Shown here one piece after another: positions 1 through 64,000 of a DNA stretch of 64,000 nt. This stretch comes from an uncultured Acidobacteriota bacterium (GTDB lineage: Bacteria > Acidobacteriota > Vicinamibacteria > Vicinamibacterales > UBA2999): assembly GCA_963802675.1 (NCBI GenBank), contig CAWDJL010000005.1, forward strand, positions 361,193 through 425,192, written 5' to 3'. The notes under the pieces are model-generated. The model saw only the letters and a list, made by a program, of their open reading frames with translations. It was not told where the DNA came from and did no database searches. Within the stretch, counting starts at the first letter, position 1. Each line of letters begins with the position of its first letter. A program made the translations under genes and the position numbers.

Positions 1-936
1 CGGCAAACTTGAGGCCATGGCTTCCATCAACGTGAGCGACGCCGCCTCGCTCACCGAGGGCAGGGCGAAGACATCTGCGCTGGCGAGCAGATCGGGGACG
101 TCGGCGCGGATGCCGAGAAAGCGAACACGGGAGCCGAGATCGAGCGCGCCTACCCGCTGTTCAATCTCGGCGCGAAGCGGGCCATCGCCGACGAGCAAGA
201 GGTCGGCTTCAGGGAGGACGGCGGCCACCAGGGCAAACGACTCAATCAGGAGTCGGTGATCCTTCACGGGGTGGAAACGTGCGATGTGAAGGATGTACTG
301 GCGGTCGCGAGCCAGTCCCAGGCGGTCGCGGATCGCGTCGCGGTCGTGGACCGTCTGATACCGCGCCACATCGACGCCATTCGCAATTACGGGAATGGAA
401 CGGCCGACGAATCCATCGACTTGTGCCAAACTCCGAGCACTGAACTGGCAAACCGCATTGATGTCGTCGGCCAGGTGCCGAAACACCAGTCGGTTCAGCA
501 GCCGGCGACGGCCCGAGACAATGTCCGGATAGTGACGACCGTGCTCAGTGAAAATCAGCCGCGCTGAAAAGGCCGTCAAGGCATTGGCGCAGGCGGCGTA
601 GAAGAACGGGGTGTACTGATGCGCGTGAATGACCTCGATCCGCCGTCGTCGCAGCTCACGGGCGAAGCGCCAGGCGAGGCCTGGATCCAGGCCGGGCCGT
701 CTGCCGAGCGTCACGACCGAAATGCCCTCGGCCCGCAACTGTGCTCCCAACGCCCCGAGTGAATCGAGGCAAAACACCGTGGGCTCGATAGCCGCGGCCA
801 GACTCCGCGCAATCTCGGCGACGAGCACTTCAGCGCCAGCGACCTGCATCACGTGAACAACCAGACCAACGCGGACGCGTTTCGTCGACGGGATCGTCGG
901 TTCAGAGCGCGAAGAGCTGCGAGTCGGACTGCTCAT
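1..936 (-). CDS. Glycosyltransferase family 4 (GT-B, group 1), C-terminus cut by window edge
   Basis: The reverse frame is open from ATG (936-934) to base 1; it is absent from the ORF track because it runs off the edge. My translation reads MSSPTRSS..RVGLVVHVMQVAGAEVLVAEIARSL..VIHAHQYTPFFY..IANGVDVARY..HIARFHPVKDH..LLLVGDGPLRAEIE..FLGIRADVPDLLASADVFALPSVSEAASLTLMEAMAS, a typical GT4 layout. ATGA overlap with the stop of the upstream gene. Confidence 0.8.
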   Translation of the reverse strand, partial: MSSPTRSSSRSEPTIPSTKRVRVGLVVHVMQVAGAEVLVAEIARSLAAAIEPTVFCLDSLGALGAQLRAEGISVVTLGRRPGLDPGLAWRFARELRRRRIEVIHAHQYTPFFYAACANALTAFSARLIFTEHGRHYPDIVSGRRRLLNRLVFRHLADDINAVCQFSARSLAQVDGFVGRSIPVIANGVDVARYQTVHDRDAIRDRLGLARDRQYILHIARFHPVKDHRLLIESFALVAAVLPEADLLLVGDGPLRAEIEQRVGALDLGSRVRFLGIRADVPDLLASADVFALPSVSEAASLTLMEAMASSLP

Positions 937-2291
937 TGCAAACGTGTTTGATACGCCGGCCGCGGCAACAGGCGCGGCGGCGCCGAGGGCACCGGAAGAG
1001 GTGTCGCGGTCGGCAGCTTCGCCGGTTCCAGCACCAGTGTTGGAAGCTGGGCCGCCAAGAGCACGAGCAAGTAGGGCAGCTCGAACACTTCCAGCGACAG
1101 GAAGAAGGTGCCGATGAAAAACGTCGCTAGACTGGCTTCGATCCCGTACGCCATGGCGTACAGCTGGTGGCCATGTTCGGACCGGTCGTGCTTCCACCGT
1201 TTGCGGGATCGTCGGAGGGCCCGGGCCGTGCAGACCATGACCGAGGCGTAGCACGCGAACCCGACGTAACCCGTGTCGGCCATCAGCTGGAGCGATTGGC
1301 TGTGGATCGTTCGGCCCAAAATATCGGCACCATAGTAGAAGGTAAAGTAGTTGGCGTTTCGTGGGCCGACGCCAAATACCGGGTAATCGTTGGCAATGGC
1401 CAGCGCCACGTTCCAACTGGCAATTCGGCTTTGTGCCGAGCCGTCCTCTTGGTACTGTTCGATCGAGAAAAAGCGCTGCCGTATTTCCGCGCCGGCCAAC
1501 AGCGGGACGATGAACATCATGATGGTGGCGGCCACAGCCATCCACCGCCGTCGTCGACAGCGCAGCAGGATCAGGGGACTGGCGAGCAACAGGGAAACCA
1601 TCGCCCCGCGCGAATAGGTCATCAGAACGGCATGGACGATGACCGGAACCATGGCGACGAAGATCCACCGCCACCACTTGGTGGCACCGTCCCACACCGC
1701 GACGCAGAGTGGCACGCCCATAGCCAGCATGAGACCGGCGCCATTGTTGTCGAGTCCTCCGTAGCCGTTATGGAAAATGCCGAGATATTTCCCTTGGAAC
1801 AGGTACATGTAGTTGACTTCGTACGCAATGTAGGCCAGCGACACCGCGGCGATGGTGACCAGCGTGAAGACTTGGGAGCGAGTCCGGATCACGATCGCGG
1901 CAATCGCGAACATCACCCAGATCTTGGTGTACTCGATCATCACCGATTCTGACGCCTCTGGATACTGCGCCATCAGGAAGCTGACGACCAACCAGGCGCC
2001 AAAAGTGAACATGGCGAGGTGTGCCAGCGTCACCCGACGGACTGAACGATCGGTAGCCAGCTTGATCGCGGCCGCATGCGATCGCATCAGTGTCGCAAGC
2101 GTCGTCGCGATGATGGTTCCAATGCCGACGTAGAACGACCAGGCGAACTGTGGCAACACCCACTGCCAGAGTGCCTGTGGCCGGAGCACGGCGAACAGGT
2201 AGTAGACGGCAACGCCAACAAAGGGCGTCAGGACGAACGGTCCCACCGTCCCCAGCAGGGTCAGCGCCAGCATGAGGATGAGCTGCTTCAT
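933..2291 (-). CDS. O-antigen ligase / Wzy-like polymerase family membrane protein
   Basis: 452-aa polytopic membrane ORF. It has the central MTYSRGAMVSLLLASP loop typical of Wzy_C/O-antigen-ligase domains and a hydrophobic N-terminus ending ..YYLFAVLRPQ. Start and stop overlap the neighbouring genes. Confidence 0.7.
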   Translation of the reverse strand: MKQLILMLALTLLGTVGPFVLTPFVGVAVYYLFAVLRPQALWQWVLPQFAWSFYVGIGTIIATTLATLMRSHAAAIKLATDRSVRRVTLAHLAMFTFGAWLVVSFLMAQYPEASESVMIEYTKIWVMFAIAAIVIRTRSQVFTLVTIAAVSLAYIAYEVNYMYLFQGKYLGIFHNGYGGLDNNGAGLMLAMGVPLCVAVWDGATKWWRWIFVAMVPVIVHAVLMTYSRGAMVSLLLASPLILLRCRRRRWMAVAATIMMFIVPLLAGAEIRQRFFSIEQYQEDGSAQSRIASWNVALAIANDYPVFGVGPRNANYFTFYYGADILGRTIHSQSLQLMADTGYVGFACYASVMVCTARALRRSRKRWKHDRSEHGHQLYAMAYGIEASLATFFIGTFFLSLEVFELPYLLVLLAAQLPTLVLEPAKLPTATPLPVPSAPPRLLPRPAYQTRLQ

Positions 2292-3476
2292 AAGCGTCGA
2301 CCCGCGATCGATTGCTCGATCCCGGCAATGGCGCGATCAGCTGCCGCCGTCCACGTGTGCCGCTCGATGACCCAGCGTCGCGCCGAAGCGCCAAGGTCGG
2401 CGCGACGGGCAGGGTTCGCCCACAGATCACGCAACGCCGTCTGCCACTGTGCAGGCGAGTCCGCCACAACCAGTGGCAGCCGCGGTGGAAGGTCGAGTCC
2501 GCCGCATCCTCGTCGCGTTGTCACGATCGGCTTTCCCATGCTGGCCGCCTCGAGCAGCTTGTTCTTGATGCCGCCGCCAGACACGAATGGCAGGGCTACG
2601 ACACTGTGCCTGCCGACCTCCTCGCGAAGGTCCGGGACATCAGGCACCAGCGTAACGCCGTCCATCTCGGCCAGGTCCCGGACCGCCCGTCCGGGATTGA
2701 ATCCCACGATGATAAACGCGGCCTCGGGTACTTCGCGCCTGACGTGCGGCCAAATTTCTCGGCCAAACCACTGCAGCCCCTGCACGTTGGGCTCGAAATC
2801 CAATCGGCCCCAGAACACGGCGGAGGAAGAGGTCGAAGGCGTCGCCGGGGCAAAGTAGTTGCTGTCGACGCCGTTAGGGACGATATCGACGTGCCGATAC
2901 CCGGCCAGCCAGCGCATCGCGCGCGCCTCGGGCGTGGATACGACCCAGACACGGTCGATCGACGAGGCGAACACACGCTCGTAGACCCCCTTGATCGCCG
3001 CCGCCCGCACATGCTCCCAACGCTCGGCGTTCATGGTCCTGGCCAGGGACAAGTGATGGACAACCCATTCGTCCGCTGCATACCAAATTCTGACACCCCG
3101 ATGCCCAGGCAGAAAGGGGAGCCCGTCCAGCCCAACCGCGATCACAGCATCAGGGTCGAAGCTGTCTGAGAGCTGACGCAACGCGGTCAGCCAGACCGCC
3201 GGGATACCCCAATACGACCGAAACCGCTCCTGGAGCTTCGTCAGCGCCAGCGCCGCGTGTCCGTTCTCGCTCGAGCGCGCGGCCGGAAGAACCACGTGCC
3301 GGGCGAGCCCAAGCCCATGAATTGCTTCGGGAGCTGGCGCCACGGCAGTTGCCAGCACGACTTCATGCCCGCGCGCCGCGCAGGCCTGCATCATGTGAAA
3401 GGCGTGCACGTCGTGTCCGCTCACGCGCGGCCATGCCAGAATTTTCTTGACGAACAGCATTCTCATGGCGCGACGC
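2288..3476 (-). CDS. Glycosyltransferase family 4
   Basis: The ORF track gives 2288..3847, but the first ~120 aa are R/P-rich and overlap the upstream gene. The conserved fold starts at MRMLFVKKILAWPRVSGHDVH (ATG ~3476). C-terminal VALPFVSGGGIKNKLLEAASMGKPIVTT is the GT4 sugar-nucleotide motif. Confidence 0.75.
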
Positions 3477-4488
3477 TCTTCTCCACCACGCGGCCGGGCC
3501 TCAAGCGAAGCAGCTCGAATGCAATCCGAATGACAGGGACAAGCAACCGACGACGCTTGGCGTACGGACCCATCCGGCCAGTCAAGCCATCGGCCACCCC
3601 CTCGAGCACCCCGTGCGCCGCCGCTGTGTAACCCTCCTCGAGTTCGACACAAAACCGGTAATACACGTATCGGGCGTAGGTCACGATCGTGTCGAACCAG
3701 CCACGGCCATGGGCCTTGGCGCCCCGGTGCCGACGAAGGACGTAGAACAGGTTGCGCGCATCGAAGTACCTGGCCATTGGCTTGCCGGCGGTCTTCATTG
3801 TGCTCGAGCCCTTGTGCCAAATCAGCGCATGGTCGATCACCCCGCAACGCTCTCCGACCGCGGCTGCACGAAGACAGAAATCGGTTTCATCGTGGTAGAT
3901 GAAGATGTTCTGATCGAACGTCCCGATGCGCTCGAACACATCCCGCCGGACCATCATGCAGCAGCCGTTGACGACATCGACCGGCGCGACGGCGGGAGGC
4001 GCCGACCACTTGAGTGGCACCTCGAGACGTTGGAAGAAACCGTTATAACCAGGTGCGTTGAAGATGCAACCGTCGGTCATTACGATGTCCGGCTCGAACA
4101 TGTAGTAGATGACCGGCCCTAGAATGCTGTACTCGGGGTGGGCTGCCGCTGCCTCCGCCAGGCGATCGACCAAGCCCGGTGCCACGGTCGTGTCGTTGTT
4201 GAGTAGCACGATCCACTGCGCGCCGGCGCCGAGCGCCCGGCGGATTCCGGCATTGTTTCCGCCTGCGGGACCGACGTTGGCGTCAAGACGTAACACCTCG
4301 CACCAGGGAAATTCGCGGGACACGAGCTCGTGCGTCGAATCGTTCGAGCCGTTGTCGACCAGCAAAACCTTCACGCCAGGGCGCACGAGCGGGGCGACGC
4401 TCGTCAGGCACTTTCTCGTGTCGTCGAGTCCGTTGTAGGTGAGCACCACCACCCAGATTGATCCTGTGGACGCCATCAGTTCACACAC
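3463..4488 (-). CDS. Glycosyltransferase family 2 (rhamnosyltransferase-like)
   Basis: IWVVVLTYNGLDDTRKCL..VLLVDNGSNDST..NAGIRRAL..LLNNDT is the GT-A/GT2 signature. An alternative ATG lies at ~4476. Confidence 0.8.
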   Translation of the reverse strand: MCELMASTGSIWVVVLTYNGLDDTRKCLTSVAPLVRPGVKVLLVDNGSNDSTHELVSREFPWCEVLRLDANVGPAGGNNAGIRRALGAGAQWIVLLNNDTTVAPGLVDRLAEAAAAHPEYSILGPVIYYMFEPDIVMTDGCIFNAPGYNGFFQRLEVPLKWSAPPAVAPVDVVNGCCMMVRRDVFERIGTFDQNIFIYHDETDFCLRAAAVGERCGVIDHALIWHKGSSTMKTAGKPMARYFDARNLFYVLRRHRGAKAHGRGWFDTIVTYARYVYYRFCVELEEGYTAAAHGVLEGVADGLTGRMGPYAKRRRLLVPVIRIAFELLRLRPGRVVEKSVAP

Positions 4489-5803
4489 CCTTGCCAGTCA
4501 CAACGCCATCGAGCACTTGCTGCGCCGCGCGCTCGCCGCTGATGAAGGCCTCATCGGTCCACAGATAGCCCCATTCGCCGTAGCGCCCGCAGTAACGCAC
4601 GCCGACCTCGTCCAGGTAGGCGTGAACTTGTGCCAACGACTCGTGGCGCTCGAGGTCGAAGATGATGTTGGCGTAGGGCGCCACCACCGCCCCCCGGTAG
4701 AGGATCGTGTCGGGGTCTCGAATCAGGCCGCAGCGGCGGAGATCGAGGATCGCAGTGTCGACACAGTCGTCAGGGCTGCAATCGAGTGGCTTGTACTTCG
4801 ATGAAAAATAGATCTCCGCCTGAATGCTGCCGGCGTCCGGCGGCGCATTGTGTGGCGAGAGCATGTGGGGGAAGCTCAGGCGGCTGAAGCTGAAGTCGTC
4901 GTCGTAAAAGTAGGTCCAATGCCAATCCGAGATATCACGCCGATCGAGGCCGATGTTGACGATGACGCAGGTTGAACAGGCCAGTCGCGCTGCGGCCGCC
5001 ACGACCGCTGGCGGTGCACCAACCATCATCGGCACGAGCTCGGGCAGGGGAATCGATGAGACGACTTGCTCGTACTCGGCGGTCCGGCCATCGGCGAACG
5101 TCAGCGAGCGCGCTCCCGGATCGAGTGCGGTGACGCGGTGATTCAGCCGCAGGTCGAGTCCGGTCGTGAACGGCCGGAGAAACGAGACGAACCCGCCGTG
5201 CGATGGGTATCGAAATTCTGAGATGTAGTGGACGTCGGGCGTTGACGGGGACAACGCGCCGGCCAGCACTTCCTCGATCGAGGGGCGATAGAGCCTCGGA
5301 CCGAGCCAGTCCGTGCTCATGTTGGCGGCTTCGGTCGTGTGGTACTTCCGGCCGTACTGCATCGGGAAGGTCTCGGCAAACGGTCGACCATACGAGGCGA
5401 CCAGCCACTCTTCGTAGTTGCGAATCGGGCCGGGGTCTCGATGCTGAGCCGCCACCATCTCGGCGATGATCTTGACGTTCAAATCGACTGGCAGCCCGTG
5501 CAGATTGCACTGCGCCGGATGCTTGATCCATTGCCCTCGCCAATAGTTGTTGACGTTGGCGTGAATGACTTCGAAGGCACCCTCGACGTTGTCTGCAAAG
5601 AGCTGTCTGATCCGTGGATCCTTGGTGAACGAGATGTGAGGACCTTCGTCGAACACAAACCCATCGCTGACGTATGAGGCCGTATGGCCCCCGTAGTGCG
5701 AGCGCGCGTCGTAGACAACCGGGTTGACGCCTGCGCTTCGCAAACGATGGGCGGCACCCATGGCCGCCATGCCCGAGCCGAGAATGGCGATCTCGGATGT
5801 CAT
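4481..5803 (-). CDS. FAD/NAD(P)-binding oxidoreductase, UDP-galactopyranose-mutase-like (tentative)
   Basis: Rossmann motif IAILGSGMAAMGAAHRL..YDARSHYGGHTAS..GFVFDEGPHISF and ..WIKHPAQCNL resemble amine-oxidase/UGM-type flavoenzymes. The start is refined to ATG 5803, giving an ATGA overlap with the upstream stop. Confidence 0.55.
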   Translation of the reverse strand: MTSEIAILGSGMAAMGAAHRLRSAGVNPVVYDARSHYGGHTASYVSDGFVFDEGPHISFTKDPRIRQLFADNVEGAFEVIHANVNNYWRGQWIKHPAQCNLHGLPVDLNVKIIAEMVAAQHRDPGPIRNYEEWLVASYGRPFAETFPMQYGRKYHTTEAANMSTDWLGPRLYRPSIEEVLAGALSPSTPDVHYISEFRYPSHGGFVSFLRPFTTGLDLRLNHRVTALDPGARSLTFADGRTAEYEQVVSSIPLPELVPMMVGAPPAVVAAAARLACSTCVIVNIGLDRRDISDWHWTYFYDDDFSFSRLSFPHMLSPHNAPPDAGSIQAEIYFSSKYKPLDCSPDDCVDTAILDLRRCGLIRDPDTILYRGAVVAPYANIIFDLERHESLAQVHAYLDEVGVRYCGRYGEWGYLWTDEAFISGERAAQQVLDGVVTGKGV

Positions 5804-6729
5804 GAGAGATGGGCCTCGACGGTCACGCTTCGTTGTCGCCACCAGTCGATGGTGCGCTGGAGCCCCTCGTCCAGGCCGACCTTGGGCCGCCAGGAAGGGA
5901 GCAGCCGCAGCGCTCGTGCTGTATCGGCAACGACGAGCGGCGTGTCGGTCGGTGCAGCCGGAATTGCCCCGAGCCGAATCAACTCAGGCCGTCCAAGGAG
6001 CGAGCCCGCTCGCATCACGATGTCCTTCAATGTGATGGCCTGGCCGGAGGCGATGTTGATCGGCCCGCTGACGTCGCTTTCCAGGAGCGCCACCATCGCA
6101 TCCGCCACATCCTGGACGAACAGGTAGTCGCGAATCTGGAGCCCATGCGAACACTTTGCCGGCTCGCCGTCGAGCACCGACCGGATCACCGAGGCGACCA
6201 GCCGGACCGGGTGCTCGTGGGGACCATACAAGAAGAAGATTCGCGCCCAGGCACTGCTCATGCCGGTGCTCGCCGCGTGGGCCGTGGTCAGTAACTGCAA
6301 GGCATGTTTGCACGTGCCATAGATCGTGTGCGGCTGGCAGGGCGTCCGCTCTTCCGCACAGTAGCCGTAGTGCCAGTCGTACTCGAGACAGGAGCCGGCA
6401 GTCACGACGCGAGTGCCTCCATGCGCCTGGAACGACTGCAGCAGATTGAGACTTGCGCGCACCCAGCGCAGGTTGTCGGGTGCCATTGCCCACTTCCCGG
6501 GCGCGATGTACCACGCCAGGTGGAGCAGATGGCTCGGTCGAACGGTCGCGACGACCGACTCGGTCTGCGAGGCATCGAGCAGGTCCGCGCGATACCACCG
6601 AACCGGACCAGCAGCCGGCTCGCGGTCGCGCGACGACACGCCGTGTACCTCCCACCCGGTGGCCAGCAGACCTGGCAGGATGTGACGCCCGATGCAGCCC
6701 GTTGCCCCGGTAACGAGAACACGTTTCAT
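5800..6729 (-). CDS. NAD-dependent epimerase/dehydratase (extended SDR), likely NDP-4-keto-6-deoxyhexose reductase
   Basis: MKRVLVTGATGCIGRHILPGLL.. (GxxGxxG), YGTCKHA (YxxxK). The start is refined from 6819 to ATG 6729, giving an ATGA overlap with the upstream stop. Confidence 0.75.
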   Translation of the reverse strand: MKRVLVTGATGCIGRHILPGLLATGWEVHGVSSRDREPAAGPVRWYRADLLDASQTESVVATVRPSHLLHLAWYIAPGKWAMAPDNLRWVRASLNLLQSFQAHGGTRVVTAGSCLEYDWHYGYCAEERTPCQPHTIYGTCKHALQLLTTAHAASTGMSSAWARIFFLYGPHEHPVRLVASVIRSVLDGEPAKCSHGLQIRDYLFVQDVADAMVALLESDVSGPINIASGQAITLKDIVMRAGSLLGRPELIRLGAIPAAPTDTPLVVADTARALRLLPSWRPKVGLDEGLQRTIDWWRQRSVTVEAHLS

Positions 6730-7259
6730 GGTCGATAGTCGGGCCAGGTCGCATCCTTGACCGAAATGGTCAGCGGTGCCACCGCTGGCCACTGGACACC
6801 GAAGGCGGGATCGTCCCAACGGACGCCCCGCTCGGCTTCGGGACGATAAGACTGCGTCACAGGGTAGAGAACTTCACTCTCGTCGCACATGGTCAAATAC
6901 CCATGTGCGCAGCCGGCGGGCACGTACAGCATCTTTCGGTTGTCGGCGGTCAGCTCGATGCCGAACCACTGTTTGTATGTCGCGGACGGCGGCCGGAGAT
7001 CGATCACGACGTCGAAGATGGCACCGCGGATACATCGGACCAGCTTGATCTCGTCGTCAGGCGATGCCTGATAATGCATCCCGCGCAGCGTACCCTTCCG
7101 TACGCTGAATGAGCCGTTGCACTGGACAAAGGCCGCCGACAGGCCGGCGCGCTCGAACTCGTCCAGACACCACTGGCGCGCAAAGAAGCCGCGCTCGTCG
7201 GCGTGCGGCTCGGGCTCGACCACATAGGCGCCGCTCACCGCTACTGCCGTGAAAGTCAT
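6726..7259 (-). CDS. RmlC-like cupin, NDP-4-dehydro-6-deoxyhexose 3,5-epimerase family
   Basis: MTFTAVAVSGAYVVEPEPHADERGFFAR..LRGMHYQ..KLVRCIRGAIFDVVIDLR..LYVPAGCAHGY matches the RmlC fold signature. The start is refined to ATG 7259 (ATGA overlap). Confidence 0.8.
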   Translation of the reverse strand: MTFTAVAVSGAYVVEPEPHADERGFFARQWCLDEFERAGLSAAFVQCNGSFSVRKGTLRGMHYQASPDDEIKLVRCIRGAIFDVVIDLRPPSATYKQWFGIELTADNRKMLYVPAGCAHGYLTMCDESEVLYPVTQSYRPEAERGVRWDDPAFGVQWPAVAPLTISVKDATWPDYRP

Positions 7260-8260
7260 CGGGAAGCTGCCGCGATCCCTTTGGTCGCAGCCCCGAGAAA
7301 GTTGGAATACCACTGGATGGTGGCTTGCAAACCCTCATCCAGACTGTGACGCGCGCGCCAGCCGAGCCGCTGATGGGCGCGGCTGGCGTCGAGGTACTGG
7401 TCACGAATCTCCGCGCGGGCGTTGTCGAGAATCACGGGTTCGAGATCCTCTCTCCGCATCAATCGCTGGATGGCCCGTGTGATCTCCAGCACGGTCTGCC
7501 GCGACTCCGGGCTGAAATTGAACGCCTCACCACGAACGCCGTCGTCACCACAACGTTCGGCGAGCACAAGATACGCGTCGACGACGTCCTGTACATACAG
7601 GTAGTCGCGTGTGAACTGGCCATCGCTGCGGATGACTGGACGCTGCCCCTGCCAAAGGCTTCGAATGGTCCCTGGCACGATTCGGCTCCAGTTGAGATCG
7701 CCGCCACCATAGATGTTGCCGCACCGCGCCACGGTCACCGGCAGTTCGTAGGTGTGCGCGTAGGTGAGCGCAAGCAGGTCCGTACAGCTCTTGCTCACGT
7801 CGTATGGATGCCGCCCGTCGGCCGGCATGTCCTCCGTGTACGGCAGCGATGTGCCATCACCGTACGCCTTGTCGCTGCTCGCAACCACGACGCGCGAGAC
7901 GAGGCTTCGATGCACCCGACAAGCCTCCAGCACGTGATAGCTCCCTCGGATGTTGGCTTCGAAGGTAGGCAGCGGGCTCCTCAATGCCGTCGTGACAATG
8001 GCCTGGGCGCCCAGATGGAAGACCGTATCGGGCTCATGCTCATTAATCGCGCGCTCTGTCACGCTGTAGTCCTCGAGACAGCCATTGACGACAGAGGTCG
8101 ACGTGATGTCGCCGCTTCGAATGAGCTCCGATTGCGGATCGGCGTCTCGAACGAGCACCACCACGTGCGCGCCGGCCCCCAGCAGACGTTTGACGAGCCA
8201 CGATCCCACGATACCGGTGGCCCCAGTGACGAAGACGCGCCGTTGTGCCCAGTCGATCAT
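7256..8260 (-). CDS. NDP-hexose 4,6-dehydratase-like SDR (probably CDP-glucose 4,6-dehydratase)
   Basis: RRVFVTGATGIVGSWLVKRLL..VFHLGAQAIV..SSDKAYG..HPYDVSKSCTDLL..RCGNIYGGGD. Sits two genes downstream of rfbF in the same operon. The start is refined to ATG 8260 (ATGA overlap). Confidence 0.65.
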   Translation of the reverse strand: MIDWAQRRVFVTGATGIVGSWLVKRLLGAGAHVVVLVRDADPQSELIRSGDITSTSVVNGCLEDYSVTERAINEHEPDTVFHLGAQAIVTTALRSPLPTFEANIRGSYHVLEACRVHRSLVSRVVVASSDKAYGDGTSLPYTEDMPADGRHPYDVSKSCTDLLALTYAHTYELPVTVARCGNIYGGGDLNWSRIVPGTIRSLWQGQRPVIRSDGQFTRDYLYVQDVVDAYLVLAERCGDDGVRGEAFNFSPESRQTVLEITRAIQRLMRREDLEPVILDNARAEIRDQYLDASRAHQRLGWRARHSLDEGLQATIQWYSNFLGAATKGIAAASR

Positions 8261-9036
8261 GATATTGCTCGCGCCTGTTCGCCAGCGGCCTTGGTGGCTA
8301 GAGCCCAGACGACCACGGGAAAGTCCTGTTCGTTGTGCAGCGAATGCCGCCACGGCAGCCAGATGGCGTATCCGGGCGCCTGCAGACCCGCTCGCACGCA
8401 CGCGCGATTGCCCCACGACGCGGTTTCGATATCGGCCAAAGCAAAGCCACCCTCGGCCAAGAGGTGCTTCAGGCCGAGTTCGGTCCATCGCGTGCAGTCG
8501 ACGGGCACGTCATGGCGTCGAATGAGAAAGGGCGTGCTGATCACAAAGACGCCGCCGGGTCGAAGCATGGCCCAGACGTTTTTGACGGCGCGATACGGCC
8601 AGAGCACGTGTTCGAACACCTGCTCGGCAATGACGAGGTCGAAACCCTCGGGCTCATAAACGGTCGCACAGACGTCGTACTCCGGGTAGCCGACACTGAG
8701 GTACTCGGCGAACCCGAAGGTGGCCCATTTGTCACCGCTGATCTCCAGTGCCCGCATGTGCCGATACGGTCGACGCCGGAGCGCAGCGTCGATCTCGCGA
8801 TCCATGACGATCCGCGCGTACGGGCGTTCGGGAATGCCCACGTAGTGCGCAACGCGCTGCGTGACCGTGCGAGGCGTCCAGCGAGTCGAATGCTCGAGAT
8901 CCAACAATCGCCCAAGCCGTTGCCGGAGGACGCCTCGCAGCAGGTACCAGCGCACCTGGAAGTCGTCACGGAGCGCTACTCGCCATGGCGGTCGCGTCGA
9001 GATCTCGTCGGTCGCTGGCGCGGTCACGACGTCCAC
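8257..9036 (-). CDS. Class I SAM-dependent methyltransferase
   Basis: ..[45 protein letters not shown] is a Methyltransf_11-like core. GTG start. Confidence 0.65.
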
Positions 9037-9801
9037 ACTTTCCAGGGCGCGGCCCCCGAGGCCCAGAGATCTTCGAGCAGCTTCTTCTCGCGCAAGGTGT
9101 CCATGGGCTGCCAGAATCCCGTGTGACGATACGCCATCAGCTCGCCATCCGCCGTCAGCCGCTCCAGCGGGTCACGCTCCCACAGCGTGTCGTCGCCGTC
9201 GATATAGCGCATCACGCCCCGGTCGAGTACCGAAGAAGCCGCCGTTGATCCACCCCTCACCTGCCTGGGGCTTCTCGGTGAACTCGCTCACGCGATTGCC
9301 GTCGAACACGATGCCCCCGAACCGGGCGGGAGGGCGCACCGTCGTCACCGTTGCGCATTTGCCGTGTGACTCGTGGAAGCGCAACAAAGCGCGAACGTCA
9401 ACATCGGCGACACCGTCGCCATAGGTCATCATGAAGGACTTGTCATCCCCGAGCCACTTCTCGATTCGTTTCACGCGACCGCCTGTCTGCGTCGTCAGGC
9501 CGGTGTCGACGAGATGTACTTTCCACCGCGGCTGACGTCCCTCATGGATGCGGGTCGTACCCGTGGCCAGATCGAGCGTGACATCGTTGTTGAGCGCGTA
9601 GAAGTTGAGAAAGTACTCCTTGATGACCTCGCTCCGATAACCCAGCGCGATGATGAACTCGTCGATGCCGTAGCACGAGAAAATGTTCATGATGTGCCAG
9701 AGCATCGGCTTGCCGCCGATCTCGACCATCGGTTTGGGGCGCGCCACGGTCTCTTCGGCGAGGCGCGACCCCAGCCCCCCAGCGAGAATGACCGCCTTCA
9801 C
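9024..9801 (-). pseudogene. rfbF: Glucose-1-phosphate cytidylyltransferase, reading frame broken by one extra base (or sequencing error)
   Basis: ORF 9172..9801 reads [43 protein letters not shown] and then runs into R-rich nonsense. ORF 9024..9260 continues in another frame with [66 protein letters not shown]. The two halves join perfectly (..GGFF|VLD..) if one G of the GG at ~9230-9231 is dropped. Confidence 0.85.
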
Positions 9802-10746
9802 GACGCTTGTCTCTCGACATGCGTGTCGATTTGACGACGGCGTGCCGCCCTGAGGAAGCCAGCAAACCGTCTGAGCTTGAGCTCGTAGTGAAACACCCTA
9901 TCGTGGGCGCGCGTGCCCTGGCTGATCACGTAGTGCACGGCATCGGCGGCCGCCTGCCGGAACAGGAAGCGCGGCAGCCCGGCGACCCAGGGCACGCCGG
10001 GAAACTGCTCGTGGAGCAAATCGGTACTCGCGCGGCACCGACGATTCGACGCGCTGCCGATAGAAAGCCTTGGTCCCGCGCGCCGCTGGGATCATGTGCT
10101 CGACCATTGCCTCCGGCACGTACAGCATCCTCAACCGCGCGGCGAGCGCCCGCCGGAACAAATCGAGGTCGTCGCCGCCCATGCCGCCGTTGGGCCCGAA
10201 GCCCACCGATTCGTCGAACCCGCCAAGCCGGCGCAGCGTATCGCGAACGGCGCCGAAGTTCAGGCCGTAGAACGTGCGACTGAGGTCAGTAGCCACGAAC
10301 GGCTCGTCGCCGTAATCGAGGATGGCGAAGCGTCCATGGTGGAGCGGCGAGAACCAGTTGGGCACCTCGCCCAGCCAGTGCGGCACGGAGCGCCCGAAGA
10401 CCAGATCGGTGGCCTGTGTCCGCAAGCCCCGGGTCAGTGCGCGCATCCACTCCCGATCGACCAGCACATCGTCGTCGGTCCACAGGATGAGGTCGCCGCG
10501 CCCCTCGCGGAGCGCGCAGTTGCGGGCGGCACTCTGGCCGGGGTTGGGCTCGAACACCCGCCGCAGCGGCAGGCGGCCGGCCCAGCGCTCGAGCACGGCA
10601 TCGGTATCGTCGGTGCACGCGTTGTTAACGACCAGCAGCTCCCATTCGGAGCCAGCAGGGACGGCGAGTTCCTGCATCCGATCGAACGTGCGCTCGAGCA
10701 GATCGCTGCGGTTGTACGTGCAAATGGCGACGGTGATCATCGACAT
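9798..10746 (-). pseudogene. Glycosyltransferase family 2, probable frame break near its 3' end (or sequencing error)
   Basis: ITVAICTYNRSDLLERTFDRM..LLVVNNACTDDT.. is a GT2 signature. After ..VPREYR the listed frame becomes A/R/P junk. The neighbouring frame (ORF 9798..10019, LLHEQFPGVPWVAGLPRFLFRQAAADAVHYVISQG..) looks protein-like and ends in a GTGA overlap with the rfbF start. The junction is at the T3/A3 run ~10017-10020. Confidence 0.65.
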
Positions 10747-11110
10747 CCAAAGCTGTGTTACGGGATAAGGACTTTCGAACGAACCTGATCAGCGACTACA
10801 CGCACCGACAGGACCATGGCCAAACACTATGATAACAAGCGAAAGCGGGTTTCCGGCCGCACAACGAAGCGGTATCAGACGGGACACATCGCGTGACGCG
10901 GCCGGGTCCGCGCCGCGGGCAGAACTGTGCAACGCCGCCTGAAAGCGCATGGCCAGAAGGGCGATGGCGGCGATGTAAGCTGCCTATGAAAGTCAACCGC
11001 CAGCCCGCAAAGAGAGATCGGTCGAGCTATTGCCCACGACTAGAATCTCCCGCGGCGCGGTGTATCTCTGAACGAAGCAACGACGACGAGTGTCGGGGCC
11101 AAGAGTCGCG

Positions 11111-12202
11111 TCATCTGGCGATCACCTCGTCGGCTTGGCGTTCTGTGGGCAACATCTGCTGCAGCGCGTCGGGAGGTTCTTGTGGGGTAAACCGTTGAAC
11201 GACATTACGCAGTGATTGAAAGCGAAACTCCCACGACGTGCGCCTCGTATACAGCTCGAGTGCGATGCCGTACAGCGGCGTGCGACTGAGCGACCACAGC
11301 GCGGTTATCGCCATGCGTCGCGGCCGGGTCCATGCCAGTCCATGCATGAACGCCAGCATCTCTCGGGCGAGCCGGCGGCTTTCGCGGCCCCGCACCCCAG
11401 CGACTTTGATCACATGGCGCACAAAGTAAAGAAGCAGGAGACGCCTCTTCGTCTCGTCGAAACGTCCCGCGCGCACCAAGTGACGATGGGCGAGCTTGCC
11501 CGCGAGGTAACACGCTTGCTCCCTCTCCAAGGGCGCCATCGACCAGCTGGTTCGAGGCCCTGAATGATGCCGAACGTAATCAAGCACCTGGCTTAGGCAT
11601 TCGTACTTGATCCCGGCACTGAGCGCCGCCACGTGGAACTCCCAGTCCTGCCAGCAGGTCAAATCTTCGTTCCAGTCGCCGATCCGGGAGATAGACTGCC
11701 GTCTCCACAGCGGCGACGCGGGTGCCCAGACGGAATCCTCATGAAGAAAGCGGTCGAGGTCGTCGGGACAGTCGATGCGGCAGGGAACGTTCCACAGCAG
11801 GCGAAGATCGCCCGGCGTCTTGCTGAACTGTTCGTCGAGACAGAAGACCATGTCGAGTTCCGGCTTGGCCAACAGAACCTCGAGCTGGTTCGACAACTTG
11901 TCAGGGTGCAAAAGATCGTCCGAATCGAGGTACTGAATAAACGCTCCGGACGCGGCCCGAACGCCCGCGTTGCGAGCCGCGCTTCCGCCACGGCGAACCT
12001 GGCGGAGGTATCGGAGCCGATCTCCCAAGCTATAGCGACGCCTGGCGGTGTCCACGACGGCACCGATGTCCTCGTCCGAGCCGTCATCCACGACGAGAAT
12101 CTCGACGTGAGGCCAGGTCTGAATGGCACAGGACGCGATGGCTTGTGTCAGCAGGTCCGATCGGTTGTGGCAGGGAATGATGACGGAGATTAACTCTGGC
12201 AT
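11111..12202 (-). CDS. Glycosyltransferase family 2
   Basis: ISVIIPCHNRSDLLTQAIASCAIQTWPHVEILVVDDGSDEDI..AARNAGV..YLDSDDLL (DxD). Confidence 0.8.
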   Translation of the reverse strand: MPELISVIIPCHNRSDLLTQAIASCAIQTWPHVEILVVDDGSDEDIGAVVDTARRRYSLGDRLRYLRQVRRGGSAARNAGVRAASGAFIQYLDSDDLLHPDKLSNQLEVLLAKPELDMVFCLDEQFSKTPGDLRLLWNVPCRIDCPDDLDRFLHEDSVWAPASPLWRRQSISRIGDWNEDLTCWQDWEFHVAALSAGIKYECLSQVLDYVRHHSGPRTSWSMAPLEREQACYLAGKLAHRHLVRAGRFDETKRRLLLLYFVRHVIKVAGVRGRESRRLAREMLAFMHGLAWTRPRRMAITALWSLSRTPLYGIALELYTRRTSWEFRFQSLRNVVQRFTPQEPPDALQQMLPTERQADEVIAR

Positions 12203-12260
12203 CTCAGTCCTTCTGCCTTCTGCGCCGGGCTGCGCCTGACGTGGGCTCCACCGTTGGTGC

Positions 12261-12833
12261 TCAATTGTCGCTTTGAGCTTCGCGAGAAGCGCGCTCGAGA
12301 TGCTGGACGACCTCAGTCAAGCGAGCGTGCTTCCGATCGCGGTCCGACAGGATCACGTGCTCGATTGGCCACGTGATCTTCAACGTGGGATCGTCGTACG
12401 CAATACCCAACTCATCGGCCGGGTCGTAGAGTGCCGTGCATTTGTAATGAACGGTCGCGGTTTCGCTCAGGACACAAAAGCCGTGGGCGCAGCCTGGCGG
12501 GACGTACATTTGCCTGAAGTTGTCGGCGGAGAGCGTTTCCGCGATCCACTGGCCGAAGCTGGGCGAGCTCAATCGCATGTCAACGGCGACGTCCCAGATC
12601 TCGCCCGTGACGGCCCAGATCAGCTTGCCCTGCGGTTGGCGCACTTGCAGGTGCAGGCCGCGCACGGTGTGCCGCACCGATGACGACTGGTTATCCTGAA
12701 CGAAGACGCCGGGAAGACCGGCCGCCGCATACCGAAGCGCGTGGAACGTTTCGAGGAACGCGCCGCGTGGATCGCGATACACAGTGGGTTCCACCAGAAC
12801 GAGTCCGGGGATTGCTGTAGCAACGACTCGCAT
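12261..12833 (-). CDS. rmlC: dTDP-4-dehydrorhamnose 3,5-epimerase
   Basis: IPGLVLVEPTVYRDPRGAFLETF..VRGLHLQ..QGKLIWAVTGEIWDVAVDMR..MYVPPGCAHGF. Directly downstream of rmlA. Confidence 0.85.
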   Translation of the reverse strand: MRVVATAIPGLVLVEPTVYRDPRGAFLETFHALRYAAAGLPGVFVQDNQSSSVRHTVRGLHLQVRQPQGKLIWAVTGEIWDVAVDMRLSSPSFGQWIAETLSADNFRQMYVPPGCAHGFCVLSETATVHYKCTALYDPADELGIAYDDPTLKITWPIEHVILSDRDRKHARLTEVVQHLERASREAQSDN

Positions 12834-12834
12834 G

Positions 12835-13725
12835 TTACATGTCCTGGTCGAGGACCCGCTGCAGGTAGGCCCCGTATTCGCTGGAGGCCATCGTGGTAGC
12901 CAGGCGGGCCAGGTCTTCGGCGCTGATGTAGTTCATTCGGTAGGCAATCTCCTCGATGCACGCGACCATCAAGCCTTGCCGCTCCTCGATGGCTTGAACA
13001 TAGCTCGCGGCCTGCATCAGCGACAGGTGCGTGCCGGTATCGAGCCACGCGGTTCCGCGGCCGAGCCGCTCGACGAACAGGCGACCCTCCCGAAGATACG
13101 CCTGGTTGACGTCGGTAATCTCCAACTCACCACGCGCCGACGGCTGAAGCGAGGCCGCGATATCAACCACTTCATTGTCATAGAAATACAGACCAGTCAC
13201 GGCCCACGACGACTTCGGATTCTGCGGCTTTTCTTCCAGCCTGGTTGGTCGGCCCTCGCGGTCGAATTCGACCACGCCATAGCGCTCGGGATCGCGGACG
13301 AGGTAGCCGAACACGGTCGCGCCGTCCACCCGTTCGGAGGCGCGCCGCAGGCTTTCGGTAAAGTGCGCACCGTAAAAGACGTTGTCGCCGAGGGCGAGCG
13401 CCACGCGCGCTGACCCGATGAACGTCCGGCCAATCAGAAACGCCTGCGCCAGCCCTTCAGGATGGGGTTGTGCTGCATAGCTGATCGAAAGCCCGATCTC
13501 GTGACCATCACCGAGGAGCCGCTTGAACCCATCCTGTTCATGAGGTGTGGTGATCACCAGCACGTCCCGGATGCCAGAGAGCATCAGCGTGGCGAGCGGG
13601 TAATACACCATAGGCTTGTTGTAGATCGGGATGAGCTGTTTGCTGATGCCCTTGGTCAGCGGGTGGAGACGAGAACCAACGCCTCCGGCGAGGATGATGC
13701 CTTTCAGGGGTGTGGTCGCGCTCAC
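12835..13725 (-). CDS. rmlA: Glucose-1-phosphate thymidylyltransferase
   Basis: [70 protein letters not shown] is the canonical RmlA sequence. Confidence 0.9.
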
Positions 13726-14921
13726 GGACTCGGACTGGTCGATTCTAGCTCACCTGGACGGCGTGACCGCTGGGCGCACGTGGTCACGAGATCAAGAAAC
13801 GGCGCAAGCTGGGTAGACCAACGCAGCTCCGTCAGCTCCGCCGCCATCGCTCGTTCTCGACGAACGTGCGCCGAGGCCCCCAAGAGCGAGACCAGGGCAT
13901 CGGCAAATGCGTCGGCCTCAGAGGCTGCGACACACGCGACTCGGGTGCACGTCGGCAGGCCGTCAAGCACGGCCGGCGTGACGACACAAGGCAGGCCGGC
14001 GGCGATGGCTTCCAACACCTTGTTCTGGATGCCCCGGGCCAATTGAAGCGGCGCCGCCGCCACGGCGGAGTCCCACAAGAATGGGCGCACATCAGGAACC
14101 GCCCCCGTGACTCGAATGGAGGGGTCCCTCGTGAGCCTTTCGACTCGAGCCGTGGGCTGGGCGCCGACGAGCATGAGGGTTGCGTCCGGCCGGCGGGCCA
14201 GCACTTTGGGCCAGACCTGGCTCGCGAGCCAAACCGCGCCATCTTCGTTCGGGCCGTAGTTGAACACGCCACAAAACACCACTTGCGGGCGCGTGCTGGG
14301 GGGCATTGTCGGCCGAAACCCATCGACGTCAACACCATTTGGAATCGCCACGCCGGCGGGATAGCCCACCGCCGTCTCGAGCAGTACGCGTTCGCGCTCG
14401 TTCACGACCGCGGTCGCACACGCCCGTTCGGCTGCCTTTCGTTCAAAGCGTCTCAGGACCCGGGCCTCACGGCGGTAAATCGCGCGCAGGGGTTGATGGG
14501 CCGTTGCACCAAGGCTGGCCCACTTCTCGGAGTCGACGTCAACCATGTCGAGAAGGCAGGGCACGCCCTTCAGGGGCTCCTTGAACACGTATTGGGCCAT
14601 GCCCGTGCCGAACGCGACCACGACCTGCGGGGGCGCAGCTTCGACCATCCTGTCGAGGAGTCGACGGATATCAGGGCTGTGGAGCAGTACGTGGGTCAGC
14701 GGTCGCGAGCTTGGCAATAGCGCCGCGGCGGCGACGAGTCGCCGGCGGCGGTTCACAGGCGCTGCCGCTACCGACGCAACCCAGGAGGCCAGCTGCGAGA
14801 CCTGTGCAGCTTCGTCCGCATCGTGGACCAGCGAAAGGACGTGGACCTCGTGTCGTGACGCGAGGAGGCGCAACAAATGATAGGCGCGAATCCGATCGCC
14901 CCGGTTTGGGGCGTAGGGCAA
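13722..14921 (-). CDS. Glycosyltransferase family 4, resembling the PEP-CTERM/EpsH1-associated sugar transferase family (from memory)
   Basis: (L)[31 protein letters not shown].. N-terminus and ..[26 protein letters not shown]-terminal GT4 motif. The conserved N-terminus continues upstream as LRLLFLSHR with no ATG/GTG, so the true start may be the TTG at 14921 or a CTG at ~14948. Confidence 0.65.
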
Positions 14922-14974
14922 GCGGTGGGAAAGAAACAGGAGACGCAGTGACTAAGCTTACCCCCGAATCGCTC

Positions 14975-15151
14975 TTAGCCGGGTTGGCCACGGCGCCCGG
15001 GGACATGCCGGCGGGCCGCCCGCGCGAGGACCAGCAGTGCGACACCGAAGAGGAGCATCCAAACCGGCTCTCCGAAGCGGAGTTGATCGGACTGAAGGCC
15101 AGTTAGCAGGACAGCGATCATCAAGAAGAGGCTAATGAAATACCAGACCAT
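14975..15151 (-). CDS. Hypothetical 58-aa two-TM membrane protein, first gene of the GT4-rmlA-rmlC-GT2 operon
   Basis: Internal ATG (~15151) of ORF 14975..15256 gives MVWYFISLFLMIAVLLTGLQSDQLRFGEPVWMLLFGVALLVLARAARRHVPGRRGQPG. Third-codon positions are about 78 % G/C, as in real genes here. Weak AAGG lies ~13 nt upstream. Confidence 0.3.
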   Translation of the reverse strand: MVWYFISLFLMIAVLLTGLQSDQLRFGEPVWMLLFGVALLVLARAARRHVPGRRGQPG

Positions 15152-15333
15152 TCGTCGACCGACCTTGAGGGACCGCCTTGCGCTGGCGGCGAATCGCAAG
15201 CGCTTTGAGCAAAAGGGTGGCCAGCCGCGCGAAACGTCTAACCCGCTGGCGTTCAAGGGTTAGGAGCGATCACGGCTATAAAAATACCCTAAGGGGCAGA
15301 CTTGAGTCTGACTCCGCGTAATTCTGACACGCG

Positions 15334-18300
15334 TTAGGTGCCAATTTGCTGTAGCTGATCAAAACTGTCAGCGGCTTGCCGTTCGAAGGATTCCAGGGAC
15401 GCCGAAAGGAGCCGCGCGAGCCCCGCGGCGAACGGTTCTCCCATCATGGTGCTGTGCGATCCGGGCACTTGGTGGACGTCTACGCCACCCGCCGCCAACC
15501 AATCCCACACCGGATCGTAACGAGTAGGCCACGGCCCCAGCAGGGGCAGAGTGCGTGGCAGAAACAACGTGACCCGGCCGCGGAACGGCTTGGGTTGATA
15601 GTTGTGAATCGCGCGGTGATGCGTCCGCAGCATTGCCGCCTGGGAATCCGGGAAGCGCCACATCCCAATCTGGTCGCGCAAGTCGAGCGGCGCCGCGTCC
15701 TCTCGATCGCGGAGCGCCGAGGTCGCGAGACGCGACAAGTGGCGACTCTTGCTGCGGATCCGTCCCAACAACTCCCGCGGCCCGCTGACGATCGCGTCGT
15801 CTACAACCCAGAGAGGAACGTTTCTGATGAAGGCCCAGACCGCTTTCATGCCCCGAACGCACGGGGGCTCGACCTCGTAGTCGATCGCGGTTAGCAGGCC
15901 GACCTCGGCACCCTGGGTGTCGAGTAGCCGGCCCATCTCGAGCACGAGCAGCGCGGCCGAGCAGAACCCGCCCAAGTGATATGGGCCTCGAGGTTGAGCC
16001 TCTCGCAGCACCTTCACGTAATGCGCGGCCATCTCTTCCAGCGTGGCATCACTCTGAATTTGCGACCAATCGGCTGAAAAGCCGTAGACCGGCCGCTCGG
16101 CGGCGAGGTACTTCGAGAGCCGGGTGTAGCTGAAGACCTCTCCGCCCGTCCCGTGCACCCAATAAAAGGGAATGCCCGATCCGCCGTCCGAGATCTTCAC
16201 GAGGACGTTCTGTGTGATCCGTCCTCGGTTGGCAGGCTCAGTGGCAGGCTGAGCCAACTCGTCGATGCGCCGAGCCAGGGCCTCGAGGACACTGTGCTCG
16301 AACAACGCTCCGGGCGGGAGCGTCAACCCGAACTCCTCATGCACGCGATGCACCAGACGCATGACGAGTAGTGAGTGTCCTCCGAGCATGAAAAAGTCAT
16401 CGGCGTGGCTGACGGTTGACAGGCCCAGCAGGTCACACCAGATGCCGGCAAGCCGCGCTTCGGTTTCCGTTGCCGGTGACCGGCGATGTGAGTCAGCCCG
16501 CGCACGATCCGCGTCCGAAGGCGCCGGAAGGGCCTGTCGGTCGAGCTTGCCGTTCGACGTGAACGGCCATGTCTGCACGATGACGAAAGCGGAAGGTACT
16601 GCGTGCGCAGGTAAGAGCCGACCGAGATGAAGGCGCAATGACGCAGGCTCGAGTTTCTCGCCCGACAGATAGGCGACGAGATTCTGCGTGCCCGGAACGT
16701 CCTCGCGGAGCAGAACGACCGACTGTTCCACGCCCGGGTGCGCTTGCAGCACCGACTCGATCTCCCCGAGTTCGACTCGGAAGCCCCGGACCTTGACTTG
16801 ATTATCGAAACGCCCCTGAAACTCGATCGTGCCGTTGCTCAGCCAGCGAACACGATCCCCCGTCCGATACATCCGCGTGGCTCCGGTCGCTGAAAAGGGG
16901 TCGGGCGGGAAGCGCTCCGCGGTCAGATCCTCACGATTGAGATAGCCGCGCGCAACGCCATCGCCACCGATCCAAAGTTCGCCGGGTACGCCGATCGGGC
17001 ACGGGTTACCGTGACGGTCCAGCACGTAAGCTTTGACGTTCGCCAGGGGGCGACCCAGAGGCAGCCCTTCGCTCGTGAGTGTCGATGCCAGGTCGTCGAC
17101 CCGGTAGGTGAGGGCCCCAACCGTCGTTTCCGTCGGGCCGTAGTGATTCACGATCTTGCAGCTCGGCGCGAGTTGCTGCAGCTCGGCGATCCACTCCAAG
17201 CGGGCAGCTTCGCCGCCCAAAACCAGGCATCGTCGTGGCAGCACGGCACGGGCATGGTGCGCCTTGAGCAGAGCGGCCAGGTGGGTCGGGGTGATCTTCA
17301 GCACGTCCACCTGGTGTTGCGACAGGTACTCCGCAAACGCTCGACCGTCACTGGCCCGTTCGGGGCTCAGCACATGCAGGGTCCCGCCGGTCGCGAGGGC
17401 AAGGAAGATCGACGTGTTCCCGAGGTCGGCGGCGACAGTCGAGACCAGCGCATAACTGCTGTGCGCTGGCTGTCCGAGACTCTCGTTGACGCCCCAGGTG
17501 TAATTCAAAACGTTCCGATGCTCGATGACGACGCCCTTGGGGACACCGGTGGTTCCTGACGTGTACATGACGTAGGCGGCATCCGTCGACTCAACGGGAA
17601 TGTCCAGGTTGTCGCCCGACTGCCGCTCGATGACCGCCCCATCACGATCCCAGAAGACCAACGACGTGCCATCACAGGGCGCACCGGCAATGAGCTGCGA
17701 TTGTGTGATGGCAAGGCGAACACCGGCGTCCGCCATGAGGAATGCAAGACGCTCGACGGGATAACTGGGATCCAGCGGCACGTAGGCACAGCCAGCCTTG
17801 TGAATGGCGAGCAGGCTGATGATGAATTCGACGGAGCGGTTGAGACAGATCGCAATCACGTCCTTGGGCTTCGCGCCGCGACTCACCAGAACCCGGGCGA
17901 GGCGATTGGCCAGACCATTCAGTTCGCCGAAGGTGAGCTGGATGTCCTCGCCGACCAAGGCGAGCCGGGTGGGTTCGGCTACAGCCCAGTCCTCGATGAG
18001 TTGATGCAGGCAAGGCCGTGACCGAAATTCGCGCGCGTTCTCGTTGGGAGCCACGAGCACTGCATGCAGTTCGCCCGCGTCGAGCAGAGTGAGCTGGTCG
18101 AGATGGCGGTCTGGCTTTGTCACGGCGTCCGTGACGAGGGTCGCCAGCCGCGTGAGCAGGCGATTCGCCGTCGACGCTTCGAGGGCGTCGCGGTTATATT
18201 CGAGAACGAGGCCGATCCCGTCGGTCGAGACGGTGGCGTGGAACGTTATGTCGAGCTTTGTCGAAACGGTGGTGGGCAGGAGCGTCGTTGCTGTGAGGCC

Positions 18301-19401
18301 AGGGAAACGGACGCTGTCGCCAACCCCGATTATGTTGAACAGCACTTGATACAGCGGGTGCTGACTCAAGCTGCGCACGGGATTAACGGCTTCGACGACT
18401 TTCTCGAACGGGACGTGTTGATGGCCATGAGCTTCGAGCACCGTCTCTCGCACGCGCTTGATCAAGTCGTGGAACGAGAACGAGCCCTCGAACGTCGTAC
18501 GGAGGACCACGGTGTTGATGCAGAGCCCGACGACTCGCTCGAGCTCGAACCGATCACGGCCGCTGAACGGGCAACCGATCGCGATGTCGGATTGGCCCGT
18601 ATGGCGATAGAGCAATGCCTTGAGAGCGGCCAGGAGCACGATGAACGGCGTCGCTGCGTGCACGCGCGCCAGTTCACGCACTGCATCGGCAACGCCGGCA
18701 GGCAGCGACGCAGTGACGACATGGCCGGTGTGGCTCGAGGGCAGGTGCCGATGGTCGACGGGAAAGCGAAGGTCCGGGCTCCCCTCGAGCCGTGACTTCC
18801 AGAATGCGAGCCCAGACGCCAACACCTCACCGCGCAGGTGCTGGCGTTGCCAGGCCGTCAGATCGACGTACTCGATCGTCGGCGCCGGCAATGAGGCGTC
18901 GCTGCCGGTGCAGCGCGCTTCGTACAGCGTCGCCAACTCATCGAGGACGATGTTCAGCGACATTCCATCAACGATGATGTGGTGGCTCGTGATGAGCAGC
19001 ACATGGCGGGTGTCATGGACGCGGATGAGACGAACGCGAACGAGCGGACCGTGCGACAAATCGAACGCCGTGCCGGTCGCTTCGTCGACGAGCTTCTGAA
19101 CCTGCCGATCCGAATCCGGGGCTGCCGGATCGATCTCAATCGTCTCGATATCGATGGCGGCTTCTGGAGCGATGACTTGGACCGCCTCGCCGTCCTCCTC
19201 TCGGAACGTCGTCCGAAACGATTCGTGGCGCGCGAACACGTCCCTGATGGCCCCGACGAACGCGCCCAGGACCATCGCACCGTCGAGCTGGATTGCGAGC
19301 GTGACGTTGTAAGCGGTATCCCCCGGCTTCAGGCGATCGAGAAACCACAGGCGCTGCTGCGCAAACGAGGCGGGGTGGGCAAACTCGGCTAGCGTCGACA
19401 C
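15334..19401 (-). CDS. Non-ribosomal peptide synthetase, single termination module C-A-T-TE (A-domain code Asp-like)
   Basis: C: SFAQQRLWFLD, SHHIIVDGMS. A: AYVMYTSGTTGVPKGV, NHYGPTETT, YRTGDRVRW, GKLDRQALP. T: DDFFMLGGHSLLV. TE: IPFYWVHGTGGEVF, PYHLGGFCSAALLVLEM, VPGSHSTMM. GTG start. Confidence 0.95.
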   Translation of the reverse strand: MSTLAEFAHPASFAQQRLWFLDRLKPGDTAYNVTLAIQLDGAMVLGAFVGAIRDVFARHESFRTTFREEDGEAVQVIAPEAAIDIETIEIDPAAPDSDRQVQKLVDEATGTAFDLSHGPLVRVRLIRVHDTRHVLLITSHHIIVDGMSLNIVLDELATLYEARCTGSDASLPAPTIEYVDLTAWQRQHLRGEVLASGLAFWKSRLEGSPDLRFPVDHRHLPSSHTGHVVTASLPAGVADAVRELARVHAATPFIVLLAALKALLYRHTGQSDIAIGCPFSGRDRFELERVVGLCINTVVLRTTFEGSFSFHDLIKRVRETVLEAHGHQHVPFEKVVEAVNPVRSLSQHPLYQVLFNIIGVGDSVRFPGLTATTLLPTTVSTKLDITFHATVSTDGIGLVLEYNRDALEASTANRLLTRLATLVTDAVTKPDRHLDQLTLLDAGELHAVLVAPNENAREFRSRPCLHQLIEDWAVAEPTRLALVGEDIQLTFGELNGLANRLARVLVSRGAKPKDVIAICLNRSVEFIISLLAIHKAGCAYVPLDPSYPVERLAFLMADAGVRLAITQSQLIAGAPCDGTSLVFWDRDGAVIERQSGDNLDIPVESTDAAYVMYTSGTTGVPKGVVIEHRNVLNYTWGVNESLGQPAHSSYALVSTVAADLGNTSIFLALATGGTLHVLSPERASDGRAFAEYLSQHQVDVLKITPTHLAALLKAHHARAVLPRRCLVLGGEAARLEWIAELQQLAPSCKIVNHYGPTETTVGALTYRVDDLASTLTSEGLPLGRPLANVKAYVLDRHGNPCPIGVPGELWIGGDGVARGYLNREDLTAERFPPDPFSATGATRMYRTGDRVRWLSNGTIEFQGRFDNQVKVRGFRVELGEIESVLQAHPGVEQSVVLLREDVPGTQNLVAYLSGEKLEPASLRLHLGRLLPAHAVPSAFVIVQTWPFTSNGKLDRQALPAPSDADRARADSHRRSPATETEARLAGIWCDLLGLSTVSHADDFFMLGGHSLLVMRLVHRVHEEFGLTLPPGALFEHSVLEALARRIDELAQPATEPANRGRITQNVLVKISDGGSGIPFYWVHGTGGEVFSYTRLSKYLAAERPVYGFSADWSQIQSDATLEEMAAHYVKVLREAQPRGPYHLGGFCSAALLVLEMGRLLDTQGAEVGLLTAIDYEVEPPCVRGMKAVWAFIRNVPLWVVDDAIVSGPRELLGRIRSKSRHLSRLATSALRDREDAAPLDLRDQIGMWRFPDSQAAMLRTHHRAIHNYQPKPFRGRVTLFLPRTLPLLGPWPTRYDPVWDWLAAGGVDVHQVPGSHSTMMGEPFAAGLARLLSASLESFERQAADSFDQLQQIGT

Positions 19402-19510
19402 GTTATTTGAGTATAGACATTCGGCCCGTCAATCGGTTGAAGGCCGGGATTCACTGAGTAGCCGAACCGTGCAGCTCGGATGTACCTTGCAAAGTTCGTC
19501 ACCACAGGCG

Positions 19511-22500
19511 TTACTTCAGACGAAGCCGATGACGCGCAAGCGCTGCGCTTTGGCGCTTCGCCCGATCGGCGATTCGGCTGTTCTCAGGCTCGTCCTTGGG
19601 GCGGCCCAGGTGCTGGGCCAGCTCTCTGATGGTCGAAAACTGAAACATCGTGACGATCGACAGATCTTGCTGCATGACGTCTCGGAGATCCCGGTGAACT
19701 TGAATCATGAGCAGCGATTGTCCGCCGAGATCAAAGAAGTTCTCGTCGGCGCCGATGTCGTCCAGGCCAAACGCCCGTTTCCAGATCGCAGCAATCTGAG
19801 TCTCCAGTCCAGGTCTCGGCGGCGAAGGGTGTTGTTTGCGGAGCCGCGCGGTCTTAGCTGACACTCGCATAGCGCGCGGCGCCGAGAGTCGCGCCATGAC
19901 GTCTGCGACCGTCAGAGAAGGCGTCGATAAGCCCTTCAGAGCCTCGGTCAGATCACGCAGGATCATCTGAAGGCTCGGCTGATCGTACGTACCATCCCTG
20001 GCAATGATGGTCACGCGGAGTTGTTCGCCCGGGACCGCCAGAATCGTCAACGGATAGTTGGTCTGCACCGGCGCGTTGAGCTCGCACACGTCGAGCTGGC
20101 TTCCAAAGCGGCGCAGAGCGTCAGCCGCGGTGTAGCCCTGCAGGACCAGGAGACTGTCGAAGAGACGCCCCGTTGTCGAACGCGCTGCCAAGCCGAGGAT
20201 TGTCGCAAGGGGCGTGAACTGATGCTTTGTCAGCTCGAATTGAAACTCTTGAACGGCCTGTCCCGCCGCAACAGCCGTGACCGAAGGGTCGACCGTAACA
20301 CGGACCGGGAGGTTGTTCACAAACGGTCCGACGATGCGTTCGACGCCGGGAAGTTCGGTCGGCCGCCCCGAGAATGCGACACCAAAGGTGACATCCCGCT
20401 TTCCGGAGTGCCGTGACAGAACCAAGGCCCAGGCGAGTTGAACGAATGTGTTCAGCGAAACGCGCCCACGACGGGTGAGATCCATCAGGGCGCTGGTGTC
20501 GCCCACGTCAAGCGCGTCGCTGACCTCGGCGCGCCCGTCCGCCCGTGCTGGGGACGCGGACAGGGCGGCAGGCAGCGGGGTTGGCTCGGTCACCCCGGTC
20601 AGCGTGCGCCGCCAGAACTCGTCTGACTCGTAGGTCGGCTGGTCGGCCAGCCACCTGACGTAGTCCGAGTACCGCGTTGGCGGGGAAGGATTTGTCCCGG
20701 TGTTGCCGGTCGTCAGCCCTTGGTACGCCGCCCCCACATCGGCGAATACCAGCGGGCAGGACCATCCATCGATGATGAGATGGTGGAAGGTCCAGAGCAG
20801 ATACGATTCCGTGTCGCTCGCACGGAAGACCGCAATCCTCATGAGCGGTGCGCGATCGAGACGAATAGGTCGGTGCCGGTCGCGTTCGGCAAACGCATCC
20901 AGTGCAGCACGCCGGGTGAGGTCGTCGAGGTGACGCCAATCCTCGTAGTGCCACTCCAGGCTGGCCTCCGGCAATACGACCTGCCTGGGCTGCGCCAGCC
21001 CTTCGACGGCGAAGGCGGTTCTGAAAATGGAATGGCTCTGCACCGTTTGGTGCCAGGCGCGTCTGAACAGCGCTTCGTCGAGCGCACCACGCAGGGTGAG
21101 CCGCCATTGGTCCATGCCCACAGAGGACCCGGCCGATACAGCCGCCAGGAACAAATCCTGAATCGGTGAGAGCGCACACACCTCCTCGACGGCTCGGCCG
21201 GATGCAATCTGATCGATCGCCGGTGGCTGCGCGGTGGATACCACGAGTCCCGGCGAGACTTCCGTAAGCGCGATCGCCTTGCGCAGTGCCGCTTGATAGA
21301 GCTCAATCAAGCGAGCGACTGACTCCCCGCGGTAAGCCGTTCGGGGATACATCCAGTCCAGCCGCAAACGACCGCCCACGACGCGAGCAATGATCTCGAA
21401 AAGATGGCTGCGCTTGCCGCGCGGCCCGTGCAACGGACCAAAGTCAACGTTGTCGTGAATCTCGAAGAGCGTGTCCGGGGAGCTTGCGCGGTCGAACTGG
21501 CCGAGATAGTTGAACATGACGTCCGGCGAGGGAGATTCCGCCAGTTTCGAGCGGCAGGCTTGATCGGGACTCAGGTAGCGCAGGAGGCCATAGCCGATGC
21601 CGCGGCTGGGGATGCGCCGCAACGCCGCGCGAGCGGCCAGGAGCGCGTCGCGACTATCGCTGATGTCGCCCTGAAGCCGGACCGGAAATATGGTCGTGAA
21701 CCATCCAATGGTGCGCGAGAGATCGAGGTCATCGAACAACGCTTCGCGTCCGTGTCCTTCCAAATCCACGAGTAGCGTTGCGTGCCCGCTCCATTGGTAG
21801 AACGCCTGGGCAAGCGCCGCCAGCAGGACGTCGTTGATCTGCGTCTGGAGGACCCGTGGAAGATCCTGCAGCAGGCGTTGAGTCTCCTCAGGTGTCAGAA
21901 GTGACGGTGTGATCTCGAGGTCCGACTCGCGCCCTTCGTGACGCTGCGACGGGTGGTCGACGGGGAGCGGCGGCACAGCCGGATCGAAAACGGACGCCCA
22001 GTAATCACGCTGGCTGGCTAGTTCTGCGGATTGTGCGTACGAGCGCAGCCGGCGTGCCCAGCGTGCATACGTTGTGGATGCAGCTGGCAGCCGGATCGCG
22101 AGCCCTTGGGCCAGGTGTCGATAGGCGGTTTCGAGATCGCCGACAAGGATTCGGAGCGAGACGCCATCGATCACGAGATGGTGGACCACGATCAGGATTT
22201 GACTGAGGGACGCGCCTAGCCGAAACAGCACGACGCGGATCAGCGGGCCCGAAGAGAGATTGAGCGACGCGTGCGTCCGCGCAGCATGTTCCCGCATCGC
22301 TTCCTGTTGCCGGATCTGCGAGAGCCCGGTCAGGTCCACGGTTTCCACCAGCTGCGGAGGCGGCGACGGGTCAAGACGCTGCTGCCACCCAGATTCCGCG
22401 GGCGCAAAGCGAAAGCGTAGCGCAGCATGATGCGGCATCACCGCGACCAACGCCTGCTGGAGCAGACCAGGATCGATTGGCCGGGCCGCTCGAGCCGAAA

Positions 22501-25500
22501 TCTCCATGTTCCAGTGCTCGGGCGCCGGCAGGCTCTTCTCGAAGAACCATTCCTGAATCGGCGTCAGCGAAACGCCATGGTCAGACGGGTCATCGGCCTC
22601 GACGTCGGGGGCTGTGGCGACGCGAGACGTTAACGCGCGAGCGAGCTCTGACACCGTGGGATGCTGAAACAAATCTCGCATACCCAGGCGGATACCCGAT
22701 TGCGCGGCACGGGACATCACCTGGATCGCGATAATCGAATCGCCGCCCATCTCGAAAAAGTTGTCATGGACACCGACCGAGCTGACGCGAAGCTGCTCTG
22801 CCCAGATGGCGGCCAGCCTCGCCTCGAGCTCGGCGTGAGGCGACTCGCCATCGACCACGGGATGGGCAGTGGCTTCTTGGCTTGGATCAAGGAACTCGAG
22901 AATTCGACGAGTGGTCGTGAGATCTGTGGCGATGCGCTGATACACGGATGAATCAGCGGGCCGGCGCCCGACATCGCCAGGGGGTGGCAGCGAGCGCTCG
23001 CCCGGTTCCGGTTCCTCTGATGGCGCCCAGCTGGCGGGTTTCAATGGCAGATCGCAGGCGGCCGCCGTCTCCAGCACAAACACGGTGGTCCCGGGTTCAC
23101 CGTCTCGTTTCTCGGCTTCGAGGGCCTCGGCAAATGCGAGTGCCGGCGTATTGCGGGCGGTGCGGCGAAACGGCAGCTCAACGTACGCGAGCTGCTCGGT
23201 CGCCGCCAATCGCCCAATGTGTTTGATGACCTCTCGTTCCACTCCTTTTCCCAAGACGCGGCAACTCAAGAGAAGCGTATCGACGACGAGCGCCCGGCGC
23301 GCCCGGTCGACGCGTGTGATCACCGCGCCAACGAGTCCGTAATCCCCAAAACGATCGCGCACATCCACCACTTCGATGACGGCTCCGTCAGTGGCCAACG
23401 CGCGCAGCTCGGCCTCGGATCGTCGAAAGGTCGTGAAGTTGAACTGGTTGGTGCGCTCGGTCATCTGCGCCGTTCGCGGCAACTGCTGCGGCGTCATCGG
23501 CGCGATTGTGATCTGAAGATCCAGCGTCTCCAGAAACGCCTCGAGGCTCATCCCGCTGTGCTGAAGCTGGCGACGGGCCACCTCTTGCTTGTACATCGCA
23601 CTGCGGCGCTTGTCTTCCTCGGTCTTTCGCCCTTGATCGAGCCGCCACAAGTGCTGCGTAAAGCCGGCCGCCTGGCGGTCATTGGTGGGCCACTGCAGCG
23701 TGACGACCTCAGGCGTCCGGTTCCGAACCTCTGCGCACTCGACCGGGTTGTCGTCGATGAATACAAAGCTGTCCAATCCGAGGTTCAACTCGCCGGCCAG
23801 ATCCTGCAGGTTCTGAGACTTGGGCTGCCAGTTGATTCGCGACGCCAGCACGTGCTCACGCTTCAGGATCATGTCCGGATGCGTGTCGAAGACGGCCCAG
23901 ACATCGGCCGGCTCGTTCTTGCTACACAGACCGATCAGCACGCCGGCGTCGTGTTGCGCGACCAGGTATCGCTGCAGCGCCGCATGTGGGCCGTCGATCG
24001 TCACGCCCCCAGCCCCGTCTTCCGCGCAGACGCCAGCCCACAAGGTATTGTCGCAGTCGACGCTGACGACCTTGGCAGGAATCCTCAGGCGGGCATGGGC
24101 CGCGCGCGCGACCAGCGTCGCGAGCAGCGCGTTTCCGGACGCCGTATATGGCATGTGCCCGAGCTCGTCGCCGCGAGCGTCGTAATAATCCGGGCACTCG
24201 TAGGTCGCGAGCGACTCGAGCCCTGATATCACCGGGATCCCGACCGAGGCGAGCCGTTCCCTGAGAGTCGCTTCGTTTCGCGCGATCACCGCAATCGACT
24301 CCGGATCGGCCGTCATGAAGGAAGACGGCGGACACGTGATCACGACTGAGGGTGACGCGGTGCGCGGAACGGCGGCGAGCACGGCATCGGCAAAATCACC
24401 GGCGTTGCGGTCGATCTGTTCGAACCGAGTTCGTCGGGCCGCGATATCGGCCGCACGATAGGCAGGGCGGGTGGCGAACAGGTTCCAGACGCCCGTGCTT
24501 CGCAGATCCTGCTCTTCTTCCACCACGACATCGAAGCCGTGCCGCTCGAGTAGCGCGACTGAAGCTGGGATCGCATCACCCCGGTCGTGAATCTCCATCA
24601 CGACCTGCTGAACCTTGCTCCAGTCGTCGTCGTCGATGCCGGCGATGAGCGCCAGCTCGCTCTTTTCGACGTCGATCTTGAGAAGGTCGATCGTCCCGAG
24701 GGCTTCGCTGCGGAGCACGTCGCTCAGGCGGCAAACCGGACGCACCAGCCGTTCTCGAGCGAGCCTTTGAGCTACGAGATGAGCGGACAGCTCCGTCGCT
24801 ACCTTCTGGTCAACCGCCAGCCCGCCGTCGCGTGCTAGGGACGTTTGAATGGCGTCGCGAAGGAACGCCGCGTCCTCGGTGTCGTCGGCCTCGAAGCCCG
24901 AGACGACCGAGAAGTTTTGATAGTAGGTGAAGGCGGCCTCGCCGTTTCGGTCGGCCAGACCGCACTCGAAGACTTTGAGATCGAGATCATGGAGCACGGC
25001 GTTGGCCCGCAGAAGGTTGGCGACGGTCGGGCTCGGTTCGAACGCGAGGATGCGCGGGCGTCGGCAGGCGAGTGACGCGAAGAGCGAGAACATCCCGATG
25101 TTCGCGCCGGCGTCGACGATTATCGCGCCGTCCTTCAGCGTCACGCCGTGCCGCAGATAGGCTCGGTTGACGAACAACTCTCGATACAGGTGCTCGGTCT
25201 CGTCACGATTCAGGTGAGCGACTTCGAGGCCGTTCGGGAGCCGGTACCGCGGCAGCTCGCGAGTGGCAGCGGGAGCAATTTCAGCGGAGGAGTGAGCGAC
25301 TCGATGGTTTCCCCGCATCCAGTCCTCGAAGCGCACCAGCAGCACGTTGAGCCCCTGATTGCGCGCCAGCAGCGTCTGTCCGTCGAGCAACTGCTGGAAC
25401 ACCTGGTTGTAGGGCGCAAACGTGACCTCCGCATCCAGGCCCAGCGTCGCCAACCAGGAGGTGAGGACCGGTGCTAGGGGTTCAGCGGTGAACGTGGCTG

Positions 25501-25546
25501 CTATGGCGAGCGTCGAGCGCGTTTGCATGCGAACCGAGTCTTCCAC
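19511..25546 (-). CDS. NRPS-type loading/condensation megaprotein: FkbH N-lobe / FkbM methyltransferase / FkbH HAD-IIIC core - T - E - C - T (no A domain)
   Basis: aa 1-80: LAIAATFTAEPL..APYNQVFQQLL..LLVRFEDW. aa ~100-345: IVDAGANIGMFSLF..ILAFEPSP..IDLLKIDVEKSE (FkbM). aa ~490-800: VVSVDCDNTLW..GLCSKN..FIDDNP..RFGDYGLVG..LSCRVLG (FkbH). T1: DNFFEMGGDSIIAIQ. E: all seven core motifs (LTPIQEWFF, HHLVIDGVS, NDVLLAAL, EGHGRE, RTIGWFTTIFPV, PSRGIGYG, FNYLGQ). C: ALSPIQDLF, FHHLIIDGWS. T2: ENFFDLGGQSLLM. Confidence 0.9.
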   Translation of the reverse strand: MEDSVRMQTRSTLAIAATFTAEPLAPVLTSWLATLGLDAEVTFAPYNQVFQQLLDGQTLLARNQGLNVLLVRFEDWMRGNHRVAHSSAEIAPAATRELPRYRLPNGLEVAHLNRDETEHLYRELFVNRAYLRHGVTLKDGAIIVDAGANIGMFSLFASLACRRPRILAFEPSPTVANLLRANAVLHDLDLKVFECGLADRNGEAAFTYYQNFSVVSGFEADDTEDAAFLRDAIQTSLARDGGLAVDQKVATELSAHLVAQRLARERLVRPVCRLSDVLRSEALGTIDLLKIDVEKSELALIAGIDDDDWSKVQQVVMEIHDRGDAIPASVALLERHGFDVVVEEEQDLRSTGVWNLFATRPAYRAADIAARRTRFEQIDRNAGDFADAVLAAVPRTASPSVVITCPPSSFMTADPESIAVIARNEATLRERLASVGIPVISGLESLATYECPDYYDARGDELGHMPYTASGNALLATLVARAAHARLRIPAKVVSVDCDNTLWAGVCAEDGAGGVTIDGPHAALQRYLVAQHDAGVLIGLCSKNEPADVWAVFDTHPDMILKREHVLASRINWQPKSQNLQDLAGELNLGLDSFVFIDDNPVECAEVRNRTPEVVTLQWPTNDRQAAGFTQHLWRLDQGRKTEEDKRRSAMYKQEVARRQLQHSGMSLEAFLETLDLQITIAPMTPQQLPRTAQMTERTNQFNFTTFRRSEAELRALATDGAVIEVVDVRDRFGDYGLVGAVITRVDRARRALVVDTLLLSCRVLGKGVEREVIKHIGRLAATEQLAYVELPFRRTARNTPALAFAEALEAEKRDGEPGTTVFVLETAAACDLPLKPASWAPSEEPEPGERSLPPPGDVGRRPADSSVYQRIATDLTTTRRILEFLDPSQEATAHPVVDGESPHAELEARLAAIWAEQLRVSSVGVHDNFFEMGGDSIIAIQVMSRAAQSGIRLGMRDLFQHPTVSELARALTSRVATAPDVEADDPSDHGVSLTPIQEWFFEKSLPAPEHWNMEISARAARPIDPGLLQQALVAVMPHHAALRFRFAPAESGWQQRLDPSPPPQLVETVDLTGLSQIRQQEAMREHAARTHASLNLSSGPLIRVVLFRLGASLSQILIVVHHLVIDGVSLRILVGDLETAYRHLAQGLAIRLPAASTTYARWARRLRSYAQSAELASQRDYWASVFDPAVPPLPVDHPSQRHEGRESDLEITPSLLTPEETQRLLQDLPRVLQTQINDVLLAALAQAFYQWSGHATLLVDLEGHGREALFDDLDLSRTIGWFTTIFPVRLQGDISDSRDALLAARAALRRIPSRGIGYGLLRYLSPDQACRSKLAESPSPDVMFNYLGQFDRASSPDTLFEIHDNVDFGPLHGPRGKRSHLFEIIARVVGGRLRLDWMYPRTAYRGESVARLIELYQAALRKAIALTEVSPGLVVSTAQPPAIDQIASGRAVEEVCALSPIQDLFLAAVSAGSSVGMDQWRLTLRGALDEALFRRAWHQTVQSHSIFRTAFAVEGLAQPRQVVLPEASLEWHYEDWRHLDDLTRRAALDAFAERDRHRPIRLDRAPLMRIAVFRASDTESYLLWTFHHLIIDGWSCPLVFADVGAAYQGLTTGNTGTNPSPPTRYSDYVRWLADQPTYESDEFWRRTLTGVTEPTPLPAALSASPARADGRAEVSDALDVGDTSALMDLTRRGRVSLNTFVQLAWALVLSRHSGKRDVTFGVAFSGRPTELPGVERIVGPFVNNLPVRVTVDPSVTAVAAGQAVQEFQFELTKHQFTPLATILGLAARSTTGRLFDSLLVLQGYTAADALRRFGSQLDVCELNAPVQTNYPLTILAVPGEQLRVTIIARDGTYDQPSLQMILRDLTEALKGLSTPSLTVADVMARLSAPRAMRVSAKTARLRKQHPSPPRPGLETQIAAIWKRAFGLDDIGADENFFDLGGQSLLMIQVHRDLRDVMQQDLSIVTMFQFSTIRELAQHLGRPKDEPENSRIADRAKRQSAALARHRLRLK

Positions 25547-26187
25547 CGATCATAACCACCGACAACCGCCCTCGATAAGTCCACAGGACGTCATGCGTGA
25601 TTGTCCCATGGTTGAGCAAAACGATGGCCAAGCCGCGTTTGCGGTCCCGCGCGCGCCCATGCGTGGCCCACGATGCGGAAAATGTTGCGATTTCCGGTGC
25701 TCTCGAGGGCGCGGCCCCCGGCGCGAAGCGATGGGTCTTACTTTTGCAAACCGGGCGGACGCCATGCCGTAGACGGTTGAATGTTGAAGCCAGTGGTTGG
25801 CGCATTCGTGACTTTTATCTGCCGCACGGCCGACAATCGCGCTCCCCAGGCCCCCGGGCACGTGGGCTGCGCATATCGTCGGTCATCCGTTGCTTCGAGG
25901 CGTGCCACGGCCGTTTATCGACAGGTCGAACGTCTGCCTGAAAAGATCGTCGCGCCTGTGTCGCGCGCCAAGGCTGCGCCGGAACGTGTGCGTCTGTGCA
26001 GGCGAGCAGCATTTAGCGCAAGTTGCTTCTGGGCAGACCCGGAATGCCGTCTACTAACGCCACGTTCGGCGGCTCTCTTGCACTATCCGCTGTGCCAGTC
26101 GTCGGGTGTCAAAATGTCGAATGATGCGTGCACGTCCGTCGTCAAGTACACTCGAAGACACCGTCTCTGACCAGCAAAGGCTTACGA
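25547..26187. promoter_or_regulatory. 640-bp divergent non-coding region between the two biosynthetic operons (presumed bidirectional promoter/leader region)
   Basis: No protein-like ORF appears in any frame; all ORFs here are R/A/P-rich. The region is flanked by divergent start codons at 25546 (-) and ~26188 (+). No promoter motifs could be assigned by eye. Confidence 0.3.
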
Positions 26188-28089
26188 GTGAGCACGACCT
26201 CCGAATCCCTCGTCGAGGGTATCGCCATCATTGGCGCCGTGGGGCGTTTCCCCGGCGCGTCAGACCTCGGTCAGTTCTGGGCCAATCTCACGGCCGGGGT
26301 CGAATCCGTCAGCGTGTTGACCGACGCGCAGCTGACGGAGTCGGGGTTCGACCCGCAGCAGCTCCGCGCCGATCCTCGGTATGTTCCGGTCCGCGGCATC
26401 ATCGAGCGCGCCGAGTGGTTCGATGCCGCCTTCTTTGCGTTCACGCCGCGCGAAGCCCAGCTCACCGATCCGCAGCACCGCCTTTTTCTCGAAGCCGCAT
26501 GGGAAGCGCTTGAAAGCGCCGGCTGTGATCCCTCGCGCAGCAAGGGTGCGATCGGCGTGTTCGCGGGTTGCGGTAACAATACGTGGGCGCGTCGATACTT
26601 CGCGCGAGACCTCGACGATCTCGAGTCGGGGGAGTGGCTGGAGTCGGCGATCGGCAACGAGAAGGACTACGTCGCCACCCGTGTCGCCTACAAGCTCAAT
26701 CTGCGTGGCCCCGCCGTCAATGTCAACACCGCCTGTTCGACCTCACTCGTCGCAGTGTGCCAGGCGTGTCAGGCGCTGTGGACCTACCAATGCGATGTCG
26801 CGCTCGCCGGCGGCGTGAACGTGAGCTTCCCACAGGGCCGTGGCTACTACCACGACGATGAGGGCATCTCGTCGCCGGATGGCCACACCCGCGCGTTTGA
26901 CGTCGATGCGCGCGGCACCGTGTTCAGCAACGGCCTGGGCGTCGTGGTGCTCAAACGGCTCGGCGAGGCGCTCGAAGACGGCGACGAAATCCTTGCCGTC
27001 ATTCGAGGCGCGGCCATCAACAACGACGGCTCTGGGAAGGCAAGCTTTACGGCGCCGAGCGCCGACGGGCAAGCGGACGTCGTAGCGCTGGCGCAGGCGA
27101 TGGCCGGCGTATCACCGGACAGCGTGTCGTATGTCGAGACCCACGGCACGGCCACGCCGATTGGCGACGTGATTGAGCTGGCCGGGCTCACGAAGGCGTT
27201 TCGACTGGGAACGGCGAGGACGCAGTTCTGCGCCATCGGCTCGGTCAAGTCCAACATCGGTCACGTCGAGCACGCCGCTGGCGTGGCGGGCCTGATCAAG
27301 ACCGCGTTGGCGCTGCAGCATCGACAGATTCCCCCAAGCCTCCACTACACGCAGCCGAACCCGAAACTGCAGGTGTCGTCGAGTCCGTTCTTCGTCAACC
27401 ATTCGCTGCGCGAATGGAGCAATGTCGACTCGCCGCGTCGCGCCGGGGTCAGTTCCTTTGGCGTCGGCGGGACGAATGCCCATGTGGTTCTCGAGGAGGC
27501 GCCTCCTCGTCCGCCTTCGGGTCCGTCTCACCCCTGGCATCTGCTGCCGCTGTCGGCGAAAACCGGAGCCGCGCTGGATGGGGCATCGTCGGCGCTGGCC
27601 GACTTTCTGAGAAGTCATCCCGAAACGCAGCTTGCCGACGTTGCTTTCACGTTGCAGCGAGGACGATCGTCGTTCGACTTTCGTCGTGCGGTGGTTGCGA
27701 GATGTCCGAAGGAAGCCAGCGCAATCCTGAGTGGTGAGGTGCCGGGAAAGAGCATCGGGCCCGAACGCGCAGGCGATCGCGAGGTCATTTTCATGTTCCC
27801 CGGCGGCGGCGCGCAGTATTGCGGTGCCGCGCGAGGTTTGTATTCGCAGCTCCCCGAATTCAAACAGCAGGTTGACGCCTGCCTGGGCGCTATGGATGCG
27901 CGAATCGCCGCGGCAGTGAGCCGACTGATGCTGGTCGCGCCTGAAGAGGTCACCGTCACCGACCGCGAGCTCGCCGAACGTCCATCAGTCGGCCTGCCGA
28001 TGCTGTTCGCGATCGAGTTTGCCACGGCCCAGGTACTGGCTTGCGCGGGGCGTGAAGCCAGCTGCGCTCATCGGGCACAGCCTGGGTGA
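26188..28089 (+). CDS. Hybrid PKS-NRPS, fragment 1: KS plus N-terminal part of AT (frame lost inside the AT domain)
   Basis: IAIIGAVGRFPGA, DPQHRLFLE, VNTACSTSLVAV (Cys ~26734), ETHGTATPIGD, SNIGHVEHAAG = KS. VIFMFPGGGAQY..LFAIEFATAQVLA = AT start. Likely GTG start at 26188 (AAAGG 8 nt upstream); the ORF track starts at 26128. The listed frame ends 13 codons after a G4 run at 28047-28050. Confidence 0.9.
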   Translation: MSTTSESLVEGIAIIGAVGRFPGASDLGQFWANLTAGVESVSVLTDAQLTESGFDPQQLRADPRYVPVRGIIERAEWFDAAFFAFTPREAQLTDPQHRLFLEAAWEALESAGCDPSRSKGAIGVFAGCGNNTWARRYFARDLDDLESGEWLESAIGNEKDYVATRVAYKLNLRGPAVNVNTACSTSLVAVCQACQALWTYQCDVALAGGVNVSFPQGRGYYHDDEGISSPDGHTRAFDVDARGTVFSNGLGVVVLKRLGEALEDGDEILAVIRGAAINNDGSGKASFTAPSADGQADVVALAQAMAGVSPDSVSYVETHGTATPIGDVIELAGLTKAFRLGTARTQFCAIGSVKSNIGHVEHAAGVAGLIKTALALQHRQIPPSLHYTQPNPKLQVSSSPFFVNHSLREWSNVDSPRRAGVSSFGVGGTNAHVVLEEAPPRPPSGPSHPWHLLPLSAKTGAALDGASSALADFLRSHPETQLADVAFTLQRGRSSFDFRRAVVARCPKEASAILSGEVPGKSIGPERAGDREVIFMFPGGGAQYCGAARGLYSQLPEFKQQVDACLGAMDARIAAAVSRLMLVAPEEVTVTDRELAERPSVGLPMLFAIEFATAQVLACAGREASCAHRAQPG

Positions 28090-31000
28090 GTACGCGGCAG
28101 CGTGCCTGTCCGGCGTCATGGCGCTGAACGATGCGGTCGCACTGGTGCAGCTGCGTGGGCGCTTGTTCGATGAGCTTCCCGCCGGGGCGATGTTGAGTAT
28201 CGGCGCCGCCGCGGATCGCGTCACACCGTACCTCGAAGTTGGGCTTGACGTCGCGGTCATCAACGGACCGGCATCGTGTGTCGTCTCGGGACGAACGGAC
28301 CAAATCGGGGCGCTGGCCGAACGGCTCGAGCGCGACGGCCTCGAGACCGTGCGGCTTCATATTGCGGTCGCGGCGCACTCGTCGCTCGTTGAGCCGATTT
28401 TGCCGGCGTTTCGATCATTCGTCAGCGGATTGCGCTTGCATGCGCCGCGGATCCCCATCGTGTCGAACGTCACGGGAACCTGGTTGGGCGATTCGCAGGC
28501 CGTGAATCCCGACTACTGGGTCGATCACCTTCGACGCACGGTCCGGTTCTCGGAAGGCCTGCAGTCTCTCTTCACGAAGCCGAACGCTGCCTTCGTCGAG
28601 GTCGGCCCTGGTCGTGTGCTGTCCACGATCACCCGGGCACATCCCGACCGACCGTCGTCGGTGATCGCAATCGAGTCGATGAGGCACCCGCAGGATTCGC
28701 GCGACGACTATGAGGCGCTACTGGCCGCTCAGGCCCGATTGTGGGTCAACGGCGTGGCTGTGGACTGGGAACGAGAGTATCGCGACGAAACGCGACGCCG
28801 GGTTGCACTGCCAACGTATCCTTTTGAGCGACAGTTCTTCGGTCCTGTCGGGCGGACGACCGCGCTTGAGCCGAGTCAGATCATGCCGACAGCGGTCGTT
28901 CGGGGCCCTGCGTCGTTGCCGCAACCGCCGGGACTCTCCTTGACCGCGCCGGATCGCCGGGAACGGATCGCAAACAAACTCTGCGACATTCTTCACGAGC
29001 TGTCGGGGCTCGATCGGGCGACGCTGCTGGGAAGAGCCACCTTCATCGAACTGGGGTTCGATTCGCTCTCGTTGACCCAGGTGTCGCAGCTCGTGCTGCG
29101 TGAGTTCCGCGTGCGCGTCAAGTTCCGTCACCTGCTCGACACGCTGCCGACGGTACCTGCCTTGGCCGCGCACCTCGACGGTGAGATGCCACCTGAGGCG
29201 CCAGCGCCGTCGGTTGCTTCCTCGGAGGTGGTGTCCTCTACACTAACTGCGATGACACGGCTGCCCGACGCGGCGGCGATGCTATCAAAGACACCCAACC
29301 CTCCAGCGTTCGTTCAGGAGGTAATACGGCAGCAGCTTGCGTTGATGACCCAGCAGATCGCCGTCTTGCAGGGAGCAGCAACGGCGGCGCCGCCGAGTTC
29401 GCCTCCAGACCGTCCGACCGTTGCACTTACCCGTGTTCAGGATCGGCCGCTTGACGCCGGTGGCCTCGGGGCGGTCGCATCGCTGGGCCGGCTCAAGCCG
29501 GAGCTGTTGACGTCTCAGCAGCGCCGTTACCTGGCGGAGCTGATCGAGCGCTACACGTCCAGAACGGCGAAGTCCAAGGAGCTGACCCAACGCTTCCGGC
29601 CCCGCCACGCGGACCCGAGAACCGCATCCGGCTTCACTGGGCTGTGGAAGGAACTGGTTTATCCAATCGTGGTTTCGCGCTCCGGCGGCTCCCGGCTCTG
29701 GGACGTCGACGGCAACGAATACATCGACCTTCTCTGTGGATTCGGTCCGACGTTCCTCGGACACGGTCACGAGGTCATCGTCGAGGCCATCAATCAACAA
29801 CTGGCGCGCGGCTTTGAGCTTGGGCCGCAAACCCCCTTGGCGGGAGAGGTAGCCGACCTGTTCTGTGACTTGACCGGCCAGGAGCGTGTGAGCTTTGTCA
29901 ATACGGGCTCTGAAGCGGTGCAGGCGGCCTTGCGCCTTGCGCGAACCGTTACCGGCCGGACGAAAGTAGCGACGTTCACGCGGGATTATCACGGCAACTT
30001 CGACGAGATGTTGGTACGTGGGCTGCGGCGCGGCAACGAGCCGCGAACGGTTCCCTCCGCTCCTGGGATCCCGCAGCGGGCGGTCGACGACGTCATCGTG
30101 CTCGATTACGGCACGGAGGAGTCGCTGGAGTTCCTGAAGCGCTCGGCCCACGAGCTGGCCGCGATCGTGGTCGAACCCATACAGAGTCGACGACCGGAAT
30201 TCCAGCCGCGAGAGTTCCTGCAGGCACTCCGTGCCCTGACGCTGACGTCCGAGACTTTGTTGGTCTTCGACGAGGTCGTGACCGGACTCCGGATCGGTCC
30301 CGGCGGCGCCCAGGCACATTTCGGGATCCAGGCGGACCTGGCCACTTACGGCAAGGTGCTAGGCGGCGGCATGCCGATTGGAGCAGTGGCCGGACGTGCC
30401 GAGTTCATGGACACGTTCGACGGCGGCCAATGGCAATACGGCGATGAGTCGATGCCGGTCAAGCCGGTCACGTTCTTCGCCGGAACATTTGCGCGGCATC
30501 CCCTGGCAATGGCCGCTGCAAAGGCCACACTCACGTACCTCAAGGCAGGTGGACAATCGCTGTGGGACGGCCTGAACACGCGCAGCGACGGGCTGGCCGA
30601 CGCACTTGATGCAATCTGTCGGCGTGAGGGCATCCCGGTCCGGGTTCCGCACTTCCGTTCGATGATGTACCCGTATATCGAAGAAGGCCACGGGCTCGCA
30701 TACCTGCTTTTCTATGAGCTTCGGACGCGCGGCCTTTACTTGCACGAACCCTATCCGTGCTACCTGAATCTCGCGCACTCGGACGACGACATCGCCAGGG
30801 TAATCGCGGAGTTCGAGGCTGCCGTTTCGTGTCTGCGAGCCAATGGCGTGTTCGAGCGAATGCAATCGCCCGCAATGTTAGGCGATCCGGCGAGTGCAGG
30901 ACGCGGGCGTCCGGCGGCTCCTGCCGAGTCCGAGAGCAGTGCGCCGCCTTCTCTCGTCGTCAACGCAGCAGCGACTGAGGCCGCGACCGCGCCAGCGGAC

Positions 31001-34000
31001 CGTCGATCGGGCGAGGTATTCGTCTGTGACGCGTCCCTGATGCAGGAAGGGCTCTGGTTCATCGACCAGACGGTTCCGCTGCGGGCCACGTACAACATTC
31101 CAGTGGCGTTCGAGCTGCGCGGGCGCGTTGATTGGGTCGCATTTCAAAGGGCTGTTGACGACCTGGTGGAACGCCACGGGACGCTTCGCACGTCGTTTAC
31201 CGCGCGCGATGGTGCCCCACTCCAAGTCATCTCACCGGCCACGAAGGTTACGGTCGAGTACCGAGAAATCAGCGACAGCCCTACCGCGAGTGCCGAGGTT
31301 CACGCGTTGGTCCAGGCCGAAGCCGAGCAACCTTTCGATCTCGCGGTCGCGCCGTTGCTTCGAGTCAAGGCCTTTTCGCTATCAGACGTGCAGCATCTGG
31401 TCAGCTTCGTTTTCCACCACATCATCGTCGACGGGTGGTCGATCGGCGCCTTTTTCAAAGAGTTTGCTGCTGCGTATGCCGCGCGCGCCGCGGGCCGTCG
31501 CCCGGAGCTGCCGCCCGTCGCAGTCGACTATGCCGACTTTTCGATCTGGCAGCGCCAGCATCTGACCAACGAAGTGCAAGAGGCCCAACTCGATTACTGG
31601 CGCGAAACGCTGACCGGCGCGCCCGATTCCCTGGAGCTGCCGACGGATCGACCACGGCCGAAGCTCTCGTCCGGCGGCGGATGGACGGAGTGGTTCACCA
31701 TCGACGCCAAGACGACCACGATTCTCCGTGAGCTTTGCCGTCGAGAACAGACGACGATGTTCATGGCCGTCGTAAGTGTCATCGACGTTCTGCTCGCGCG
31801 CCACACGGGCGTGTACGACATCGTGGTCGGGTCGCCGATGGCAGGCCAGGTGGCCCAAGACGTCGAGAACACCCTTGGGTTCTTTGTCAACACCCTCGCG
31901 TTACGGACCAGGTTTTCGCCCGACGTCACCTTTCGCGAGCTGCTCGGTCGCACGAGAGCAACGACGCTCGGCGCGTATGAGAACGCAGACGTCCCGTTTT
32001 CTCAGGTGGTCGGAGCCGTCCGGCCAGAACGCGTGGCTGCCACCAATCCGCTGTTTCAGGTCATGTGCACTTTCGAAGCCGCGCCGGACGAGCTGCTGAG
32101 CCTGCCGGGCCTGGGGGTGCGGCCATACAACGTCAGCAGCGGGACTTCGAAGTTCGATCTTCTGTTCGATTTCCAGGAGCACCGGGAGGTCATCGAGGCA
32201 ACGCTCGAGTACAGCAGCGACCTTTTCGACGTCGGGGCGGGTCAGCGATGGGTTCAGCGATTCTTGACCTTGGCCGGAGCCGCCGCCCGCCAGCCCAATG
32301 TGCCTGTTTCAGCCTTGACGCTGATGCCGCCGGCCGAGCGCGACCAGATTCGTCAGTGGAGTGTCGCGGCTGCTGGAGAGGACTCCGGTCCCCCCCGAAC
32401 CTGGGCCTCGCTGCCCGACGCGTTCGACCAGCAGGCCAAGCAGACGCCCGAGGCTTCGGCGCTGGTCATGGGTGAGCGCGCGATGACCTACGGCGAGCTC
32501 AGGGAGCGTTCGAATCGAGTGGCACGGTATCTCGATCGGGTGGGTGTCGCCCGCGGCCATGCGGTCGGTTTGTGCATGGATCGATCGTTCGATCTGGTTG
32601 TGGCGCTGCTCGGGATTCTCAAGGCAGGTGCCGCCTACGTGCCGCTGGATCCCAACTACCCCGCGCAGCGTCTGACGCTGATGGCCGGTGACGCTGCCTT
32701 GAACGTCATTCTCGCCGACGGCACGGTCAAGACGGACTGGGCGGATCGAGCCGTTCGTGTCGTCCGCCTCGATGCCGACTGGCCGCTGATCAGCGGCAAA
32801 GAAGCCGAACCCCCGCAGCGGGACCTCACCGGCGCCGATCTCGCGTACATCATCTACACCTCGGGATCGACGGGGCAACCGAAAGGTGTGGCAATGTCAC
32901 ATGCGCCACTGCTGAACCTGCTGCAGTGGCAACTCGCCCGTTCCGCCGCTGGGCGTGGTGCGCGGACGCTGCAGTTTGCGCCCATCAGCTTCGATGTCTC
33001 GTTTCAGGAAATCTTCGCAACCCTCTGCAGCGGCGGGTCACTGGTCCTGATCGACGATGATGGTCGTCGAGATTCCCAGAGACTGCTGTCCACGCTGCGG
33101 GACCAGCATGTCAATCGACTCTTCCTGCCTTTCGTCGCGCTGCAGGCCTTGTGCGAAGCGGCGCAGTCGTCCGGCGTTATGCCGTGTGATCTGACCGAGG
33201 TGATCACGGCCGGTGAACAACTTCAGATCACGACGAGCGTCACGGCCTTCTTCGCATCGCTCGCGCGATGCTCGCTGGACAATCAATACGGGCCGACCGA
33301 AAGCCACGTCGTTACGGCTCACCGCCTCGAGGGCGCGCCGAAATCATGGCCACTGCTGCCGCCGATTGGCCGCCCAATCGCTAACGCTCGTGCATATGTG
33401 CTTGACGATCGTATGACGCCCGTCCCGATTGGCGTGCCGGGCGAGATCTACCTCGGCGGAGCCGTGTTGGCACAGGGCTACTACGGCAAGCCCGAGCTGA
33501 CCGCCGAAAGATTCTGTTTCAGCCCGTTCGAGCCAGGAATCCGGTTGTACCGGACCGGCGATGCCGCTCGTTGGCGGCCCGACGGCGCCCTGGAGTTCCT
33601 CGGCCGGTTGGATAGTCAGATCAAGATCAGAGGCCACCGGGTCGAGTTGAGTGAGATCGAAGCGATTCTCTGCACGGTACCCGGGATTGAGAGCGCCGTC
33701 GTCAGCGTCATCGGTAACGATGCCGTCACGCGCCGGCTGGTCGGATATGTGGTCTCACCGGCCGGCTCAGTCGATCCGGAAACCATTCGTCAGCATCTCC
33801 GGCTGAAACTTCCCGAGTACATGGTCCCGGCGATTTTCGTCGGGCTCGATCGCCTGCCACGGACGCCGAACGGCAAGATCGACCGCCGGTCGCTGCCTGC
33901 ACCACTTCCCAGTGTCCGCGAGCTCCCGCCGGTTGAGCGCCCGGCGGATCCAATCGAGGAACGCATAGCAACGATCTTCCGCGACGTGCTGAATGACGGG

Positions 34001-34255
34001 GAGGTCGGTCGTCACGACAACTTCTTCGATCGTGGCGGCCATTCACTCCAAGTGATGAGGGTACTGTCGCGAGTCCGGGACCTCGAGGGCGCCGAGGTGA
34101 CGGTTCAGGAATTCTTCGCAGCCCCGACTGTCGCCGGTCTCGCCGAGGCGACGCGCCGGATGGGGCGTTCGGTCCTGTCGGCGCCGATAACGCGTATCCA
34201 AAGGAGCCGATCAGACGGGGACCGCTCTCGGAATTTACCCTCCGCACGTGAATAG
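28019..34255 (+). CDS. Hybrid PKS-NRPS, fragment 2: AT (continued) - ACP - class III aminotransferase - C - A (Pro-like) - T
   Basis: GVKPAALIGHSLGEY (AT Ser), VAAHS specificity region (~28367). ACP: LGFDSLSLTQ (~29063). AMT: DLLCGFGPTFLGH, FVNTGSEA, VFDEVVTG, ATYGKVLGGGMPIG (Lys ~30353). C: LMQEGLWFID, FHHIIVDGWS (~31415). A: AYIIYTSGSTGQPKGV, NQYGPTESH, YRTGDAARW, NGKIDRRSLP. T: DNFFDRGGHSLQV. Continues fragment 1 if one G is removed at 28047-28050. Confidence 0.9.
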   Translation: MPRPRYWLARGVKPAALIGHSLGEYAAACLSGVMALNDAVALVQLRGRLFDELPAGAMLSIGAAADRVTPYLEVGLDVAVINGPASCVVSGRTDQIGALAERLERDGLETVRLHIAVAAHSSLVEPILPAFRSFVSGLRLHAPRIPIVSNVTGTWLGDSQAVNPDYWVDHLRRTVRFSEGLQSLFTKPNAAFVEVGPGRVLSTITRAHPDRPSSVIAIESMRHPQDSRDDYEALLAAQARLWVNGVAVDWEREYRDETRRRVALPTYPFERQFFGPVGRTTALEPSQIMPTAVVRGPASLPQPPGLSLTAPDRRERIANKLCDILHELSGLDRATLLGRATFIELGFDSLSLTQVSQLVLREFRVRVKFRHLLDTLPTVPALAAHLDGEMPPEAPAPSVASSEVVSSTLTAMTRLPDAAAMLSKTPNPPAFVQEVIRQQLALMTQQIAVLQGAATAAPPSSPPDRPTVALTRVQDRPLDAGGLGAVASLGRLKPELLTSQQRRYLAELIERYTSRTAKSKELTQRFRPRHADPRTASGFTGLWKELVYPIVVSRSGGSRLWDVDGNEYIDLLCGFGPTFLGHGHEVIVEAINQQLARGFELGPQTPLAGEVADLFCDLTGQERVSFVNTGSEAVQAALRLARTVTGRTKVATFTRDYHGNFDEMLVRGLRRGNEPRTVPSAPGIPQRAVDDVIVLDYGTEESLEFLKRSAHELAAIVVEPIQSRRPEFQPREFLQALRALTLTSETLLVFDEVVTGLRIGPGGAQAHFGIQADLATYGKVLGGGMPIGAVAGRAEFMDTFDGGQWQYGDESMPVKPVTFFAGTFARHPLAMAAAKATLTYLKAGGQSLWDGLNTRSDGLADALDAICRREGIPVRVPHFRSMMYPYIEEGHGLAYLLFYELRTRGLYLHEPYPCYLNLAHSDDDIARVIAEFEAAVSCLRANGVFERMQSPAMLGDPASAGRGRPAAPAESESSAPPSLVVNAAATEAATAPADRRSGEVFVCDASLMQEGLWFIDQTVPLRATYNIPVAFELRGRVDWVAFQRAVDDLVERHGTLRTSFTARDGAPLQVISPATKVTVEYREISDSPTASAEVHALVQAEAEQPFDLAVAPLLRVKAFSLSDVQHLVSFVFHHIIVDGWSIGAFFKEFAAAYAARAAGRRPELPPVAVDYADFSIWQRQHLTNEVQEAQLDYWRETLTGAPDSLELPTDRPRPKLSSGGGWTEWFTIDAKTTTILRELCRREQTTMFMAVVSVIDVLLARHTGVYDIVVGSPMAGQVAQDVENTLGFFVNTLALRTRFSPDVTFRELLGRTRATTLGAYENADVPFSQVVGAVRPERVAATNPLFQVMCTFEAAPDELLSLPGLGVRPYNVSSGTSKFDLLFDFQEHREVIEATLEYSSDLFDVGAGQRWVQRFLTLAGAAARQPNVPVSALTLMPPAERDQIRQWSVAAAGEDSGPPRTWASLPDAFDQQAKQTPEASALVMGERAMTYGELRERSNRVARYLDRVGVARGHAVGLCMDRSFDLVVALLGILKAGAAYVPLDPNYPAQRLTLMAGDAALNVILADGTVKTDWADRAVRVVRLDADWPLISGKEAEPPQRDLTGADLAYIIYTSGSTGQPKGVAMSHAPLLNLLQWQLARSAAGRGARTLQFAPISFDVSFQEIFATLCSGGSLVLIDDDGRRDSQRLLSTLRDQHVNRLFLPFVALQALCEAAQSSGVMPCDLTEVITAGEQLQITTSVTAFFASLARCSLDNQYGPTESHVVTAHRLEGAPKSWPLLPPIGRPIANARAYVLDDRMTPVPIGVPGEIYLGGAVLAQGYYGKPELTAERFCFSPFEPGIRLYRTGDAARWRPDGALEFLGRLDSQIKIRGHRVELSEIEAILCTVPGIESAVVSVIGNDAVTRRLVGYVVSPAGSVDPETIRQHLRLKLPEYMVPAIFVGLDRLPRTPNGKIDRRSLPAPLPSVRELPPVERPADPIEERIATIFRDVLNDGEVGRHDNFFDRGGHSLQVMRVLSRVRDLEGAEVTVQEFFAAPTVAGLAEATRRMGRSVLSAPITRIQRSRSDGDRSRNLPSARE

Positions 34256-34382
34256 GATTGGCGGCCAGGATGCAAAAATCAGAAGTAGTGCGCATCGTGC
34301 GACACCCTTGCGCGCGCGACAGTAACGAGGTGGTTACTCGGTCGTAGCGCTCACGGCTGAGTCGGCGTATTCTGGTCTGGGG

Positions 34383-37300
34383 ATGGCGAGCAAGGAGATT
34401 GCGGCGGCGCTAGAGGGAGTCGTAGAAGCGCCATGCTCGCTTCCGCAACGCCGGCTGTGGTTGTCGCACACCCTCTACGGTCAGCGTTCGTCGTACAACA
34501 TCCCCTTTATATATCGACTCGAAGGTGCCCTCGACGTCGGCAGGCTCCAACGCAGCTTGGATCGCGTGCTGGAGCGCCACGAAGTACTGCGCACGTTCTT
34601 TCGCCTGGAGAATCGAGACGTCGTCCAGGTCATCCAGCCGAAACTCACGGTCCCGATCACAGAGAAGGACCTCAACCAGATGCCGGTGGGCGAAGCAGTC
34701 AAGTCAGCCCTCGCGGCGGCGGCCATCGATGCCGCCATTCCGTTCGATCTCACCACGACGCCGCTCTTGCGAGCCACGCTTTATCGCCTGGGTGACCGCG
34801 ACCACGTGCTCGCATTCTGCGTTCATCACATCATTTTCGACGGCTGGTCCGAAGGCATCTTGTGGCGAGAACTCGCGGCGTTCTACGACGCCGACAGCGA
34901 GGCCTGCGGACTGGAGGAACTGGCGATTCAGTACGCGGATTTCGCGATCTGGCAGCGTGAGCACAGGGCTGGTGACGCCGCCGAGTCAAGCCATGCCTAC
35001 TGGAAGCGACAGCTCGCAGATGCGCCTGCTGTGCTGAATCTGCCGCTTGACGCGCCCCGGCCGGTCGAACCGTCGCATCGCGGTCGTCTGGAGGTCATGG
35101 ACGTTCCAGGGCCGGTAGTGCATGCGCTGGTCGCACTGGGCCGGAGGTATGGAGCCACGCTGCACATGATGCTGCTGGCGGCCTATAGCGTGGTCCTCCA
35201 TCGCTACTCGGGCGATCCGGAGGTCGTGATCGGCACGGCCTTGGCAGGGCGGACGCGTTCCGAGATCGAATCGTTGATCGGCTTCTTCATCAATACGGTG
35301 GCGGTACGCGCAGACCTTCGGGGCGAGCCAACCTTTGTCGATCTGCTCGAGCGCATCAAGCGCGTGATGCTCGAATCTCACGCCAATCAGGACGTGCCGT
35401 TCGAGGCTGTCGTTGAAATGTTGCACCCGGATCGCACGACCGGTCAGATTCCGCTGTTCCAGACGATGTTCGTGCTGCAAAACCATGAGGGCGCGCCCGT
35501 GTCCCTCGGAGAAGCGACGCTCTCGCCGCTCGAAGTGCACAACGGCAGCTCGAAGTGCGATTTGCTGTTGAGCATTCGCGCGGTGCTCGACGGCAGCAGC
35601 GGCATGGCCTGCTCGCTCGAGTACGACACGGACCTCTTCCGGCCGGCGACCGCCGTCAGACTGCTCGAAAGCTTCCGGTCCGTCCTGGTCGGCGTGATCG
35701 AGCGACCCAACCAGCGGATCGCGACACTCCCAGTCGTGTCGCCGAGCGAACGGGAGCTGTTGACCAGTTGGGGAAGGACGCCCGCGGAGTCTCCGCGCGA
35801 CTCGACGATTCACCGCGAATTTGCGGCGGCGGCTGCGCGGACGCCCCATGCGATTGCGGTGAGCGGCGAATCCGAATCGCTCACTTACGCGCAGCTCGAG
35901 ACGCGCGCCCATCAGCTGGCAGTGGTTCTGCGGCGCGAAGGGGTGCAGCGGGGAGATCTGGTGGCCATGTGCCTCGAGCGCGGGCTAACCCCGATCGTCG
36001 CCCAACTGGCGGTGCTGAAAACCGGTGGCGCGTATGTGCCACTGGACACGTCGTATCCTACGTCGCGGATTTCCTGCATCATCGAGGATGCCCAACCCCG
36101 GGTCGTGCTCGCGGAGCGTCGGACTGCCGACGTCGTTCCACCGTGTGACGCGCGCGTCATCCTCATCGACCAGGCTCTCACGCCCGTGCTCGCTTCCCCT
36201 GAGCCCTGGCCCGATGAAGGAAACGGCGAGGACCTCGCTTATGTAATGTACACGTCCGGGTCGACGGGGCGGCCCAACGGCGTCCGCGTTCCACATCGTG
36301 GTGTCTTGCGGCTCGTGCTGGGTTCGACCTACGTGGACTGGCGCAAGGCCACCACGTTCCTACAGATGGCCCCGCTGTCATTCGACGCCTCGACGTTTGA
36401 AGTCTGGGGTCCGCTGCTCCACGGCGCGCGGCTCGTGGTGTTTCCGGAACAGGTGCCGACAATACCCCGACTCGAGCAGGTTCTTCGGGAGGGAAAGGTC
36501 GACTGCTTGTGGCTGACGGCGGCACTCTTCAACTTCGTGATCGATGAGCGCCCCGAGTGCCTGGCGAGTGTCAGGCAGCTAATTGTCGGCGGTGAGGCGC
36601 TTTCGGTTCCGCATGTCATCCGATCGCAAGCCCGCCTGCCGTTCACGAAGTTGATCAACGGATATGGCCCCACGGAGTGCACCACGTTTGCGTGCTGCTA
36701 TCCGATCCCGCCGATCCCCGCCTCGGCGACGTCGATCCCGATCGGTCGTCCGATCGCGAACACGAGCGTACTGGTCCTTGATACCCACCGGCAAGTTGTC
36801 CCGGTCGGCGTGGTCGGCGAGCTTTACATCGGCGGCGATGGAGTAGCACTCGGGTATCACGACCGATCGGAGTTGACCGCGGCGCGGTTCGTTCCCGATC
36901 CGTCGGGCGACACCGGCGAGCGATGGTATCGCACCGGCGATCTGGTTCGTTGGTTGCCGGAGGGCGTCCTCGACTTCGTAGGCCGAATCGACTCACAGGT
37001 CAAGATGCGCGGCTTTCGCGTTGAACCAGGCGAGATCGAGGCCGTTTGTCGCCGCCATCACGCCGTCCGTGACGTCGTCGTGCTGCTGCACAAGCGCACG
37101 CCAACCGATGCACGCTTGGTGGCCTATGTCGCCACCGTCGACCACACTGCGGCCAGCGCTGCCGACATTCGTCAGTTCCTCGAGCAGCACTTGCCTCGTC
37201 AACTCATGCCAAGTGAGATCGTGCTTTGCGACGAGTTGCCGCTCACGCCGAATGGCAAGGTCGATCGCACCGCACTCCTCGCTCGGTCAGTCGCACCCGC

Positions 37301-38450
37301 GCCGACCGGTACGGCAACCGCCGACCCTTCGGCGGCGCTTTCGGCAGTCGAGCAGAAATTGCTCGCCATCTGGCTTGATGTCTTGCGCGTGAAGTCACTG
37401 GGCGTCAACGATGACTTCTTCGCGTTGGGGGGACATTCGCTGACCGCTGTGCAGATGTTTTCGTCCATTCAGGCCGCGTTCGACCGGAGTCTGCCTTTCA
37501 GCGCTCTGCTTCAGCATTCGACCGTGGCACGACTGGCCAGGCTTCTAGAGCCGCCGGTCGCTTCGGACGTTCGACCGTCTTCTTTGGTCCCGCTCCGATC
37601 GAGTGGCTCGTTGCCACCGTTGTTCCTGCTTCCTGGCATCGGAAGCGAAGTGTGGACGTTTCTCGAACTGGTCAAGGAGCTCGACGCCAAACAGCCAGTG
37701 TTTGGCATCTTGCCGACCGGCGCGAAGGGTGCTGGGCGCACGCTTTCGATCAGCGAAATGGCGACGGGTTTCGCCGCTGACATCGAATCAGCGTACCCCG
37801 GTGGTCCGTACATCCTCGGCGGCTATTGTTCAGGAGCGGTGACGGCGTTCGAGGTCGCGCGGCAGTTGCGGCTGCGAGGCAAGCCGGTGCAAATGCTGGT
37901 CGTGTTCGATTACTGGTTGAAAGAGCAACGCTGTGGCCTTCTCGCCTACGTTCGCAACGCCGCGCTCTGGTTCGCCGACGACTTCATGCATACGAGCGTC
38001 TCGAACAACCTTGGCAGGGCGAAGAGCAAGGCTCGGTTGCTGCGAGCCCGCGGGAGAGCCCTCATGGGGCGGGTGGGCCCACCGCCCGACGTGCGCGACG
38101 TGCTCGGGATGTGGCGCTATCCGGACTACGAGGTCCGTCGGCTCGAAGACTTCCTGAAGGCGATGCACGCGTACCGTTTCACCGGCTATGACGGTGCGAT
38201 TCACGTGTTCCGCGCGCGGACACGAAGCCTTGGACGCTCGCAGCCTTCGGCCGACATGGGATGGAGCGAAATCGCCGAGGGTCCGCTGACGATAGAGACG
38301 GTCCAGGGTGCGCACGACAGCATGTTCATGCAGCCGTTCGTGCGCAGTCTGGCCACGCGGCTTGACCGCGCAATTCGGGCTGCGGAACAAACCGATCGGC
38401 GAAGGGACTCGACTCCGACGGAGACGCCGGTCGTCGGCCACCTCGTTTGA
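34383..38450 (+). CDS. Non-ribosomal peptide synthetase, single termination module C-A-T-TE (A-domain code Val)
   Basis: C: LPQRRLWLSH, VHHIIFDGWS. A: AYVMYTSGSTGRPNGV, NGYGPTECT, YRTGDLVRW, NGKVDRTAL. T: DDFFALGGHSLTA. TE: LFLLPGIGSEVW, PYILGGYCSGAVTAFEVA (Cys codon 37827-37829), VQGAHDSMF. Confidence 0.95.
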   Translation: MASKEIAAALEGVVEAPCSLPQRRLWLSHTLYGQRSSYNIPFIYRLEGALDVGRLQRSLDRVLERHEVLRTFFRLENRDVVQVIQPKLTVPITEKDLNQMPVGEAVKSALAAAAIDAAIPFDLTTTPLLRATLYRLGDRDHVLAFCVHHIIFDGWSEGILWRELAAFYDADSEACGLEELAIQYADFAIWQREHRAGDAAESSHAYWKRQLADAPAVLNLPLDAPRPVEPSHRGRLEVMDVPGPVVHALVALGRRYGATLHMMLLAAYSVVLHRYSGDPEVVIGTALAGRTRSEIESLIGFFINTVAVRADLRGEPTFVDLLERIKRVMLESHANQDVPFEAVVEMLHPDRTTGQIPLFQTMFVLQNHEGAPVSLGEATLSPLEVHNGSSKCDLLLSIRAVLDGSSGMACSLEYDTDLFRPATAVRLLESFRSVLVGVIERPNQRIATLPVVSPSERELLTSWGRTPAESPRDSTIHREFAAAAARTPHAIAVSGESESLTYAQLETRAHQLAVVLRREGVQRGDLVAMCLERGLTPIVAQLAVLKTGGAYVPLDTSYPTSRISCIIEDAQPRVVLAERRTADVVPPCDARVILIDQALTPVLASPEPWPDEGNGEDLAYVMYTSGSTGRPNGVRVPHRGVLRLVLGSTYVDWRKATTFLQMAPLSFDASTFEVWGPLLHGARLVVFPEQVPTIPRLEQVLREGKVDCLWLTAALFNFVIDERPECLASVRQLIVGGEALSVPHVIRSQARLPFTKLINGYGPTECTTFACCYPIPPIPASATSIPIGRPIANTSVLVLDTHRQVVPVGVVGELYIGGDGVALGYHDRSELTAARFVPDPSGDTGERWYRTGDLVRWLPEGVLDFVGRIDSQVKMRGFRVEPGEIEAVCRRHHAVRDVVVLLHKRTPTDARLVAYVATVDHTAASAADIRQFLEQHLPRQLMPSEIVLCDELPLTPNGKVDRTALLARSVAPAPTGTATADPSAALSAVEQKLLAIWLDVLRVKSLGVNDDFFALGGHSLTAVQMFSSIQAAFDRSLPFSALLQHSTVARLARLLEPPVASDVRPSSLVPLRSSGSLPPLFLLPGIGSEVWTFLELVKELDAKQPVFGILPTGAKGAGRTLSISEMATGFAADIESAYPGGPYILGGYCSGAVTAFEVARQLRLRGKPVQMLVVFDYWLKEQRCGLLAYVRNAALWFADDFMHTSVSNNLGRAKSKARLLRARGRALMGRVGPPPDVRDVLGMWRYPDYEVRRLEDFLKAMHAYRFTGYDGAIHVFRARTRSLGRSQPSADMGWSEIAEGPLTIETVQGAHDSMFMQPFVRSLATRLDRAIRAAEQTDRRRDSTPTETPVVGHLV

Positions 38451-38571
38451 GATGGGGTTGCGCCGGGCGCTCGCCCAAGCTGCGTCACACCTGCGGACGA
38501 AGGCCAGAATCAAGCAACGTTGGTTTCGGTCGCGAAGCGACAGTCGAGCCGACCGCCGCGCCCACGTGCGG

Positions 38572-38937
38572 TTATGGTTTGCCCTGTTGCAGCCGCCAGC
38601 GCACAACCAGAGCTGCCGCGATTGCGCCAGCGACATTGCAGAGAAGGTCGGTTGCTGACGGGAAGCGCGAGTGGCTAAAAACCTGGAGCGACTCGCCGAA
38701 GAGCGACACGACGAACGCGATCACTGCGGCGGCGAGCACGCGAGATCGAAAGTAAAGCGCGCTCGCAATCCCGAGCGGTGCACACAGCAGGAGGTTGACC
38801 ACGATGTCTCGGTTGCGGACTGGCCATGAAACGAAAGGAATCCAGCCCACTTCATCCCAGTGAGTGTGGCCGTGAAAGTCACCCCAGGGCACGATGACGA
38901 GCAGAGCGACCAGTGCCGATGCAATCAGGGCTGACAT
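38572..38937 (-). CDS. VanZ-like family membrane protein
   Basis: MSALIASALVALLVIV..NRDIVVNLLLCAPLG..FGESLQVFSHSRFPSATDLLCNVAGAIAAAL matches the VanZ-like pattern. The start is refined from 39099 to ATG ~38937; the longer version overlaps the divergent neighbour and is R/D-rich. Confidence 0.6.
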   Translation of the reverse strand: MSALIASALVALLVIVPWGDFHGHTHWDEVGWIPFVSWPVRNRDIVVNLLLCAPLGIASALYFRSRVLAAAVIAFVVSLFGESLQVFSHSRFPSATDLLCNVAGAIAAALVVRWRLQQGKP

Positions 38938-39003
38938 TCTGAAGCGTCTCACGCCATGATCATCATAGGCGACGGGAACAGGCGATAAAATCCAGTCAAG
39001 CAG

Positions 39004-39696
39004 ATGAACGACCCACGGCAAAGGCCACGCGTCGCCGCACTGATCTTCGTCGTCACGGCTGCGACGCTCCCTGGAACGGCGCAGCCAGCTGGTGTTCATC
39101 CGCTCAGTGGCCGCGAATACGCACGGCCCATGGGCGTGGCGGGTGCCCCATGGCTCGATCGCGAGGAGCGAGAAACCGAAGAAGCGCCCTCGCGGGCCCT
39201 GCAGATCATCGGGGTCGTTGAGGGATCAACAGTCGCAGACGTCGGGGCCGGGTCGGGCTACTTTACCGAGCGCCTGGCGCGACTCGTGGGACCGTCGGGG
39301 CGCGTATTCGCGACCGACATTCAACAAGGCATGCTCGACCTTGCGGCTCGCCGCTTGCAGCGTCAGGGGCTGCAGAACGTGACGCTCATCCTGAGCGAGC
39401 CGGCCAATCCGCGTCTGGTGGGCGCGTCCGTGGACATGGTCTTGATGGTGGACGTCTACCACGAGTTGGGAGACCCGATGACGGTGCTGCGACACCTCCG
39501 CGAGGCGCTGAAGCCGACCGGGCGCCTCGTGCTCATCGAGTACAAAGGTGAGGACCCGACGATTCCCATCTTGCCGTCACACAAGATGACAGTCGCCCAG
39601 GCAAAACTGGAGGTCGAACACGAGGGGTTCGTGCTGGCAAAGGTGGACTCGAACCTCCCGCGTCAGCACGTACTAATCTTCAATCGCAAGCCGTAG
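39004..39696 (+). CDS. Class I SAM-dependent methyltransferase with N-terminal signal/anchor
   Basis: RVAALIFVVTAATLPGTAQP (signal-like), VADVGAGSGYFTERLARLV..VFATDI..VDMVLMVDVYHEL..LKPTGRLVLIEY. Confidence 0.7.
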   Translation: MNDPRQRPRVAALIFVVTAATLPGTAQPAGVHPLSGREYARPMGVAGAPWLDREERETEEAPSRALQIIGVVEGSTVADVGAGSGYFTERLARLVGPSGRVFATDIQQGMLDLAARRLQRQGLQNVTLILSEPANPRLVGASVDMVLMVDVYHELGDPMTVLRHLREALKPTGRLVLIEYKGEDPTIPILPSHKMTVAQAKLEVEHEGFVLAKVDSNLPRQHVLIFNRKP

Positions 39697-39719
39697 AAGG
39701 CGGGTGAGAACAGGCCCGT

Positions 39720-39811
39720 CAGTTTCCATTTGCCAGTTACGAGTTCAAAGACGGCCGGTCTGTCCTTTGAACTGACAACTGGCAAACCGGCCACTGGCGA
39801 CTGGCCACTGG
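39720..39811. repeat. CAGTT-word inverted-repeat element, copy 1 (tandem 7-nt words, spacer, complementary words)
   Basis: CAGTTTC CATTTGC CAGTTAC GAGTTCA AAG | acggccggtctgtc | CTTTGAACTG ACAACTG GCAAACCG GCCACTG GCGACTG GCCACTG. The core stem tgccagttacgagttcaaag/ctttgaactgacaactggca pairs 17 of 20. Lies between convergent genes. Confidence 0.75.
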
Positions 39812-39814
39812 AGA

Positions 39815-41032
39815 CTATCCGGGCGGCCGGGAAACGGCCGTGCGGGCACCGCCGCCACCTCCGCCTCCGCTCCCGCCGCTCGAGTAGCCAGAGCCCGATA
39901 CGCTTCCGCCGGACCCGCTGGACCCACTCGAACCACCGCTTCCCTCGGATGCGCCCGTCGAGCCTGACCCAGATGTTGGCGTCGGCACATTCGGGCGCAC
40001 GCGTGTGTAGCCGCGGCCATCGACGACCCGACCGTTGGAATCTGGTTGCACCGGCTGCGGATTGACGATGACGAAACCAGGACCCTGGAAATAGTAGGGG
40101 TCGTAGGATCCCCAGTAGCGATAGCCGAAGGGGGCGAAGTAGGACGTATAGAAGAACGGATCGCTGTAGTACGGCCACATCGAATCGAAGCCGCTCACGC
40201 CCCACGAACCGCCGCCGCTCGTGTTGCGTTCCACCACGAACTTCGACGGGAAGGACTGGGCCACCATCAAGTCGATGATTTGGTCGGGAACGCCCGCCCG
40301 ATCCAACTCGATCAGACGCTCGCCAGTCAAATCGAACCCCTTCTTCAACTCGAAGATCGCGGCCTGCAGCGCCTCGGGAGCGACCTTGGTCACGGCCTCC
40401 TTGACGTCTTCGATCGAGAGCCTCGACGAGAGCGGCACGGCGGGAGTTCGCGGCACAGGTGGCAGCAGGCCAGCATGCTTCTGATTGGCAGCGCGGTGAT
40501 AGCGCCGCACCCGAAGGTTGTTCGTGCCTTCGCTTTCGATCATCTGTACGTCGATCCACAGTGGCCCGAGCATCATCATCGACAGCCCAGAGACCTTCCG
40601 TGGCGCCTGATCGCCGCATGAGATTTCAGCGTCGGCGAAGAGTCGAGCGCCCAGGCCTGACCACACCCCACGCTGCCAGCCGCGGCAGTCCGATTCCGTG
40701 AGCGGCCGCTGCGTACCATCAGCAACGACCGTTTCCGTCAGGACCGGTTCGTCGTTCACGAGCGTCGTCATCGTCACGCCGCCAGTCGCCGGCGTGACGC
40801 AGACCAACGCCCCGGGGATGGCGCGTGAGCGGCCGAGCGACACTAACGCATCGGCGAGCGTTGGTGCGTCGTGTACCGATTCATCGATGATCTGCCAACA
40901 GCCCAGCCACGGGGCCCATCGCGGATCTACTGTCATGGGTCGCGGAGGCGCAGTCTGGGCAGACGCGATCGCCGCTGCGAAAGTCACGATGACGACGGCG
41001 TAGCCGGCGCGCGCAAAGACAGAAGGTCTCAT
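39815..41032 (-). CDS. Hypothetical secreted protein with aromatic-rich segment and Gly/Ser-rich C-terminal tail
   Basis: Signal peptide MRPSVFARAGYAVVIVTFAAAIASAQT, then ..WPYYSDPFFYTSYFAPFGYRYWGSYDPYYFQGPGF.. and ..GSGSTGASEGSGGSSGSSGSGGSVSGSGYSSGGSGGGGGGG. No family recognised. Confidence 0.6.
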   Translation of the reverse strand: MRPSVFARAGYAVVIVTFAAAIASAQTAPPRPMTVDPRWAPWLGCWQIIDESVHDAPTLADALVSLGRSRAIPGALVCVTPATGGVTMTTLVNDEPVLTETVVADGTQRPLTESDCRGWQRGVWSGLGARLFADAEISCGDQAPRKVSGLSMMMLGPLWIDVQMIESEGTNNLRVRRYHRAANQKHAGLLPPVPRTPAVPLSSRLSIEDVKEAVTKVAPEALQAAIFELKKGFDLTGERLIELDRAGVPDQIIDLMVAQSFPSKFVVERNTSGGGSWGVSGFDSMWPYYSDPFFYTSYFAPFGYRYWGSYDPYYFQGPGFVIVNPQPVQPDSNGRVVDGRGYTRVRPNVPTPTSGSGSTGASEGSGGSSGSSGSGGSVSGSGYSSGGSGGGGGGGARTAVSRPPG

Positions 41033-41050
41033 GAGGGTTGCTCCGTTCGG

Positions 41051-41839
41051 TCAATACAACACGTTGATACCCGCCGAGATGCGAAAGCCAGACAGATCGA
41101 TGGGATCGAAGTCCACGAAGTCACTGCCGAGTTTACCGCGAGCGTAGGTGAACCGCCCCTCCATCGTAGCGAAGATCGCACGATAGAGTTTGACATCCGC
41201 GCCTCCGAAGACGTGCGCGCTCGGCGCCCAGCCCGTCGACCGAAAGGTGTCAGGAAAAACCGACAAGTCGATGAAGTCGACGAAATCGCCACGCTGAGTG
41301 AAGTCGTAGTACACCGCACCACCGCCCGCGCCGGCAAACGGCACCACGCGCCGAGGGACCCAGGCAAACCGGCTGACTTCGTAGCCAGGGGAAGCCAGCG
41401 CGTAACGGACCCCCGCTGTCAGATGAACCAGTTTCAGCGAGGTGTCCTGATTGATCGGAAGCGAGTTGTTGTCGGTAAAGTCGCGGTACTCTGACGTGAC
41501 GGTGTTGCGGCTCCACTCGAAGCCGAATTGTGCCGCCAGCCGCGGCATGAGATTGATAGCCGTATCGACGCCGATGCCCGGGGCGTTGAAATCCTCTTTG
41601 TCGAGCGTGAGTTGACGAGTGACGAAATCAAAGAGGTCGCTCCCGCCACGGGCGAAGACCCAGCTTCCGTGCAGTCCGAACGATCCGGTGGGTCGTCCGA
41701 AGAGAAAATCTGGTCGGCGGTCGGGCTCTTGCTGCCCGACCGGAGTCTGCTCAGCGAACGCGACACCCCGTCCTGCCACCACGGCTAGGACCAGTGCGAT
41801 GGAGGCGACTTGCAAACGACCAAGATGCCTGACATCCAT
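41051..41839 (-). CDS. Outer-membrane beta-barrel protein (hypothetical)
   Basis: Start refined to MDVRHLGRLQVASIALVLAVVAGRGVAFAEQ (signal peptide). Alternating hydrophobic pattern and a C-terminal ..FRISAGINVLY aromatic terminus typical of OMP barrels. Confidence 0.55.
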   Translation of the reverse strand: MDVRHLGRLQVASIALVLAVVAGRGVAFAEQTPVGQQEPDRRPDFLFGRPTGSFGLHGSWVFARGGSDLFDFVTRQLTLDKEDFNAPGIGVDTAINLMPRLAAQFGFEWSRNTVTSEYRDFTDNNSLPINQDTSLKLVHLTAGVRYALASPGYEVSRFAWVPRRVVPFAGAGGGAVYYDFTQRGDFVDFIDLSVFPDTFRSTGWAPSAHVFGGADVKLYRAIFATMEGRFTYARGKLGSDFVDFDPIDLSGFRISAGINVLY

Positions 41840-42032
41840 AGAGAGCTTCTCCGATCCGCTTGCCAGGACACCCGTGAAGGGTTCGGCTAAGGAGAGCAAA
41901 GGCTGGACCAGTTGGGACGTCATCAATATGCGCGGAATTGACGCTAGCGGGCCGGCCATCGCGAGGGAAGCGGCCTGGAAAGGGGACGCCGGTCTTTGCC
42001 ACGTCTGAGCGGCGAGGTAGATTGAGGGCCAC

Positions 42033-43040
42033 ATGATGCGCAGAACACTCGTGGCCGTCGCTGTCATCATTGTCGCGCTTGGGACCCCTCGCGTCGAGTC
42101 GTTCGACCAGGAATCTCCTCGAGCGCCAGCAAAGCTCTTCGTGTTGGACGACCCGTTCTGGCTGAACCTTCATCACTATTTATATGTCCTCGGCCGGGCC
42201 CAGGCGGACATTCCAGACAGCCGTCGACGGGCCGTCGCCGGCGCGCCCGCTGACCAGGCCGAAGGATTGAAGGCGCTCGACCAGGGGGAGCAACGCGCCT
42301 GGCAGAACGCCGTCGCGCTCTACGCCAAGGGCCCGAGCACGCGAGACGTTCTGTTCGATGGTGACATGGTGACACTCGGGCGTACGCTCGTGGCCGCCGG
42401 CGATCGAGCCATGCTTGACAGCGTTGGATTCGATCCGCAGGTCATCGACACGTTGCGTCGCGCGGCGCCACTCTATCGAAAAGCCTGGTGGCCGGGCCAC
42501 GAACGCGCGAATCAGGCCCTGATCACGCGGCTTGGCGCCGACCTGACGAAGCACGGGAACGCGATCCACGCGTTCATCACCCGTGCGTATCGTGAACGGT
42601 GGCCCGCCGACGGTTTTCGCGTCAACGTGGCCGCCTATGCGAACTGGGCCGGTGCGTTTTCGACGAGCGCAGGGGTTCTCGTTGTCTCGAGTCTGGATCC
42701 GGCAGCAGCTGAAGGACTCAAGGGACTCGAGGGAATCTTCCACGAAGCGATGCACCAATGGGACGACGCGATCTTCACCGCGTTGTCGGCGGAAGCTCGC
42801 CGACAGCGTTCGACGGTGCCAGATTCGCTCTCACACGCCATGATCTTTTTCACCGCGGGCGAAGCCGTCCGCAGCGTGGACCCGAGTCATGTGCCGTACG
42901 CCGAAGCCGAAGGGGTCTGGTCTCGTGGCATGGGGAGCCTGAAACCGGCCCTGGAGGCGATTTGGAAGCCGTATCTCGACGGCCGCGGCACTCGCGACGA
43001 GGCGATCGCGGCGCTGATTAAAGCGGTAGCTACTCCGTAG
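42033..43040 (+). CDS. Hypothetical exported protein with HExxH motif
   Basis: MMRRTLVAVAVIIVALG signal/anchor. GIFHEAMHQWD contains HEAMH (HExxH). No family recognised by eye. Confidence 0.5.
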   Translation: MMRRTLVAVAVIIVALGTPRVESFDQESPRAPAKLFVLDDPFWLNLHHYLYVLGRAQADIPDSRRRAVAGAPADQAEGLKALDQGEQRAWQNAVALYAKGPSTRDVLFDGDMVTLGRTLVAAGDRAMLDSVGFDPQVIDTLRRAAPLYRKAWWPGHERANQALITRLGADLTKHGNAIHAFITRAYRERWPADGFRVNVAAYANWAGAFSTSAGVLVVSSLDPAAAEGLKGLEGIFHEAMHQWDDAIFTALSAEARRQRSTVPDSLSHAMIFFTAGEAVRSVDPSHVPYAEAEGVWSRGMGSLKPALEAIWKPYLDGRGTRDEAIAALIKAVATP

Positions 43041-43042
43041 CA

Positions 43043-43218
43043 AAGTGCCTAGGGTGCCTGTTGTGCCTCGGTGCCTGAGTGCGGGTGCCTAGGTGCACAT
43101 GGTGCCTAGGTGCCTAAGGTGCGAGAGCACTCAGGCACCCTAGCACCTCAAGCACCCTGGCACTGGCACTTAGGTACCGAGGGCACCCTCGGCACTTAGG
43201 CACGTTGCTGAGGCACCT
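43043..43218. repeat. GTGCCT / AGGCAC word-array inverted repeat (~175 nt imperfect palindrome)
   Basis: Nine GTGCCT-like words with 8-9-nt spacing (starts ~43045, 54, 63, 71, 85, 93, 102, 110, 119). After a centre at ~43126-43130 come about ten (A/G)GCAC(C) words up to ~43217. Lies between two plus-strand genes. Confidence 0.8.
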
Positions 43219-43259
43219 TACGTCGGAACAGTCAGTCACCGACCTCCGTCGAAGTCTGA

Positions 43260-45760
43260 ATGGAACGTCTGCTCCAGGATCTGCGTTTCGCGCTCAGGCT
43301 CCTGTGGAAGGACCGAGGGTTTACGCTCACGACGGTCGCCACGCTTGCGCTGTGCGTGGCGGCAAACACTGCCATCTTTGCCGTGGTGCACTCGGTGCTG
43401 CTCAAGCCATTGCCATTCCCGCAAGCCGAGCAGATGGCGACCATCTTCAACTCCTATCCCCATGCGGGGGCGCTTCGGGCTTCGAATGGAGTTCCCGACT
43501 ATTACGATCGTCTCGCGCAAAGCCCCCGCTTTTGAAGAGATTGCGATGTACCGCACGACTGGCATGACGATTGGCGGTCAGGGCACGGGCGAGATCGAAC
43601 GATGTGTCGGTCATGCAGGTGACGCCGTCGTTTTTCCCCCTCTTGCGGTCGCAACCGCATCGCGGTCAGCTTTTCACGGAGAAAGAGGCGGAGGTCGGGC
43701 ACGACAAGAAGGTCGTGTTGAGCTATGGCTTGTGGCAGCGGCTCTTCGGCGGCAGAGACGACGCCCTCGGTCGCGACCTTCGGATGAACGGCGTCCTGTA
43801 CAGCGTCGTTGGCGTCATGCCTGCCGCGTTCCGCTTTATTGATCCCGACGTCCAGTTGTGGATGCCAGTGGCGTTTACGCCGGAGGATCGGTCCGATGAG
43901 CGCCGCCACAGCAACAACTGGCAGCAAATGGGACGACTGAAGGCTGGCCACACAGTCGAGCAAGCGCAGGCCCAGATCGATGCGATCAATGCGACCAATC
44001 TCGAGCGGTTTCCTGCGCTGAAGGAAGCCCTGGTAAACGCCGGGTTCCATACGAGAGTCAGCTCGTTCCAGCAAGACATGGTCGAAGGTACCAGCCGCAC
44101 CCTCTACCTCTTGTGGGGCGGCGTGCTCTGCGTCCTGCTGATCGGGTGCGTCAACATCGCCAACCTGGTTTCAGTGCGCGCCAGCGGGCGAGTGCGCGAA
44201 TTGGCCACCCGTCACGCGCTGGGGGCGAGCATCCAACGCCTGTCGCGACAGCTCCTGACCGAAACGATACTCGCAGCGGCGGTCGGGGGCCTGGTTGGCA
44301 TTCTGCTCGGCTGGTGGGCGTTGTCGGCGGCCGAGTTCATGGGCCTCGATCAGCTGCCGCGCGGGTTCGAGATTGCGCTGGATCAACGCTCGTTGGCCGT
44401 CACGGTCGCATTGATCTTCGTCGTGGGGATCCTCGTAGGGCTCTTTCCGATCATGGGCCTACGGCGCGCGAATCTCGGCCAGGTGGTTCGCGAAGAAGGA
44501 CGATCGGGAACGGCGTCACGACGGACGCGCCTGATGCGGCGCGCTTTGGTGACCAGCCAGGTTGCCTTCGCGTTGATCTTGCTGGTCGGTGCCGGGTTGC
44601 TGCTCGCCAGCTTCCAGCGAGTGCTCGCGGTCCATCCGGGCTTCGATCCCAACCGTGTGTTAACCGGCAGGCTCTCTCTGCCGGTGGCGCGTTACAAGGA
44701 TGCAGCAGCGGTTCGCAACGTCATTGCTCGAATTCTCGAGCGGCTCCAATCGGTTCAAGGGTTGAGCGCCGTCGGCCTGACGACGACCTTGCCGATGTCA
44801 GGCGATCACAGCGATTCGGTCATTCTGGCGGACGGCTATCAGATGGCTCGCGGAGAGTCGCTCATCTCGCCGAGCCAGGTGCGTGTCAGTCCGGGGTACT
44901 TGGAGGCCATGCGGACCTCGCTCCTCAAAGGACGATTCTTCGACGCACGCGATACGTCGACGAGTCTTCGCGTGATCATCGTCGACGAGCAGCTCGCCAA
45001 CAAATTCTGGCCGGGGCAGGATCCCATCGGCCGCTTCATGTACTTCCCGGACATTCAGAAGGCCCTGGGACCGCCGCCACGAGATCAGTGGATGACGGTC
45101 GTTGGGGTGGTCGAGAACGTCCGCCTCGATGGTCTTGTCGATGGCGCTGGGTTTAGAACGGTGGGCGCCTATTACTTGCCGCTGGAGCAATCGTTCAATG
45201 GCGCCGAGGCGTTCGCTTTCCGCACGGTGGCGCTTGCCGTGCGCACGGCACAGGAGCCGACCGCAGCCACCAACCTGGTTCGGCGAGAGCTCGCTTCCAT
45301 CGACCCCGAGCTGCCGTTTTACGGCGTTCGAACGATGGACGAGCGGGTCAGCCTCTCGCTCGTGGATCGCCGGACACCGATGATTCTCGCGCTGGGGTTT
45401 GCGGCTGTAGCGTTGTTGCTTGCGGCGATCGGACTCTACGGCGTGCTCGCCTACCAGGTTGGACAACGCACGCGCGAGATCGGAATACGAATGGCGTTGG
45501 GCGCAGCGACGTCCAGCATCTTTGGGATGGTCCTCCGAGAGGGCGCGGCCATCGTGGCGATTGGCGCTGGACTGGGAATGCTGGGCGCCTATCTGCTGCG
45601 ACAAACGCTTCAGTCGCAGCTTTACGAGATCGGCGCCATGAATCCCGTGGTCATCGCGGCCGTGGCCGGTCTCCTGCTCGCCGTTGCGCTCATGGCGTGT
45701 CTGCTGCCGGCGCGTAAGGCGGCTCGTACGGATCCAGTGGTGGCCCTGACGATCAACTAG
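43260..45760 (+). pseudogene. ADOP-family (acidobacterial duplicated orphan permease) MacB-like ABC permease, two frame breaks in the 5' region (or sequencing errors)
   Basis: N-terminus MERLLQDLRFALRLLWKDRGFTLTTVATLALCVAANTAIFAVVHSVLLKPLPFP (43260..43535). The middle piece ..SPAFEEIAMYRTTGMTIGGQGTGEIERCVG is in a second frame. ..MQVTPSFFPLLRSQPHRGQLF.. and the rest (two FtsX-like 4-TM blocks) are in ORF 43571..45760. Breaks lie at the C5 run 43523-43527 and at ~43609-43612. Confidence 0.8.
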
Positions 45761-45800
45761 CGACTAGTGGCCTGTAACAGCTAATGGCTACTGGCCGAGC

Positions 45801-45894
45801 TCGCTTCGGACTTCCGCCTGAAGGCGGAAGCCACGAGTCATAACAGTATCGCGTGGCTTCCGGCTTTAGCCGGAAGATCGCAGGCGCGAAGCGA
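45801..45894. other. Structured intergenic element: 8-bp closing stem enclosing three hairpins (candidate ncRNA / bidirectional terminator)
   Basis: tcgcttcg (45801-08) pairs with cgaagcga (45887-94). cttccgcc-tgaa-ggcggaag (45811-30). ccacg..16 nt..cgtgg (45831-56). cttccggc-ttta-gccggaag (45857-76). All stems are perfect Watson-Crick. Lies between convergent genes. Confidence 0.5.
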
Positions 45895-45911
45895 ATCAAC
45901 TGATACACGCA

Positions 45912-46850
45912 CTAGCGAGCGCCAGCTGGCTCGGCGGGCACCACAACGATGCGCCGAGGGGCACTCTGCCTCAAGATCCGGAGCGGAATAGGCTGGCCAA
46001 CCCGATCGCCTGTCAGCTCCCGGTGGAGCGCGTCGATTGATGCCACTGGCGTCCCTCCAAAGTCGATCACTACGTCGCCGGGCCGCAGACCGGCGGTGTC
46101 GGCAGGTGACCCCGCTTGCACTTCGGAGACGAGCACGCCACGATCGCTTGGAAGGGCATGATCGTGCACCACTCGACGAGCGATCGGGGTCGTTTGGGCC
46201 GAAATACCAAGCACCGCGCGCCGAACCCGTCCGTCCCGAATCAGCGCTGAGATCACATCACGAGCAGTGTTTGCCGGAACCGCGAAGGCGATGCCCTGGC
46301 CACCGAGGATGACGGCCGTATTGACACCCACGACAATCGCGTCGCTGGTGACCAGTGGGCCGCCGGAGTTGCCCGGGTTGAGTGCCGCATCGGTTTGAAT
46401 GAGGTTCTCCATCAATCGCCCCGTGCGGGATCGAAGTCCCCGTCCCAGCGCGCTGACGACGCCGGCGGTCACCGTGTGTTGAAAGCCGAACGGATTCCCG
46501 ATGGCGACCACCAACTGTCCCGGCACGAGCGTCGCCGAGTCACCGAGCGAGGCTGGCTGCAGATCGCCAGCCGAGATCCGCAGCACGGCGAGATCAGTGT
46601 CGGGGTCGTCGCCCACTACATCCGCCCTGAAGCGCCGCCCGTCGAGCAGCGTGACCCAGGGCGCTCCGACACCCGCTATCACGTGGCTGTTCGTGAGAAT
46701 CAGGCCGTCGGGCGTGAAAACGAACCCTGAGCCCGCGCCGGCGCGAGCCTCGACATTCACCACGGCCGGCGCAACCCGGGCTACCGCGCCCGTCACGGCT
46801 CGAGAATATGCGTCCATCAATTCGTCGGAACGAAGTGTCGAGATCGTCAT
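45912..46850 (-). CDS. HtrA/DegP-family (S1C) serine protease with PDZ domain
   Basis: GSGFVFTPDGLILTNSHV (His), DTDLAVLRI (Asp), NPGNSGGPLV (Ser), then PDZ ..GVLVSEVQAGSPADTAGLRPGDVVIDFGG. Confidence 0.85.
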   Translation of the reverse strand: MTISTLRSDELMDAYSRAVTGAVARVAPAVVNVEARAGAGSGFVFTPDGLILTNSHVIAGVGAPWVTLLDGRRFRADVVGDDPDTDLAVLRISAGDLQPASLGDSATLVPGQLVVAIGNPFGFQHTVTAGVVSALGRGLRSRTGRLMENLIQTDAALNPGNSGGPLVTSDAIVVGVNTAVILGGQGIAFAVPANTARDVISALIRDGRVRRAVLGISAQTTPIARRVVHDHALPSDRGVLVSEVQAGSPADTAGLRPGDVVIDFGGTPVASIDALHRELTGDRVGQPIPLRILRQSAPRRIVVVPAEPAGAR

Positions 46851-47293
46851 CAGATTTCCACCAGACCGAGTTGCAATCCTCGACGGACCGCCTCGGTGCG
46901 GGACGAGACGCCCAGCTTTCCGAAGATTGCAGCGAGATGAAACTTCACGGTGTGCTCGCTGATCTCGAGCGCCCGTGCGATCTCGCGGTTAGTCAGCCCG
47001 TCGGCGACCAGTGCGAGCACCTCCCGCTCCCGTGTGGTCAGCGATTCTACGAAGGACGCAAGCGGCTCGGTCGAGACGACCTCTGGTCCACTATGTCCGC
47101 CATGCGTCCACGCCCTCGGCGTCATGACGACGGCGTCGATATCCGGACCCACACGAACCACGCCACGCTCGATGTCCGCGACCGCCGCAATGCCAGCAAC
47201 CTGGGCGGAGCGCTCCGCCTCGATTCTTGCTCGCAGCGACGCCGCATCCTCGGTTGTTACGCCCACGATGAGCACTCGCAGTGGATCACTCAC
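46850..47293 (-). CDS. LuxR/GerE-type HTH transcriptional regulator with atypical N-terminal domain
   Basis: C-terminal LTTREREVLALVADGLTNREIARALEISEHTVKFHLAAIFGKLGVSSRTEAV. The N-terminal ~75 aa are receiver-sized, but I see no clear DD..D..K phosphoacceptor pattern. Confidence 0.7.
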   Translation of the reverse strand: MSDPLRVLIVGVTTEDAASLRARIEAERSAQVAGIAAVADIERGVVRVGPDIDAVVMTPRAWTHGGHSGPEVVSTEPLASFVESLTTREREVLALVADGLTNREIARALEISEHTVKFHLAAIFGKLGVSSRTEAVRRGLQLGLVEI

Positions 47294-47336
47294 GTGATCA
47301 GCCTAGCAGGCCGTCGTGACCTTCCACCACGCGCTG

Positions 47337-48254
47337 TTAGCGCCGCCGTCGTCCGCTTCGGCGCTCGCCCTTCGGGCGCTCTCCAATCGTGACCGTGAGG
47401 TCTTTGCTTTCCGCGCCACGGAGAACCGTCAGCGGCACTGCTTTACCCACGCGGTCGCCCCGCAGCAACGTGACCAGTGCCTCTGGCTCCTGCACTGGCT
47501 GACCGTCGAATCCGACGATGATGTCGCCAACCAGCAGCCCGGCGGCTTCCGCCGGACTCTCGTGAACGATCCCGTTGATCAGTAGCCCATATTCCTGCGA
47601 ACGCCCCGCGCGCTGTCGCTCGGGCAGCGCAACGGTCGCTGAGCTGATCCCGACGAATCCCTGCCGTGTCCCGCCAATTGCGACGAGCTGCTGTGCTGCG
47701 GGCCAGGCAATCGATGCCGGGACGACGACCGTCGTCCCTCGGATCGAGAAACCGGTAATCATGCCAAGCGCTCGGCCTTCGCCATCGATGAGAGCACCGC
47801 CGGTGATCGCTCCGTGCGGGCTCAACGCCACGCGTATCACGCGATCGAGTTGGGAGGCTGTACCCGTGCGAAGCGGACCTCCCACGACTGCAACATTGGT
47901 CAGAAATGCAGTCACACCGCCGCTCCACGTGCGGCCGATGGCGACGGCAAGGTGACCAACCCGGGGTTCGTCAGCGGCGACCAGCGGAGGGGCGGCCATC
48001 CCGGTCACACGAACGGCAGCGATGCCGCTCGACGACGAGTGGCCGAGCACGGCGCCTTCGACGACGCTGCCATCCGGCAGCCGCACGCTCGCCGTGTCGC
48101 CTGGAACAGCGCCAGTCGGCGCCGCAATCAGTTCGGGCGCGACGATGACGCCGGCTGCCGGTCGGTGATGGCCGAAGACTTGAACGATTGAAGCGGCGGC
48201 GCGATCGACGGCGACCGCCACGTCATCCGAGAGCTGAGAGAACACCTGACTCAT
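47337..48254 (-). CDS. HtrA-like PDZ protein with degenerate catalytic triad (probable pseudoprotease)
   Basis: Collinear with the 45912 paralogue, but TNSHV becomes APTGAV, DLAVLRI becomes GIAAVRV and GNSGGPL becomes GAITGGAL. The PDZ domain is retained (GLLINGIVHESPAEAAGLLVGDIIVGFDG). Confidence 0.7.
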   Translation of the reverse strand: MSQVFSQLSDDVAVAVDRAAASIVQVFGHHRPAAGVIVAPELIAAPTGAVPGDTASVRLPDGSVVEGAVLGHSSSSGIAAVRVTGMAAPPLVAADEPRVGHLAVAIGRTWSGGVTAFLTNVAVVGGPLRTGTASQLDRVIRVALSPHGAITGGALIDGEGRALGMITGFSIRGTTVVVPASIAWPAAQQLVAIGGTRQGFVGISSATVALPERQRAGRSQEYGLLINGIVHESPAEAAGLLVGDIIVGFDGQPVQEPEALVTLLRGDRVGKAVPLTVLRGAESKDLTVTIGERPKGERRSGRRRR

Positions 48255-48310
48255 AGCCTCACTGTAGATGGCGCGGACGCCTCACGGATCAGCCGATCGG
48301 CTAGGCTAGA

Positions 48311-49348
48311 ATGGCAGCGATAGCGATGCACGATTCCGTCGACGCGCCGCCAGGCGCCAGGCTCGAGCCGATGAGCCTCGCCGAAGCGGCTGACTTGGTC
48401 GGCAGCCTCCAGCGGGAGCTGGGGCGCGTCATCATCGGCCAGCAGCGAGTCACTACCGAAATCCTTACCGCGTTCCTGGCCGGCGGCCACTGTTTGCTGC
48501 GCGGCGTGCCGGGCCTTGCCAAGACCTTGATCATCAAGACGCTCGCTCAGGCCGTACACCTCAAGTTCAGCCGCATTCAATTCACGCCAGACCTGATGCC
48601 GGCCGACATCATCGGGACCGAGGTCATCGAAGAAGACCGCACCACCGGATCCCGGGCCATTCGGTTCATTCCCGGCCCGGTGTTCGCGAACATCATCCTG
48701 GCTGACGAGATCAATCGGACGCCCCCCAAGACGCAGGCGGCATTGCTCGAAGCGATGCAGGAGTATCAGGTGACGGTCGGAGGCGTGCGGCACATGCTGG
48801 AGCGTCCGCTGTTCGTGCTGGCGACGCAGAACCCGATCGAGCAGGAGGGGACCTACCCCTTGCCGGAGGCACAACTCGATCGTTTCATGCTGAACATCGT
48901 CATCGACTACCCCTCGGCCGATGAGGAACGTACCATTCTGGCCCAGACGACGACGGCGGAGGAGCCGCGCGTTTCGGCGGTGGCGACCGGGGACGACATC
49001 GAACGCGCCCGCTTGCTGGTGCGCGAGGTGCCGGCAGCCGCGAACGTGATCGAGTACGCAACCCGGTTGGTGCGGGCCAGCCGGCCGCTGCCGAGTGAGG
49101 CGGCGGCCCCGGACTTCGTGCGGCAGTGGGTCCGTTGGGGCGCGGGGCCCCGCGCTGGTCAGGCGCTCCTGCTCGCGGGCAAGGCGCGCGCGGTTTTGCA
49201 TCAACGCGCGGCGGTATCGCTCGACGACATTCGCGCGGTCGCGGCGCCGGTCATGCGGCATCGCCTGCTCGTCAACTTCGAGGCCGAGGCCGAGGGCGTG
49301 GACGCCGAGTCGATTGTCACGCGCTTGCTGGAGGCCGTGCGTCCATAG
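48311..49348 (+). CDS. MoxR-family AAA+ ATPase
   Basis: LLRGVPGLAKTLIIKTLAQAV..RIQFTPDLMPADIIGTEV..ILADEINRTPPKTQAALLEAMQE..ATQNPIEQEGTYPLPEAQLDRF. Confidence 0.9.
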   Translation: MAAIAMHDSVDAPPGARLEPMSLAEAADLVGSLQRELGRVIIGQQRVTTEILTAFLAGGHCLLRGVPGLAKTLIIKTLAQAVHLKFSRIQFTPDLMPADIIGTEVIEEDRTTGSRAIRFIPGPVFANIILADEINRTPPKTQAALLEAMQEYQVTVGGVRHMLERPLFVLATQNPIEQEGTYPLPEAQLDRFMLNIVIDYPSADEERTILAQTTTAEEPRVSAVATGDDIERARLLVREVPAAANVIEYATRLVRASRPLPSEAAAPDFVRQWVRWGAGPRAGQALLLAGKARAVLHQRAAVSLDDIRAVAAPVMRHRLLVNFEAEAEGVDAESIVTRLLEAVRP

Positions 49349-49377
49349 CGCGTTGTGGAATCATGGAAACGCCGAAT

Positions 49378-49453
49378 CAGTTTCCAGTGATCAGTTGCCA
49401 GTTCAAAGCAACACGCCTTTGAACTGATCACTGGCAACTGGCCAACTGGCCAC
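49378..49453. repeat. CAGTT-word inverted-repeat element, copy 2, inside the moxR-DUF58 operon and abutting the DUF58 start codon
   Basis: CAGTTTC CAGTGAT CAGTTGC CAGTTCA AAG | caacacgc | CTTTGAACTG ATCACTG GCAACTG GCCAACTG GCCAC. Shares CAGTTTCCA, GTTCAAAG/CTTTGAACTG and the ACTGGCC tail with copy 1 (39720-39811). Confidence 0.75.
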
Positions 49454-49457
49454 CGAT

Positions 49458-50354
49458 ATGTCCCGTCCCCACATCGTCGCACCGTCCGAACTGTCGGCAT
49501 TGCGCGACCTCGAGTTGCGGGCACGAACGACCGTCGAGGGTTTGCGGCAAGGGCTGCATCGCAGCCCCTTTCATGGATTCAACGCCGAGTTCAGCCAGTA
49601 CCGTCACTATCGGCCCGGTGACGACCTCAAGTACATCGATTGGAAGGCGTACGGGCGGACCGATCGTCTGTACTCGCGCCAGTTTCGAGAGACGACCAAC
49701 CTCGGAGCGCTCGTCGTCCTCGATGTGAGCCGCTCGATGGCCTTTCCGGACGGTCCAGGCTCCAAGTTCGACGTTGGGCGGGCGGTGGCGGCCGTATTGA
49801 CGGCCTTGGTGATCGATCAAGGTGACGCCGCGGGCGTGCTAGCCGTCAGCAGCCAAGAGGCGAGAGATAGTGTTTACGTCGCACCACGCAGCGGCCGTCA
49901 TCATCTGCATGTGCAACTGGCCGCACTAGCCCGGCTCGAGTGCCGAGGCCGAGAACCGGTCGCGACCGCGCTGCGACGAGCGGCCACGCTCTTGCGCCGC
50001 CGCGGGTTGGTCATCCTCATCAGCGATTTCTACGACGAAGAAGCCACGTTGTCAGAGGTCCGTCGGCTCGCGCGAGTGGGGCACGATGTCGTCAACTTTC
50101 ATGTGGTCGCGCGCGAGGAGATCGACTTGCCACGGGGATCTGCGGTTGAGTTCGTTGATCTCGAGACGAACGAGTCGCTCGTCACGAGTCCTGACGGCGC
50201 GGCCTCCGACTATCGTGCCGCGTTCACAGCGTTTCTCGACCGCACGAAGCGGAGCATCGAGCGCGAGGGCATGGACTATGTGCGGCTACAGACGGGCGAG
50301 CCGATCGAGCCGGTGCTCAGGCGGTTTCTCGTTGGTCGCCGAGGTGCGGAGTGA
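49458..50354 (+). CDS. DUF58 domain protein (vWA-like, MoxR partner)
   Basis: GLHRSPFHGFNAEFSQYRHYRPGDDLKYIDWKAYGRTDRLYSRQFRETTN is the DUF58 signature as I recall it. Directly after moxR. Confidence 0.8.
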   Translation: MSRPHIVAPSELSALRDLELRARTTVEGLRQGLHRSPFHGFNAEFSQYRHYRPGDDLKYIDWKAYGRTDRLYSRQFRETTNLGALVVLDVSRSMAFPDGPGSKFDVGRAVAAVLTALVIDQGDAAGVLAVSSQEARDSVYVAPRSGRHHLHVQLAALARLECRGREPVATALRRAATLLRRRGLVILISDFYDEEATLSEVRRLARVGHDVVNFHVVAREEIDLPRGSAVEFVDLETNESLVTSPDGAASDYRAAFTAFLDRTKRSIEREGMDYVRLQTGEPIEPVLRRFLVGRRGAE

Positions 50355-51601
50355 TGTCGGTATCCTGGCTGACCCCGGCGGCATGGTGGGGCCTGACGGC
50401 GCTGGCAGTTCCCATCCTGATTCATCTGCTCGCCCGCGAGCGAAGCCGCCGACTCTTGTTTCCGTCGCTCAGGTTCCTGCGGACCACCCGGCTGGCCGCG
50501 CTGAAGCGGCGTCGAGTCTCAGACTGGCCGCTGCTCGTAATTCGCCTGCTGATCCTGGCATCCGCGGTTGCAGCGCTCGCGGCGCCGGTGTTCGTGTCGA
50601 ACGCCCGATGGCGATCCTGGAGCGCGCGCACGGCTCGCGCGGTTGTGATTGCGCCGGTGCCGCCTGGCGCGCCGAGCGCCGACGCCGAGGTGACGGCGCT
50701 CGTTCAGGACGCGCGAGTGGGGGCTTTCGTGAGCGAGGTCTTCGAGCCGAACGAGACGCTCGGCGAGGGGTTACGCGACGCCGCCGACTGGCTCGAGCGG
50801 CAGCCGCCTTCGTCGCGGGAAGTCGTGGTCATTGGCGATCTTCGTAGCGGGACGTTGACCGCCGGCGATCTTGACCAGCTGACCTCGGCCACCGGCATTC
50901 GACTGTTGCCGCTCGCATCGTCTGAGCCGATTCGCGACCTACGTCTACGAGCGATTGGCGACGCCGGTAGTGGCACTGCTTCGTCACAGGACCTTCGGCT
51001 CATGCTGACGGACCAGACCACTACGGTTGAACGGCGCGTCGTGGCGGCGAACAAGTCCAGTATCGAGGTCATAGCTGCACCTCGAGATCAGCAACGTGCC
51101 GAGGCTGCCCTTCGGGCCGTGCTGGCCGAGGGCGTGGTCCTCCCGCGCGATCGCGATCGGCAGATCGTCATTGAGTTTGCCGGAGCACTGGACGCGCGAC
51201 CGCTTGTGCAGCCGGCACCCGACCTGTGGATGCGACGCGCTCTCGAACAACTTCCGGATCTCGATGGGGGACTGCGCGACGGCCACTTCGTCGTGCGGAC
51301 CAGCCTTTCGGCATCGGATCGCGACGTGGCCGCTGCGCTGTCACGCATTGTCCAGGCGTCCCTCGCAGACGACCTGAACGACATCGAGCCGAGTCGCATT
51401 CCGGCCACTCAACTGGCGGCATGGTCCCGGCCGGCTGGTGCTGTGACGCGTGATTCCGAACCGCGCGATGAAGGAGACCGCCGGTATTTCTGGGCCGCCG
51501 CCATCGTTCTTTTGATACTCGAGCAGCGGATTCGGCGCTCGCCGACCACCACAGCCGATGCGCGGGCATCGATCGACGATCAGGAGGCGCGTGTTGCCTG
51601 A
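50351..51601 (+). CDS. BatA-type N-terminal double-TM domain protein
   Basis: MMSVSWLTPAAWWGLTALAVPILIHLLARERSRRLLFPSLRFLR is the characteristic aerotolerance-operon N-terminal domain. 4-nt overlap with DUF58. Confidence 0.75.
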   Translation: MMSVSWLTPAAWWGLTALAVPILIHLLARERSRRLLFPSLRFLRTTRLAALKRRRVSDWPLLVIRLLILASAVAALAAPVFVSNARWRSWSARTARAVVIAPVPPGAPSADAEVTALVQDARVGAFVSEVFEPNETLGEGLRDAADWLERQPPSSREVVVIGDLRSGTLTAGDLDQLTSATGIRLLPLASSEPIRDLRLRAIGDAGSGTASSQDLRLMLTDQTTTVERRVVAANKSSIEVIAAPRDQQRAEAALRAVLAEGVVLPRDRDRQIVIEFAGALDARPLVQPAPDLWMRRALEQLPDLDGGLRDGHFVVRTSLSASDRDVAAALSRIVQASLADDLNDIEPSRIPATQLAAWSRPAGAVTRDSEPRDEGDRRYFWAAAIVLLILEQRIRRSPTTTADARASIDDQEARVA

Positions 51602-53613
51602 TCGCGATCGCTTCCTGTCGGCTCTGGCTCACCATCAGCGTCGTCTGCGCCTGACGTCGGCCGTTTGGGCGTTCGTCGCCGGCGCGATCGCAACCGCGGC
51701 GACCGGCGCTGCGCTGAGTGTCGCGAGCCTCCAGCCGAGTACAGCGAAATTGGTTTCTGTTCTTGTGGGGGCCATCACGTTCGGCAGCCTCGCAATACGT
51801 GTGGTGGAGATCCTGGACCGCGGTTCGGGTGGCGAGCACGATCGAGTCTCGCGTCACTGGCCTTGATAATCTGGTGATCACCGCCGAAGAGGTGATCCGA
51901 GCACCTCGTGACCGAGTCCCGAACCTGTGCCATGTGCTCTTTCATCAAGCCGCCCGCCGCCTTGACGAAGTGACACCGGACAGAGTTCAAGTGTTCCAGC
52001 CAGCCGTGATGACTGCGGCCGTCGCTGCCGGAATCGCCATCGTCGTTCTGACCAGTGTGTCAGGTCGACCTTCCAACACGCAGATAGGAGCGGATGCGGG
52101 TGTTGCGTCTTCGGCGATCACGCCATCTGGACGCGACCTGCGAGTTGTCATCACGCCGCCAGCCTATACAGAACGTCCCTCCCGTGATCTCATGAATCCG
52201 TCAGAGCTGGAGGTTCTCGAAGGCACGACTCTTCGACTGGAGAGCGGGCGTGACGGCGGATCGTTACAGGTTGTCGAGGTCGGTCGGCCGCCGGTGCCGT
52301 TCGCGGCTGCCGGCGATCGCTGGGTCCATGAGTTTGTCGCGAGGGACTCGACGATCCTCCTTGTGCGTCGCGACGCGGTTGGTCAAGGGGGTGACGCTCG
52401 ATTGCTGCAGGTGCGGGTCGAACCGGATCGTCGGCCCCTGGTTCGCATTCTCGAGCCAGCCAAGGACCTCGTTTTCGGTGAGCCGAACGCCAAGGTACCG
52501 ATTGCAATTGAGGCACGCGATGACTTACGACTGGGCACGCTCATCCTGCGATACACGAAAGTTACGGGATCGGGCGAGACGTTCTCATTCGAGGAAGGCG
52601 AAGTCCCGGTACGTGTTCGTGCCGAGACGCCTGATGCCTGGCGCGGTGAGGCGCAGCTCTCGCTCGACACGTTGAAGCTCGTCGATGGAGACACGTTGGT
52701 TTATCGCGCGGTAGCGCGCGACCTCAAGCCCGGCGCTGATCCTTCGACGTCGGAGACGTTCCTCATCGAGATCGGCAGACTCGCTGGCGTCGCGTCGACA
52801 GGTTTCGCTGTCGACGAGGATCGCGATCGTCAAGGGCTCAGCCAGCAGATGGTAATCATCAAGACCGAGCGGCTTCACGCCGTGCGCAATTCGATGGCGG
52901 CGGAGGCGTTTCAAGAGCAGGCACGACTCCTGGCCGTCGAGCAGCGTATGGTCAAGGCCGAGTTCGTCTTCATGACCGGAGGAGAAGTCGCTGACGAGAT
53001 TGAGGAGGCCGAACACGCGCACGAGCTGGTCGAGGGTCGCTTCGAAAACGCTGCGCAGGTCGAATTGCTCACGGCGATTCGCGAGATGTCGCGAGCTGAG
53101 GCCCGACTGAATGCCGCGGATAGCGCCCAGGCGCTGACCTACGAGCGCGCCGCGCTGCGGGCGTTGCAGCGTGCGTTCGACCGTCGTCGATACTTGCTGC
53201 GCACGTTGCCTGAGCGGGCGAGAATCGACCCCGCGCGCCGATTGAGCGGCGATTTGTCAGCGGTGAGCCCCGCTGTGCGGCCTCAGGCAGCGAACGCGAG
53301 TGACGCGACGATTGCAAAGGCTCGGCCGGTGATGGCGGCGCTGGAGTACGCGATTGTCCACCAGGAAAATCTGGGCGCATCACTCGCCTCGGATGCGCTC
53401 GGCGTGGAACCTTCGTCAGAGGTCTTGCAGCGAGCGTCGGTCGCGATGGCCTCAGCCCCCGACGTCAACGACCGCGTCCAGGCGGCTCGCGTTGCGCATC
53501 GGGCGCTGACCGAGATCGTTCGCCAACGGCTTGCAGCCGCTCCTCAACTCGAGATTCTGGACGAGCCGGTGCGTGGCCGGTTTGCCGACGAAGTGCGGCG
53601 GTTGCGCCCATGA
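51591..53613 (+). CDS. Hypothetical membrane protein of the MoxR operon (DUF4175-like), possible frame break near 51760-51866
   Basis: GTG 51591 follows AGGAGG and overlaps the upstream stop. Frame 1 gives two TM helices (..VWAFVAGAIATAATGAALSV.., ..KLVSVLVGAITFGSLAI) and stops at 51866. The long ORF 51718..53613 (..RVASTIESRVTGLDNLVITAEEV..) is in the +1 frame. Alternatively there are two overlapping genes. Confidence 0.5.
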
Positions 53614-55357
53614 TGACGACTGTACTTCGGGGGCTTGGCATTGGCATTGCCGTGGCGGGCCTTGCGGATCCGGCCTGGATCCGGAGCGCGAACCTACCGC
53701 AACCGCTCGCGATTGTCGTGGTCGATGCGAAAACAGGCGCGTCGTCAGCGGTTTCTTCCCGCCTGTGGGCTGCGACCGATCGTCTGCGGTCTGCGCTCGA
53801 TGCCGACTTCAGCCTGTCAGTCAGGAGGTTCGCAGCAAAGACTCGTGGAAGTGCGTGCCCCGCTCGTGGAGGGTGCGTGATTGTTTCAGATGGGTCGACA
53901 CCGCTCAACCTGTCTGCAGGAGCGGCCGTAGTCGGCGGCCTGGAGATTTTGCGCGACGCCGAAGGTACAGATCGCCATTGAACGGATCGACGGACCAGAC
54001 CGCGTGAATGCCAATGGCGCGGGCCGCCTCAACGTGTGGCTTCGAGGTGCCGATGCGGGTCGGCCGGTCGTCATCCAGGCTTTCGATCAGGACATGCTGG
54101 TTGGTGAGCGCGAGACGACGGCGTCGAACGCGCCGGTCGCGCTTGACTGGGTGCCCCTGACATCAGGAGCACGCAAACTGCGCGTCGTCGCCGGCGAGCG
54201 AGCTGGCGAGCAACTGATTTCACACGATCATGCGGATGTGGGCGTCGAGGTGGATACGGAGCGGTTGCCGGTGTTGATGTATGAGCCGGAACCCTCCTGG
54301 CTCGGCACGTTCGTTCGGCGATCGCTCGAAGCCGATCCACGGTTTGACATCGACGCGCGCACTCGTTTCGGTCCGCGTGTGATTGTGGCAAGACCAGCTG
54401 GTCGAGCCTTGAGCCGCGAGGCACTGACCGGGAAGCGCGCGGCGATTATTTCGGCTCCCGACGCCTTGAGCAGCGAGGATGTCAGTCTGATCGAACGTTT
54501 CGCGTCCGTGCGTGGTGGCACGGTGGTGCTCCTTCCGGACCGTCGACCAACCGGGCCGGTCGTACGGCTCATGCCAGCGATAATCGCCGAACGACGGGAG
54601 CCCGAGGTTCAGAAGGCCGGGTTGCTCAGGGCGACCGAGCTGCTGACGTTCGATCCGCAGGCTGACGGAACCAGGGTGCTCGACCGCATCGGTGAGCACG
54701 CGGTAGTGGTCTCGCGTGCCATTGGCCGAGGACGGGTGATCGTCTCGGGGGTCCTCGACGCCTGGCGGTTTAGAGATGCAAACTTTGCGCGCTACTGGTC
54801 AGCGCTGATTGCCGATGCGGCGCTGGCCGCAGGTCCGAGTTTACGTTTGTCGCTGGAGCGGGGTGCTATTGCGTCCGGGCGAGCAAACGCGGCTGACGCT
54901 CGAGTGGCGCACCATGGATCCGGCGCCCGAGCGGATGACGGTTCGTGCCCAGCAGTCCTGTGAGGACGGGTCGGTCACGACGATTCGGCTCTGGCCCGGC
55001 GGGCAACCTCGGGAGTTCACCGGCAGTGTCCGCGCCACCTCGCCGTCGAAGTGCGTCGTTGACGCTGCAATCATCCAACCCGAGCATCTCGAAGCGAAAG
55101 CGTCGCTGTTGGTGGCGACCGACGTGTCGCCCGTCACAGCCCCGAAGGGGGCGTTCGGCAGGGCTATTCGTGCACACGGCGGGATAGTTGCGGTCGAGGG
55201 CGGAGAGCAATCGCTTGTCGATCGAGTGCGCGAGCAACTGCCATTGCAGCGAGGCATGCGTGAGAGCCGCCCGCTGAGGTCGCCGTGGTGGATTGTCCCG
55301 CTGGCCGCCTGCCTCGGGGGCGAGTGGTGGCTTCGGCGTCGAGGGGGCCTGAGGTAA
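53610..55357 (+). pseudogene. Hypothetical membrane-anchored protein of the MoxR operon, split over three successive +1 frames
   Basis: ORFs 53610..53981, 54004..54963 and 54809..55357 occupy frames 0, +1 and +2. The second frame is open from ~53932 and the third joins as ..SLRLSLER|VLLRPGEQTRLTLEWR at the G4 run 54860-54863. N-terminal TM (LGIGIAVAGL) and C-terminal anchor (PWWIVPLAACLGGEWWLRRRGG) bracket the whole. Confidence 0.55.
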
Positions 55358-55368
55358 AGTACCCGTTC

Positions 55369-56961
55369 ATGCAGACTCGGCGGGAATTCGCTCGAACCGT
55401 TGGTCTCGGGGCCATCGGCCTCGGGTTGACGCCATCCATCCTGTACGCGCGGCAGAACACCACGCCGCTTCCACCGGTCAAAGACCCCAAATACCGCAAC
55501 TGGTCGGACGATGCGCTACGAGAGGCCAAGCGCCTGGGGTGCACGTATGCGGATATTCGTTTCACGCTCAATCGATCGAACGGGATTGCCGTGCGGAATG
55601 GTCAACTGACGACCCAGGGCAACATCGGATTTGGTCAGTTTGGAGATGAGGACACCTACGGCTTCGGCGTCCGCGTGATTCATAGTGGCGTGTGGGGTTT
55701 TTCGAGTAGTCCGATCGTGTCGCCGGACGAGATCAAGCGCGTGGTGGAAATCGCGACCGACGTGGCGAAGGCCAGTGCGCTGTCCAAGAAGTTCGACGTG
55801 AAACTCGCTCCGGTCAAGGCCTACGACACGTTTTGGCAGACGCCGATTAAGACCGATCCCTGGAACGTGCCGCTCGAAGATCGCATCGGCTTGCTCATCG
55901 ACACGACTGTCCGTATGCAAAAGCACTCGGACGTCGCGTTTGCCAATGCGGCCGCCAATTTCAATTACGAGTGGAAGTTTCTGGCAACCTCCGAAGGCTC
56001 ATATATCGAGCAGGTGTTCTACTACACCGCGTGCAGCATGAGCGCGACGGCTCGCAAGGACGGCGTGGTCAAGACCCGCACCTATAACCCAGGGACCCAG
56101 ACCAAAGGGTGGGAGTTCGTGGTCGACAGTGACCTGCCCGGAAACGCCGAGCGCGTAGCGGCGGAAGCCGTCGAACACGCGATGGCGAAGCCGGTCGGCA
56201 GCGGACTGAAAGATCTGATTCTGATGCCATCGCATTCGGCACTCACCATTCACGAGATCATTGCGCACCCGACCGAGCTCGATCGCATCGTTGGGTACGA
56301 AGCGAACTACGCCGGGACGAGCTTTATTACGCTGAAAGATCTCGGGAAGTTGAAATACGGCTCCAAGCTGCTGAACATCACTGCCGATCGTACCCATCCG
56401 GGCGGCGCGTCCACGGTTGGATATGACGACGACGGCGTGGAGGCGCAGAAGTGGCCGATTGTCCGCGAGGGCCTCCTGGTGGGCTTGCAGACGAACCGGG
56501 AGACCGCACACTACATCGGCGAGACGTTCTCACGTGGGTGCACGTTCGCCAATCACTGGCGTAACTACCCATTCCTTCGGATGCCCAACATCCAGATGGA
56601 GCCTGGGCCCGACGGTGCCCCGAACGTGGACCAGATGATCGCCGACGTCAAAGACGGGGTGCTGGTGGAAGGGCAGGGCAGCTTCAGCATCGATCAGCAG
56701 CGCTACAACGGTCAGTTTGGCGGCGACGCGTTCTGGGAGCTTCGTAACGGCAAGAAGACCCGCATGGTGACCGACTTTACCTATAACGCGATCACCACCG
56801 ACTTCTGGGCCAACCTTGACGCCGTTGGTCCACCCAGCGCGTGGGAGCATCACGGCATGGGAGGCGACGCCAAGGGACAGCCGGTTCAGTCGAATCGGCC
56901 ATCGCACGGCTCGTCGCCGATCCTGATCCGCCGCATCATGGTTGGCGCCGCGTTCTCCTAA
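55369..56961 (+). CDS. TldD-family metallopeptidase with twin-arginine (Tat) signal
   Basis: MQTRREFARTVGLGAIGLGLTP (RR signal; start refined from 55285). CTYADIRF.., GFGVRVIHSGVWGF, LTIHEIIAHPTELDR (HExxxH), GYDDDG, RMPN, YNGQFGG. Confidence 0.85.
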   Translation: MQTRREFARTVGLGAIGLGLTPSILYARQNTTPLPPVKDPKYRNWSDDALREAKRLGCTYADIRFTLNRSNGIAVRNGQLTTQGNIGFGQFGDEDTYGFGVRVIHSGVWGFSSSPIVSPDEIKRVVEIATDVAKASALSKKFDVKLAPVKAYDTFWQTPIKTDPWNVPLEDRIGLLIDTTVRMQKHSDVAFANAAANFNYEWKFLATSEGSYIEQVFYYTACSMSATARKDGVVKTRTYNPGTQTKGWEFVVDSDLPGNAERVAAEAVEHAMAKPVGSGLKDLILMPSHSALTIHEIIAHPTELDRIVGYEANYAGTSFITLKDLGKLKYGSKLLNITADRTHPGGASTVGYDDDGVEAQKWPIVREGLLVGLQTNRETAHYIGETFSRGCTFANHWRNYPFLRMPNIQMEPGPDGAPNVDQMIADVKDGVLVEGQGSFSIDQQRYNGQFGGDAFWELRNGKKTRMVTDFTYNAITTDFWANLDAVGPPSAWEHHGMGGDAKGQPVQSNRPSHGSSPILIRRIMVGAAFS

Positions 56962-57004
56962 GTGTGGGCCGGTCGATTGGCGGCCATGATTCCAGGGAAG
57001 TGCA

Positions 57005-58360
57005 ATGAGCTACTCACGCGACGAAGTCAAGCTGATCACCGACAAGGTGCTCAACATGTGCAAGGCCGATGCGGTCGACGTCCGCTTTTCGGGCGGCGAG
57101 CGAGCAGCCACTCGGTTTGCCAATTCGAGCATCACGGCCAATTTGATCGAGAGGGATCAAGAGGTCGGCATCACGGTCTTCTACGGTCAGAAGAGTGCCT
57201 CCGCCACGACCCACCAATTCGACGACGCGTCGCTCAAACGTACGATCGAACAGGTGCAATCGCTGGCCAAGCGAAAGCCCGACAACCCGGAGCTGATGCC
57301 TCCCGTAAAGCCGCCGCAAGGCTATGTCGAGGTGAATGCGGTCCTGCCCGCGACGGAACACTTCGGTCCGGCCGAGCGTGCGGCGATGGTCAAGGCCAGC
57401 ACCGATATCTGTGAAAAGAAAGGTGTCCTGGGTGCAGGGTATATCCCAAAGCTCCACTGGACCGATGCCATCGCCAACTCGGAAGGCCTGTTTGGCTACT
57501 TTCGATATGCCGAGGCCAGCTTCATCCTGACGTGTCGTACACCGGACCAGACCGGATCGGGGTGGGCGGGGACGACCGGGGTCAAGGACGTCCGCGACAT
57601 CAACGCGGCTCAACTGACCGAAGTCGCGGCCGACAAAGGATTGAAGTCGCGGAAGCCCCGGGCGATCGAGCCGGGGAACTACACGGTTATTCTCGAGCCT
57701 CGACCCGCAGCCCGCTTTTTGTCCCTGATGCTCGGTTCGCTCAATGCGCGTGCCGCCGAAGAAGGCCGCAGCTTCATGAGCGGCAAGGAACGCGGCAGCA
57801 CCCGCGTCGGCGAGAAGGTGTTTGGCGACAACTTCACGCTGCGGAGCGAGATCGGCAACCCCATTCTGCGCCAGACGCCGATCGGTCAGGACGGCCTGGC
57901 GGCCAAGAGCATGATGTGGGTCGAAAAGGGCGTGGTCAAGAATCTGTTCTACGACCGCTACTGGGCGAGCCGGCAGAAGAAGGACGCGACCGGCACTCAG
58001 ACCGGCATGAGCCTGGTGCTCGAGGGCGGAACCGCCACGGTGGAGGAGATGATCAAGTCCACCAAGCGAGGATTGCTGGTCAGCTTCTTCTGGTACATCC
58101 GGGGGGTCGATCAACAGACGCTCCTCAACACCGGCATGACCCGCGACGGGCTGTTCTTGATCGAGAACGGCGAGATCGTGGCGCCGGTGCAGAATTTCCG
58201 CTGGAACGAATCGCCGGCCGTTGGGTTCAACAATATTTCAATGTTGGGTCGCCCCGTTCCGATGCATACAGGCGAGGCCTACGACAACCCCGGAACCGCG
58301 TTGGTGCCGGCCATGAAAATCGAGGATTTCACCATGACCTCGATCTCACCGGCAGTGTGA
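57005..58360 (+). CDS. PmbA/TldE-family protein (no signal peptide)
   Basis: [80 protein letters not shown]. TldD/PmbA fold without the HExxxH motif. Sits between two TldD genes. Confidence 0.8.
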
Positions 58361-58384
58361 GTCAGCACCGGTCTTTGAGAAGCC

Positions 58385-59965
58385 ATGAAGAGACGAGACT
58401 TTGTAAAGACCCTTGGCGCGACCGGCGTCGCCCTCTACGCGAGTGACCTGGTCGGCAACCTGCTCGCGCAATCACCGAAGGCCAAAGTCCTCGAGTCTCG
58501 GTTCAAGGGACTTTCGGACATCGCGCTCACTGAAGCGAAGAAGCTTGGCTGCACGTACGCGGACGTGCGTTTCACGCGCAACGTCAGCGACAGCATCGGT
58601 GTGCGCGACAAGATTGTCTCCGGCGGCGGCGGCTTTGGTGGTGGTGGGCGCGAGGAGAGTGCGGGATTTGGCGTCCGCGTCATTCATAGCGGAGTCTGGG
58701 GATTCGCCAGCAGCCCATTTGTCAGCGACGACGAGGTCAAGCGCATCACGCTTCAGGCGAGCGACGTGGCCAAGGCGAGCGCCGTGAGCAAGCGCTTCGA
58801 GGTCAAGCTCGCGCCGACACCCAGCTACGTCGACTACTGGGCGGCGCCAGTCAAAGTCGACCCGGACTCGGTGTCGCTCGACGACAAGATCCAGTTCCTG
58901 GTCACGTTGAACGAGGTGGCCCTGAAACAGCCCGACATCATGCGCGTGCAGTCACAGATTGCCGTCGATTTCGAATGGAAGTATCTAGCCACCTCCGAAG
59001 GGTCCTACATCGAGCAGGAGCTCTGGCGTACGTTCCCGAGCTTCAGCGTAACGGCTCGCAAGGGTAATCAGGTGAAGCAGCGGGCCTTCACGGTCCCCCC
59101 GCGGACGGGCGGCTACGAGATTGCGCGCGACGGCAAGATGCTCGAAAACGTGGAGCGTATCTGCGCCGAAGCCGCGGAGCATTGCACCGCACCGCCGGCG
59201 GGTGTGGGGTTGAAAGACCTGATCATCAGCCCGTCGCACGCGATGTTGACGATTCATGAGATCGTCGCCCACGCCACCGAGCTGGACCGCATCGTCGGCT
59301 ACGAAGCCAACTACGCGGGCACGAGCTTCGTCAAGCTGAGCGATCTCGGGACATTGAAGTACGGCTCGAAGCTCTTCAACGTGACCGCCGACCGCACCAT
59401 CGCCGGTGGAATGTGCACCGTCGGATACGACGATGATGGGGTCAAGGCGCAGGAGTGGCCGCTGGTACGTGAAGGGGTCCTCGTCGGCCTGCAAACCAAC
59501 CGCGAGACCGCGCACTACATTGGTGAGAAGGAATCACGCGGGTGTACGTTCGCTACGTCGTGGCGGAATTACCCGTTCCTCCGAATGCCGAACGTTCATG
59601 TCGATGCGGGCCCGCCGGGATCACCAACCCCGGAAGAGATGATCGCGGATACGAAGGACGGCGTCCTGATCGATGGCCGCGGCAGCTACTCGATTGACCA
59701 GCAGCGCTACAACGGTCAGTTTGGGGGCGACGCGTTCTGGGAAGTGAAAAACGGCAAGAAGACCCGGATGGTCAGCGACGTCACCTACAACGCGATCACC
59801 ACCGATTTCTGGTCCAATCTCGACGCGATCTCCGGTAAGGAATCGTGGGAGATGTTTGGCACGACGGGCGACGCGAAAGGGCAACCCGTGCAGATCAATC
59901 ATCCGTCGCACGGGTCCCCCTGGCTGCGTATTCGCAGAATCATGGTCGGGACGGCCTATAGCTAG
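58385..59965 (+). CDS. TldD-family metallopeptidase with Tat signal, paralogue 2
   Basis: MKRRDFVKTLGATGVALYAS (RR signal), CTYADVRF, GFGVRVIHSGVWGF, LTIHEIVAHATELDR (HExxxH). Collinear with 55369..56961. Confidence 0.85.
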   Translation: MKRRDFVKTLGATGVALYASDLVGNLLAQSPKAKVLESRFKGLSDIALTEAKKLGCTYADVRFTRNVSDSIGVRDKIVSGGGGFGGGGREESAGFGVRVIHSGVWGFASSPFVSDDEVKRITLQASDVAKASAVSKRFEVKLAPTPSYVDYWAAPVKVDPDSVSLDDKIQFLVTLNEVALKQPDIMRVQSQIAVDFEWKYLATSEGSYIEQELWRTFPSFSVTARKGNQVKQRAFTVPPRTGGYEIARDGKMLENVERICAEAAEHCTAPPAGVGLKDLIISPSHAMLTIHEIVAHATELDRIVGYEANYAGTSFVKLSDLGTLKYGSKLFNVTADRTIAGGMCTVGYDDDGVKAQEWPLVREGVLVGLQTNRETAHYIGEKESRGCTFATSWRNYPFLRMPNVHVDAGPPGSPTPEEMIADTKDGVLIDGRGSYSIDQQRYNGQFGGDAFWEVKNGKKTRMVSDVTYNAITTDFWSNLDAISGKESWEMFGTTGDAKGQPVQINHPSHGSPWLRIRRIMVGTAYS

Positions 59966-59971
59966 CGCTAA

Positions 59972-60100
59972 GGTTCCACGGTTCCAAGGTTCCAGGGTTC
60001 CAAGGTTCCGAAGTTCCAAGGTTCGAACCAGACGTTTTCAAGTTCAGCTGATCTGATCGTGCAACCCTGGAACCCTGGAACTATGGAACCCTGGAACCTT
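59972..60100. repeat. GGTTCC / GGAACC word-array inverted repeat, copy 1 (8-nt period)
   Basis: GGTTCCAC GGTTCCAA GGTTCCAG GGTTCCAA GGTTCCGA AGTTCCAA GGTTCGAA (59972-60027), a 33-nt spacer, then AACCCTGG AACCCTGG AACTATGG AACCCTGG AACCTT (60063-60100). Lies between convergent genes and touches the BON stop codon. Confidence 0.85.
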
Positions 60101-60575
60101 ACGATCGAGGCTGCACCCCCAGGTTGTTCACGACTTTGTAACCCTCCGCCCGCCTCTTGGCGATCGCTTCGGCGGCATCGCGTTCGGTCGCTGTCGACAC
60201 GTAGCCGTTGAGTGTGACGGTACGAGTTCGATAGTCGGTTGAGACATCCAGTCTCGTCGCGTCAACCGAAGGGTCGGCCATGAGTGCCGCTTTCACGTCG
60301 ACGGTGACCTTTGCGGCGCTGGCCCGTTCCGCCACCTCTTCACCCGCTTCGGCAGCAACGTTCGCGACCTTGTCGGCGGCGCTTTTCGCCTCGCGTCCGA
60401 GTTCACGAGCCGCTTCGCCAGCCTTGGCGCGCTCATCACGCGTCGCGGCTTCGGCTTGTTCGGCATCCTGCTTGACTCCTTGAGCGGTTCGATCGCAGGC
60501 AGCGGCGGCGGCAATGGCCAGCGCCGTGACGCATCCGATAATGAAAGCGTTGATCCCGCCAATGGTTCGATGCAC
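60099..60575 (-). CDS. BON-domain lipoprotein
   Basis: Lipobox ..ALAIAAAAAC, an A/E/K-rich linker, then VTVDVKAALMADPSVDATRLDVSTDYRTRTVTLNGYVSTATERDAAEAIAKRRAEGYKVVNNL (BON domain). GTG start with GGAGA upstream. Confidence 0.8.
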   Translation of the reverse strand: MHRTIGGINAFIIGCVTALAIAAAAACDRTAQGVKQDAEQAEAATRDERAKAGEAARELGREAKSAADKVANVAAEAGEEVAERASAAKVTVDVKAALMADPSVDATRLDVSTDYRTRTVTLNGYVSTATERDAAEAIAKRRAEGYKVVNNLGVQPRS

Positions 60576-60622
60576 AGTTCAGTTCTCCATCTGCGGAGTA
60601 ACCAAAACGCGTACCACGTTTA

Positions 60623-60785
60623 GGGTTCCAAAGTTCCAGCGTTCCAAAGTTCCAAAGTTCACCTAGGTTTGCCGGTTCCTGCGTTGTAGCGTTCGAATAC
60701 TCAACGGGAGACCCATGCTGGAACCTGCGCATTGAACCCTGGAACCTGGAACCTGGAACTTTGGAACGTTGGAACCTAGGAACTA
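60623..60785. repeat. GGTTCC / GGAACC word-array inverted repeat, copy 2
   Basis: GGTTCCAA AGTTCCAG CGTTCCAA AGTTCCAA AGTTCACC (60624-60663), a ~55-nt spacer, then ..GAACCCT GGAACCT GGAACCT GGAACTTT GGAACGTT GGAACCTA GGAAC (to 60785). Lies between the DUF4159 stop and the BON start. Confidence 0.85.
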
Positions 60786-61481
60786 TAGAGCGTAGACCAC
60801 GAGATTGACCGCGAAGCGGGTGTTATCTTCGCGCTGAAAACGCTTGTTGCGCCAGTCGTAGTCCCACTCGCAACCGTAATCCTTGTTGGAATACAGCACG
60901 CCAACACGACCGCGATGTTCAACGGCGCGAAGGTAATCGTGGACGAGATCGTCGCCCCAGCCGTTCAGCTCGTGAGCTGTTTGAGGAGGACCGTCAGGAA
61001 AATCAAAGAAGGCGCTGTACAAGGCATGGCTGCGGGCGAGCTTGTCGAGCGTCTTGGGACCCGGAAAAATCGTCCGCATTTCCTGTTCAAACGACACCGC
61101 GTACAGCCCAGCGATGTCGTGATTGCAGTCATCGGAAAAGAGAAAACCGCCAAGCTCGACGTATTGCTGGAGGCGTTCGCGTTCCTTGCCGCTGAAACGC
61201 ACCAGCTTGTGCCCCGTCATGAACAGAAACGGAAAGGCGTTGAGCTCTTCGGAGTCGGCAGTGATGACGACTTCTTCGGGATAGATACGGATGTTGGTGT
61301 ACTCGACGATGGAATTGAGAACGTTGGCAGCGACTTTGGGGTTGTAGTCCCAGTCGCCGGAGTCGTAGCGCAGGCGAGCAAATGTGAACTCGGAGCCTCG
61401 GGGACGAGCCGCCGCTCGCTGTTCCAGAGTTCCACGGTTCCAAAGTTCCAAGGTTCCGTGGAACCCTTGAGTCGAACCCAT
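60783..61481 (-). CDS. DUF4159 domain protein
   Basis: EFTFARLRYDSGDWDYNPKVAANVLNSIVEYTNI..AFPFLFMTGHKLVRFSGKERERLQQYVELGGFLFSDDCNHD matches DUF4159 as I recall it. The N-terminal 20 aa (MGSTQGFHGTLELWNRGTLEQ) are encoded by a GTTCC word array, so the true start is uncertain. Confidence 0.75.
   Translation of the reverse strand: MGSTQGFHGTLELWNRGTLEQRAAARPRGSEFTFARLRYDSGDWDYNPKVAANVLNSIVEYTNIRIYPEEVVITADSEELNAFPFLFMTGHKLVRFSGKERERLQQYVELGGFLFSDDCNHDIAGLYAVSFEQEMRTIFPGPKTLDKLARSHALYSAFFDFPDGPPQTAHELNGWGDDLVHDYLRAVEHRGRVGVLYSNKDYGCEWDYDWRNKRFQREDNTRFAVNLVVYAL
61421..61468. repeat. GTTCC word array, copy 3 (one arm plus short palindrome), inside the DUF4159 5' end
   Basis: GTTCCAGA GTTCCACG GTTCCAAA GTTCCAAG GTTCCGTG GAACCCTT. 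GGTTCCGTGGAACC is a local palindrome. Confidence 0.8.
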
Positions 61482-61534
61482 CGAGGCCAGTATAACTGGC
61501 CATCGACGGGCTCGATCGGGGGAGGGCGCTGGGG

Positions 61535-61999
61535 CTACGAACGTGGCTTCACAACCAACCGGTTGTCGATCTTGTAGCCCTCGGCTTCGCGTGCAGCGAT
61601 CTTTCCGGCTTCAGCCTTTTGTTCGGCTGAAGGGACCGAGCCCTTCAGAACGACGGTCTTGGTCTCGCGGAAAGTATCCACGTTGATGTCGCTTGCGTCG
61701 ACTGAGGCATCAGACATCAGTGCCGTCTTTACATCGATCGTCTCGGCAGCGGCATCGATGGCGGCGCCAGCGTCACCGGCTGTCCGACGGACGTCGTCTT
61801 TGGCCTCACGGCCTTCCGCCTTGGCTTCGGCGGACTCCTCACGCGCCTTGTCCTTGGCGTCAGCGGTCGCTTCCTGTGCGTCGCGTTTCGCCTCGGCCGC
61901 ATCCTCGCGCGCTCCGCGAGCCGTGTTGTCGCACGCCGCGGTCATCACGGCGAAGACGAACGCCGCACCCATTGCCATCCATCCAGTGTGCCGTCTCAC
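61535..61999 (-). CDS. BON-domain lipoprotein, paralogue 2
   Basis: Lipobox AVMTAAC, an A/E/K/D-rich linker (AEAKRDAQEATADAKDKAREESAEAKAEGREAKDD), then IDVKTALMSDASVDASDINVDTFRETKTVVLKGSVPSAEQKAEAGKIAAREAEGYKIDNRL. Confidence 0.8.
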   Translation of the reverse strand: MRRHTGWMAMGAAFVFAVMTAACDNTARGAREDAAEAKRDAQEATADAKDKAREESAEAKAEGREAKDDVRRTAGDAGAAIDAAAETIDVKTALMSDASVDASDINVDTFRETKTVVLKGSVPSAEQKAEAGKIAAREAEGYKIDNRLVVKPRS

Positions 62000-62242
62000 G
62001 ATAATTGCCTCCTTGACGGTGGCGGTTGCTAACCGTCACCACTCGGATCTGGCTCTTCAAGCCCTGTGCCACGCAAGCCCTTAGGCCGCGCGGCGGGTTT
62101 TCGGGCCAAAAAGGAGCACGCGAGGGCCATTGTTGAGAAAGCGACATTTCACGGATGAGTAAAACATTTGCCACACAATGCGAATGTAAATCCGTCGGCC
62201 GAGGGTTCGGGGTGTCTTCGCTACTGATAAGATGGCACCCTG

Positions 62243-62629
62243 ATGACCGGCCCGGTCCAGCGCATCCTCGTCGTCGATGATGATCCGGATTCGAGCGAAC
62301 CCTTGAGCTTGCTGCTGCAATCGAAGGGGCACGAAACGCGTGTCGCGATCGACGGCGTGCAGGCGATTTCGGTTGCGGACGAGTTCAAACCGAACTGTGT
62401 GCTGCTGGACCTGGGCTTGCCGCGCATGGATGGTTACGAGGTCGCGCGACGTCTTCGTGACCGCCCTTACGGAAGCGACGTCGTGCTCGTGGCGTTGACT
62501 GGTTGGGCCGGTCGCGACATACGCTCCAAGGCAGCCGAGGCCGGCTTCGACTATCACATCGTCAAGCCGGTCAATTGGGATGAGGTCGAGAAAATCGTTC
62601 GACGCGTTGTGCGTCCGGCGCCGTCCTAA
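62243..62629 (+). CDS. Single-domain response regulator (CheY-like receiver)
   Basis: RILVVDDDPDS..KPNCVLLDLGLPRMDGYEVARRL..VALTGWAG..AGFDYHIVKPV. Confidence 0.85.
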   Translation: MTGPVQRILVVDDDPDSSEPLSLLLQSKGHETRVAIDGVQAISVADEFKPNCVLLDLGLPRMDGYEVARRLRDRPYGSDVVLVALTGWAGRDIRSKAAEAGFDYHIVKPVNWDEVEKIVRRVVRPAPS

Positions 62630-63534
62630 CTCAGCGTGCGTTGCGCCTGCACCCAGCGCGACGGCAGCTGATGTCCCAACAGCTCTTCGAGAGAGAGCGA
62701 CGCGCGCATCACACCATCGCCCGACACGCCCGATTCGATTCCCAACCCCTCGAGCATGTAAACGAGGTCTTCTGTCGCCAGATTGCCGGCTGCGCCGGGT
62801 GCATAAGGGCAACCACCGAGACCACCAGCCGAGCTGTCGAACGTAGCCACCCCGTACTCAAGGGCCACGAGCACGTTGGCCAACGCCGTGCCACGCGTGT
62901 CGTGAAAGTGAAGCGCGATGTGCGCCAACGGCACGCGCGCAAGAAGCACGTCGAGGACCTGCCGTACTTGCCCGGGATGTGCGATGCCAATCGTGTCACT
63001 GACCGCGACTTCGTAGGCGCCGAGCGCCAGCAGCCGTTCGGCCAGTTGTGTGACGCGATGCGGGTCGACCGACCCTTCGAACGGGCAACCAAAGCTCGTT
63101 GACAAGTAGGCGCGGGTGCGGAGCGACGCTTGAGTGGCGGCGTCGGTGACCTGACGATAGGTGACAAACGATTCCTCGATCGACTGGTTGATGTTGCGAC
63201 GGCTGAAGGTCTCGGAGGCTGCGGCGAAGACAGCGATGTCGGTGACGCCCGCCGCCATCGCTCGATCGAGTCCCGCCCGATTGGGAACCAGCGCGCTGTA
63301 ACGCACACCCGGCTTGCGCGCGATGCCGCGAAAGACCTCCGCAGCGTCCCCCATCTGCGGAACCCACCTGGGGGAGACGAACGCGGTGACTTCGATGGCC
63401 GAGTGACCAGCGGCGCTCAGGTGATCCACGAATGCAATCTTGCGATCCGTTGGCACGATCGCACGCTCGTTTTGCAACCCATCGCGAGGCCCGACTTCGA
63501 CGAGCGTCACACGTGTGGGTAGTGATGCGCTCAT
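62626..63534 (-). CDS. Hydroxymethylglutaryl-CoA lyase
   Basis: VTLVEVGPRDGLQNE..SFGCPFEG..DTIGIAHPGQV..HFHDTRGTALANVL..DSSAGGLGGCPYAPGAAGN. Confidence 0.85.
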   Translation of the reverse strand: MSASLPTRVTLVEVGPRDGLQNERAIVPTDRKIAFVDHLSAAGHSAIEVTAFVSPRWVPQMGDAAEVFRGIARKPGVRYSALVPNRAGLDRAMAAGVTDIAVFAAASETFSRRNINQSIEESFVTYRQVTDAATQASLRTRAYLSTSFGCPFEGSVDPHRVTQLAERLLALGAYEVAVSDTIGIAHPGQVRQVLDVLLARVPLAHIALHFHDTRGTALANVLVALEYGVATFDSSAGGLGGCPYAPGAAGNLATEDLVYMLEGLGIESGVSGDGVMRASLSLEELLGHQLPSRWVQAQRTLS

Positions 63535-64000
63535 ACGAAATCCAGCAGCGCGACTCCTGGTTGGACGAGGTCTCCTGGCTTGCAGTGCACGGCCGTGACC
63601 ATCCCATCGGCAGGCGCTCGAACCGGCACTTCCATTTTCATGGCTTCCAGCACCAGCAGCGTCTCGCCTTTGGACACGGTGGCGCCCGGTTCCACCGCCA
63701 CTCGTAGGACAGTAGCTGGCATCGGGGACGACAGGTCATGACTCCCAGCGCGTCCACGGGGCTGTGTGCGACCGGCCGCTTCGATTTCCACTTGCGCAAC
63801 GACACCGTCGACGAATACCCATGGTCGCTCGGGCGGACCAGCGACGGCGACCGACTGTTGACCGTTCTCACCGATCACGCGGTAGAAGCCGTCGGCGAGC
63901 GATTCGACCGTGAGCGTCGTATCTCCGATCCGAACACGATCGCCCTCGACATCAGCCGTCGCTCGCCGGTCGCCGGCGCGAAGACCGATACTGGTCACGA
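63531..64000 (-). CDS. Biotin-dependent acyl-CoA carboxylase alpha subunit, C-terminal biotinyl (BCCP) part; N-terminus beyond window (likely methylcrotonyl-CoA carboxylase)
   Basis: ..SPMPATVLRVAVEPGATVSKGETLLVLEAMKMEVPVRAPADGMVTAVHCKPGDLV (EAMKME biotinylation motif). 4-nt overlap with the HMG-CoA lyase gene suggests a leucine-catabolic context. Confidence 0.75.
   Translation of the reverse strand, partial: VTSIGLRAGDRRATADVEGDRVRIGDTTLTVESLADGFYRVIGENGQQSVAVAGPPERPWVFVDGVVAQVEIEAAGRTQPRGRAGSHDLSSPMPATVLRVAVEPGATVSKGETLLVLEAMKMEVPVRAPADGMVTAVHCKPGDLVQPGVALLDFV

Follow-up and report, generated by a model that had tools for sequence, protein, structure and literature searches.

The window analysed here, a 64,000-nucleotide stretch of DNA from an uncultured soil Acidobacteriota species, carries a real, uncharacterised, orphan hybrid NRPS-PKS gene cluster that is predicted to be FkbH-primed and has genes for cell-surface sugars as its neighbours (Table 1). 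Its domain content and its match to an uncultured Acidobacteriota MAG (L001; 96.9% identity across 27 kb) bear out the first-pass annotation, which had placed such a cluster in an acidobacterial genome. The domains and A-domain codes called by hand in that annotation hold, as do its coordinates and spacers, and Pfam and NCBIfam scans agree with the domain calls.

Table 1 Features of the cluster and its surroundings, in window coordinates.
Feature	Position	Strand	Basis
Further glycan gene run: two GT2, glucose-1-P cytidylyltransferase (frameshifted), methyltransferase, epimerases/dehydratases, second RmlC, amine oxidase, GT2, GT4, Wzy	933..12202	-	Pfam, NCBIfam
Frameshift in glucose-1-P cytidylyltransferase	~9225		
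RmlC, dTDP-6-deoxyhexose supply	12261-12833	-	Pfam
RmlA, dTDP-6-deoxyhexose supply	12835-13725	-	Pfam
GT4 glycosyltransferase, TIGR03087 (stp1) PEP-CTERM/XrtA-system family	13722..14921	-	NCBIfam
58-aa two-helix membrane protein (…GEPVWMLLFGVALLVLARAARRHVPGRRGQPG)	14978..15151	-	Conserved between NRPS genes and glycosyltransferase
C-A(Asp)-T-TE module, 1355 aa	15334..19401	-	Pfam; A-domain code
FkbM-FkbH-T1-E-C2-T2 protein, 2011 aa	19511..25546	-	Pfam, NCBIfam, motifs
T2 (GGQSL), without A domain	~19586-19840	-	Motif
C2 domain	~19925-21187	-	Pfam
E domain	~21227-22591	-	TIGR01720; HHLVIDGVS, FNYLGQFD
T1 (GGDSI)	~22631-22819	-	Motif
FkbH domain	~23111-24076	-	TIGR01686
FkbM domain	~24530-25114	-	PF05050/TIGR01444
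Divergent intergenic region between the two transcription units	25547..26187	.	Sequence
PKS-NRPS ORF 1, KS and first ~85 AT positions	26128-28089; putative gene start 26188	+	Pfam, NCBIfam
Extra G, ~28032 (CAGG vs CAG)	28031..28033	+	Comparison with L001, L009, L010
PKS-NRPS ORF 2, rest of AT-ACP-AMT-C-A-T	28019..34255	+	Pfam, NCBIfam, motifs
C-A(Val)-T-TE module, 1355 aa	34383..38450	+	Pfam; A-domain code
Two frameshifts in ADOP permease	~43300-43550		

The two divergent transcription units

On the minus strand, ORFs and domain scans confirm the annotated FkbM/FkbH-T-E-C-T gene with a C-A-T-TE gene 109 bp on. The FkbH domain scores 296.7 bits against TIGR01686 (cut-off 146.65), and the nearest counterparts of C2 are C domains located after an E domain and the one behind FkbH-T in P0021, P0023 and P0024. 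At the end of the protein is T2, confirmed to lack an A domain as first described, and a conserved basic tail (RAKRQSAALARHRLRLK) that is kept after T2 in P0003-5, P0019, P0021 and P0023. Separating the two units is the non-coding region earlier put at about 640 bp, which measures 641 bp when GTG 26188 is taken as the start codon of the KS gene; it contains no repeats and no Rfam family, and promoter-like matches are no commoner in it than in shuffled sequence.

The plus-strand gene retains the domain order KS-AT-ACP-AMT-C-A-T and the 127-bp gap to its C-A-T-TE neighbour that had been assigned to it, but not its description as one ORF, since it is split in two. All KS motifs are intact (Cys TACSTS, HGTAT and NIGH), the AT carries the active site GHSLG and the specificity motif VAAH, the ACP has GFDSL, AMT is a class-III aminotransferase, and the A domain has the Pro-like Stachelhaus code DVQFIAQVVK. 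Just upstream of GHSLG is a +1 frameshift that had escaped the first-pass annotation (GCCCAGGTACTGG in the window, GCCCAGTACTGG in L001, L009 and L010). These three loci lack the extra G and read ATAQYWLARGVKPAALIGHSLGEY in frame, and intact orthologues of the gene encode 2698 and 2721 aa.

The frameshift is probably an assembly error, because at least three others lie in unrelated genes of the window, one in the cytidylyltransferase and two in the ADOP permease. The 156 indels between L001 and the window suggest error-prone reads, and the remaining NRPS/PKS frames (~21 kb) are intact with their catalytic motifs preserved. That the frameshift is genuine, making the gene a pseudogene and the cluster inactive in this strain, is unlikely, although the extra G is missing from three sister sequences and sits in a GG dinucleotide rather than a long homopolymer.

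The two 1355-aa C-A-T-TE proteins had been described as diverged with different A-domain codes, and they indeed share 34% identity and carry codes for Asp (DLTKVGHVGK, minus strand) and Val (DAFWIGGTFK, plus strand). Their equal length is a coincidence, because called lengths of the minus-strand orthologues range from 1355 to 1461 aa. The minus-strand protein is a family-conserved stand-alone Asp module, its Asp code and Cys motif being likewise present in the orthologues of L009, L010, L011 and L012. The plus-strand protein, for which no close relative was found beyond the window's own group, probably lengthens the main line; in L012 a TE comes straight after C-A-T. Judged by sequence, the two genes are only distantly paralogous and have had separate histories, so the idea of a symmetrical pair of operons, each ending in a twin gene, falls away. 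In both TEs the nucleophile is Cys (GGFCSAA on the minus strand, GGYCSG on the plus strand), found in the alignment where 7crn and EntF have their nucleophile Ser and AB3403 its Cys; such a Cys is uncommon among characterised TEs and frequent in their TE clade. Pfam and NCBIfam scans of the larger ORFs and six-frame motif searches found no FAAL, MbtH, PPTase or stand-alone TE in the window, matching the earlier report that an MbtH-like gene, a PPTase and a type II TE were missing.

Conserved glycan genes beside the Asp module

To the left of the Asp module are glycan and XrtA-type neighbours that had also gone unremarked. The left boundary formerly drawn at 15334 cuts them away (the 58-aa gene, stp1, RmlA and RmlC), and the cluster probably reaches further, because Asp-module orthologues adjoin stp1, RmlA and RmlC. 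Encoded at the same position in L008, L010 and L012 is the 58-aa protein (64-93% identity), not detected by tblastn in L011; it reaches only ~12 bits against the Pfam PEP-CTERM model, under threshold. The stp1 product scores 334.9 bits against TIGR03087 (cut-off 316.65), with orthologues adjoining NRPS genes in L007 to L012; beside it are both RmlA and RmlC in L008 to L011, and RmlA also in L012. All three genes remain next to NRPS genes across three different gene arrangements. It is possible that the long same-strand glycan run belongs to the cluster as well.

Inherited synteny, rather than function, could also account for this adjacency. With somewhat less than an even chance, the NRPS and glycan genes are neighbours by descent only, the cluster ends at 15334 and its product is a small, non-glycosylated peptide-polyketide. 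Between the window and L011 the sugar genes are far more conserved (RmlA 90%, stp1 77% identity) than the NRPS genes (37-58%), as for a housekeeping locus, and a weak terminator-like hairpin (15298-15285) lies just past the Asp module. Against this, adjacency and co-orientation outlast the three internal NRPS arrangements, and the 58-aa gene and stp1, where detected, lie in between rather than beyond.

Gene order in relatives and a probable single assembly line

Relatives with the full architecture come from metagenomes and one MAG only, and the cluster is a member of a small family known from one uncultured Acidobacteriota MAG and metagenome contigs. The head-to-head pair of FkbH and KS genes is retained in L007, L009 and L010. 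In the distant relatives L011 and L012 an FkbM-FkbH-T-C-T gene overlaps or abuts a KS-AT-ACP-AMT gene on the same strand, and in L013, also distant, FkbH-T-C-A-T-E-C-T is followed 15 bp on by KS-AT-ACP-AMT-C-A. Because these three place C-T right before the KS, the KS of the window is most likely fed by the A-less T2; of the first-pass remark that it oddly had no loader, the missing FAAL stands and the oddity is explained. Unrelated environmental clusters likewise have A-T directly ahead of KS-AT-AMT-C. The window most likely represents a rearranged single assembly line and not twin operons, and, where two short products or a convergent pathway had been proposed, the order in L011-L013 favours the latter.

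That the two units encode one FkbH-primed line is a reading to which we give about an even chance. From what is known of these families, FkbH would load D-glycerate from 1,3-bisphosphoglycerate onto T1 and FkbM would O-methylate it, after which E and C2 would join the glycerate unit to a residue on T2. T2 would be loaded in trans. The best donor candidate is the conserved C-A(Asp)-T-TE(Cys) protein, which would give up its Asp either directly or through its Cys-TE, working as a carrier-to-carrier transacylase like LgnA/SyrC. The acyl-aminoacyl chain would then pass to the N-terminal KS, as the gene order of relatives suggests, one malonyl-type unit would be added and AMT would turn the β-keto group into a β-amine. 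C-A(Pro-like)-T and C-A(Val)-T would lengthen the chain before release by the terminal Cys-TE, and stp1, together with RmlA and RmlC, may decorate the product with a 6-deoxyhexose or tie it to a surface glycan.

The domain content with its intact catalytic motifs argues for the single line, as do the tail after T2, shared by both gene arrangements, and the Asp code and Cys-TE motif, invariant even in orthologues of just 47% overall identity. Counting against it, the Asp C-A-T-TE gene and not the KS comes after T2 in the window, an order equally collinear with a separate short product; the C domain of the Asp module is intact (HHIIVDG) and would be roleless if the module merely loads T2; and two TE domains are present where a linear line needs one. 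Moreover, T2 resembles the T of the Asp module no more closely than it does the other T domains, and no docking domain or extension is recognisable at the N-terminus of the KS proteins. The E domain also seems superfluous, since the unit supplied by FkbH already has the D configuration and relatives lacking E have a C domain of the same type.

Two independent short products, an (O-methyl)glyceroyl-X-Asp from the minus unit and a β-aminoacyl-Pro-Val from the plus unit with the KS primed straight from the cellular acyl-CoA/acyl-ACP pool, are distinctly unlikely. Two TE domains and two divergent units would fit this scheme, as would the collinear FkbH protein and C-A(Asp)-T-TE in the window, L009 and L010. 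Iturin-type AMT modules usually act on fatty acyl chains, which also favours it. However, the FkbH gene is not followed by a C-A-T-TE in L007 and L008, the KS gene comes straight after C-T in L011, L012 and L013, no FAAL or ACP loader was found in the window, and a donor would still have to be supplied for the A-less T2.

There is a slim chance that the line is branched and convergent, the PKS-NRPS building β-aminoacyl-Pro-Val, its own Cys-TE moving this chain onto T2, C2 placing methylglycerate on its free β-amine, and the Asp module adding Asp before its TE releases the product. Every domain would be used, including both Cys-TEs, the A-less T2 and the Asp-module C domain, in agreement with the minus-strand gene order of the window, and carrier-to-carrier transfer by α/β-hydrolases is documented (PMC8748450). 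Priming of the KS would, however, be left unexplained, no earlier example turned up of a cis type I TE shifting a whole peptide to another T, and the FkbH-gene-then-KS-gene order in L011, L012 and L013 disfavours this route.

Comparison with characterised systems

Among the published systems compared, none has the layout of the window, and the first-pass annotation could name none either. The order KS-AT-ACP-aminotransferase-C-A-T, which turns a β-keto thioester into a β-amino acyl unit, is shared with iturin/mycosubtilin MycA-type and microcystin McyE-type modules, and iturin-type modules are a precedent for the AMT module of the window. MycA has its own acyl-ligase-ACP loader and McyE comes after PKS modules, whereas the KS of the window is at the protein N-terminus and in relatives is preceded by an NRPS C-T.

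Like the window, aeruginosin-type loading modules (DysB, SuoB, OciA-like) have an N-terminal FkbM-type methyltransferase, FkbH and T, and MT-FkbH-T loading of 2-O-methylglycerate has been proposed for DysB (dysinosin) and SuoB (suomilide) (PMC6520454, PMC8609519). Unlike the window, they go on as C-A-T-E, without an A-less C-T, an E directly after the FkbH carrier or a KS-AT-ACP-AMT partner. The cyanobacterial homologues P0007-P0020 share 37-42% identity across 48-60% of the protein, and most of those among the matches listed also have a sulfotransferase domain, a further difference. The cystomanamide (ctm) lipopeptide pathway of Cystobacter fuscus brings together an AMT-made 3-amino acyl unit, glyceric acid derived from FkbH, and glycosylation (PMC9581180), as the window has an AMT unit, FkbH and sugar genes, but its FkbH lies in an internal C-FkbH-T module, FkbM is absent and there is just one TE, at the end; identity to the C. 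fuscus NRPS P0032 is just 35%, across 43% of the query.

Within XrtA/PEP-CTERM exopolysaccharide loci, the TIGR03087 stp1 glycosyltransferase recurs as in the neighbourhood of the window, and L008 also has a TIGR03019 FemAB-family XrtA-associated protein. The window contains no exosortase gene, and a literature search found no papers tying NRPS/PKS products to the XrtA/PEP-CTERM system.

The C-A-T-TE architecture with a GxCxG Cys nucleophile is shared with AB3403 (Acinetobacter baumannii), ObiF and SulM. AB3403, the only Cys-type TE among the solved-structure matches listed (E = 2.4e-14), is noted as the only further TE of known structure whose nucleophile is Cys (PMC11298585). ObiF and SulM form β-lactone or β-lactam rings from β-hydroxy or β-amino residues, chemistry that the terminal Asp and Val of the window do not suggest. 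It has been published that an α/β-hydrolase can load A-less C-T didomains (PMC8748450), and legonmycin (LgnA/LgnB/LgnD) and syringomycin (SyrB1/SyrC/SyrE) combine, as the window does, an A-less C-T, a separate A-T-containing protein and an α/β-hydrolase-fold enzyme; there the hydrolase is free-standing and the donor a plain A-T, whereas the candidate in the window is a TE fused to a full C-A-T. All parts of the cluster are of known types, and each unusual element has a published precedent in the DysB/SuoB loading modules, cystomanamide, or the LgnA/SyrC loading of A-less C-T didomains (PMC6520454, PMC8609519, PMC9581180, PMC8748450).

Reading frames, domains and distribution

Flanking a spacer of about 640 bp are the two divergent units of the cluster, and most of what the first-pass annotation had reported for them was borne out: the positions of the large ORFs and their domain orders (Pfam and NCBIfam; see table), the intergenic distances (109 and 127 bp), and the length of the spacer, provided that the KS gene starts at the GTG at 26188. 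The A-domain codes, read by alignment to a GrsA-PheA fragment, match the earlier assignments (DLTKVGHVGK, Asp; DVQFIAQVVK, Pro-like; DAFWIGGTFK, Val). On motif inspection the carrier serines are intact, the E domain carries HHLVIDGVS and FNYLGQFD, and FkbH carries DxDxT; HHxxxDG is present in three C domains. The spacer has no Rfam match and no repeats, and promoter and terminator scans gave results no better than those for shuffled sequence.

The KS…T gene, described at first as a single ORF, proved to be split within its AT, where one extra G at about 28032 breaks the reading frame. This G is absent from three sister sequences (the sister MAG L001 and the related loci L009 and L010), all of which read through in frame, and intact orthologues comprise 2698 and 2721 aa. 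At least three further frameshifts lie in unrelated genes of the window. In the minus-strand cytidylyltransferase gene the reading '...GWINGGFF' resumes in another frame, in which '...APWKVW' is read; the breaks in the permease gene, together with the other frameshifts, suggest scattered indel errors in the assembly. Owing to the intact sister sequences and the frameshifts elsewhere, the AT break is most likely an assembly indel, and a genuine inactivation is rather unlikely.

Features of the cluster and its surroundings
Feature	Position	Strand	Remarks
RmlC, first paralogue	6726-7313		glycan locus
Glucose-1-phosphate cytidylyltransferase	9150-9300 (region of the break)	minus	break at about 9225; TIGR02623 275.7 bits, just under cut-off
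RmlC, second paralogue	12261-12833		glycan locus
58-aa two-helix membrane protein	14978-15151	minus	64-93% identical in L008, L010, L012
Asp module	15334-19401	minus	C-A-T-TE
FkbH protein	19511-25546	minus	FkbM-FkbH-T-E-C-T
KS…T gene	26128-28089 and 28019-34255	plus	KS-AT-ACP-aminotransferase-C-A-T, split in AT
Val module	34383-38450	plus	C-A-T-TE
Class-I SAM methyltransferase	39004-39696		right side of cluster
Three ORFs (405, 339, 335 aa)	39815-43040		between cluster and permease; high GC3
ADOP/MacB-type permease	43240-43600 and ORF 43571-45760	plus	N-terminus 'MERLLQDLRFALRLLWKDRGFTL...' set apart by two frameshifts
Two HtrA-like Trypsin-PDZ proteases	45912-48254	opposite to the MoxR run	precede the MoxR run
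MoxR AAA ATPase, DUF58/VWA, BatA, DUF4175	48311-53613		aerotolerance-type operon
Three TldD/PmbA-family metallopeptidases	55285-59965		tandem; 558, 451, 526 aa

The acidobacterial host proposed from the sequence agrees with the label of L001, an uncultured Acidobacteriota MAG with 96.9% nucleotide identity over 27 kb. Full-length homologues of the FkbH protein are rare, with only five in 5.8 billion proteins (93, 91, 65, 63 and 49% identical), all of them metagenomic, and a family alignment against 185,579 GTDB species-representative genomes found the whole gene set only in L001.

Loading unit, ketosynthase supply and the A-less module

The FkbH domain of the minus-strand unit (TIGR01686, 296.7 bits, cut-off 146.65) has the HAD motif VDCDNTLW (residues 497-503) and a Cys-containing motif, SCRVLGKGVE, that is invariant in the protein alignment A1; from work on OzmB, its Cys is the putative site of the glyceryl-S-enzyme intermediate. 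Directly downstream is the first carrier, T1, with its Ser attachment site in GGDSI, a signature typical of carriers serving E domains. FkbH is predicted to load from 1,3-bisphosphoglycerate and FkbM to catalyse O-methylation. A role of the methoxymalonyl type was rejected, there being no FkbI/FkbK-type dehydrogenases and FkbH being fused to an NRPS carrier. The E domain is nearest to ordinary E domains that follow A-T (about 44% identity), and the condensation domain after it, C2, falls among post-E C domains and those located directly after FkbH-T in E-less relatives. The order FkbH-T-E recurs in other proteins (for example, the homologues P0027, P0038 and P0057); the E domain may either epimerise the glyceryl unit or be a relic of domain shuffling. 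Resembling the loading part at about 40% identity is a large, widespread and apparently uncharacterised family of ~1300-aa FkbM-FkbH-ACP-dehydratase proteins (P0051-P0120), many of them from Gemmatimonadota, Verrucomicrobiota and Acidobacteriota MAGs.

Across the spacer, the KS has the motifs TACSTS, HGTAT and NIGH (Cys-His-His), the AT has GHSLG and the ACP GFDSL, and the aminotransferase (AMT) belongs to class III (PF00202, 1.8e-55), the order KS, AT, ACP, AMT being that of the iturin-type module. The AT specificity motif is VAAH (28300-28420), kept in L009, L010 and L012; as this is neither HAFH (malonyl) nor YASH (methylmalonyl), no extender unit can be predicted with confidence. ORF scans of the window detected neither an AMP-ligase nor a free ACP that could load the KS, and a KS-only homologue search returned just short fragments of generic type I PKSs, uninformative on the preceding domains.

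The gene order of the relatives points to the source of the KS substrate. The layout of the window is shared by its close relatives L009 and L010, and the head-to-head pairing of FkbH and KS genes is kept in L007 (63% identity), where a glycosyltransferase directly follows the FkbH gene with no C-A-T-TE between; L008 (65%) is alike on that side. In L011 and L012, whose FkbH proteins are only 37-40% identical to that of the window, FkbM-FkbH-T-C-T lies immediately in front of a same-strand series of KS-AT-ACP-AMT-C, A-T and TE, in that order, and the Asp-module orthologue (47% identical) is divergent, adjoining the glycosyltransferase gene stp1 and RmlA. In L013, KS-AT-ACP-AMT-C-A begins 15 bp after an FkbH-T-C-A-T-E-C-T protein. 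The A-less (E)-C-T directly before KS-AT-ACP-AMT is thus a recurrent cassette. The L013 locus (1-9900), in which the FkbH-NRPS is a different one, also carries, before that NRPS and its KS-AMT cassette, an asparagine-synthase-like gene, an 88-aa ACP, an NAD-synthase-family gene and an acyl-CoA ligase that resembles the exosortase-A-associated TIGR03098 but scores below cut-off, and after them a large GT4 and a cupin/JmjC gene.

Apart from a short basic tail after T2, the last carrier of the FkbH protein, that is conserved across the FkbH-C-T proteins of these relatives, no docking extension was recognisable at the four protein termini. Complete A-T modules precede the same KS-AT-AMT-C arrangement in unrelated environmental clusters. 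Taken together, the gene order, the shared tail and these A-T-fed KS domains argue that the N-terminal KS most likely receives its substrate from T2. The apparent oddity of a KS lacking a loader disappears, as relatives place an NRPS C-T before it, and of the two readings first proposed, two separate short products or a convergent pathway, it is the latter that fares better: a KS fed by T2 would fit one rearranged assembly line better than a pair of independent products.

T2 itself has no cognate A domain, for which C2-T2 leaves no room, and the A-less C-T is conserved in the homologues P0003-5, P0019, P0021 and P0023. Stand-alone hydrolases and A-T proteins were not found in ORF scans of the window, its only TEs being those fused to C-A-T, and pairwise carrier-domain similarity did not single out any A domain as the one that loads T2. 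We prefer a route in which Asp would reach T2 in trans from the Asp module, given that T2 lacks an A domain and that, of the units activating amino acids in this family, only the Asp module is invariant. The Cys-TE of this module could be a carrier-to-carrier transacylase analogous to LgnA and SyrC, the loading enzymes of A-less C-T didomains (PMC8748450). Trans-loading does not account for the intact C domain of the Asp module, and for this reason a branched assembly line is retained as the alternative.

Termination modules with cysteine thioesterases

The two C-A-T-TE proteins, each of 1355 aa, are not twins: they are 34% identical and no closer to each other than either is to the internal C-A-T, and Asp-module orthologues are called elsewhere at 1355-1461 aa. 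Both contain the C motif HHxxxDG, the A core motifs with the A10 Lys, and the T motif GGxS. Absent from both TEs is the GxSxG serine, replaced by GFCSA in the Asp module and GYCSG in the Val module, with the Cys aligned in each case to the nucleophilic Ser in solved TE structures and to the AB3403 cysteine. The Asp code and the nucleophile motif GGFCSAA are identical in the L009, L010, L011 and L012 orthologues, despite identity down to 47%.

Cys-TEs have been described as uncommon, with ObiF, SulM and AB3403 as the cases characterised structurally (PMC6668435, PMC11298585). An exhaustive search assigned 229 representative clusters (E ≤ 1e-30) to this TE clade. Cys is the nucleophile in 77 and Ser in 68 of the 150 best matches, and almost all of the nearest have Cys. 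By these counts, a Cys nucleophile is typical of the clade and not unique to the locus. Formation of a β-lactone or β-lactam was judged unlikely, the terminal residues being Asp and Val. A search for homologues of the Asp module yielded mostly bimodular NRPSs, with only two close orthologues appearing; for the Val module, an exact-sequence look-up found nothing on record, and a metagenome scan gave a best match of 45% identity, with no close relative and no further family member.

Glycan neighbours and known systems

Beyond the Asp module, on the same strand, are the 58-aa membrane protein, stp1, RmlA and RmlC, after which come some 11 kb of additional glycan genes, the run ending in a Wzy-type protein. 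The locus has two paralogous RmlC genes, and its genes for sugar activation are of two kinds, dTDP-type (RmlA) and CDP-type (cytidylyltransferase). The stp1 product, a GT4, matches the glycosyltransferase model TIGR03087 of PEP-CTERM/XrtA systems at 334.9 bits in the window (cut-off 316.65) and at 343 bits in L012, and L008 also carries TIGR03019, an XrtA-associated FemAB-family protein (383.8 bits). The 58-aa protein ends in a motif resembling a PEP-CTERM anchor (EP, hydrophobic helix, Arg-rich), scoring only ~12 bits with PF07589 (PEP-CTERM; two orthologues scored). On the right side of the cluster, the three ORFs before the permease match no Pfam or NCBIfam family.

Through three internal arrangements, stp1 and RmlA keep their place beside the NRPS genes and the same orientation as these (L008-L011 retain RmlC as well), which, with TIGR03019 in L008, suggests a functional link: the product might be glycosylated or might have a part in a surface glycoconjugate. 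Against such a link are the far greater conservation of the sugar genes than of the NRPS genes, a weak terminator-like hairpin after the Asp module and the lack of an exosortase in ORF scans of the 64-kb window, so that the chances of such a link are roughly even. Distinctly improbable is the stronger reading that the product is a building block of an XrtA/PEP-CTERM surface-glycan system and not a diffusible secondary metabolite; it would then be a small methylglyceroyl, β-amino-containing peptide glycosylated by stp1, could serve as primer, cap or anchor of an exopolysaccharide or even provide the amine acceptor, as yet unknown, of proteins processed by exosortase, and the conserved 58-aa protein would join the same module. 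The adjacency raises the prospect that some soil-bacterial 'secondary metabolite' lines may build cell-surface glycoconjugates, which, if true, would bear on the unsolved chemistry of exosortase systems.

To our knowledge, few natural products of Acidobacteriota have been characterised, making any complete cluster from the phylum a useful target. This one poses three questions of enzymology: the origin of the substrate for an A-less C-T module feeding a KS-AMT module, the function of a fused Cys-TE on a stand-alone Asp module and the possible action of an E domain on an α-oxy acid derived from FkbH.

Among known systems, the loading part of the FkbH protein resembles those of DysB, SuoB and OciA (PMC6520454, PMC8609519), and the KS-AT-ACP-AMT-C-A-T part resembles MycA and McyE, although the dedicated fatty-acyl ligase/ACP loader of the iturin-type module was not found in the window. 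Cystomanamide shares the combination of glycerate, β-amino unit and sugar (PMC9581180), but the C. fuscus protein P0032 is C-FkbH-T-C-A-T-E, with 35% identity across 43% of the query. The A-less C-T is reminiscent of legonmycin and syringomycin (PMC8748450), whose free-standing α/β-hydrolase aminoacyltransferase and A-T donor of the LgnA/SyrC type were not found in the window, and AB3403 is likewise a C-A-T-TE with a Cys nucleophile. With 35-42% identity over protein parts and differing module orders, none of these systems is an orthologous cluster. Literature searches and the annotation names in the homologue lists turned up no characterised cluster with this layout, in keeping with the first-pass annotation, which could name none. 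The locus is a genuine orphan hybrid NRPS-PKS cluster built from known kinds of parts, with mechanistic peculiarities that are real but not without precedent.

What the first reader, a model, noticed from the sequence alone, without database searches (positions are those of the whole stretch)
19511..22760. Complete epimerisation domain directly behind a glyceryl-loading carrier, then an A-less C-T module
Seen: T1 has the GGDSI-type core that usually accompanies E domains. The next domain carries all seven E-domain core motifs, including EGHGRE and FNYLGQ. A DCL-looking C domain (ALSPIQ.., HHLIIDGWS) and a second carrier (GGQSL) follow, with no adenylation domain anywhere in the 2011-aa protein. 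Inference: one option is that the E domain acts on an alpha-hydroxyacyl (glyceryl) thioester, which I do not know to be described. Another is that T1 is also aminoacylated in trans. T2 must be loaded in trans, perhaps by one of the A domains of the C-A-T-TE genes or by an enzyme outside the window.
Basis: partly seen in the sequence, partly recalled or inferred. Interest (0 to 1): 0.7.

Follow-up and report, generated by a model that had tools for sequence, protein, structure and literature searches.

The report
Glycerate loader grafted onto E-C-T chassis
The gene really encodes a glycerate-loading enzyme followed directly by an intact epimerase, a condensation domain and a second carrier with no amino-acid activating domain; it is a natural "loader swap" variant of a very widespread but uncharacterised peptide–polyketide assembly line, and the epimerase-after-glycerate arrangement already has a likely precedent in the vioprolide synthetase.

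Summary
Observation confirmed. ORF 19511-25546 (-) reads FkbM-MT / FkbH / T1 (GGDSI) / E (all seven motifs) / DCL-type C (HHLIIDGWS) / T2 (GGQSL), with no A domain. It is no artefact. Five protein homologues (49-93% identity) and one Acidobacteriota MAG share the architecture. E shows dN/dS 0.21, like the rest of the protein.

New context: T-E-C-T2 is the conserved chassis of a large uncharacterised family. I fetched 80 loci from about 10 phyla. They read C-A(Thr/Ser)-T-E-C-T2 -> KS-AT-ACP-AmT-C-A-T-TE. None has an A domain between C and T2. The KS always follows T2.

In the window clade MT-FkbH replaces C-A(Thr). A sister clade has also lost E.

About 40% of the family lost both catalytic His of this C domain, and no stand-alone A or FAAL is conserved nearby. 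So "T2 must be aminoacylated in trans" is not required. A non-elongating relay to the KS is my favoured, unproven reading.

FkbH-T-E-DCL also occurs in AWI62626.1 (Cystobacter; probably vioprolide VioA). Vioprolide carries L-glycerate although its FkbH uses D-3-phosphoglycerate. E acting on glyceryl thioester is therefore plausible and not wholly new.

Verdict: real, a new variant of known kinds, moderately interesting.

The parts
19511..25546 (-). Whole gene: MT-FkbH-T1-E-C-T2, 2011 codons from GTG. The likely true start is the ATG at 25528 (2005 aa).
   Evidence: the orthologues P0001/P0002 start at MQTRS
24530..25120 (-). FkbM-family O-methyltransferase domain (aa 143-339; VDAGANIG). By analogy it is the 2-O-methyltransferase for glycerate.
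   Evidence: Pfam PF05050 and TIGR01444. The same MT-FkbH pairing occurs in cyanobacterial OMT-FkbH-PCP-ST modules that make 2-O-methylglycerate (PMC13122637, PMC10143770).
23111..24076 (-). FkbH (HAD-IIIC) glyceryl-loading domain (aa 491-812; DCDNT at 497)
   Evidence: TIGR01686, 296.7 bits against a cut-off of 146.65
22622..22834 (-). Carrier T1 (aa ~905-975; GGDSI, Ser937 at 22736-22738). It is the E-partner carrier of the chassis.
   Evidence: It scores 62 bits on average against the family's A>T>E carriers and 33 bits against FkbH>T>C carriers. GGDSI occurs in 37 of 42 A>T>E carriers.
21227..22591 (-). Epimerisation domain (aa 986-1440; His1123 of HHLVIDG, Glu1263 of EGHGRE, FNYLGQ at 1345)
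   Evidence: dN/dS 0.21; evolutionary rate relative to C is not raised
19907..21196 (-). DCL-type condensation domain with no partner A domain (aa 1451-1880; HHLIIDGWS at 1588)
19592..19831 (-). Carrier T2 (aa 1906-1985; GGQSL, Ser1944 at 19715-19717). It is the hand-over carrier to the KS.
   Evidence: In 74 family loci the context is C>T2>KS.
19514..19591 (-). Basic helical C-terminal tail (…RIADRAKRQSAALARHRLRLK), probably a docking element for the KS protein
   Evidence: The tail is conserved across the family alignment A1 (R551 and Q555 invariant, A552 and A558 nearly so). A docking function is inferred.
26128..34255 (+). KS-AT-ACP-AmT-C-A(Pro-like)-T, split into two ORFs by a 1-bp insertion (an extra G) at 28032 inside the AT domain. 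It is the divergently transcribed partner that receives the chain from T2.
   Evidence: (Cys-His-His triad intact). The orthologue in L080 is one 2698-aa gene. A-domain code.
34383..38450 (+). C-A(Val, DAFWIGGTFK)-T-TE termination module of the KS line
15334..19401 (-). LCL-A(Asp-like, DLTKVGHVGK)-T-TE, immediately downstream of the target gene. Its role is unresolved.
   Evidence: Its orthologue is the single divergent C-A-T-TE gene in the E-less relatives L083 and L084.
11111..14921 (-). GT1_4 glycosyltransferase, RmlA-like nucleotidyltransferase, dTDP-sugar 3,5-epimerase-like protein and a GT2. This sugar set travels with the window clade and the E-less clade.
   Evidence: the same genes lie next to the orthologues in L080, L082, L083 and L084

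Best explanation
The protein is the first subunit of an NRPS-PKS assembly line. The line belongs to a widespread, uncharacterised family whose invariant core is T-E-C-T2 followed by KS-AT-ACP-AmT-C-A-T(-TE).

In the usual family member a C-A(Thr/Ser) unit fills the E-partner carrier. In the window clade that unit has been replaced by MT-FkbH.

Proposed steps:
1. FkbH loads D-glyceryl from a phosphoglycerate onto T1 (inferred from the domain family).
2. The FkbM domain methylates the 2-OH (inferred by analogy with cyanobacterial OMT-FkbH modules). This gives an alpha-capped, beta-hydroxy acyl thioester that mimics the N-acyl-Thr/Ser normally found on this carrier.
3. The intact E domain deprotonates and reprotonates C-2. 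The DCL-type C domain passes the epimerised (L) form. This is what apparently happens in the FkbH-T-E-DCL unit of the probable vioprolide VioA, whose product carries L-glycerate.
4. The chain reaches T2, and the KS of the divergent gene takes it from there. The T2-to-KS order is shown by synteny in about 75 loci.
5. Malonyl extension, beta-amination by AmT and two or three amino-acid additions follow (A-domain codes Pro-like, Val, Asp-like). The linked GT and dTDP-sugar genes probably glycosylate the product.

How T2 is filled is not shown. My favoured reading (about 0.35-0.4) is that C-T2 is a non-elongating relay or stereo-gate. In that reading it moves the T1-bound acyl group onto the free thiol of holo-T2.
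For: Architecture and motifs.

Conservation:
- P0001-P0005 (49-93% identity) and the Acidobacteriota MAG L001/L145 share the architecture.
- dN/dS of E is 0.21, C is 0.23 and the whole protein is 0.21.
- All seven E motifs are kept down to 49% identity.
- The E/C rate ratio is 0.56-0.98 across clade pairs (0.78-0.98 for the pairs beyond the three near-identical sequences). In the parent family, where E has a normal aminoacyl substrate, the median is 0.94-1.03.

Chassis:
- The 80 genome loci read C-A-T-E-C-T2-KS-AT-AmT-C-A-T-TE wherever the contig reaches; L145, the window clade's own MAG, carries MT-FkbH in place of C-A and a divergent KS gene.
- The A domain before E has the Thr code DFWN(I/V)GMVHK in 52 of 64 cases, plus 3 with DFWS variants, and a Ser-type code in 6.
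- The window's T1 resembles the chassis A>T>E carriers, not FkbH-adjacent carriers.
- In the C and FkbH trees the window clade and the E-less clade (P0021/23/24) are sisters.

T2 to KS:
- The genes are co-directional and overlapping in L083, L084, L085, L089 and L090.
- The KS has an intact Cys-His-His triad.

E acting on glyceryl:
- FkbH-T-E-DCL recurs independently in P0027/P0038 and in P0389.
- P0389 is AWI62626.1 from Cystobacter sp.: FAAL-ACP-C-FkbH-T-E-DCL-A-T-LCL-A-T-E.
- Vioprolide contains L-glycerate (PMC7383572).
- The vioprolide FkbH activates D-3-phosphoglycerate (PMC10099666).

Relay reading of C-T2:
- No A domain lies between C and T2 in any locus.
- No conserved stand-alone A or FAAL lies nearby. 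The conserved neighbours are a PPTase, a cupin/JmjC protein, a GT4 and one unknown protein.
- About 33 of 80 members replaced HH by P-(A/S/G/P/D), and 2 have HR.
- The upstream loader can be swapped without loss of the line.
Against: - No biochemical result bears on any step.
- FkbH-derived D-glycerate is sterically the analogue of D-serine, so a classical DCL should already accept it without E.
- The sister clade has lost E yet keeps the same DCL-derived C domain and a GGDSI carrier. E is therefore dispensable at least there.
- That P0389 is VioA rests on organism name, accession and module count. Its first A-domain code is Ser-like, not a textbook Ala code. I could not read the primary vioprolide papers.
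- I know of no precedent for a C domain catalysing thioester-to-thiol translocation.
- In this window C keeps HHxxxDG, so ordinary condensation with a trans-loaded acceptor remains fully possible.
- The partner gene carries a frameshift at 28032, so this particular copy may not make a product.
Confidence: 0.5

Rival explanations
1. E is a passenger. It was inherited with the T-E-C-T2 chassis when MT-FkbH replaced C-A(Thr). It may still exchange the C-2 proton, but the DCL takes the native D-glyceryl, which is sterically like D-Ser. E would then have no effect on the product and would be kept for structural reasons such as the E-C interface.
For: - The sister clade P0021/23/24 lost E and keeps an orthologous DCL-derived C domain and a GGDSI carrier.
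- P0057 carries a decayed E-like domain after FkbH-T, with no EGHGRE.
- D-glycerate has the same spatial arrangement as D-serine (stereochemical reasoning).
Against: - Purifying selection on E is as strong as on the rest of the protein.
- The E/C rate ratio is not raised compared with the parent family.
- All catalytic motifs are kept down to 49% identity.
- Independent FkbH-T-E-DCL units exist.
- The vioprolide case pairs the arrangement with an inverted glycerate.
Confidence: 0.25
2. C-T2 is an ordinary elongation module whose carrier is aminoacylated by an A domain elsewhere. The A domain could be one of the three in the cluster (Pro-like, Val, Asp-like) or an unlinked one. Yersiniabactin HMWP2 is a precedent, where one A domain serves several carriers. 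The KS would then receive N-(2-O-methylglyceryl)-aminoacyl-S-T2.
For: - The window's C domain has an intact HHLIIDGWS and is a bona fide DCL.
- T2 is a PCP-type carrier placed where an acceptor carrier sits.
- A C-A(Asp-like)-T-TE gene always lies next to the FkbH gene in the window clade and the E-less clade.
- The HMWP2 precedent is from my own knowledge.
Against: - None of 80 family loci has an A domain at this position, and none has a conserved stand-alone A domain nearby.
- About 40% of the family lost both catalytic His of this C domain yet keeps T2 and everything else.
- The downstream A domain varies widely in specificity across the family.
- The orthologue P0004 has no C-A-T-TE gene downstream.
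Confidence: 0.33
3. T1 is aminoacylated in trans with an L-amino acid, in addition to or instead of glyceryl loading, and E does its usual job on that residue.
For: T1 is the E-partner type of carrier. In the parent family it is filled by an A(Thr/Ser) domain.
Against: - No Thr/Ser-type A domain and no free-standing A domain lies in 64 kb.
- FkbH and MT are intact and under the strongest constraint in the protein (dN/dS 0.15-0.17). That would be pointless if T1 were not their carrier.
- T1 is the only carrier adjacent to FkbH.
Confidence: 0.05
4. The architecture is an assembly artefact or a dead pseudogene left by a recent deletion.
For: The neighbouring KS gene has a 1-bp frameshift. Homologous clusters carry C-A(Thr) before T1.
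Against: - The same architecture occurs in six independent metagenome or MAG sequences down to 49% identity.
- The reading frame of 2011 codons is open.
- dN/dS is 0.21.
Confidence: 0.02

Closest known systems
Vioprolide synthetase VioA (probably AWI62626.1 = P0389, Cystobacter)
   Same: It has FkbH-T followed directly by an intact E domain and a DCL-type C domain. The product carries L-glycerate, although the FkbH uses D-3-phosphoglycerate. It therefore probably works the same way at the epimerisation step.
   Different: - In VioA the glycerate is first 2-O-acylated by an upstream FAAL-ACP-C unit. Here an FkbM domain (O-methylation) takes that place.
- The VioA DCL has its own A-T and continues as a normal NRPS. 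Here the C domain is followed by a bare carrier and then a KS.
- The FkbH domains are not close relatives.
- That P0389 is VioA is inferred, not shown.
Cyanobacterial OMT-FkbH-PCP-ST loading modules (AerB/BslA of suomilide, banyaside and varlaxin; OciA of oscillapeptin)
   Same: An N-terminal FkbM-type O-methyltransferase is fused to FkbH and a carrier. These modules make 2-O-methylglycerate as an N-terminal cap.
   Different: They have a sulfotransferase. They have no E after the glycerate carrier. They continue with an LCL-type C-A-T.
Uncharacterised family C-A(Thr/Ser)-T-E-C-T -> KS-AT-ACP-AmT-C-A-T-TE (80 loci, about 10 phyla)
   Same: T1, E, C, T2, the T2 tail and the KS-AT-ACP-AmT-C-A-T partner are orthologous and in the same order.
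   Different: - MT-FkbH stands in place of C-A(Thr).
- The KS gene is divergently transcribed.
- There are two extra C-A-T-TE genes.
- The family's usual accessory genes (PPTase, cupin/JmjC, 700-aa GT4, one unknown) are absent from the window. A GT1_4 and dTDP-sugar set takes their place.
Mycosubtilin/iturin-type beta-amination module (KS-AT-ACP-AmT-C-A-T)
   Same: The partner gene has the same domain order and a class-III aminotransferase domain.
   Different: There is no acyl-ligase-ACP loading unit. The KS is fed by the NRPS carrier T2 instead. The comparison is from my own knowledge of MycA.
Non-condensing C-like domains, such as the glycopeptide X domain
   Same: In about 40% of the wider family the A-less C domain has lost the catalytic His pair, and two members have HR as in X domains.
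   Different: The window's own C domain keeps HHxxxDG. No P450-type partner is present. A recruiting role is speculation only.

Membership tests
NRPS epimerisation (E) domain | HHxxxDG with the catalytic second His | tested here: met
   HHLVIDG at 1122. It is kept in all six orthologues.
NRPS epimerisation (E) domain | EGHGRE (catalytic Glu) and the remaining E motifs; TIGR01720 signature | tested here: met
   EGHGRE at 1263 and FNYLGQ at 1345. TIGR01720 scores 92.3 bits against a cut-off of 74.2. The best solved relatives are E domains at 1e-100 to 1e-64.
NRPS epimerisation (E) domain | Acts on an aminoacyl- or peptidyl-S-carrier filled by a cis A domain | tested here: not met
   There is no A domain in the protein. 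The carrier is adjacent to FkbH.
NRPS epimerisation (E) domain | Catalyses C-alpha epimerisation of the tethered substrate | not testable with these tools
   Only indirect evidence is available: purifying selection and the vioprolide analogy.
DCL condensation domain | Lies immediately downstream of an E domain and clusters with C domains that follow E domains | tested here: met
   no dual E/C motif
DCL condensation domain | Catalytic HHxxxDG | tested here: met
   HHLIIDGWS at 1588. It is lost in about 33 of 80 family members.
DCL condensation domain | The acceptor is an aminoacyl-S-T filled by the module's own A domain | tested here: not met
   C is followed by T2 after about 25 residues. No A domain sits here in any of 80 related loci.
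FkbH-type glyceryl loading module | FkbH domain above the curated threshold, with the HAD DxDxT motif and an adjacent carrier | tested here: met
   TIGR01686 scores 296.7 bits against 146.65. TIGR01681 scores 59.5 bits. DCDNT is at 497. T1 starts about 90 residues downstream.
FkbH-type glyceryl loading module | Uses D-1,3-bisphosphoglycerate or D-3-phosphoglycerate to form D-glyceryl-S-carrier | not testable with these tools
   Taken from what the literature reports for OzmB and the vioprolide FkbH.
Cyanobacterial OMT-FkbH-PCP-ST cap module | FkbM-type OMT fused N-terminally to FkbH-PCP | tested here: met
Cyanobacterial OMT-FkbH-PCP-ST cap module | A sulfotransferase domain and a following LCL-A-T | tested here: not met
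   There is no PF13469 or PF00685 hit. E-DCL-T follows instead.
T-E-C-T -> KS-AT-ACP-AmT family (uncharacterised) | E-partner carrier, E, A-less C, carrier with a conserved tail, then KS-AT-ACP-AmT-C-A-T | tested here: met
   The partner gene lies at 26128-34255.
T-E-C-T -> KS-AT-ACP-AmT family (uncharacterised) | A C-A(Thr/Ser) unit fills the first carrier | tested here: not met
   It is replaced by MT-FkbH.

The most novel reading that the evidence does not exclude
The A-less C-T2 didomain, here and in the whole family, may be a new kind of NRPS unit. It would be a non-elongating relay or stereo-gate in which a C-fold domain passes the E-processed acyl group from one carrier to the bare thiol of the next. 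That carrier alone is competent to prime the KS. Such a unit would explain three things: no A domain is ever present, the loader can be swapped (Thr to glycerate), and a large subclade could lose both catalytic His. In the window it would operate on an alpha-methoxy-beta-hydroxy acyl thioester that an E domain has inverted.
Probability: 0.3. Interest if true: 0.8.

Novelty: new variant of a known kind. Interest (0 to 1): 0.58.

Why it matters
- If E domains accept alpha-oxy acyl thioesters, D- or L-hydroxy-acid caps can be programmed simply by adding or removing an E domain after an FkbH module. The window clade and its E-less sister clade are a ready-made natural pair for testing this.
- The finding also exposes a stereotyped NRPS-PKS family found in Acidobacteriota, Verrucomicrobiota, Proteobacteria, Actinomycetota, Planctomycetota, Nitrospira and others. 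Its product is unknown. Its central C-T unit breaks the C-A-T rule in every member.
- Working out what fills T2 would settle whether C domains can act as chain-translocation catalysts.

Tried and rejected
- Dual E/C domain for the second C: rejected. There is no N-terminal HH[I/L]xxxxGD motif.
- Stand-alone A, FAAL, MbtH or PPTase in the window: none was found in any ORF of 150 aa or more that I scanned.
- Homologues in the window of the family's conserved accessory genes: none.
- A search with the KS to learn what precedes related KS domains returned only KS-AT fragments and was uninformative.
- Literature: nothing in the held library pairs a glyceryl carrier with an E domain, and nothing gives the domain strings E-C-T-KS or ACP-AmT-C-A in this sense.
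- The Collimonas carenaemin cluster has a different architecture.
- The primary vioprolide papers are not held.
- Dehydration of glyceryl by E to a 2-methoxyacrylyl or pyruvoyl species: considered and set aside. E domains routinely epimerise Ser and Thr without elimination, and nothing in the sequence points to it.
- C acylating the AmT-made beta-amine, with T2 acting only as a primer carrier: considered and ranked low. T2 is fused exactly where an acceptor carrier sits, and no primer loader is conserved.
- FkbH loading both carriers: possible, but it would need ester formation by an amide-forming clade. Ranked at about 0.1.

Full report
**What is there**

The minus-strand ORF 19511-25546 encodes 2011 codons from a GTG. 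The orthologues start six codons later at MQTRS, so the real start is probably the ATG at 25528.

Pfam and NCBIfam find the following:
- An FkbM-family methyltransferase, aa 143-339.
- An FkbH/HAD-IIIC domain, aa 491-812 (TIGR01686, 296.7 bits against a cut-off of 146.65).
- A carrier, T1.
- A Condensation-superfamily domain carrying the E-specific TIGR01720 signature.
- A second Condensation domain.
- A second carrier, T2.
- No AMP-binding domain.

The E-like domain matches solved E domains at E=1e-100 (PvdL), 1e-72 (TycA) and 1e-64 (GrsA).

The ten best solved relatives of the second domain are McyB C1, BacC, PvdL, TycB1 and SrfA-C. As far as I know these all sit behind E domains; the tool gives no subtype labels. 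LCL-type domains score less than half as much. The dual-E/C N-terminal His motif is absent.

**It is not an artefact**

Five protein clusters from independent metagenomes have the same MT-FkbH-T-E-C-T order and length. They are P0001-P0005, at 93, 91, 63, 65 and 49% identity. An Acidobacteriota MAG (L001/L145, 72%) has it too, so the window is most likely acidobacterial.

Against the 91% orthologue, dN/dS is 0.21 for E, 0.23 for C, 0.17 for FkbH and 0.15 for MT. All seven E motifs survive down to 49% identity. The only clade-specific oddity is DGVSL instead of DGVSW in five of the six sequences.

**The surroundings**

Five megasynthase ORFs sit together. The A-domain codes were read by hand and by alignment:
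- The target gene.
- LCL-A-T-TE just downstream (15334-19401), with an Asp-like code DLTKVGHVGK.
- A divergent KS-AT-ACP-AmT-C-A-T (26128-34255), with a Pro-like code.
- C-A-T-TE (34383-38450), with the Val code DAFWIGGTFK.

The KS gene is split by one extra G at 28032 inside the AT domain. The orthologue in L080 is a single 2698-aa gene.

To the left lie a GT1_4 gene, RmlA- and RmlC-like genes, GT2 genes and a Wzy_C gene. To the right there is nothing biosynthetic beyond a small methyltransferase. No free-standing A domain, FAAL, MbtH or PPTase lies in the 64 kb.

**Where T2 leads**

In the relatives the answer can be read from gene order. In L083 and L084 an MT-FkbH-T-C-T gene (P0023 and P0024, no E) overlaps the start of a KS-AT-ACP gene, which is followed by AmT-C-A-T. 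In L085 a gene reading FkbH-T-C-A-T-E-C-T (P0019) is followed directly by KS-AT-ACP-AmT-C-A.

A search with C-T2 alone returned about 86 protein ends of the form (E-)C-T2 among the best 120 hits.

With an alignment of these ends I fetched 80 genome loci. They come from Acidobacteriota, Verrucomicrobiota, Beta- and Gammaproteobacteria, Actinomycetota (including Mycobacterium MAGs), Planctomycetota, Nitrospira, Gemmatimonadota, Myxococcota, Chloroflexi and Methylomirabilota.

Six-frame domain maps gave, wherever the contig reaches, C-A-T-E-C-T2-KS-AT-(ACP)-AmT-C-A-T-TE. The one exception is L145, the window clade's own MAG, where MT-FkbH stands in place of C-A and the KS gene is divergent. About eleven loci have FkbH-T-C in front. 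None has an A domain between C and T2.

The KS here has its Cys-His-His triad. The basic tail after T2 is conserved across the family.

So the A-less C-T2 is the invariant hand-over point of a large, apparently uncharacterised family. The string searches found no paper describing it.

**What the window clade is**

In the family, the A domain in front of E carries the Thr code DFWN(I/V)GMVHK in 52 of 64 readable cases, plus three DFWS variants. It carries a Ser-type code in six.

The window's T1 scores 62 bits on average against the family's A>T>E carriers and 33 bits against FkbH-adjacent carriers. The C and FkbH trees place the window clade and the E-less clade as sisters inside the family.

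Hence MT-FkbH has replaced C-A(Thr) on an otherwise intact T-E-C-T2 chassis. Alternatively a T-C-A segment was deleted from an FkbH-T-C-A-T-E-C-T2 ancestor. One daughter lineage later lost E as well and kept the GGDSI carrier.

Chemically the swap makes sense. 2-O-Methylglycerate is an alpha-capped, beta-hydroxy mimic of N-acyl-Ser/Thr. The 2-O position for the methyl group is inferred from the cyanobacterial OMT-FkbH-PCP-ST modules.

**Does E work on glyceryl?**

Arguments for:
- Constraint on E is undiminished. The E/C rate ratio is 0.56-0.98 across pairs in the window clade, and 0.78-0.98 for pairs beyond the three near-identical sequences. In the parent family the median is 0.94-1.03.
- FkbH-T-E-DCL has arisen elsewhere. 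It occurs in P0027 and P0038, in the context PKS -> C-FkbH-T-E -> DCL-A-T -> C-FkbH-T-TE.
- It also occurs in P0389, found by the exhaustive representatives search.

P0389 is AWI62626.1, an NRPS from Cystobacter sp.. Its architecture is FAAL-ACP-C-FkbH-T-E-DCL-A-T-LCL-A-T-E. That fits the first four of the ten vioprolide modules.

Vioprolides contain L-glyceric acid, 2-O-acylated in the precursor, followed by L-Ala and D-Leu (PMC7383572). The vioprolide FkbH was reported to activate D-3-phosphoglycerate (PMC10099666). An inversion is therefore needed, and an E domain sits exactly where it would be needed.

I could not read the primary vioprolide papers. The first A-domain code of P0389 is Ser-like rather than a textbook Ala code. 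The identification is therefore probable, not certain.

Arguments against:
- D-glycerate is sterically the analogue of D-serine, so a classical DCL should take it without E.
- The E-less sister clade shows that the line can run without E.
- P0057 has a decayed E after FkbH-T.

I put active epimerisation with an effect on the product at roughly 0.5-0.55, and a silent passenger E at 0.25.

**What fills T2?**

Four observations bear on this:
1. No A domain is ever present at this position.
2. The conserved neighbours in the family are a PPTase (24 loci), a cupin_8/JmjC protein (20), a GT4 of about 700 aa (15) and an unknown protein (13). No A domain or FAAL is among them.
3. The loader upstream can be Thr-A, FkbH-T-C-A or MT-FkbH without loss of the line, so T2 filling does not depend on it.
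4. In a monophyletic subclade of about 33 of the 80 loci, the C domain's T-H-H-L-L-I-D-G has become V-P-A-L-L-L-D-G or a similar sequence. Both His are gone. Two more loci have H-R. The flanking DGWSWP, T2 and all other domains stay conserved.

A reaction that needs little or no general-base help fits this best. I therefore favour a non-elongating relay in which the acyl group passes from T1 to the thiol of holo-T2 and from there to the KS. The C fold would act as gate and scaffold.

This has no precedent known to me. The window's own C domain keeps HHxxxDG. Ordinary condensation onto a T2 aminoacylated in trans is about equally likely (0.33). HMWP2 is a precedent for that, from my own knowledge. 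FkbH loading both carriers (about 0.1) and C acting on the AmT-made amine rank lower.

**Novelty and verdict**

The finding is real. The E-behind-FkbH part is a new member of an arrangement that already exists in a characterised pathway, although I found no assay of it. The A-less C-T part is not a peculiarity of this gene. It is the hallmark of a widespread, unstudied NRPS-PKS family, of which this window is a loader-swap variant.

I rate it a new variant of known kinds, with interest about 0.58. The most valuable follow-up is the T1-to-T2 transfer experiment and the natural pair of E-containing and E-less clades.

Noticed in passing
window 28019-28089 (indel at 28032): A 1-bp insertion (an extra G, CAGG against CAG) inside the AT domain splits KS-AT-ACP-AmT-C-A-T into two ORFs. 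The 91% orthologue in L080 is one 2698-aa gene. This is either a sequencing error or a genuine inactivation.
   Followed up: yes
L091-L170 (e.g. L096 10022-11290, L108, L113): In about 33 of 80 family loci the A-less C domain has lost both His of HHxxxDG (VPALLLDG, VPGMLLDG and similar). Two loci have HR. These loci form a monophyletic subclade, and everything else stays conserved.
   Followed up: partly
L132 5423-6709 and the first C domain of most L091-L170 loci: The N-terminal C domain of the parent family is itself DCL-like (McyB C1 305 bits, PvdL DCL 284 bits), yet no E-containing module lies upstream. Its donor substrate is unexplained.
   Followed up: partly
window 25528-25546: The GTG at 25546 is probably not the start. 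The orthologues begin at the ATG six codons downstream (MQTRS…).
   Followed up: yes
window 15334-19401 and 34383-38450: There are two C-A-T-TE genes of exactly 1355 aa each, but they are only distantly related (Asp-like and Val codes). The one next to the FkbH gene is the orthologue of the single C-A-T-TE gene in the E-less relatives. Why the cluster has two TE-ending modules is open.
   Followed up: partly
P0051-P0120: Proteins of about 1300 aa reading PS-DH / FkbM / FkbH / ACP are very common in metagenomes. They may make dehydrated O-methylglycerate starters.
   Followed up: no
P0066, P0083, P0088, P0091, P0106, P0114, P0115: NRPSs with the order C-A-T-TE-A-T-C-FkbH-T-TE, that is, with an internal TE domain and a terminal glycerate module.
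   Followed up: no
window 933-14921: A polysaccharide-type locus (Wzy_C, several GT1, GT2 and GT4 genes, two RmlA-like and two RmlC-like genes, NAD-dependent epimerases, an amine oxidase) abuts the NRPS genes. L089 (Pirellulaceae) also has Wzy_C and GT4 genes in front of its family member.
   Followed up: partly
window 39815-43040 and 48251-49261: Four ORFs of 335-405 aa have no Pfam match.
   Followed up: no
window 49458-53613 and 55285-59965: A DUF58/VWA/BatA aerotolerance-like operon and three consecutive PmbA/TldD-family peptidase paralogues. They appear unrelated to the cluster.
   Followed up: no

Follow-up and report, generated by a model that had tools for sequence, protein, structure and literature searches.

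Analysis of a 64,000-nucleotide stretch of DNA from an Acidobacteriota MAG lineage (hereafter the window) confirms, at the level of sequence, that the first 800 residues of a 2011-aa peptide synthetase make up an FkbH enzyme, predicted to load glycerate, whose N-terminal domain has an FkbM methyltransferase (MT) lodged in a loop. The gene occupies 19511-25546 on the minus strand, as do all the features described below by their coordinates, and codes for the arrangement (N-segment/FkbM MT/rest of N-domain/HAD-IIIC/GNAT-like lobe)-T1-E-C(DCL)-T2; its start codon is a GTG at 25546, with an in-frame ATG (M7) at 25528. The original prediction for this DNA covered 23149-25546, which corresponds to residues 1 to ~800 of the synthetase. 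This N-terminal part is best read as the module that loads a small acidobacterial NRPS line, and the starter unit that it makes is most likely an O-methylglyceryl group.

The initial beta-alpha-beta-alpha-beta unit of the FkbH N-domain maps to residues 10-78 (25313-25519; IAATFTAEP...QVFQQLL...VRFEDW) and aligns with FkbH homologues devoid of the MT, at 44% identity to residues 522-611 of the L004 protein and 49% to residues 471-540 of the Ralstonia L009 protein, in line with the earlier assignment of the first ~80 residues to an FkbH N-lobe. Its strands at 11-17, 39-43 and 66-71 are modelled by AlphaFold (AF2) with pLDDT >94. The remainder of the domain follows at residues 374-490 (24077-24427), where the AF2 model displays a long helix (361-395), a strand (400-404) and further helices; in the MT-less homologues this region is directly continuous with the N-terminal segment. 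The junction between the two amounts to 7-20 residues in MT-less homologues from a Deltaproteobacteria MAG and a Ralstonia megaplasmid as against ~295 here, and MT-less FkbH proteins match in two pieces in a plasmid tblastn search. Given that the N-terminal segment aligns to MT-less FkbH proteins and that the alignment resumes at residue ~374, the MT is a true insertion of ~295 aa into the FkbH N-terminal region, as had been claimed, and not an N-terminal fusion; it constitutes an independent lobe placed in the N-domain loop that follows strand beta3. The order N-segment, MT, N-domain remainder, HAD and C-lobe recurs in 130/130 of the MT-containing homologues retrieved, with a median gap of 301 aa between the two parts of the N-domain versus 14 aa in 198 MT-less homologues. 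A neighbor-joining tree of the HAD and C-lobe core, drawn with a view to whether the insert arose once or several times, gave 26 changes of state; its distances are saturated and some split genes are mislabelled, and the tree was set aside.

The insert itself (residues ~79-373; 24428-25312), inclusive of a flexible entry linker at 80-85, belongs to the FkbM family of SAM methyltransferases, scoring well above the cut-offs of both Pfam PF05050 (residues 145-339; 52.6 versus 22.7 bits) and NCBIfam TIGR01444 (residues 143-320; 85.7 versus 37.7 bits). Direct reading of the sequence places a SAM-binding motif, DAGANIG, at residues 145-151 (25094-25114), and its extended form IVDAGANIG at 143-151 fits the glycine-rich VxDxGAxxG pattern. 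D145, G147, A148, N149 and G151 are invariant among 92 aligned sequences with a mean identity of ~43%, and some 30 other positions of the MT show little or no variation; the motif is hence intact, which answers the concern raised in the original prediction that it might be degenerate. The segment is missing from the MT-less homologues, and its closest relatives outside FkbH proteins (38-45% identity) lie between A and T domains in C-A-MT-T NRPS modules. Our literature searches brought up no biochemical work on an FkbM-type MT embedded in FkbH.

Downstream of the N-domain lies the HAD-IIIC phosphatase core (residues 491-640; 23627-24076), recovered by TIGR01686, TIGR01681 and a sequence match to PDB 3slr. 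TIGR01686 (FkbH) matches residues 491-812 with 296.7 bits against a cut-off of 146.65 (E 1.9e-88), and TIGR01681 (HAD-IIIC) residues 492-609 with 59.5 bits against 35.75. The DCDNT signature noted previously was read directly at residues 497-501 (24044-24058), and all four HAD motifs are preserved: motif I (D497-C-D499-N-T501), motif II (S542 in LCSKN), motif III (K576) and motif IV (D598-D599), with D497, D499, T501, S542, K576, D598 and D599 invariant in the alignment of 92 family members. The C-terminal lobe (residues 641-815; 23102-23626), covered by TIGR01686 up to residue 812, adopts a GNAT fold, matching GNAT acetyltransferases in Foldseek searches with TMt 0.6-0.75. It contains a triad, S761-C762-R763 (LLSCR, read directly), that is invariant in the same 92 sequences, and C762 is a candidate for the cysteine carrying an acyl-S-enzyme; C498, C541 and C604 are nearly invariant. 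The expected carrier domain, T1 (residues 906-980; 22607-22831; PF00550 at 910-972), is present just outside the region originally considered, following a conserved helical linker (816-905), and S936 in its GGDS motif, within GGDS936I, is the phosphopantetheine serine. The domain borders from the Pfam and TIGRFAM scans for FkbM, FkbH, HAD-IIIC and the carrier are thus as had been described.

The AF2 model is of high confidence overall (pLDDT 91.2, pTM 0.80), with low values only at residues 1-7 and 80-85 and pLDDT mostly >85 in the MT insert. The comparison with a solved FkbH-type fold that had been suggested was made against PDB 3slr (376 aa), the sole entry found in a PDB sequence search for FkbH/OzmB and the top Foldseek match, in which the alignment spans the MT insert (640 query columns, TMt 0.63). 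This structure, the N-terminal part of the functionally uncharacterised BF1531 from Bacteroides fragilis, is the only solved relative and shares the N-domain and HAD core fold; it differs in having no MT insert, and the crystallised fragment lacks the GNAT lobe.

The placement of an MT within FkbH is widespread and has precedents: it recurs at the same FkbH site in at least 130 of the database proteins retrieved, and such proteins are already automatically annotated as 'FkbH-like protein/FkbM family methyltransferase'. This uncharacterised family comprises DH-MT/FkbH-ACP (~1300 aa) and MT/FkbH-T (~1000 aa) forms from Gemmatimonadota, Verrucomicrobiota, Acidobacteriota, Chloroflexota, cyanobacteria and actinomycetes, which are 40-47% identical to the present protein over residues 1-830 and share its insertion site and invariant residues. 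The MT occupies this one fixed site whatever comes after it, be it an ACP (in proteins with an N-terminal DH), T alone, T-C or T-E-C. Most members have an N-terminal PKS dehydratase, feed a PKS and often occur beside fkbK/J/I-like genes, which follow DH-MT/FkbH-ACP in two phyla (loci L006 and L013), and a sulfotransferase gene adjoins one MT/FkbH-T loader (P0006). Unlike most of the family, the acidobacterial loader is devoid of a DH and leads into an NRPS that includes an E domain. The original prediction was right about the architecture, but missed or overrated three aspects, namely how common the design is, the continuation through E, DCL and an A-less carrier, and the choice between 2-O and 3-O methylation. 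What is particular to this locus is the Acidobacteriota MAG host and the T-E-DCL-T continuation without an A domain, followed by C-A(Asp-like)-T-TE.

In this continuation, the epimerisation (E) domain (residues ~990-1440; 21227-22579; TIGR01720) carries every canonical E motif, i.e. HHxxxDG, EGHGRE, RTxGWFT and FNYLG (here HHLVIDGVS, EGHGRE, RTIGWFT and FNYLGQ), and its best PDB sequence matches are the E domains of PvdL, TycA (2xhg) and GrsA (5isw), at 222-340 bits as compared to ~50 for C domains. The succeeding condensation domain (residues 1454-1874; 19925-21187; PF00668; LSPIQDLF..., HHLIIDGWS) is of the DCL type, the PDB sequences that match it best being those of C domains located after E domains (McyB, BacC, PvdL, TycB1 and SrfA-C). 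It is followed by T2 (residues 1903-1987; 19586-19840; GGQS), in a module without an adenylation domain. The downstream gene (15334-19401) codes for a 1355-aa C(LCL)-A-T-TE protein by Pfam, whose A-domain specificity code, DLTKVGHVGK, as extracted by alignment to a GrsA fragment, is Asp-like. Searches of the scanned ORFs of the window recovered no stand-alone A domain, and no sulfotransferase family matched the synthetase or any scanned ORF; an FkbK-like 3-hydroxyacyl-CoA dehydrogenase, an FkbI-like acyl-CoA dehydrogenase and a discrete ACP are likewise absent from the window. The gene order around the locus is kept in relatives at 95% and 67% identity. Two 1355-aa ORFs flanking the locus raised the suspicion of a large inverted duplication, which was rejected on the grounds that these paralogous C-A-T-TE proteins are only 34% identical and that the two ~2000-aa genes differ wholly in architecture.

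In the methoxymalonyl-ACP pathway, O-methylation falls to a discrete enzyme of the FkbG type and takes place once two oxidations are complete. The stand-alone FkbH/OzmB enzymes of that pathway (fkbGHIJK) have the same HAD-IIIC/FkbH core (TIGR01686) and presumably the same 1,3-bisphosphoglycerate chemistry, the absence of FkbI- and FkbK-like genes from the window setting the present system apart. A further parallel is to the OMT-FkbH-PCP-ST loaders of cyanobacterial aeruginosin-type pathways, for which it has been proposed that 1,3-bisphosphoglycerate supplies the glycerate and that O-methylation occurs in cis, yielding 2-O-methylglyceric acid 3-O-sulfate (PMC8609519, PMC13122637, PMC10143770, PMC6520454). 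DysB (dysinosin), SuoB (suomilide), BslA and AerB (varlaxin) resemble our protein in uniting MT, FkbH and carrier in a single NRPS-starting polypeptide, and the order MT, FkbH, PCP at the start of the NRPS, compared by description, matches that of the Mgs loaders in the literature (PMC10143770, PMC13122637). The acidobacterial loader differs from these in having no sulfotransferase domain or gene, in its carrier being followed by E-DCL-T without an A domain, and in its host; a search for homologues that started from a cyanobacterial FkbH-T-ST protein, together with plasmid tblastn, retrieved from cyanobacteria only MT-less FkbH-T-ST proteins, and neither these searches nor the gene context of P0269 brought up a protein of the SuoB or DysB type. 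The C-FkbH-T modules for vioprolide, corramycin and cystomanamide have the same long FkbH (N-domain, HAD, GNAT lobe) where an A domain would otherwise stand (PMC8949500, PMC10099666), but there the FkbH follows a C domain in an elongation or esterification module and is not N-terminal. The metagenomic proteins P0122-P0130 share the FkbH-T-E order and 38-43% identity over residues 491-1440; both they and the vioprolide-type modules lack the ~295-aa MT insert.

We propose as the probable course of events that D-glyceryl is loaded, O-methylated in cis, with 2-O as the favoured position, possibly epimerised, and extended to a short N-acyl peptide. By homology to characterised FkbH enzymes, the FkbH part would take D-1,3-bisphosphoglycerate, remove the 3-phosphate and transfer D-glyceryl onto the phosphopantetheine arm of T1, where the FkbM MT is predicted to methylate the carrier-bound glyceryl with SAM, preferentially at the 2-OH. 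The E domain could then invert C2 of the acyl unit on T1, and the DCL-type C domain would join this unit to an aminoacyl group carried by T2, which has no A domain of its own and is probably loaded in trans, the Asp-like A domain of the following protein being the simplest source. The C-A(Asp)-T-TE protein would in turn add Asp and release a product of the N-(O-methylglyceroyl)-X-Asp type. Because the loader leads into a canonical E domain, a C domain of the DCL type and a carrier devoid of an A domain, C2 might have either configuration, and the second residue is written simply as X. The earlier suggestion of an O-methylglyceryl starter made in cis is supported by its agreement with the cyanobacterial loader proposals (PMC8609519, PMC13122637, PMC10143770, PMC6520454) and by the homologue contexts.

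The sequence by itself does not dictate whether the methyl goes to O-2 or to O-3. Should the C-A-MT-T relatives methylate Ser/Thr side chains, the equivalent position on glycerate would be O-3. The location of the MT's closest kin outside FkbH between A and T, where a beta-hydroxyl would be the likely target, argues for a 3-O-methylglycerate starter, as does the lack in the window of a sulfotransferase or DH needing a free 3-OH. We nevertheless regard O-3 methylation as rather unlikely, because the products of known OMT-FkbH loaders are methylated on O-2 (Mgs; PMC10143770), and because the contexts of homologues, be it a sulfotransferase, fkbI/J/K-like genes or a DH fusion, all call for either a free 3-OH or a 2-methoxy product. 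These contexts support O-2, the N-terminal PKS DH of most family members in particular needing a free 3-OH. The MT might alternatively act on a later intermediate or another group, such as the Asp carboxylate or the released product, leaving plain glycerate as the starter; the link between MT and T1 is indeed deduced from their arrangement, and FkbM-type MTs akin to this one are found in modules of several kinds. This appears improbable in view of FkbH and its carrier being the only constant partners of the MT across homologues, and of published pathways with the same domain order giving O-methylglycerate (PMC8609519, PMC13122637). Still harder to credit is a reading of the insert as a structural relic devoid of activity, given the conservation of its SAM-binding motif and some 30 other positions across the 92 sequences and its confidently modelled fold.

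The role of the E domain is a separate question. FkbH is expected to load the D (2R) acid, already a mimic of a D-amino acid, such that an E domain and DCL gate are not obviously needed and the former seems redundant. E domains work via an alpha-carbanion. If the alpha-proton were abstracted after O-methylation at C2, beta-elimination of the 3-OH could furnish a 2-methoxyacryloyl (enol ether) starter, which is also what the far more numerous DH-MT/FkbH-ACP relatives would be expected to make; the E domain would then replace the dehydratase that most family members fuse to MT/FkbH and that the acidobacterial protein lacks. We nonetheless hold elimination to be distinctly improbable: the domain has the full canonical motifs and is closest to ordinary epimerases, the existence of MT-less FkbH-T-E proteins points to simple epimerisation of glyceryl-S-T, hydroxide leaves poorly, and we are aware of no E domain shown to dehydrate. 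A broader, tentative and on balance unlikely proposition is that the E domain works on an alpha-alkoxy acyl thioester, either turning 2-O-methyl-D-glyceryl-S-T1 into the L form for the C domain to select or effecting the elimination to 2-methoxyacryloyl.

Returning to the O-methylglyceryl starter, the module predicts, for an uncultured acidobacterium from soil, a short peptide that bears O-methylglycerate as its cap, a motif tied so far to cyanobacterial protease inhibitors. The exact borders (residues ~79-373) and confident model for a self-contained MT cassette inside FkbH should be of use to annotation tools, which overlook the 70-residue N-segment and place the MT simply before FkbH, and for adding or removing an MT in loader engineering. 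Were the E domain to act as tentatively proposed, it would stand in for the dehydratase fused to most relatives, E-domain chemistry would extend beyond aminoacyl and peptidyl substrates, and FkbH-T-E loaders with and without the MT would form one metagenomic, uncharacterised family. The DH-MT/FkbH-ACP and FkbH-T-E proteins represent a larger uncharacterised family, which makes the more attractive starting point in the search for new chemistry.

Based on profile scans of the 2011-residue loader, which is encoded by a single intact ORF on the minus strand (window 19511-25546), we could place the borders of an FkbM-family methyltransferase (MT; PF05050 at aa 145-339, TIGR01444 at aa 143-320) and of an FkbH domain (TIGR01686 at aa 491-812, scoring 296.7 bits where the cut-off is 146.65), whose HAD-IIIC core lies at aa 492-609 (TIGR01681). 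The carrier domain predicted downstream of FkbH is likewise present (T1, aa 910-972), and is followed by a condensation-fold domain matching TIGR01720, a second condensation domain (aa 1454-1874) and a second carrier domain (T2, aa 1903-1987). These scans recovered no adenylation (A) domain in the loader protein. Among genomes, the loader is most similar to an uncultured Acidobacteriota MAG (CAVTGK010000061, 96% identity over aa 1-830). At the DNA level the window shares 94-98% identity with this contig and with a second one from a metagenome; the copies in both are broken by many frameshifts, while the loader gene of the window is intact.

Four agreeing lines of evidence establish that the MT is spliced into the FkbH protein, as the original prediction held. 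MT-less homologs align to the loader in two collinear blocks: residues 522-611 and ~601-1053 of a 1254-residue C-FkbH-T protein from a Deltaproteobacteria MAG (L004) correspond to aa 10-98 (44% identity) and aa ~368-816 (40% identity), confirming that the N-terminal region of the loader belongs to FkbH. The cleanest borders come from the FkbH protein of a Ralstonia megaplasmid, in which residues 471-540 match aa 10-78 and residues 548-1002 match aa 374-830, the junction measuring 7 residues against 295 in the loader. Consistent with this, tblastn searches against plasmids returned two-piece matches for the MT-less FkbH genes of Ralstonia, Aquisphaera, Niallia and Streptomyces, and one-piece matches for the MT-containing genes of Kitasatospora, Embleya and Streptomyces. 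Among 343 proteins from three homologue searches, all 130 that contain the MT (130/130) keep the order N-segment, MT, rest of the N-domain, HAD and C-lobe, with a median gap of 301 aa (range 282-364) between the two parts of the N-domain, as compared to a median of 14 aa in 198 MT-less proteins. AlphaFold2 modelled aa 1-830 confidently from an alignment of 92 sequences (pLDDT 91.2, pTM 0.80), with pLDDT below 50 only at residues 1-7 and in the entry linker (80-85). In the model a beta-alpha-beta-alpha-beta unit (11-71) leads into the MT (~93-359), from which a long helix (361-395) returns to the N-domain. Foldseek ranks 3slr (N-terminal part of BF1531; TMt 0.63) first among PDB structures, and it is also the sole solved relative found by PDB sequence search; its 376 residues are aligned across 640 query columns, and the alignment thus spans an insert of ~260 residues. 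For the last lobe (aa ~641-815), the matches are GNAT acetyltransferases. In the literature searched we found no paper describing the MT as inserted in the N-domain of FkbH.

The catalytic motifs, checked for degeneracy on the same 92 sequences (mean identity 43%), proved intact and invariant. This applies to the SAM-binding residues D145, G147, A148, N149 and G151, to D497, D499, S542, K576, D598 and D599 of HAD motifs I-IV, and to S761-C762-R763 of the GNAT-like lobe; a direct reading of the window DNA finds DCDNT, DAGANIG and SCRVL at the expected codons. The O-methylglyceryl starter made in cis that was originally predicted is the best-supported reading, in which we infer every chemical step.

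As to which hydroxyl is methylated, the sequence itself is not decisive, and it is the contexts of homologs that favor O-2. Loading modules with MT, FkbH, PCP and sulfotransferase have been described in the cyanobacterial aeruginosin-type NRPSs DysB, SuoB, BslA and AerB of varlaxin, for which the proposed product is 2-O-methylglyceric acid 3-O-sulfate (PMC6520454, PMC8609519, PMC13122637, PMC10143770). These proteins, compared by published description only, have the MT, FkbH and PCP in common with the loader. Locus L007 (8714-12979) has a stand-alone sulfotransferase gene directly upstream of a 992-residue MT/FkbH-T loader (P0006, 46% identical to that of the window), with NRPS genes and a C-TauD protein downstream. 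This arrangement recalls the cyanobacterial 2-O-methyl-3-O-sulfo unit, could be a non-cyanobacterial counterpart of that starter, and speaks for O-2. The fused dehydratase (DH) of most family members points the same way, as it needs a free 3-OH. Such DH-MT/FkbH-ACP proteins (~1300 aa) form a large, uncharacterized family, with members encoded at L006 (Nibricoccus, 10001-17939), L013 (a Gemmatimonadaceae MAG, 8001-15698) and L012 (8001-17021). At L006 and L013 they are followed by a 3-hydroxyacyl-CoA dehydrogenase, a small ACP, an acyl-CoA dehydrogenase, an AMP-ligase and a KS-AT-KR PKS, so that the cassette recurs with the same following genes in two phyla (a Verrucomicrobiota genome and the Gemmatimonadaceae MAG). 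The two dehydrogenases and the ACP resemble the genes for methoxymalonyl-ACP biosynthesis, a context that likewise favors O-2; the cassette differs from that pathway in its FkbM-type MT and extra DH. Speaking against O-2, the nearest MT relatives outside FkbH proteins (38-45% identity) lie between the A and T domains of NRPS modules, where a beta-hydroxyl would be their likely target. Modules with an FkbM-type MT 38-41% identical to the insert after the A domain occur on plasmid pn1 of Nostoc sp. UHCC 0926 (L010, 5896-13572) and pPPM1a of Paenibacillus polymyxa M1 (L011, 6016-13449), with more matches in Eleftheria terrae, Rhizobium and Burkholderia ubonensis; the FkbM-type MT behaves as a portable NRPS tailoring cassette.

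Carrier domains with the GGDSI motif, found in T1, are usually located ahead of epimerization (E) domains. The domain after T1 indeed has all E motifs, and scores 222-340 bits against the solved E domains of PvdL, TycA (2xhg) and GrsA (5isw) versus ~50 bits against ordinary C domains. The C domain that follows is closest to those accepting D-configured donors (McyB, BacC, PvdL, TycB1 and SrfA-C). We infer that the substrate of the E domain is already D-configured in the loader. Metagenomic proteins with FkbH-T-E or C-FkbH-T-E but no MT (P0122-P0130, 38-43% identity over aa 491-1440) suggest that epimerization of carrier-bound glyceryl is a recurrent step; it seems to be as yet uncharacterized, and no description of epimerization of carrier-bound glycerate was found in the literature searched. 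The second module (window 19586-21187, minus strand) is a C-T unit that lacks an A domain. The window does not contain a stand-alone one either, and T2 is probably charged in trans. The enzyme responsible is possibly the A domain of the next gene (C-A-T-TE, window 15334-19401), whose specificity code, DLTKVGHVGK as read by aligning the domain with part of GrsA, is Asp-like. Related contigs at 95% and 67% protein identity carry the genes in the same order, A-less module included, so the arrangement is real rather than an assembly artefact.

Directly downstream of and co-directional with the NRPS genes is a polysaccharide-type block (933-14921, minus strand) with GT4 and GT2 glycosyltransferases, a glucose-1-phosphate nucleotidyltransferase, two NAD-dependent epimerase/dehydratases, a flavin amine oxidase and a Wzy_C/O-antigen-ligase-like protein. 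The block may serve to glycosylate the peptide, or may be an EPS/LPS cluster with no relation to it. In the 95% relative L001, too, the NRPS genes are followed by those for the GT4 and the nucleotidyltransferase. A divergently transcribed second line (26128-38450, plus strand) comprises KS-AT-T-aminotransferase-C-A(Pro-like)-T followed by C-A-T-TE with a Val code (DAFWIGGTFK). Its start is predicted to be of the iturin/mycosubtilin-like beta-amino fatty acid type, differing in that no acyl ligase or ACP precedes the KS in the window. Its AT domain is split over two reading frames (~28019-28089, plus strand), with ORF 26128-28089 running to position ~83 of the AT profile and ORF 28019-34255 beginning at ~77. 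The KS-AT-T-aminotransferase region is a single ORF in L001, and the split is a frameshift, which may be real or stem from an assembly error. In 38450-43571, several long ORFs that overlap each other on both strands (39663-40619, 39815-41032, 41051-42070 and 42033-43040) have no Pfam match, and perhaps only some of them, if any, are genes. Elsewhere are two adjoining trypsin-like/PDZ (HtrA-type) genes (45912-48254, minus strand) and three consecutive PmbA/TldD-family metallopeptidase paralogues (55285-59965, plus strand).

PF05050 was present in almost all of the best 120 of 368 relatives in the first homologue search, which came from Gemmatimonadota, Verrucomicrobiota (Opitutaceae, Chthoniobacter and Nibricoccus), Vicinamibacterales and Caldilineaceae; later searches added Symploca and Acaryochloris. 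Most are ~1300 aa with an N-terminal PKS dehydratase, a minority are ~1000-aa MT/FkbH-T loaders, and several bear the JGI name 'FkbH-like protein/FkbM family methyltransferase'. A minimal cluster (L015, 5778-13497) consists of a PPTase, an MT/FkbH-ACP protein (P0269) and a single KS-AT-ACP-TE PKS, and its product would be a very small O-methylglycerate-derived ketide. FkbH replaces an A domain in the NRPSs for vioprolide, corramycin and cystomanamide (PMC8949500, PMC10099666), and a glyceric-acid loading domain has been described in the oscillapeptin/cyanopeptolin oci clusters (PMC2533009). The MT/FkbH architecture is widespread, common, already annotated and partly published; the loader is novel as to its host, and the way it continues, as E-DCL-T with no A domain, is less usual.
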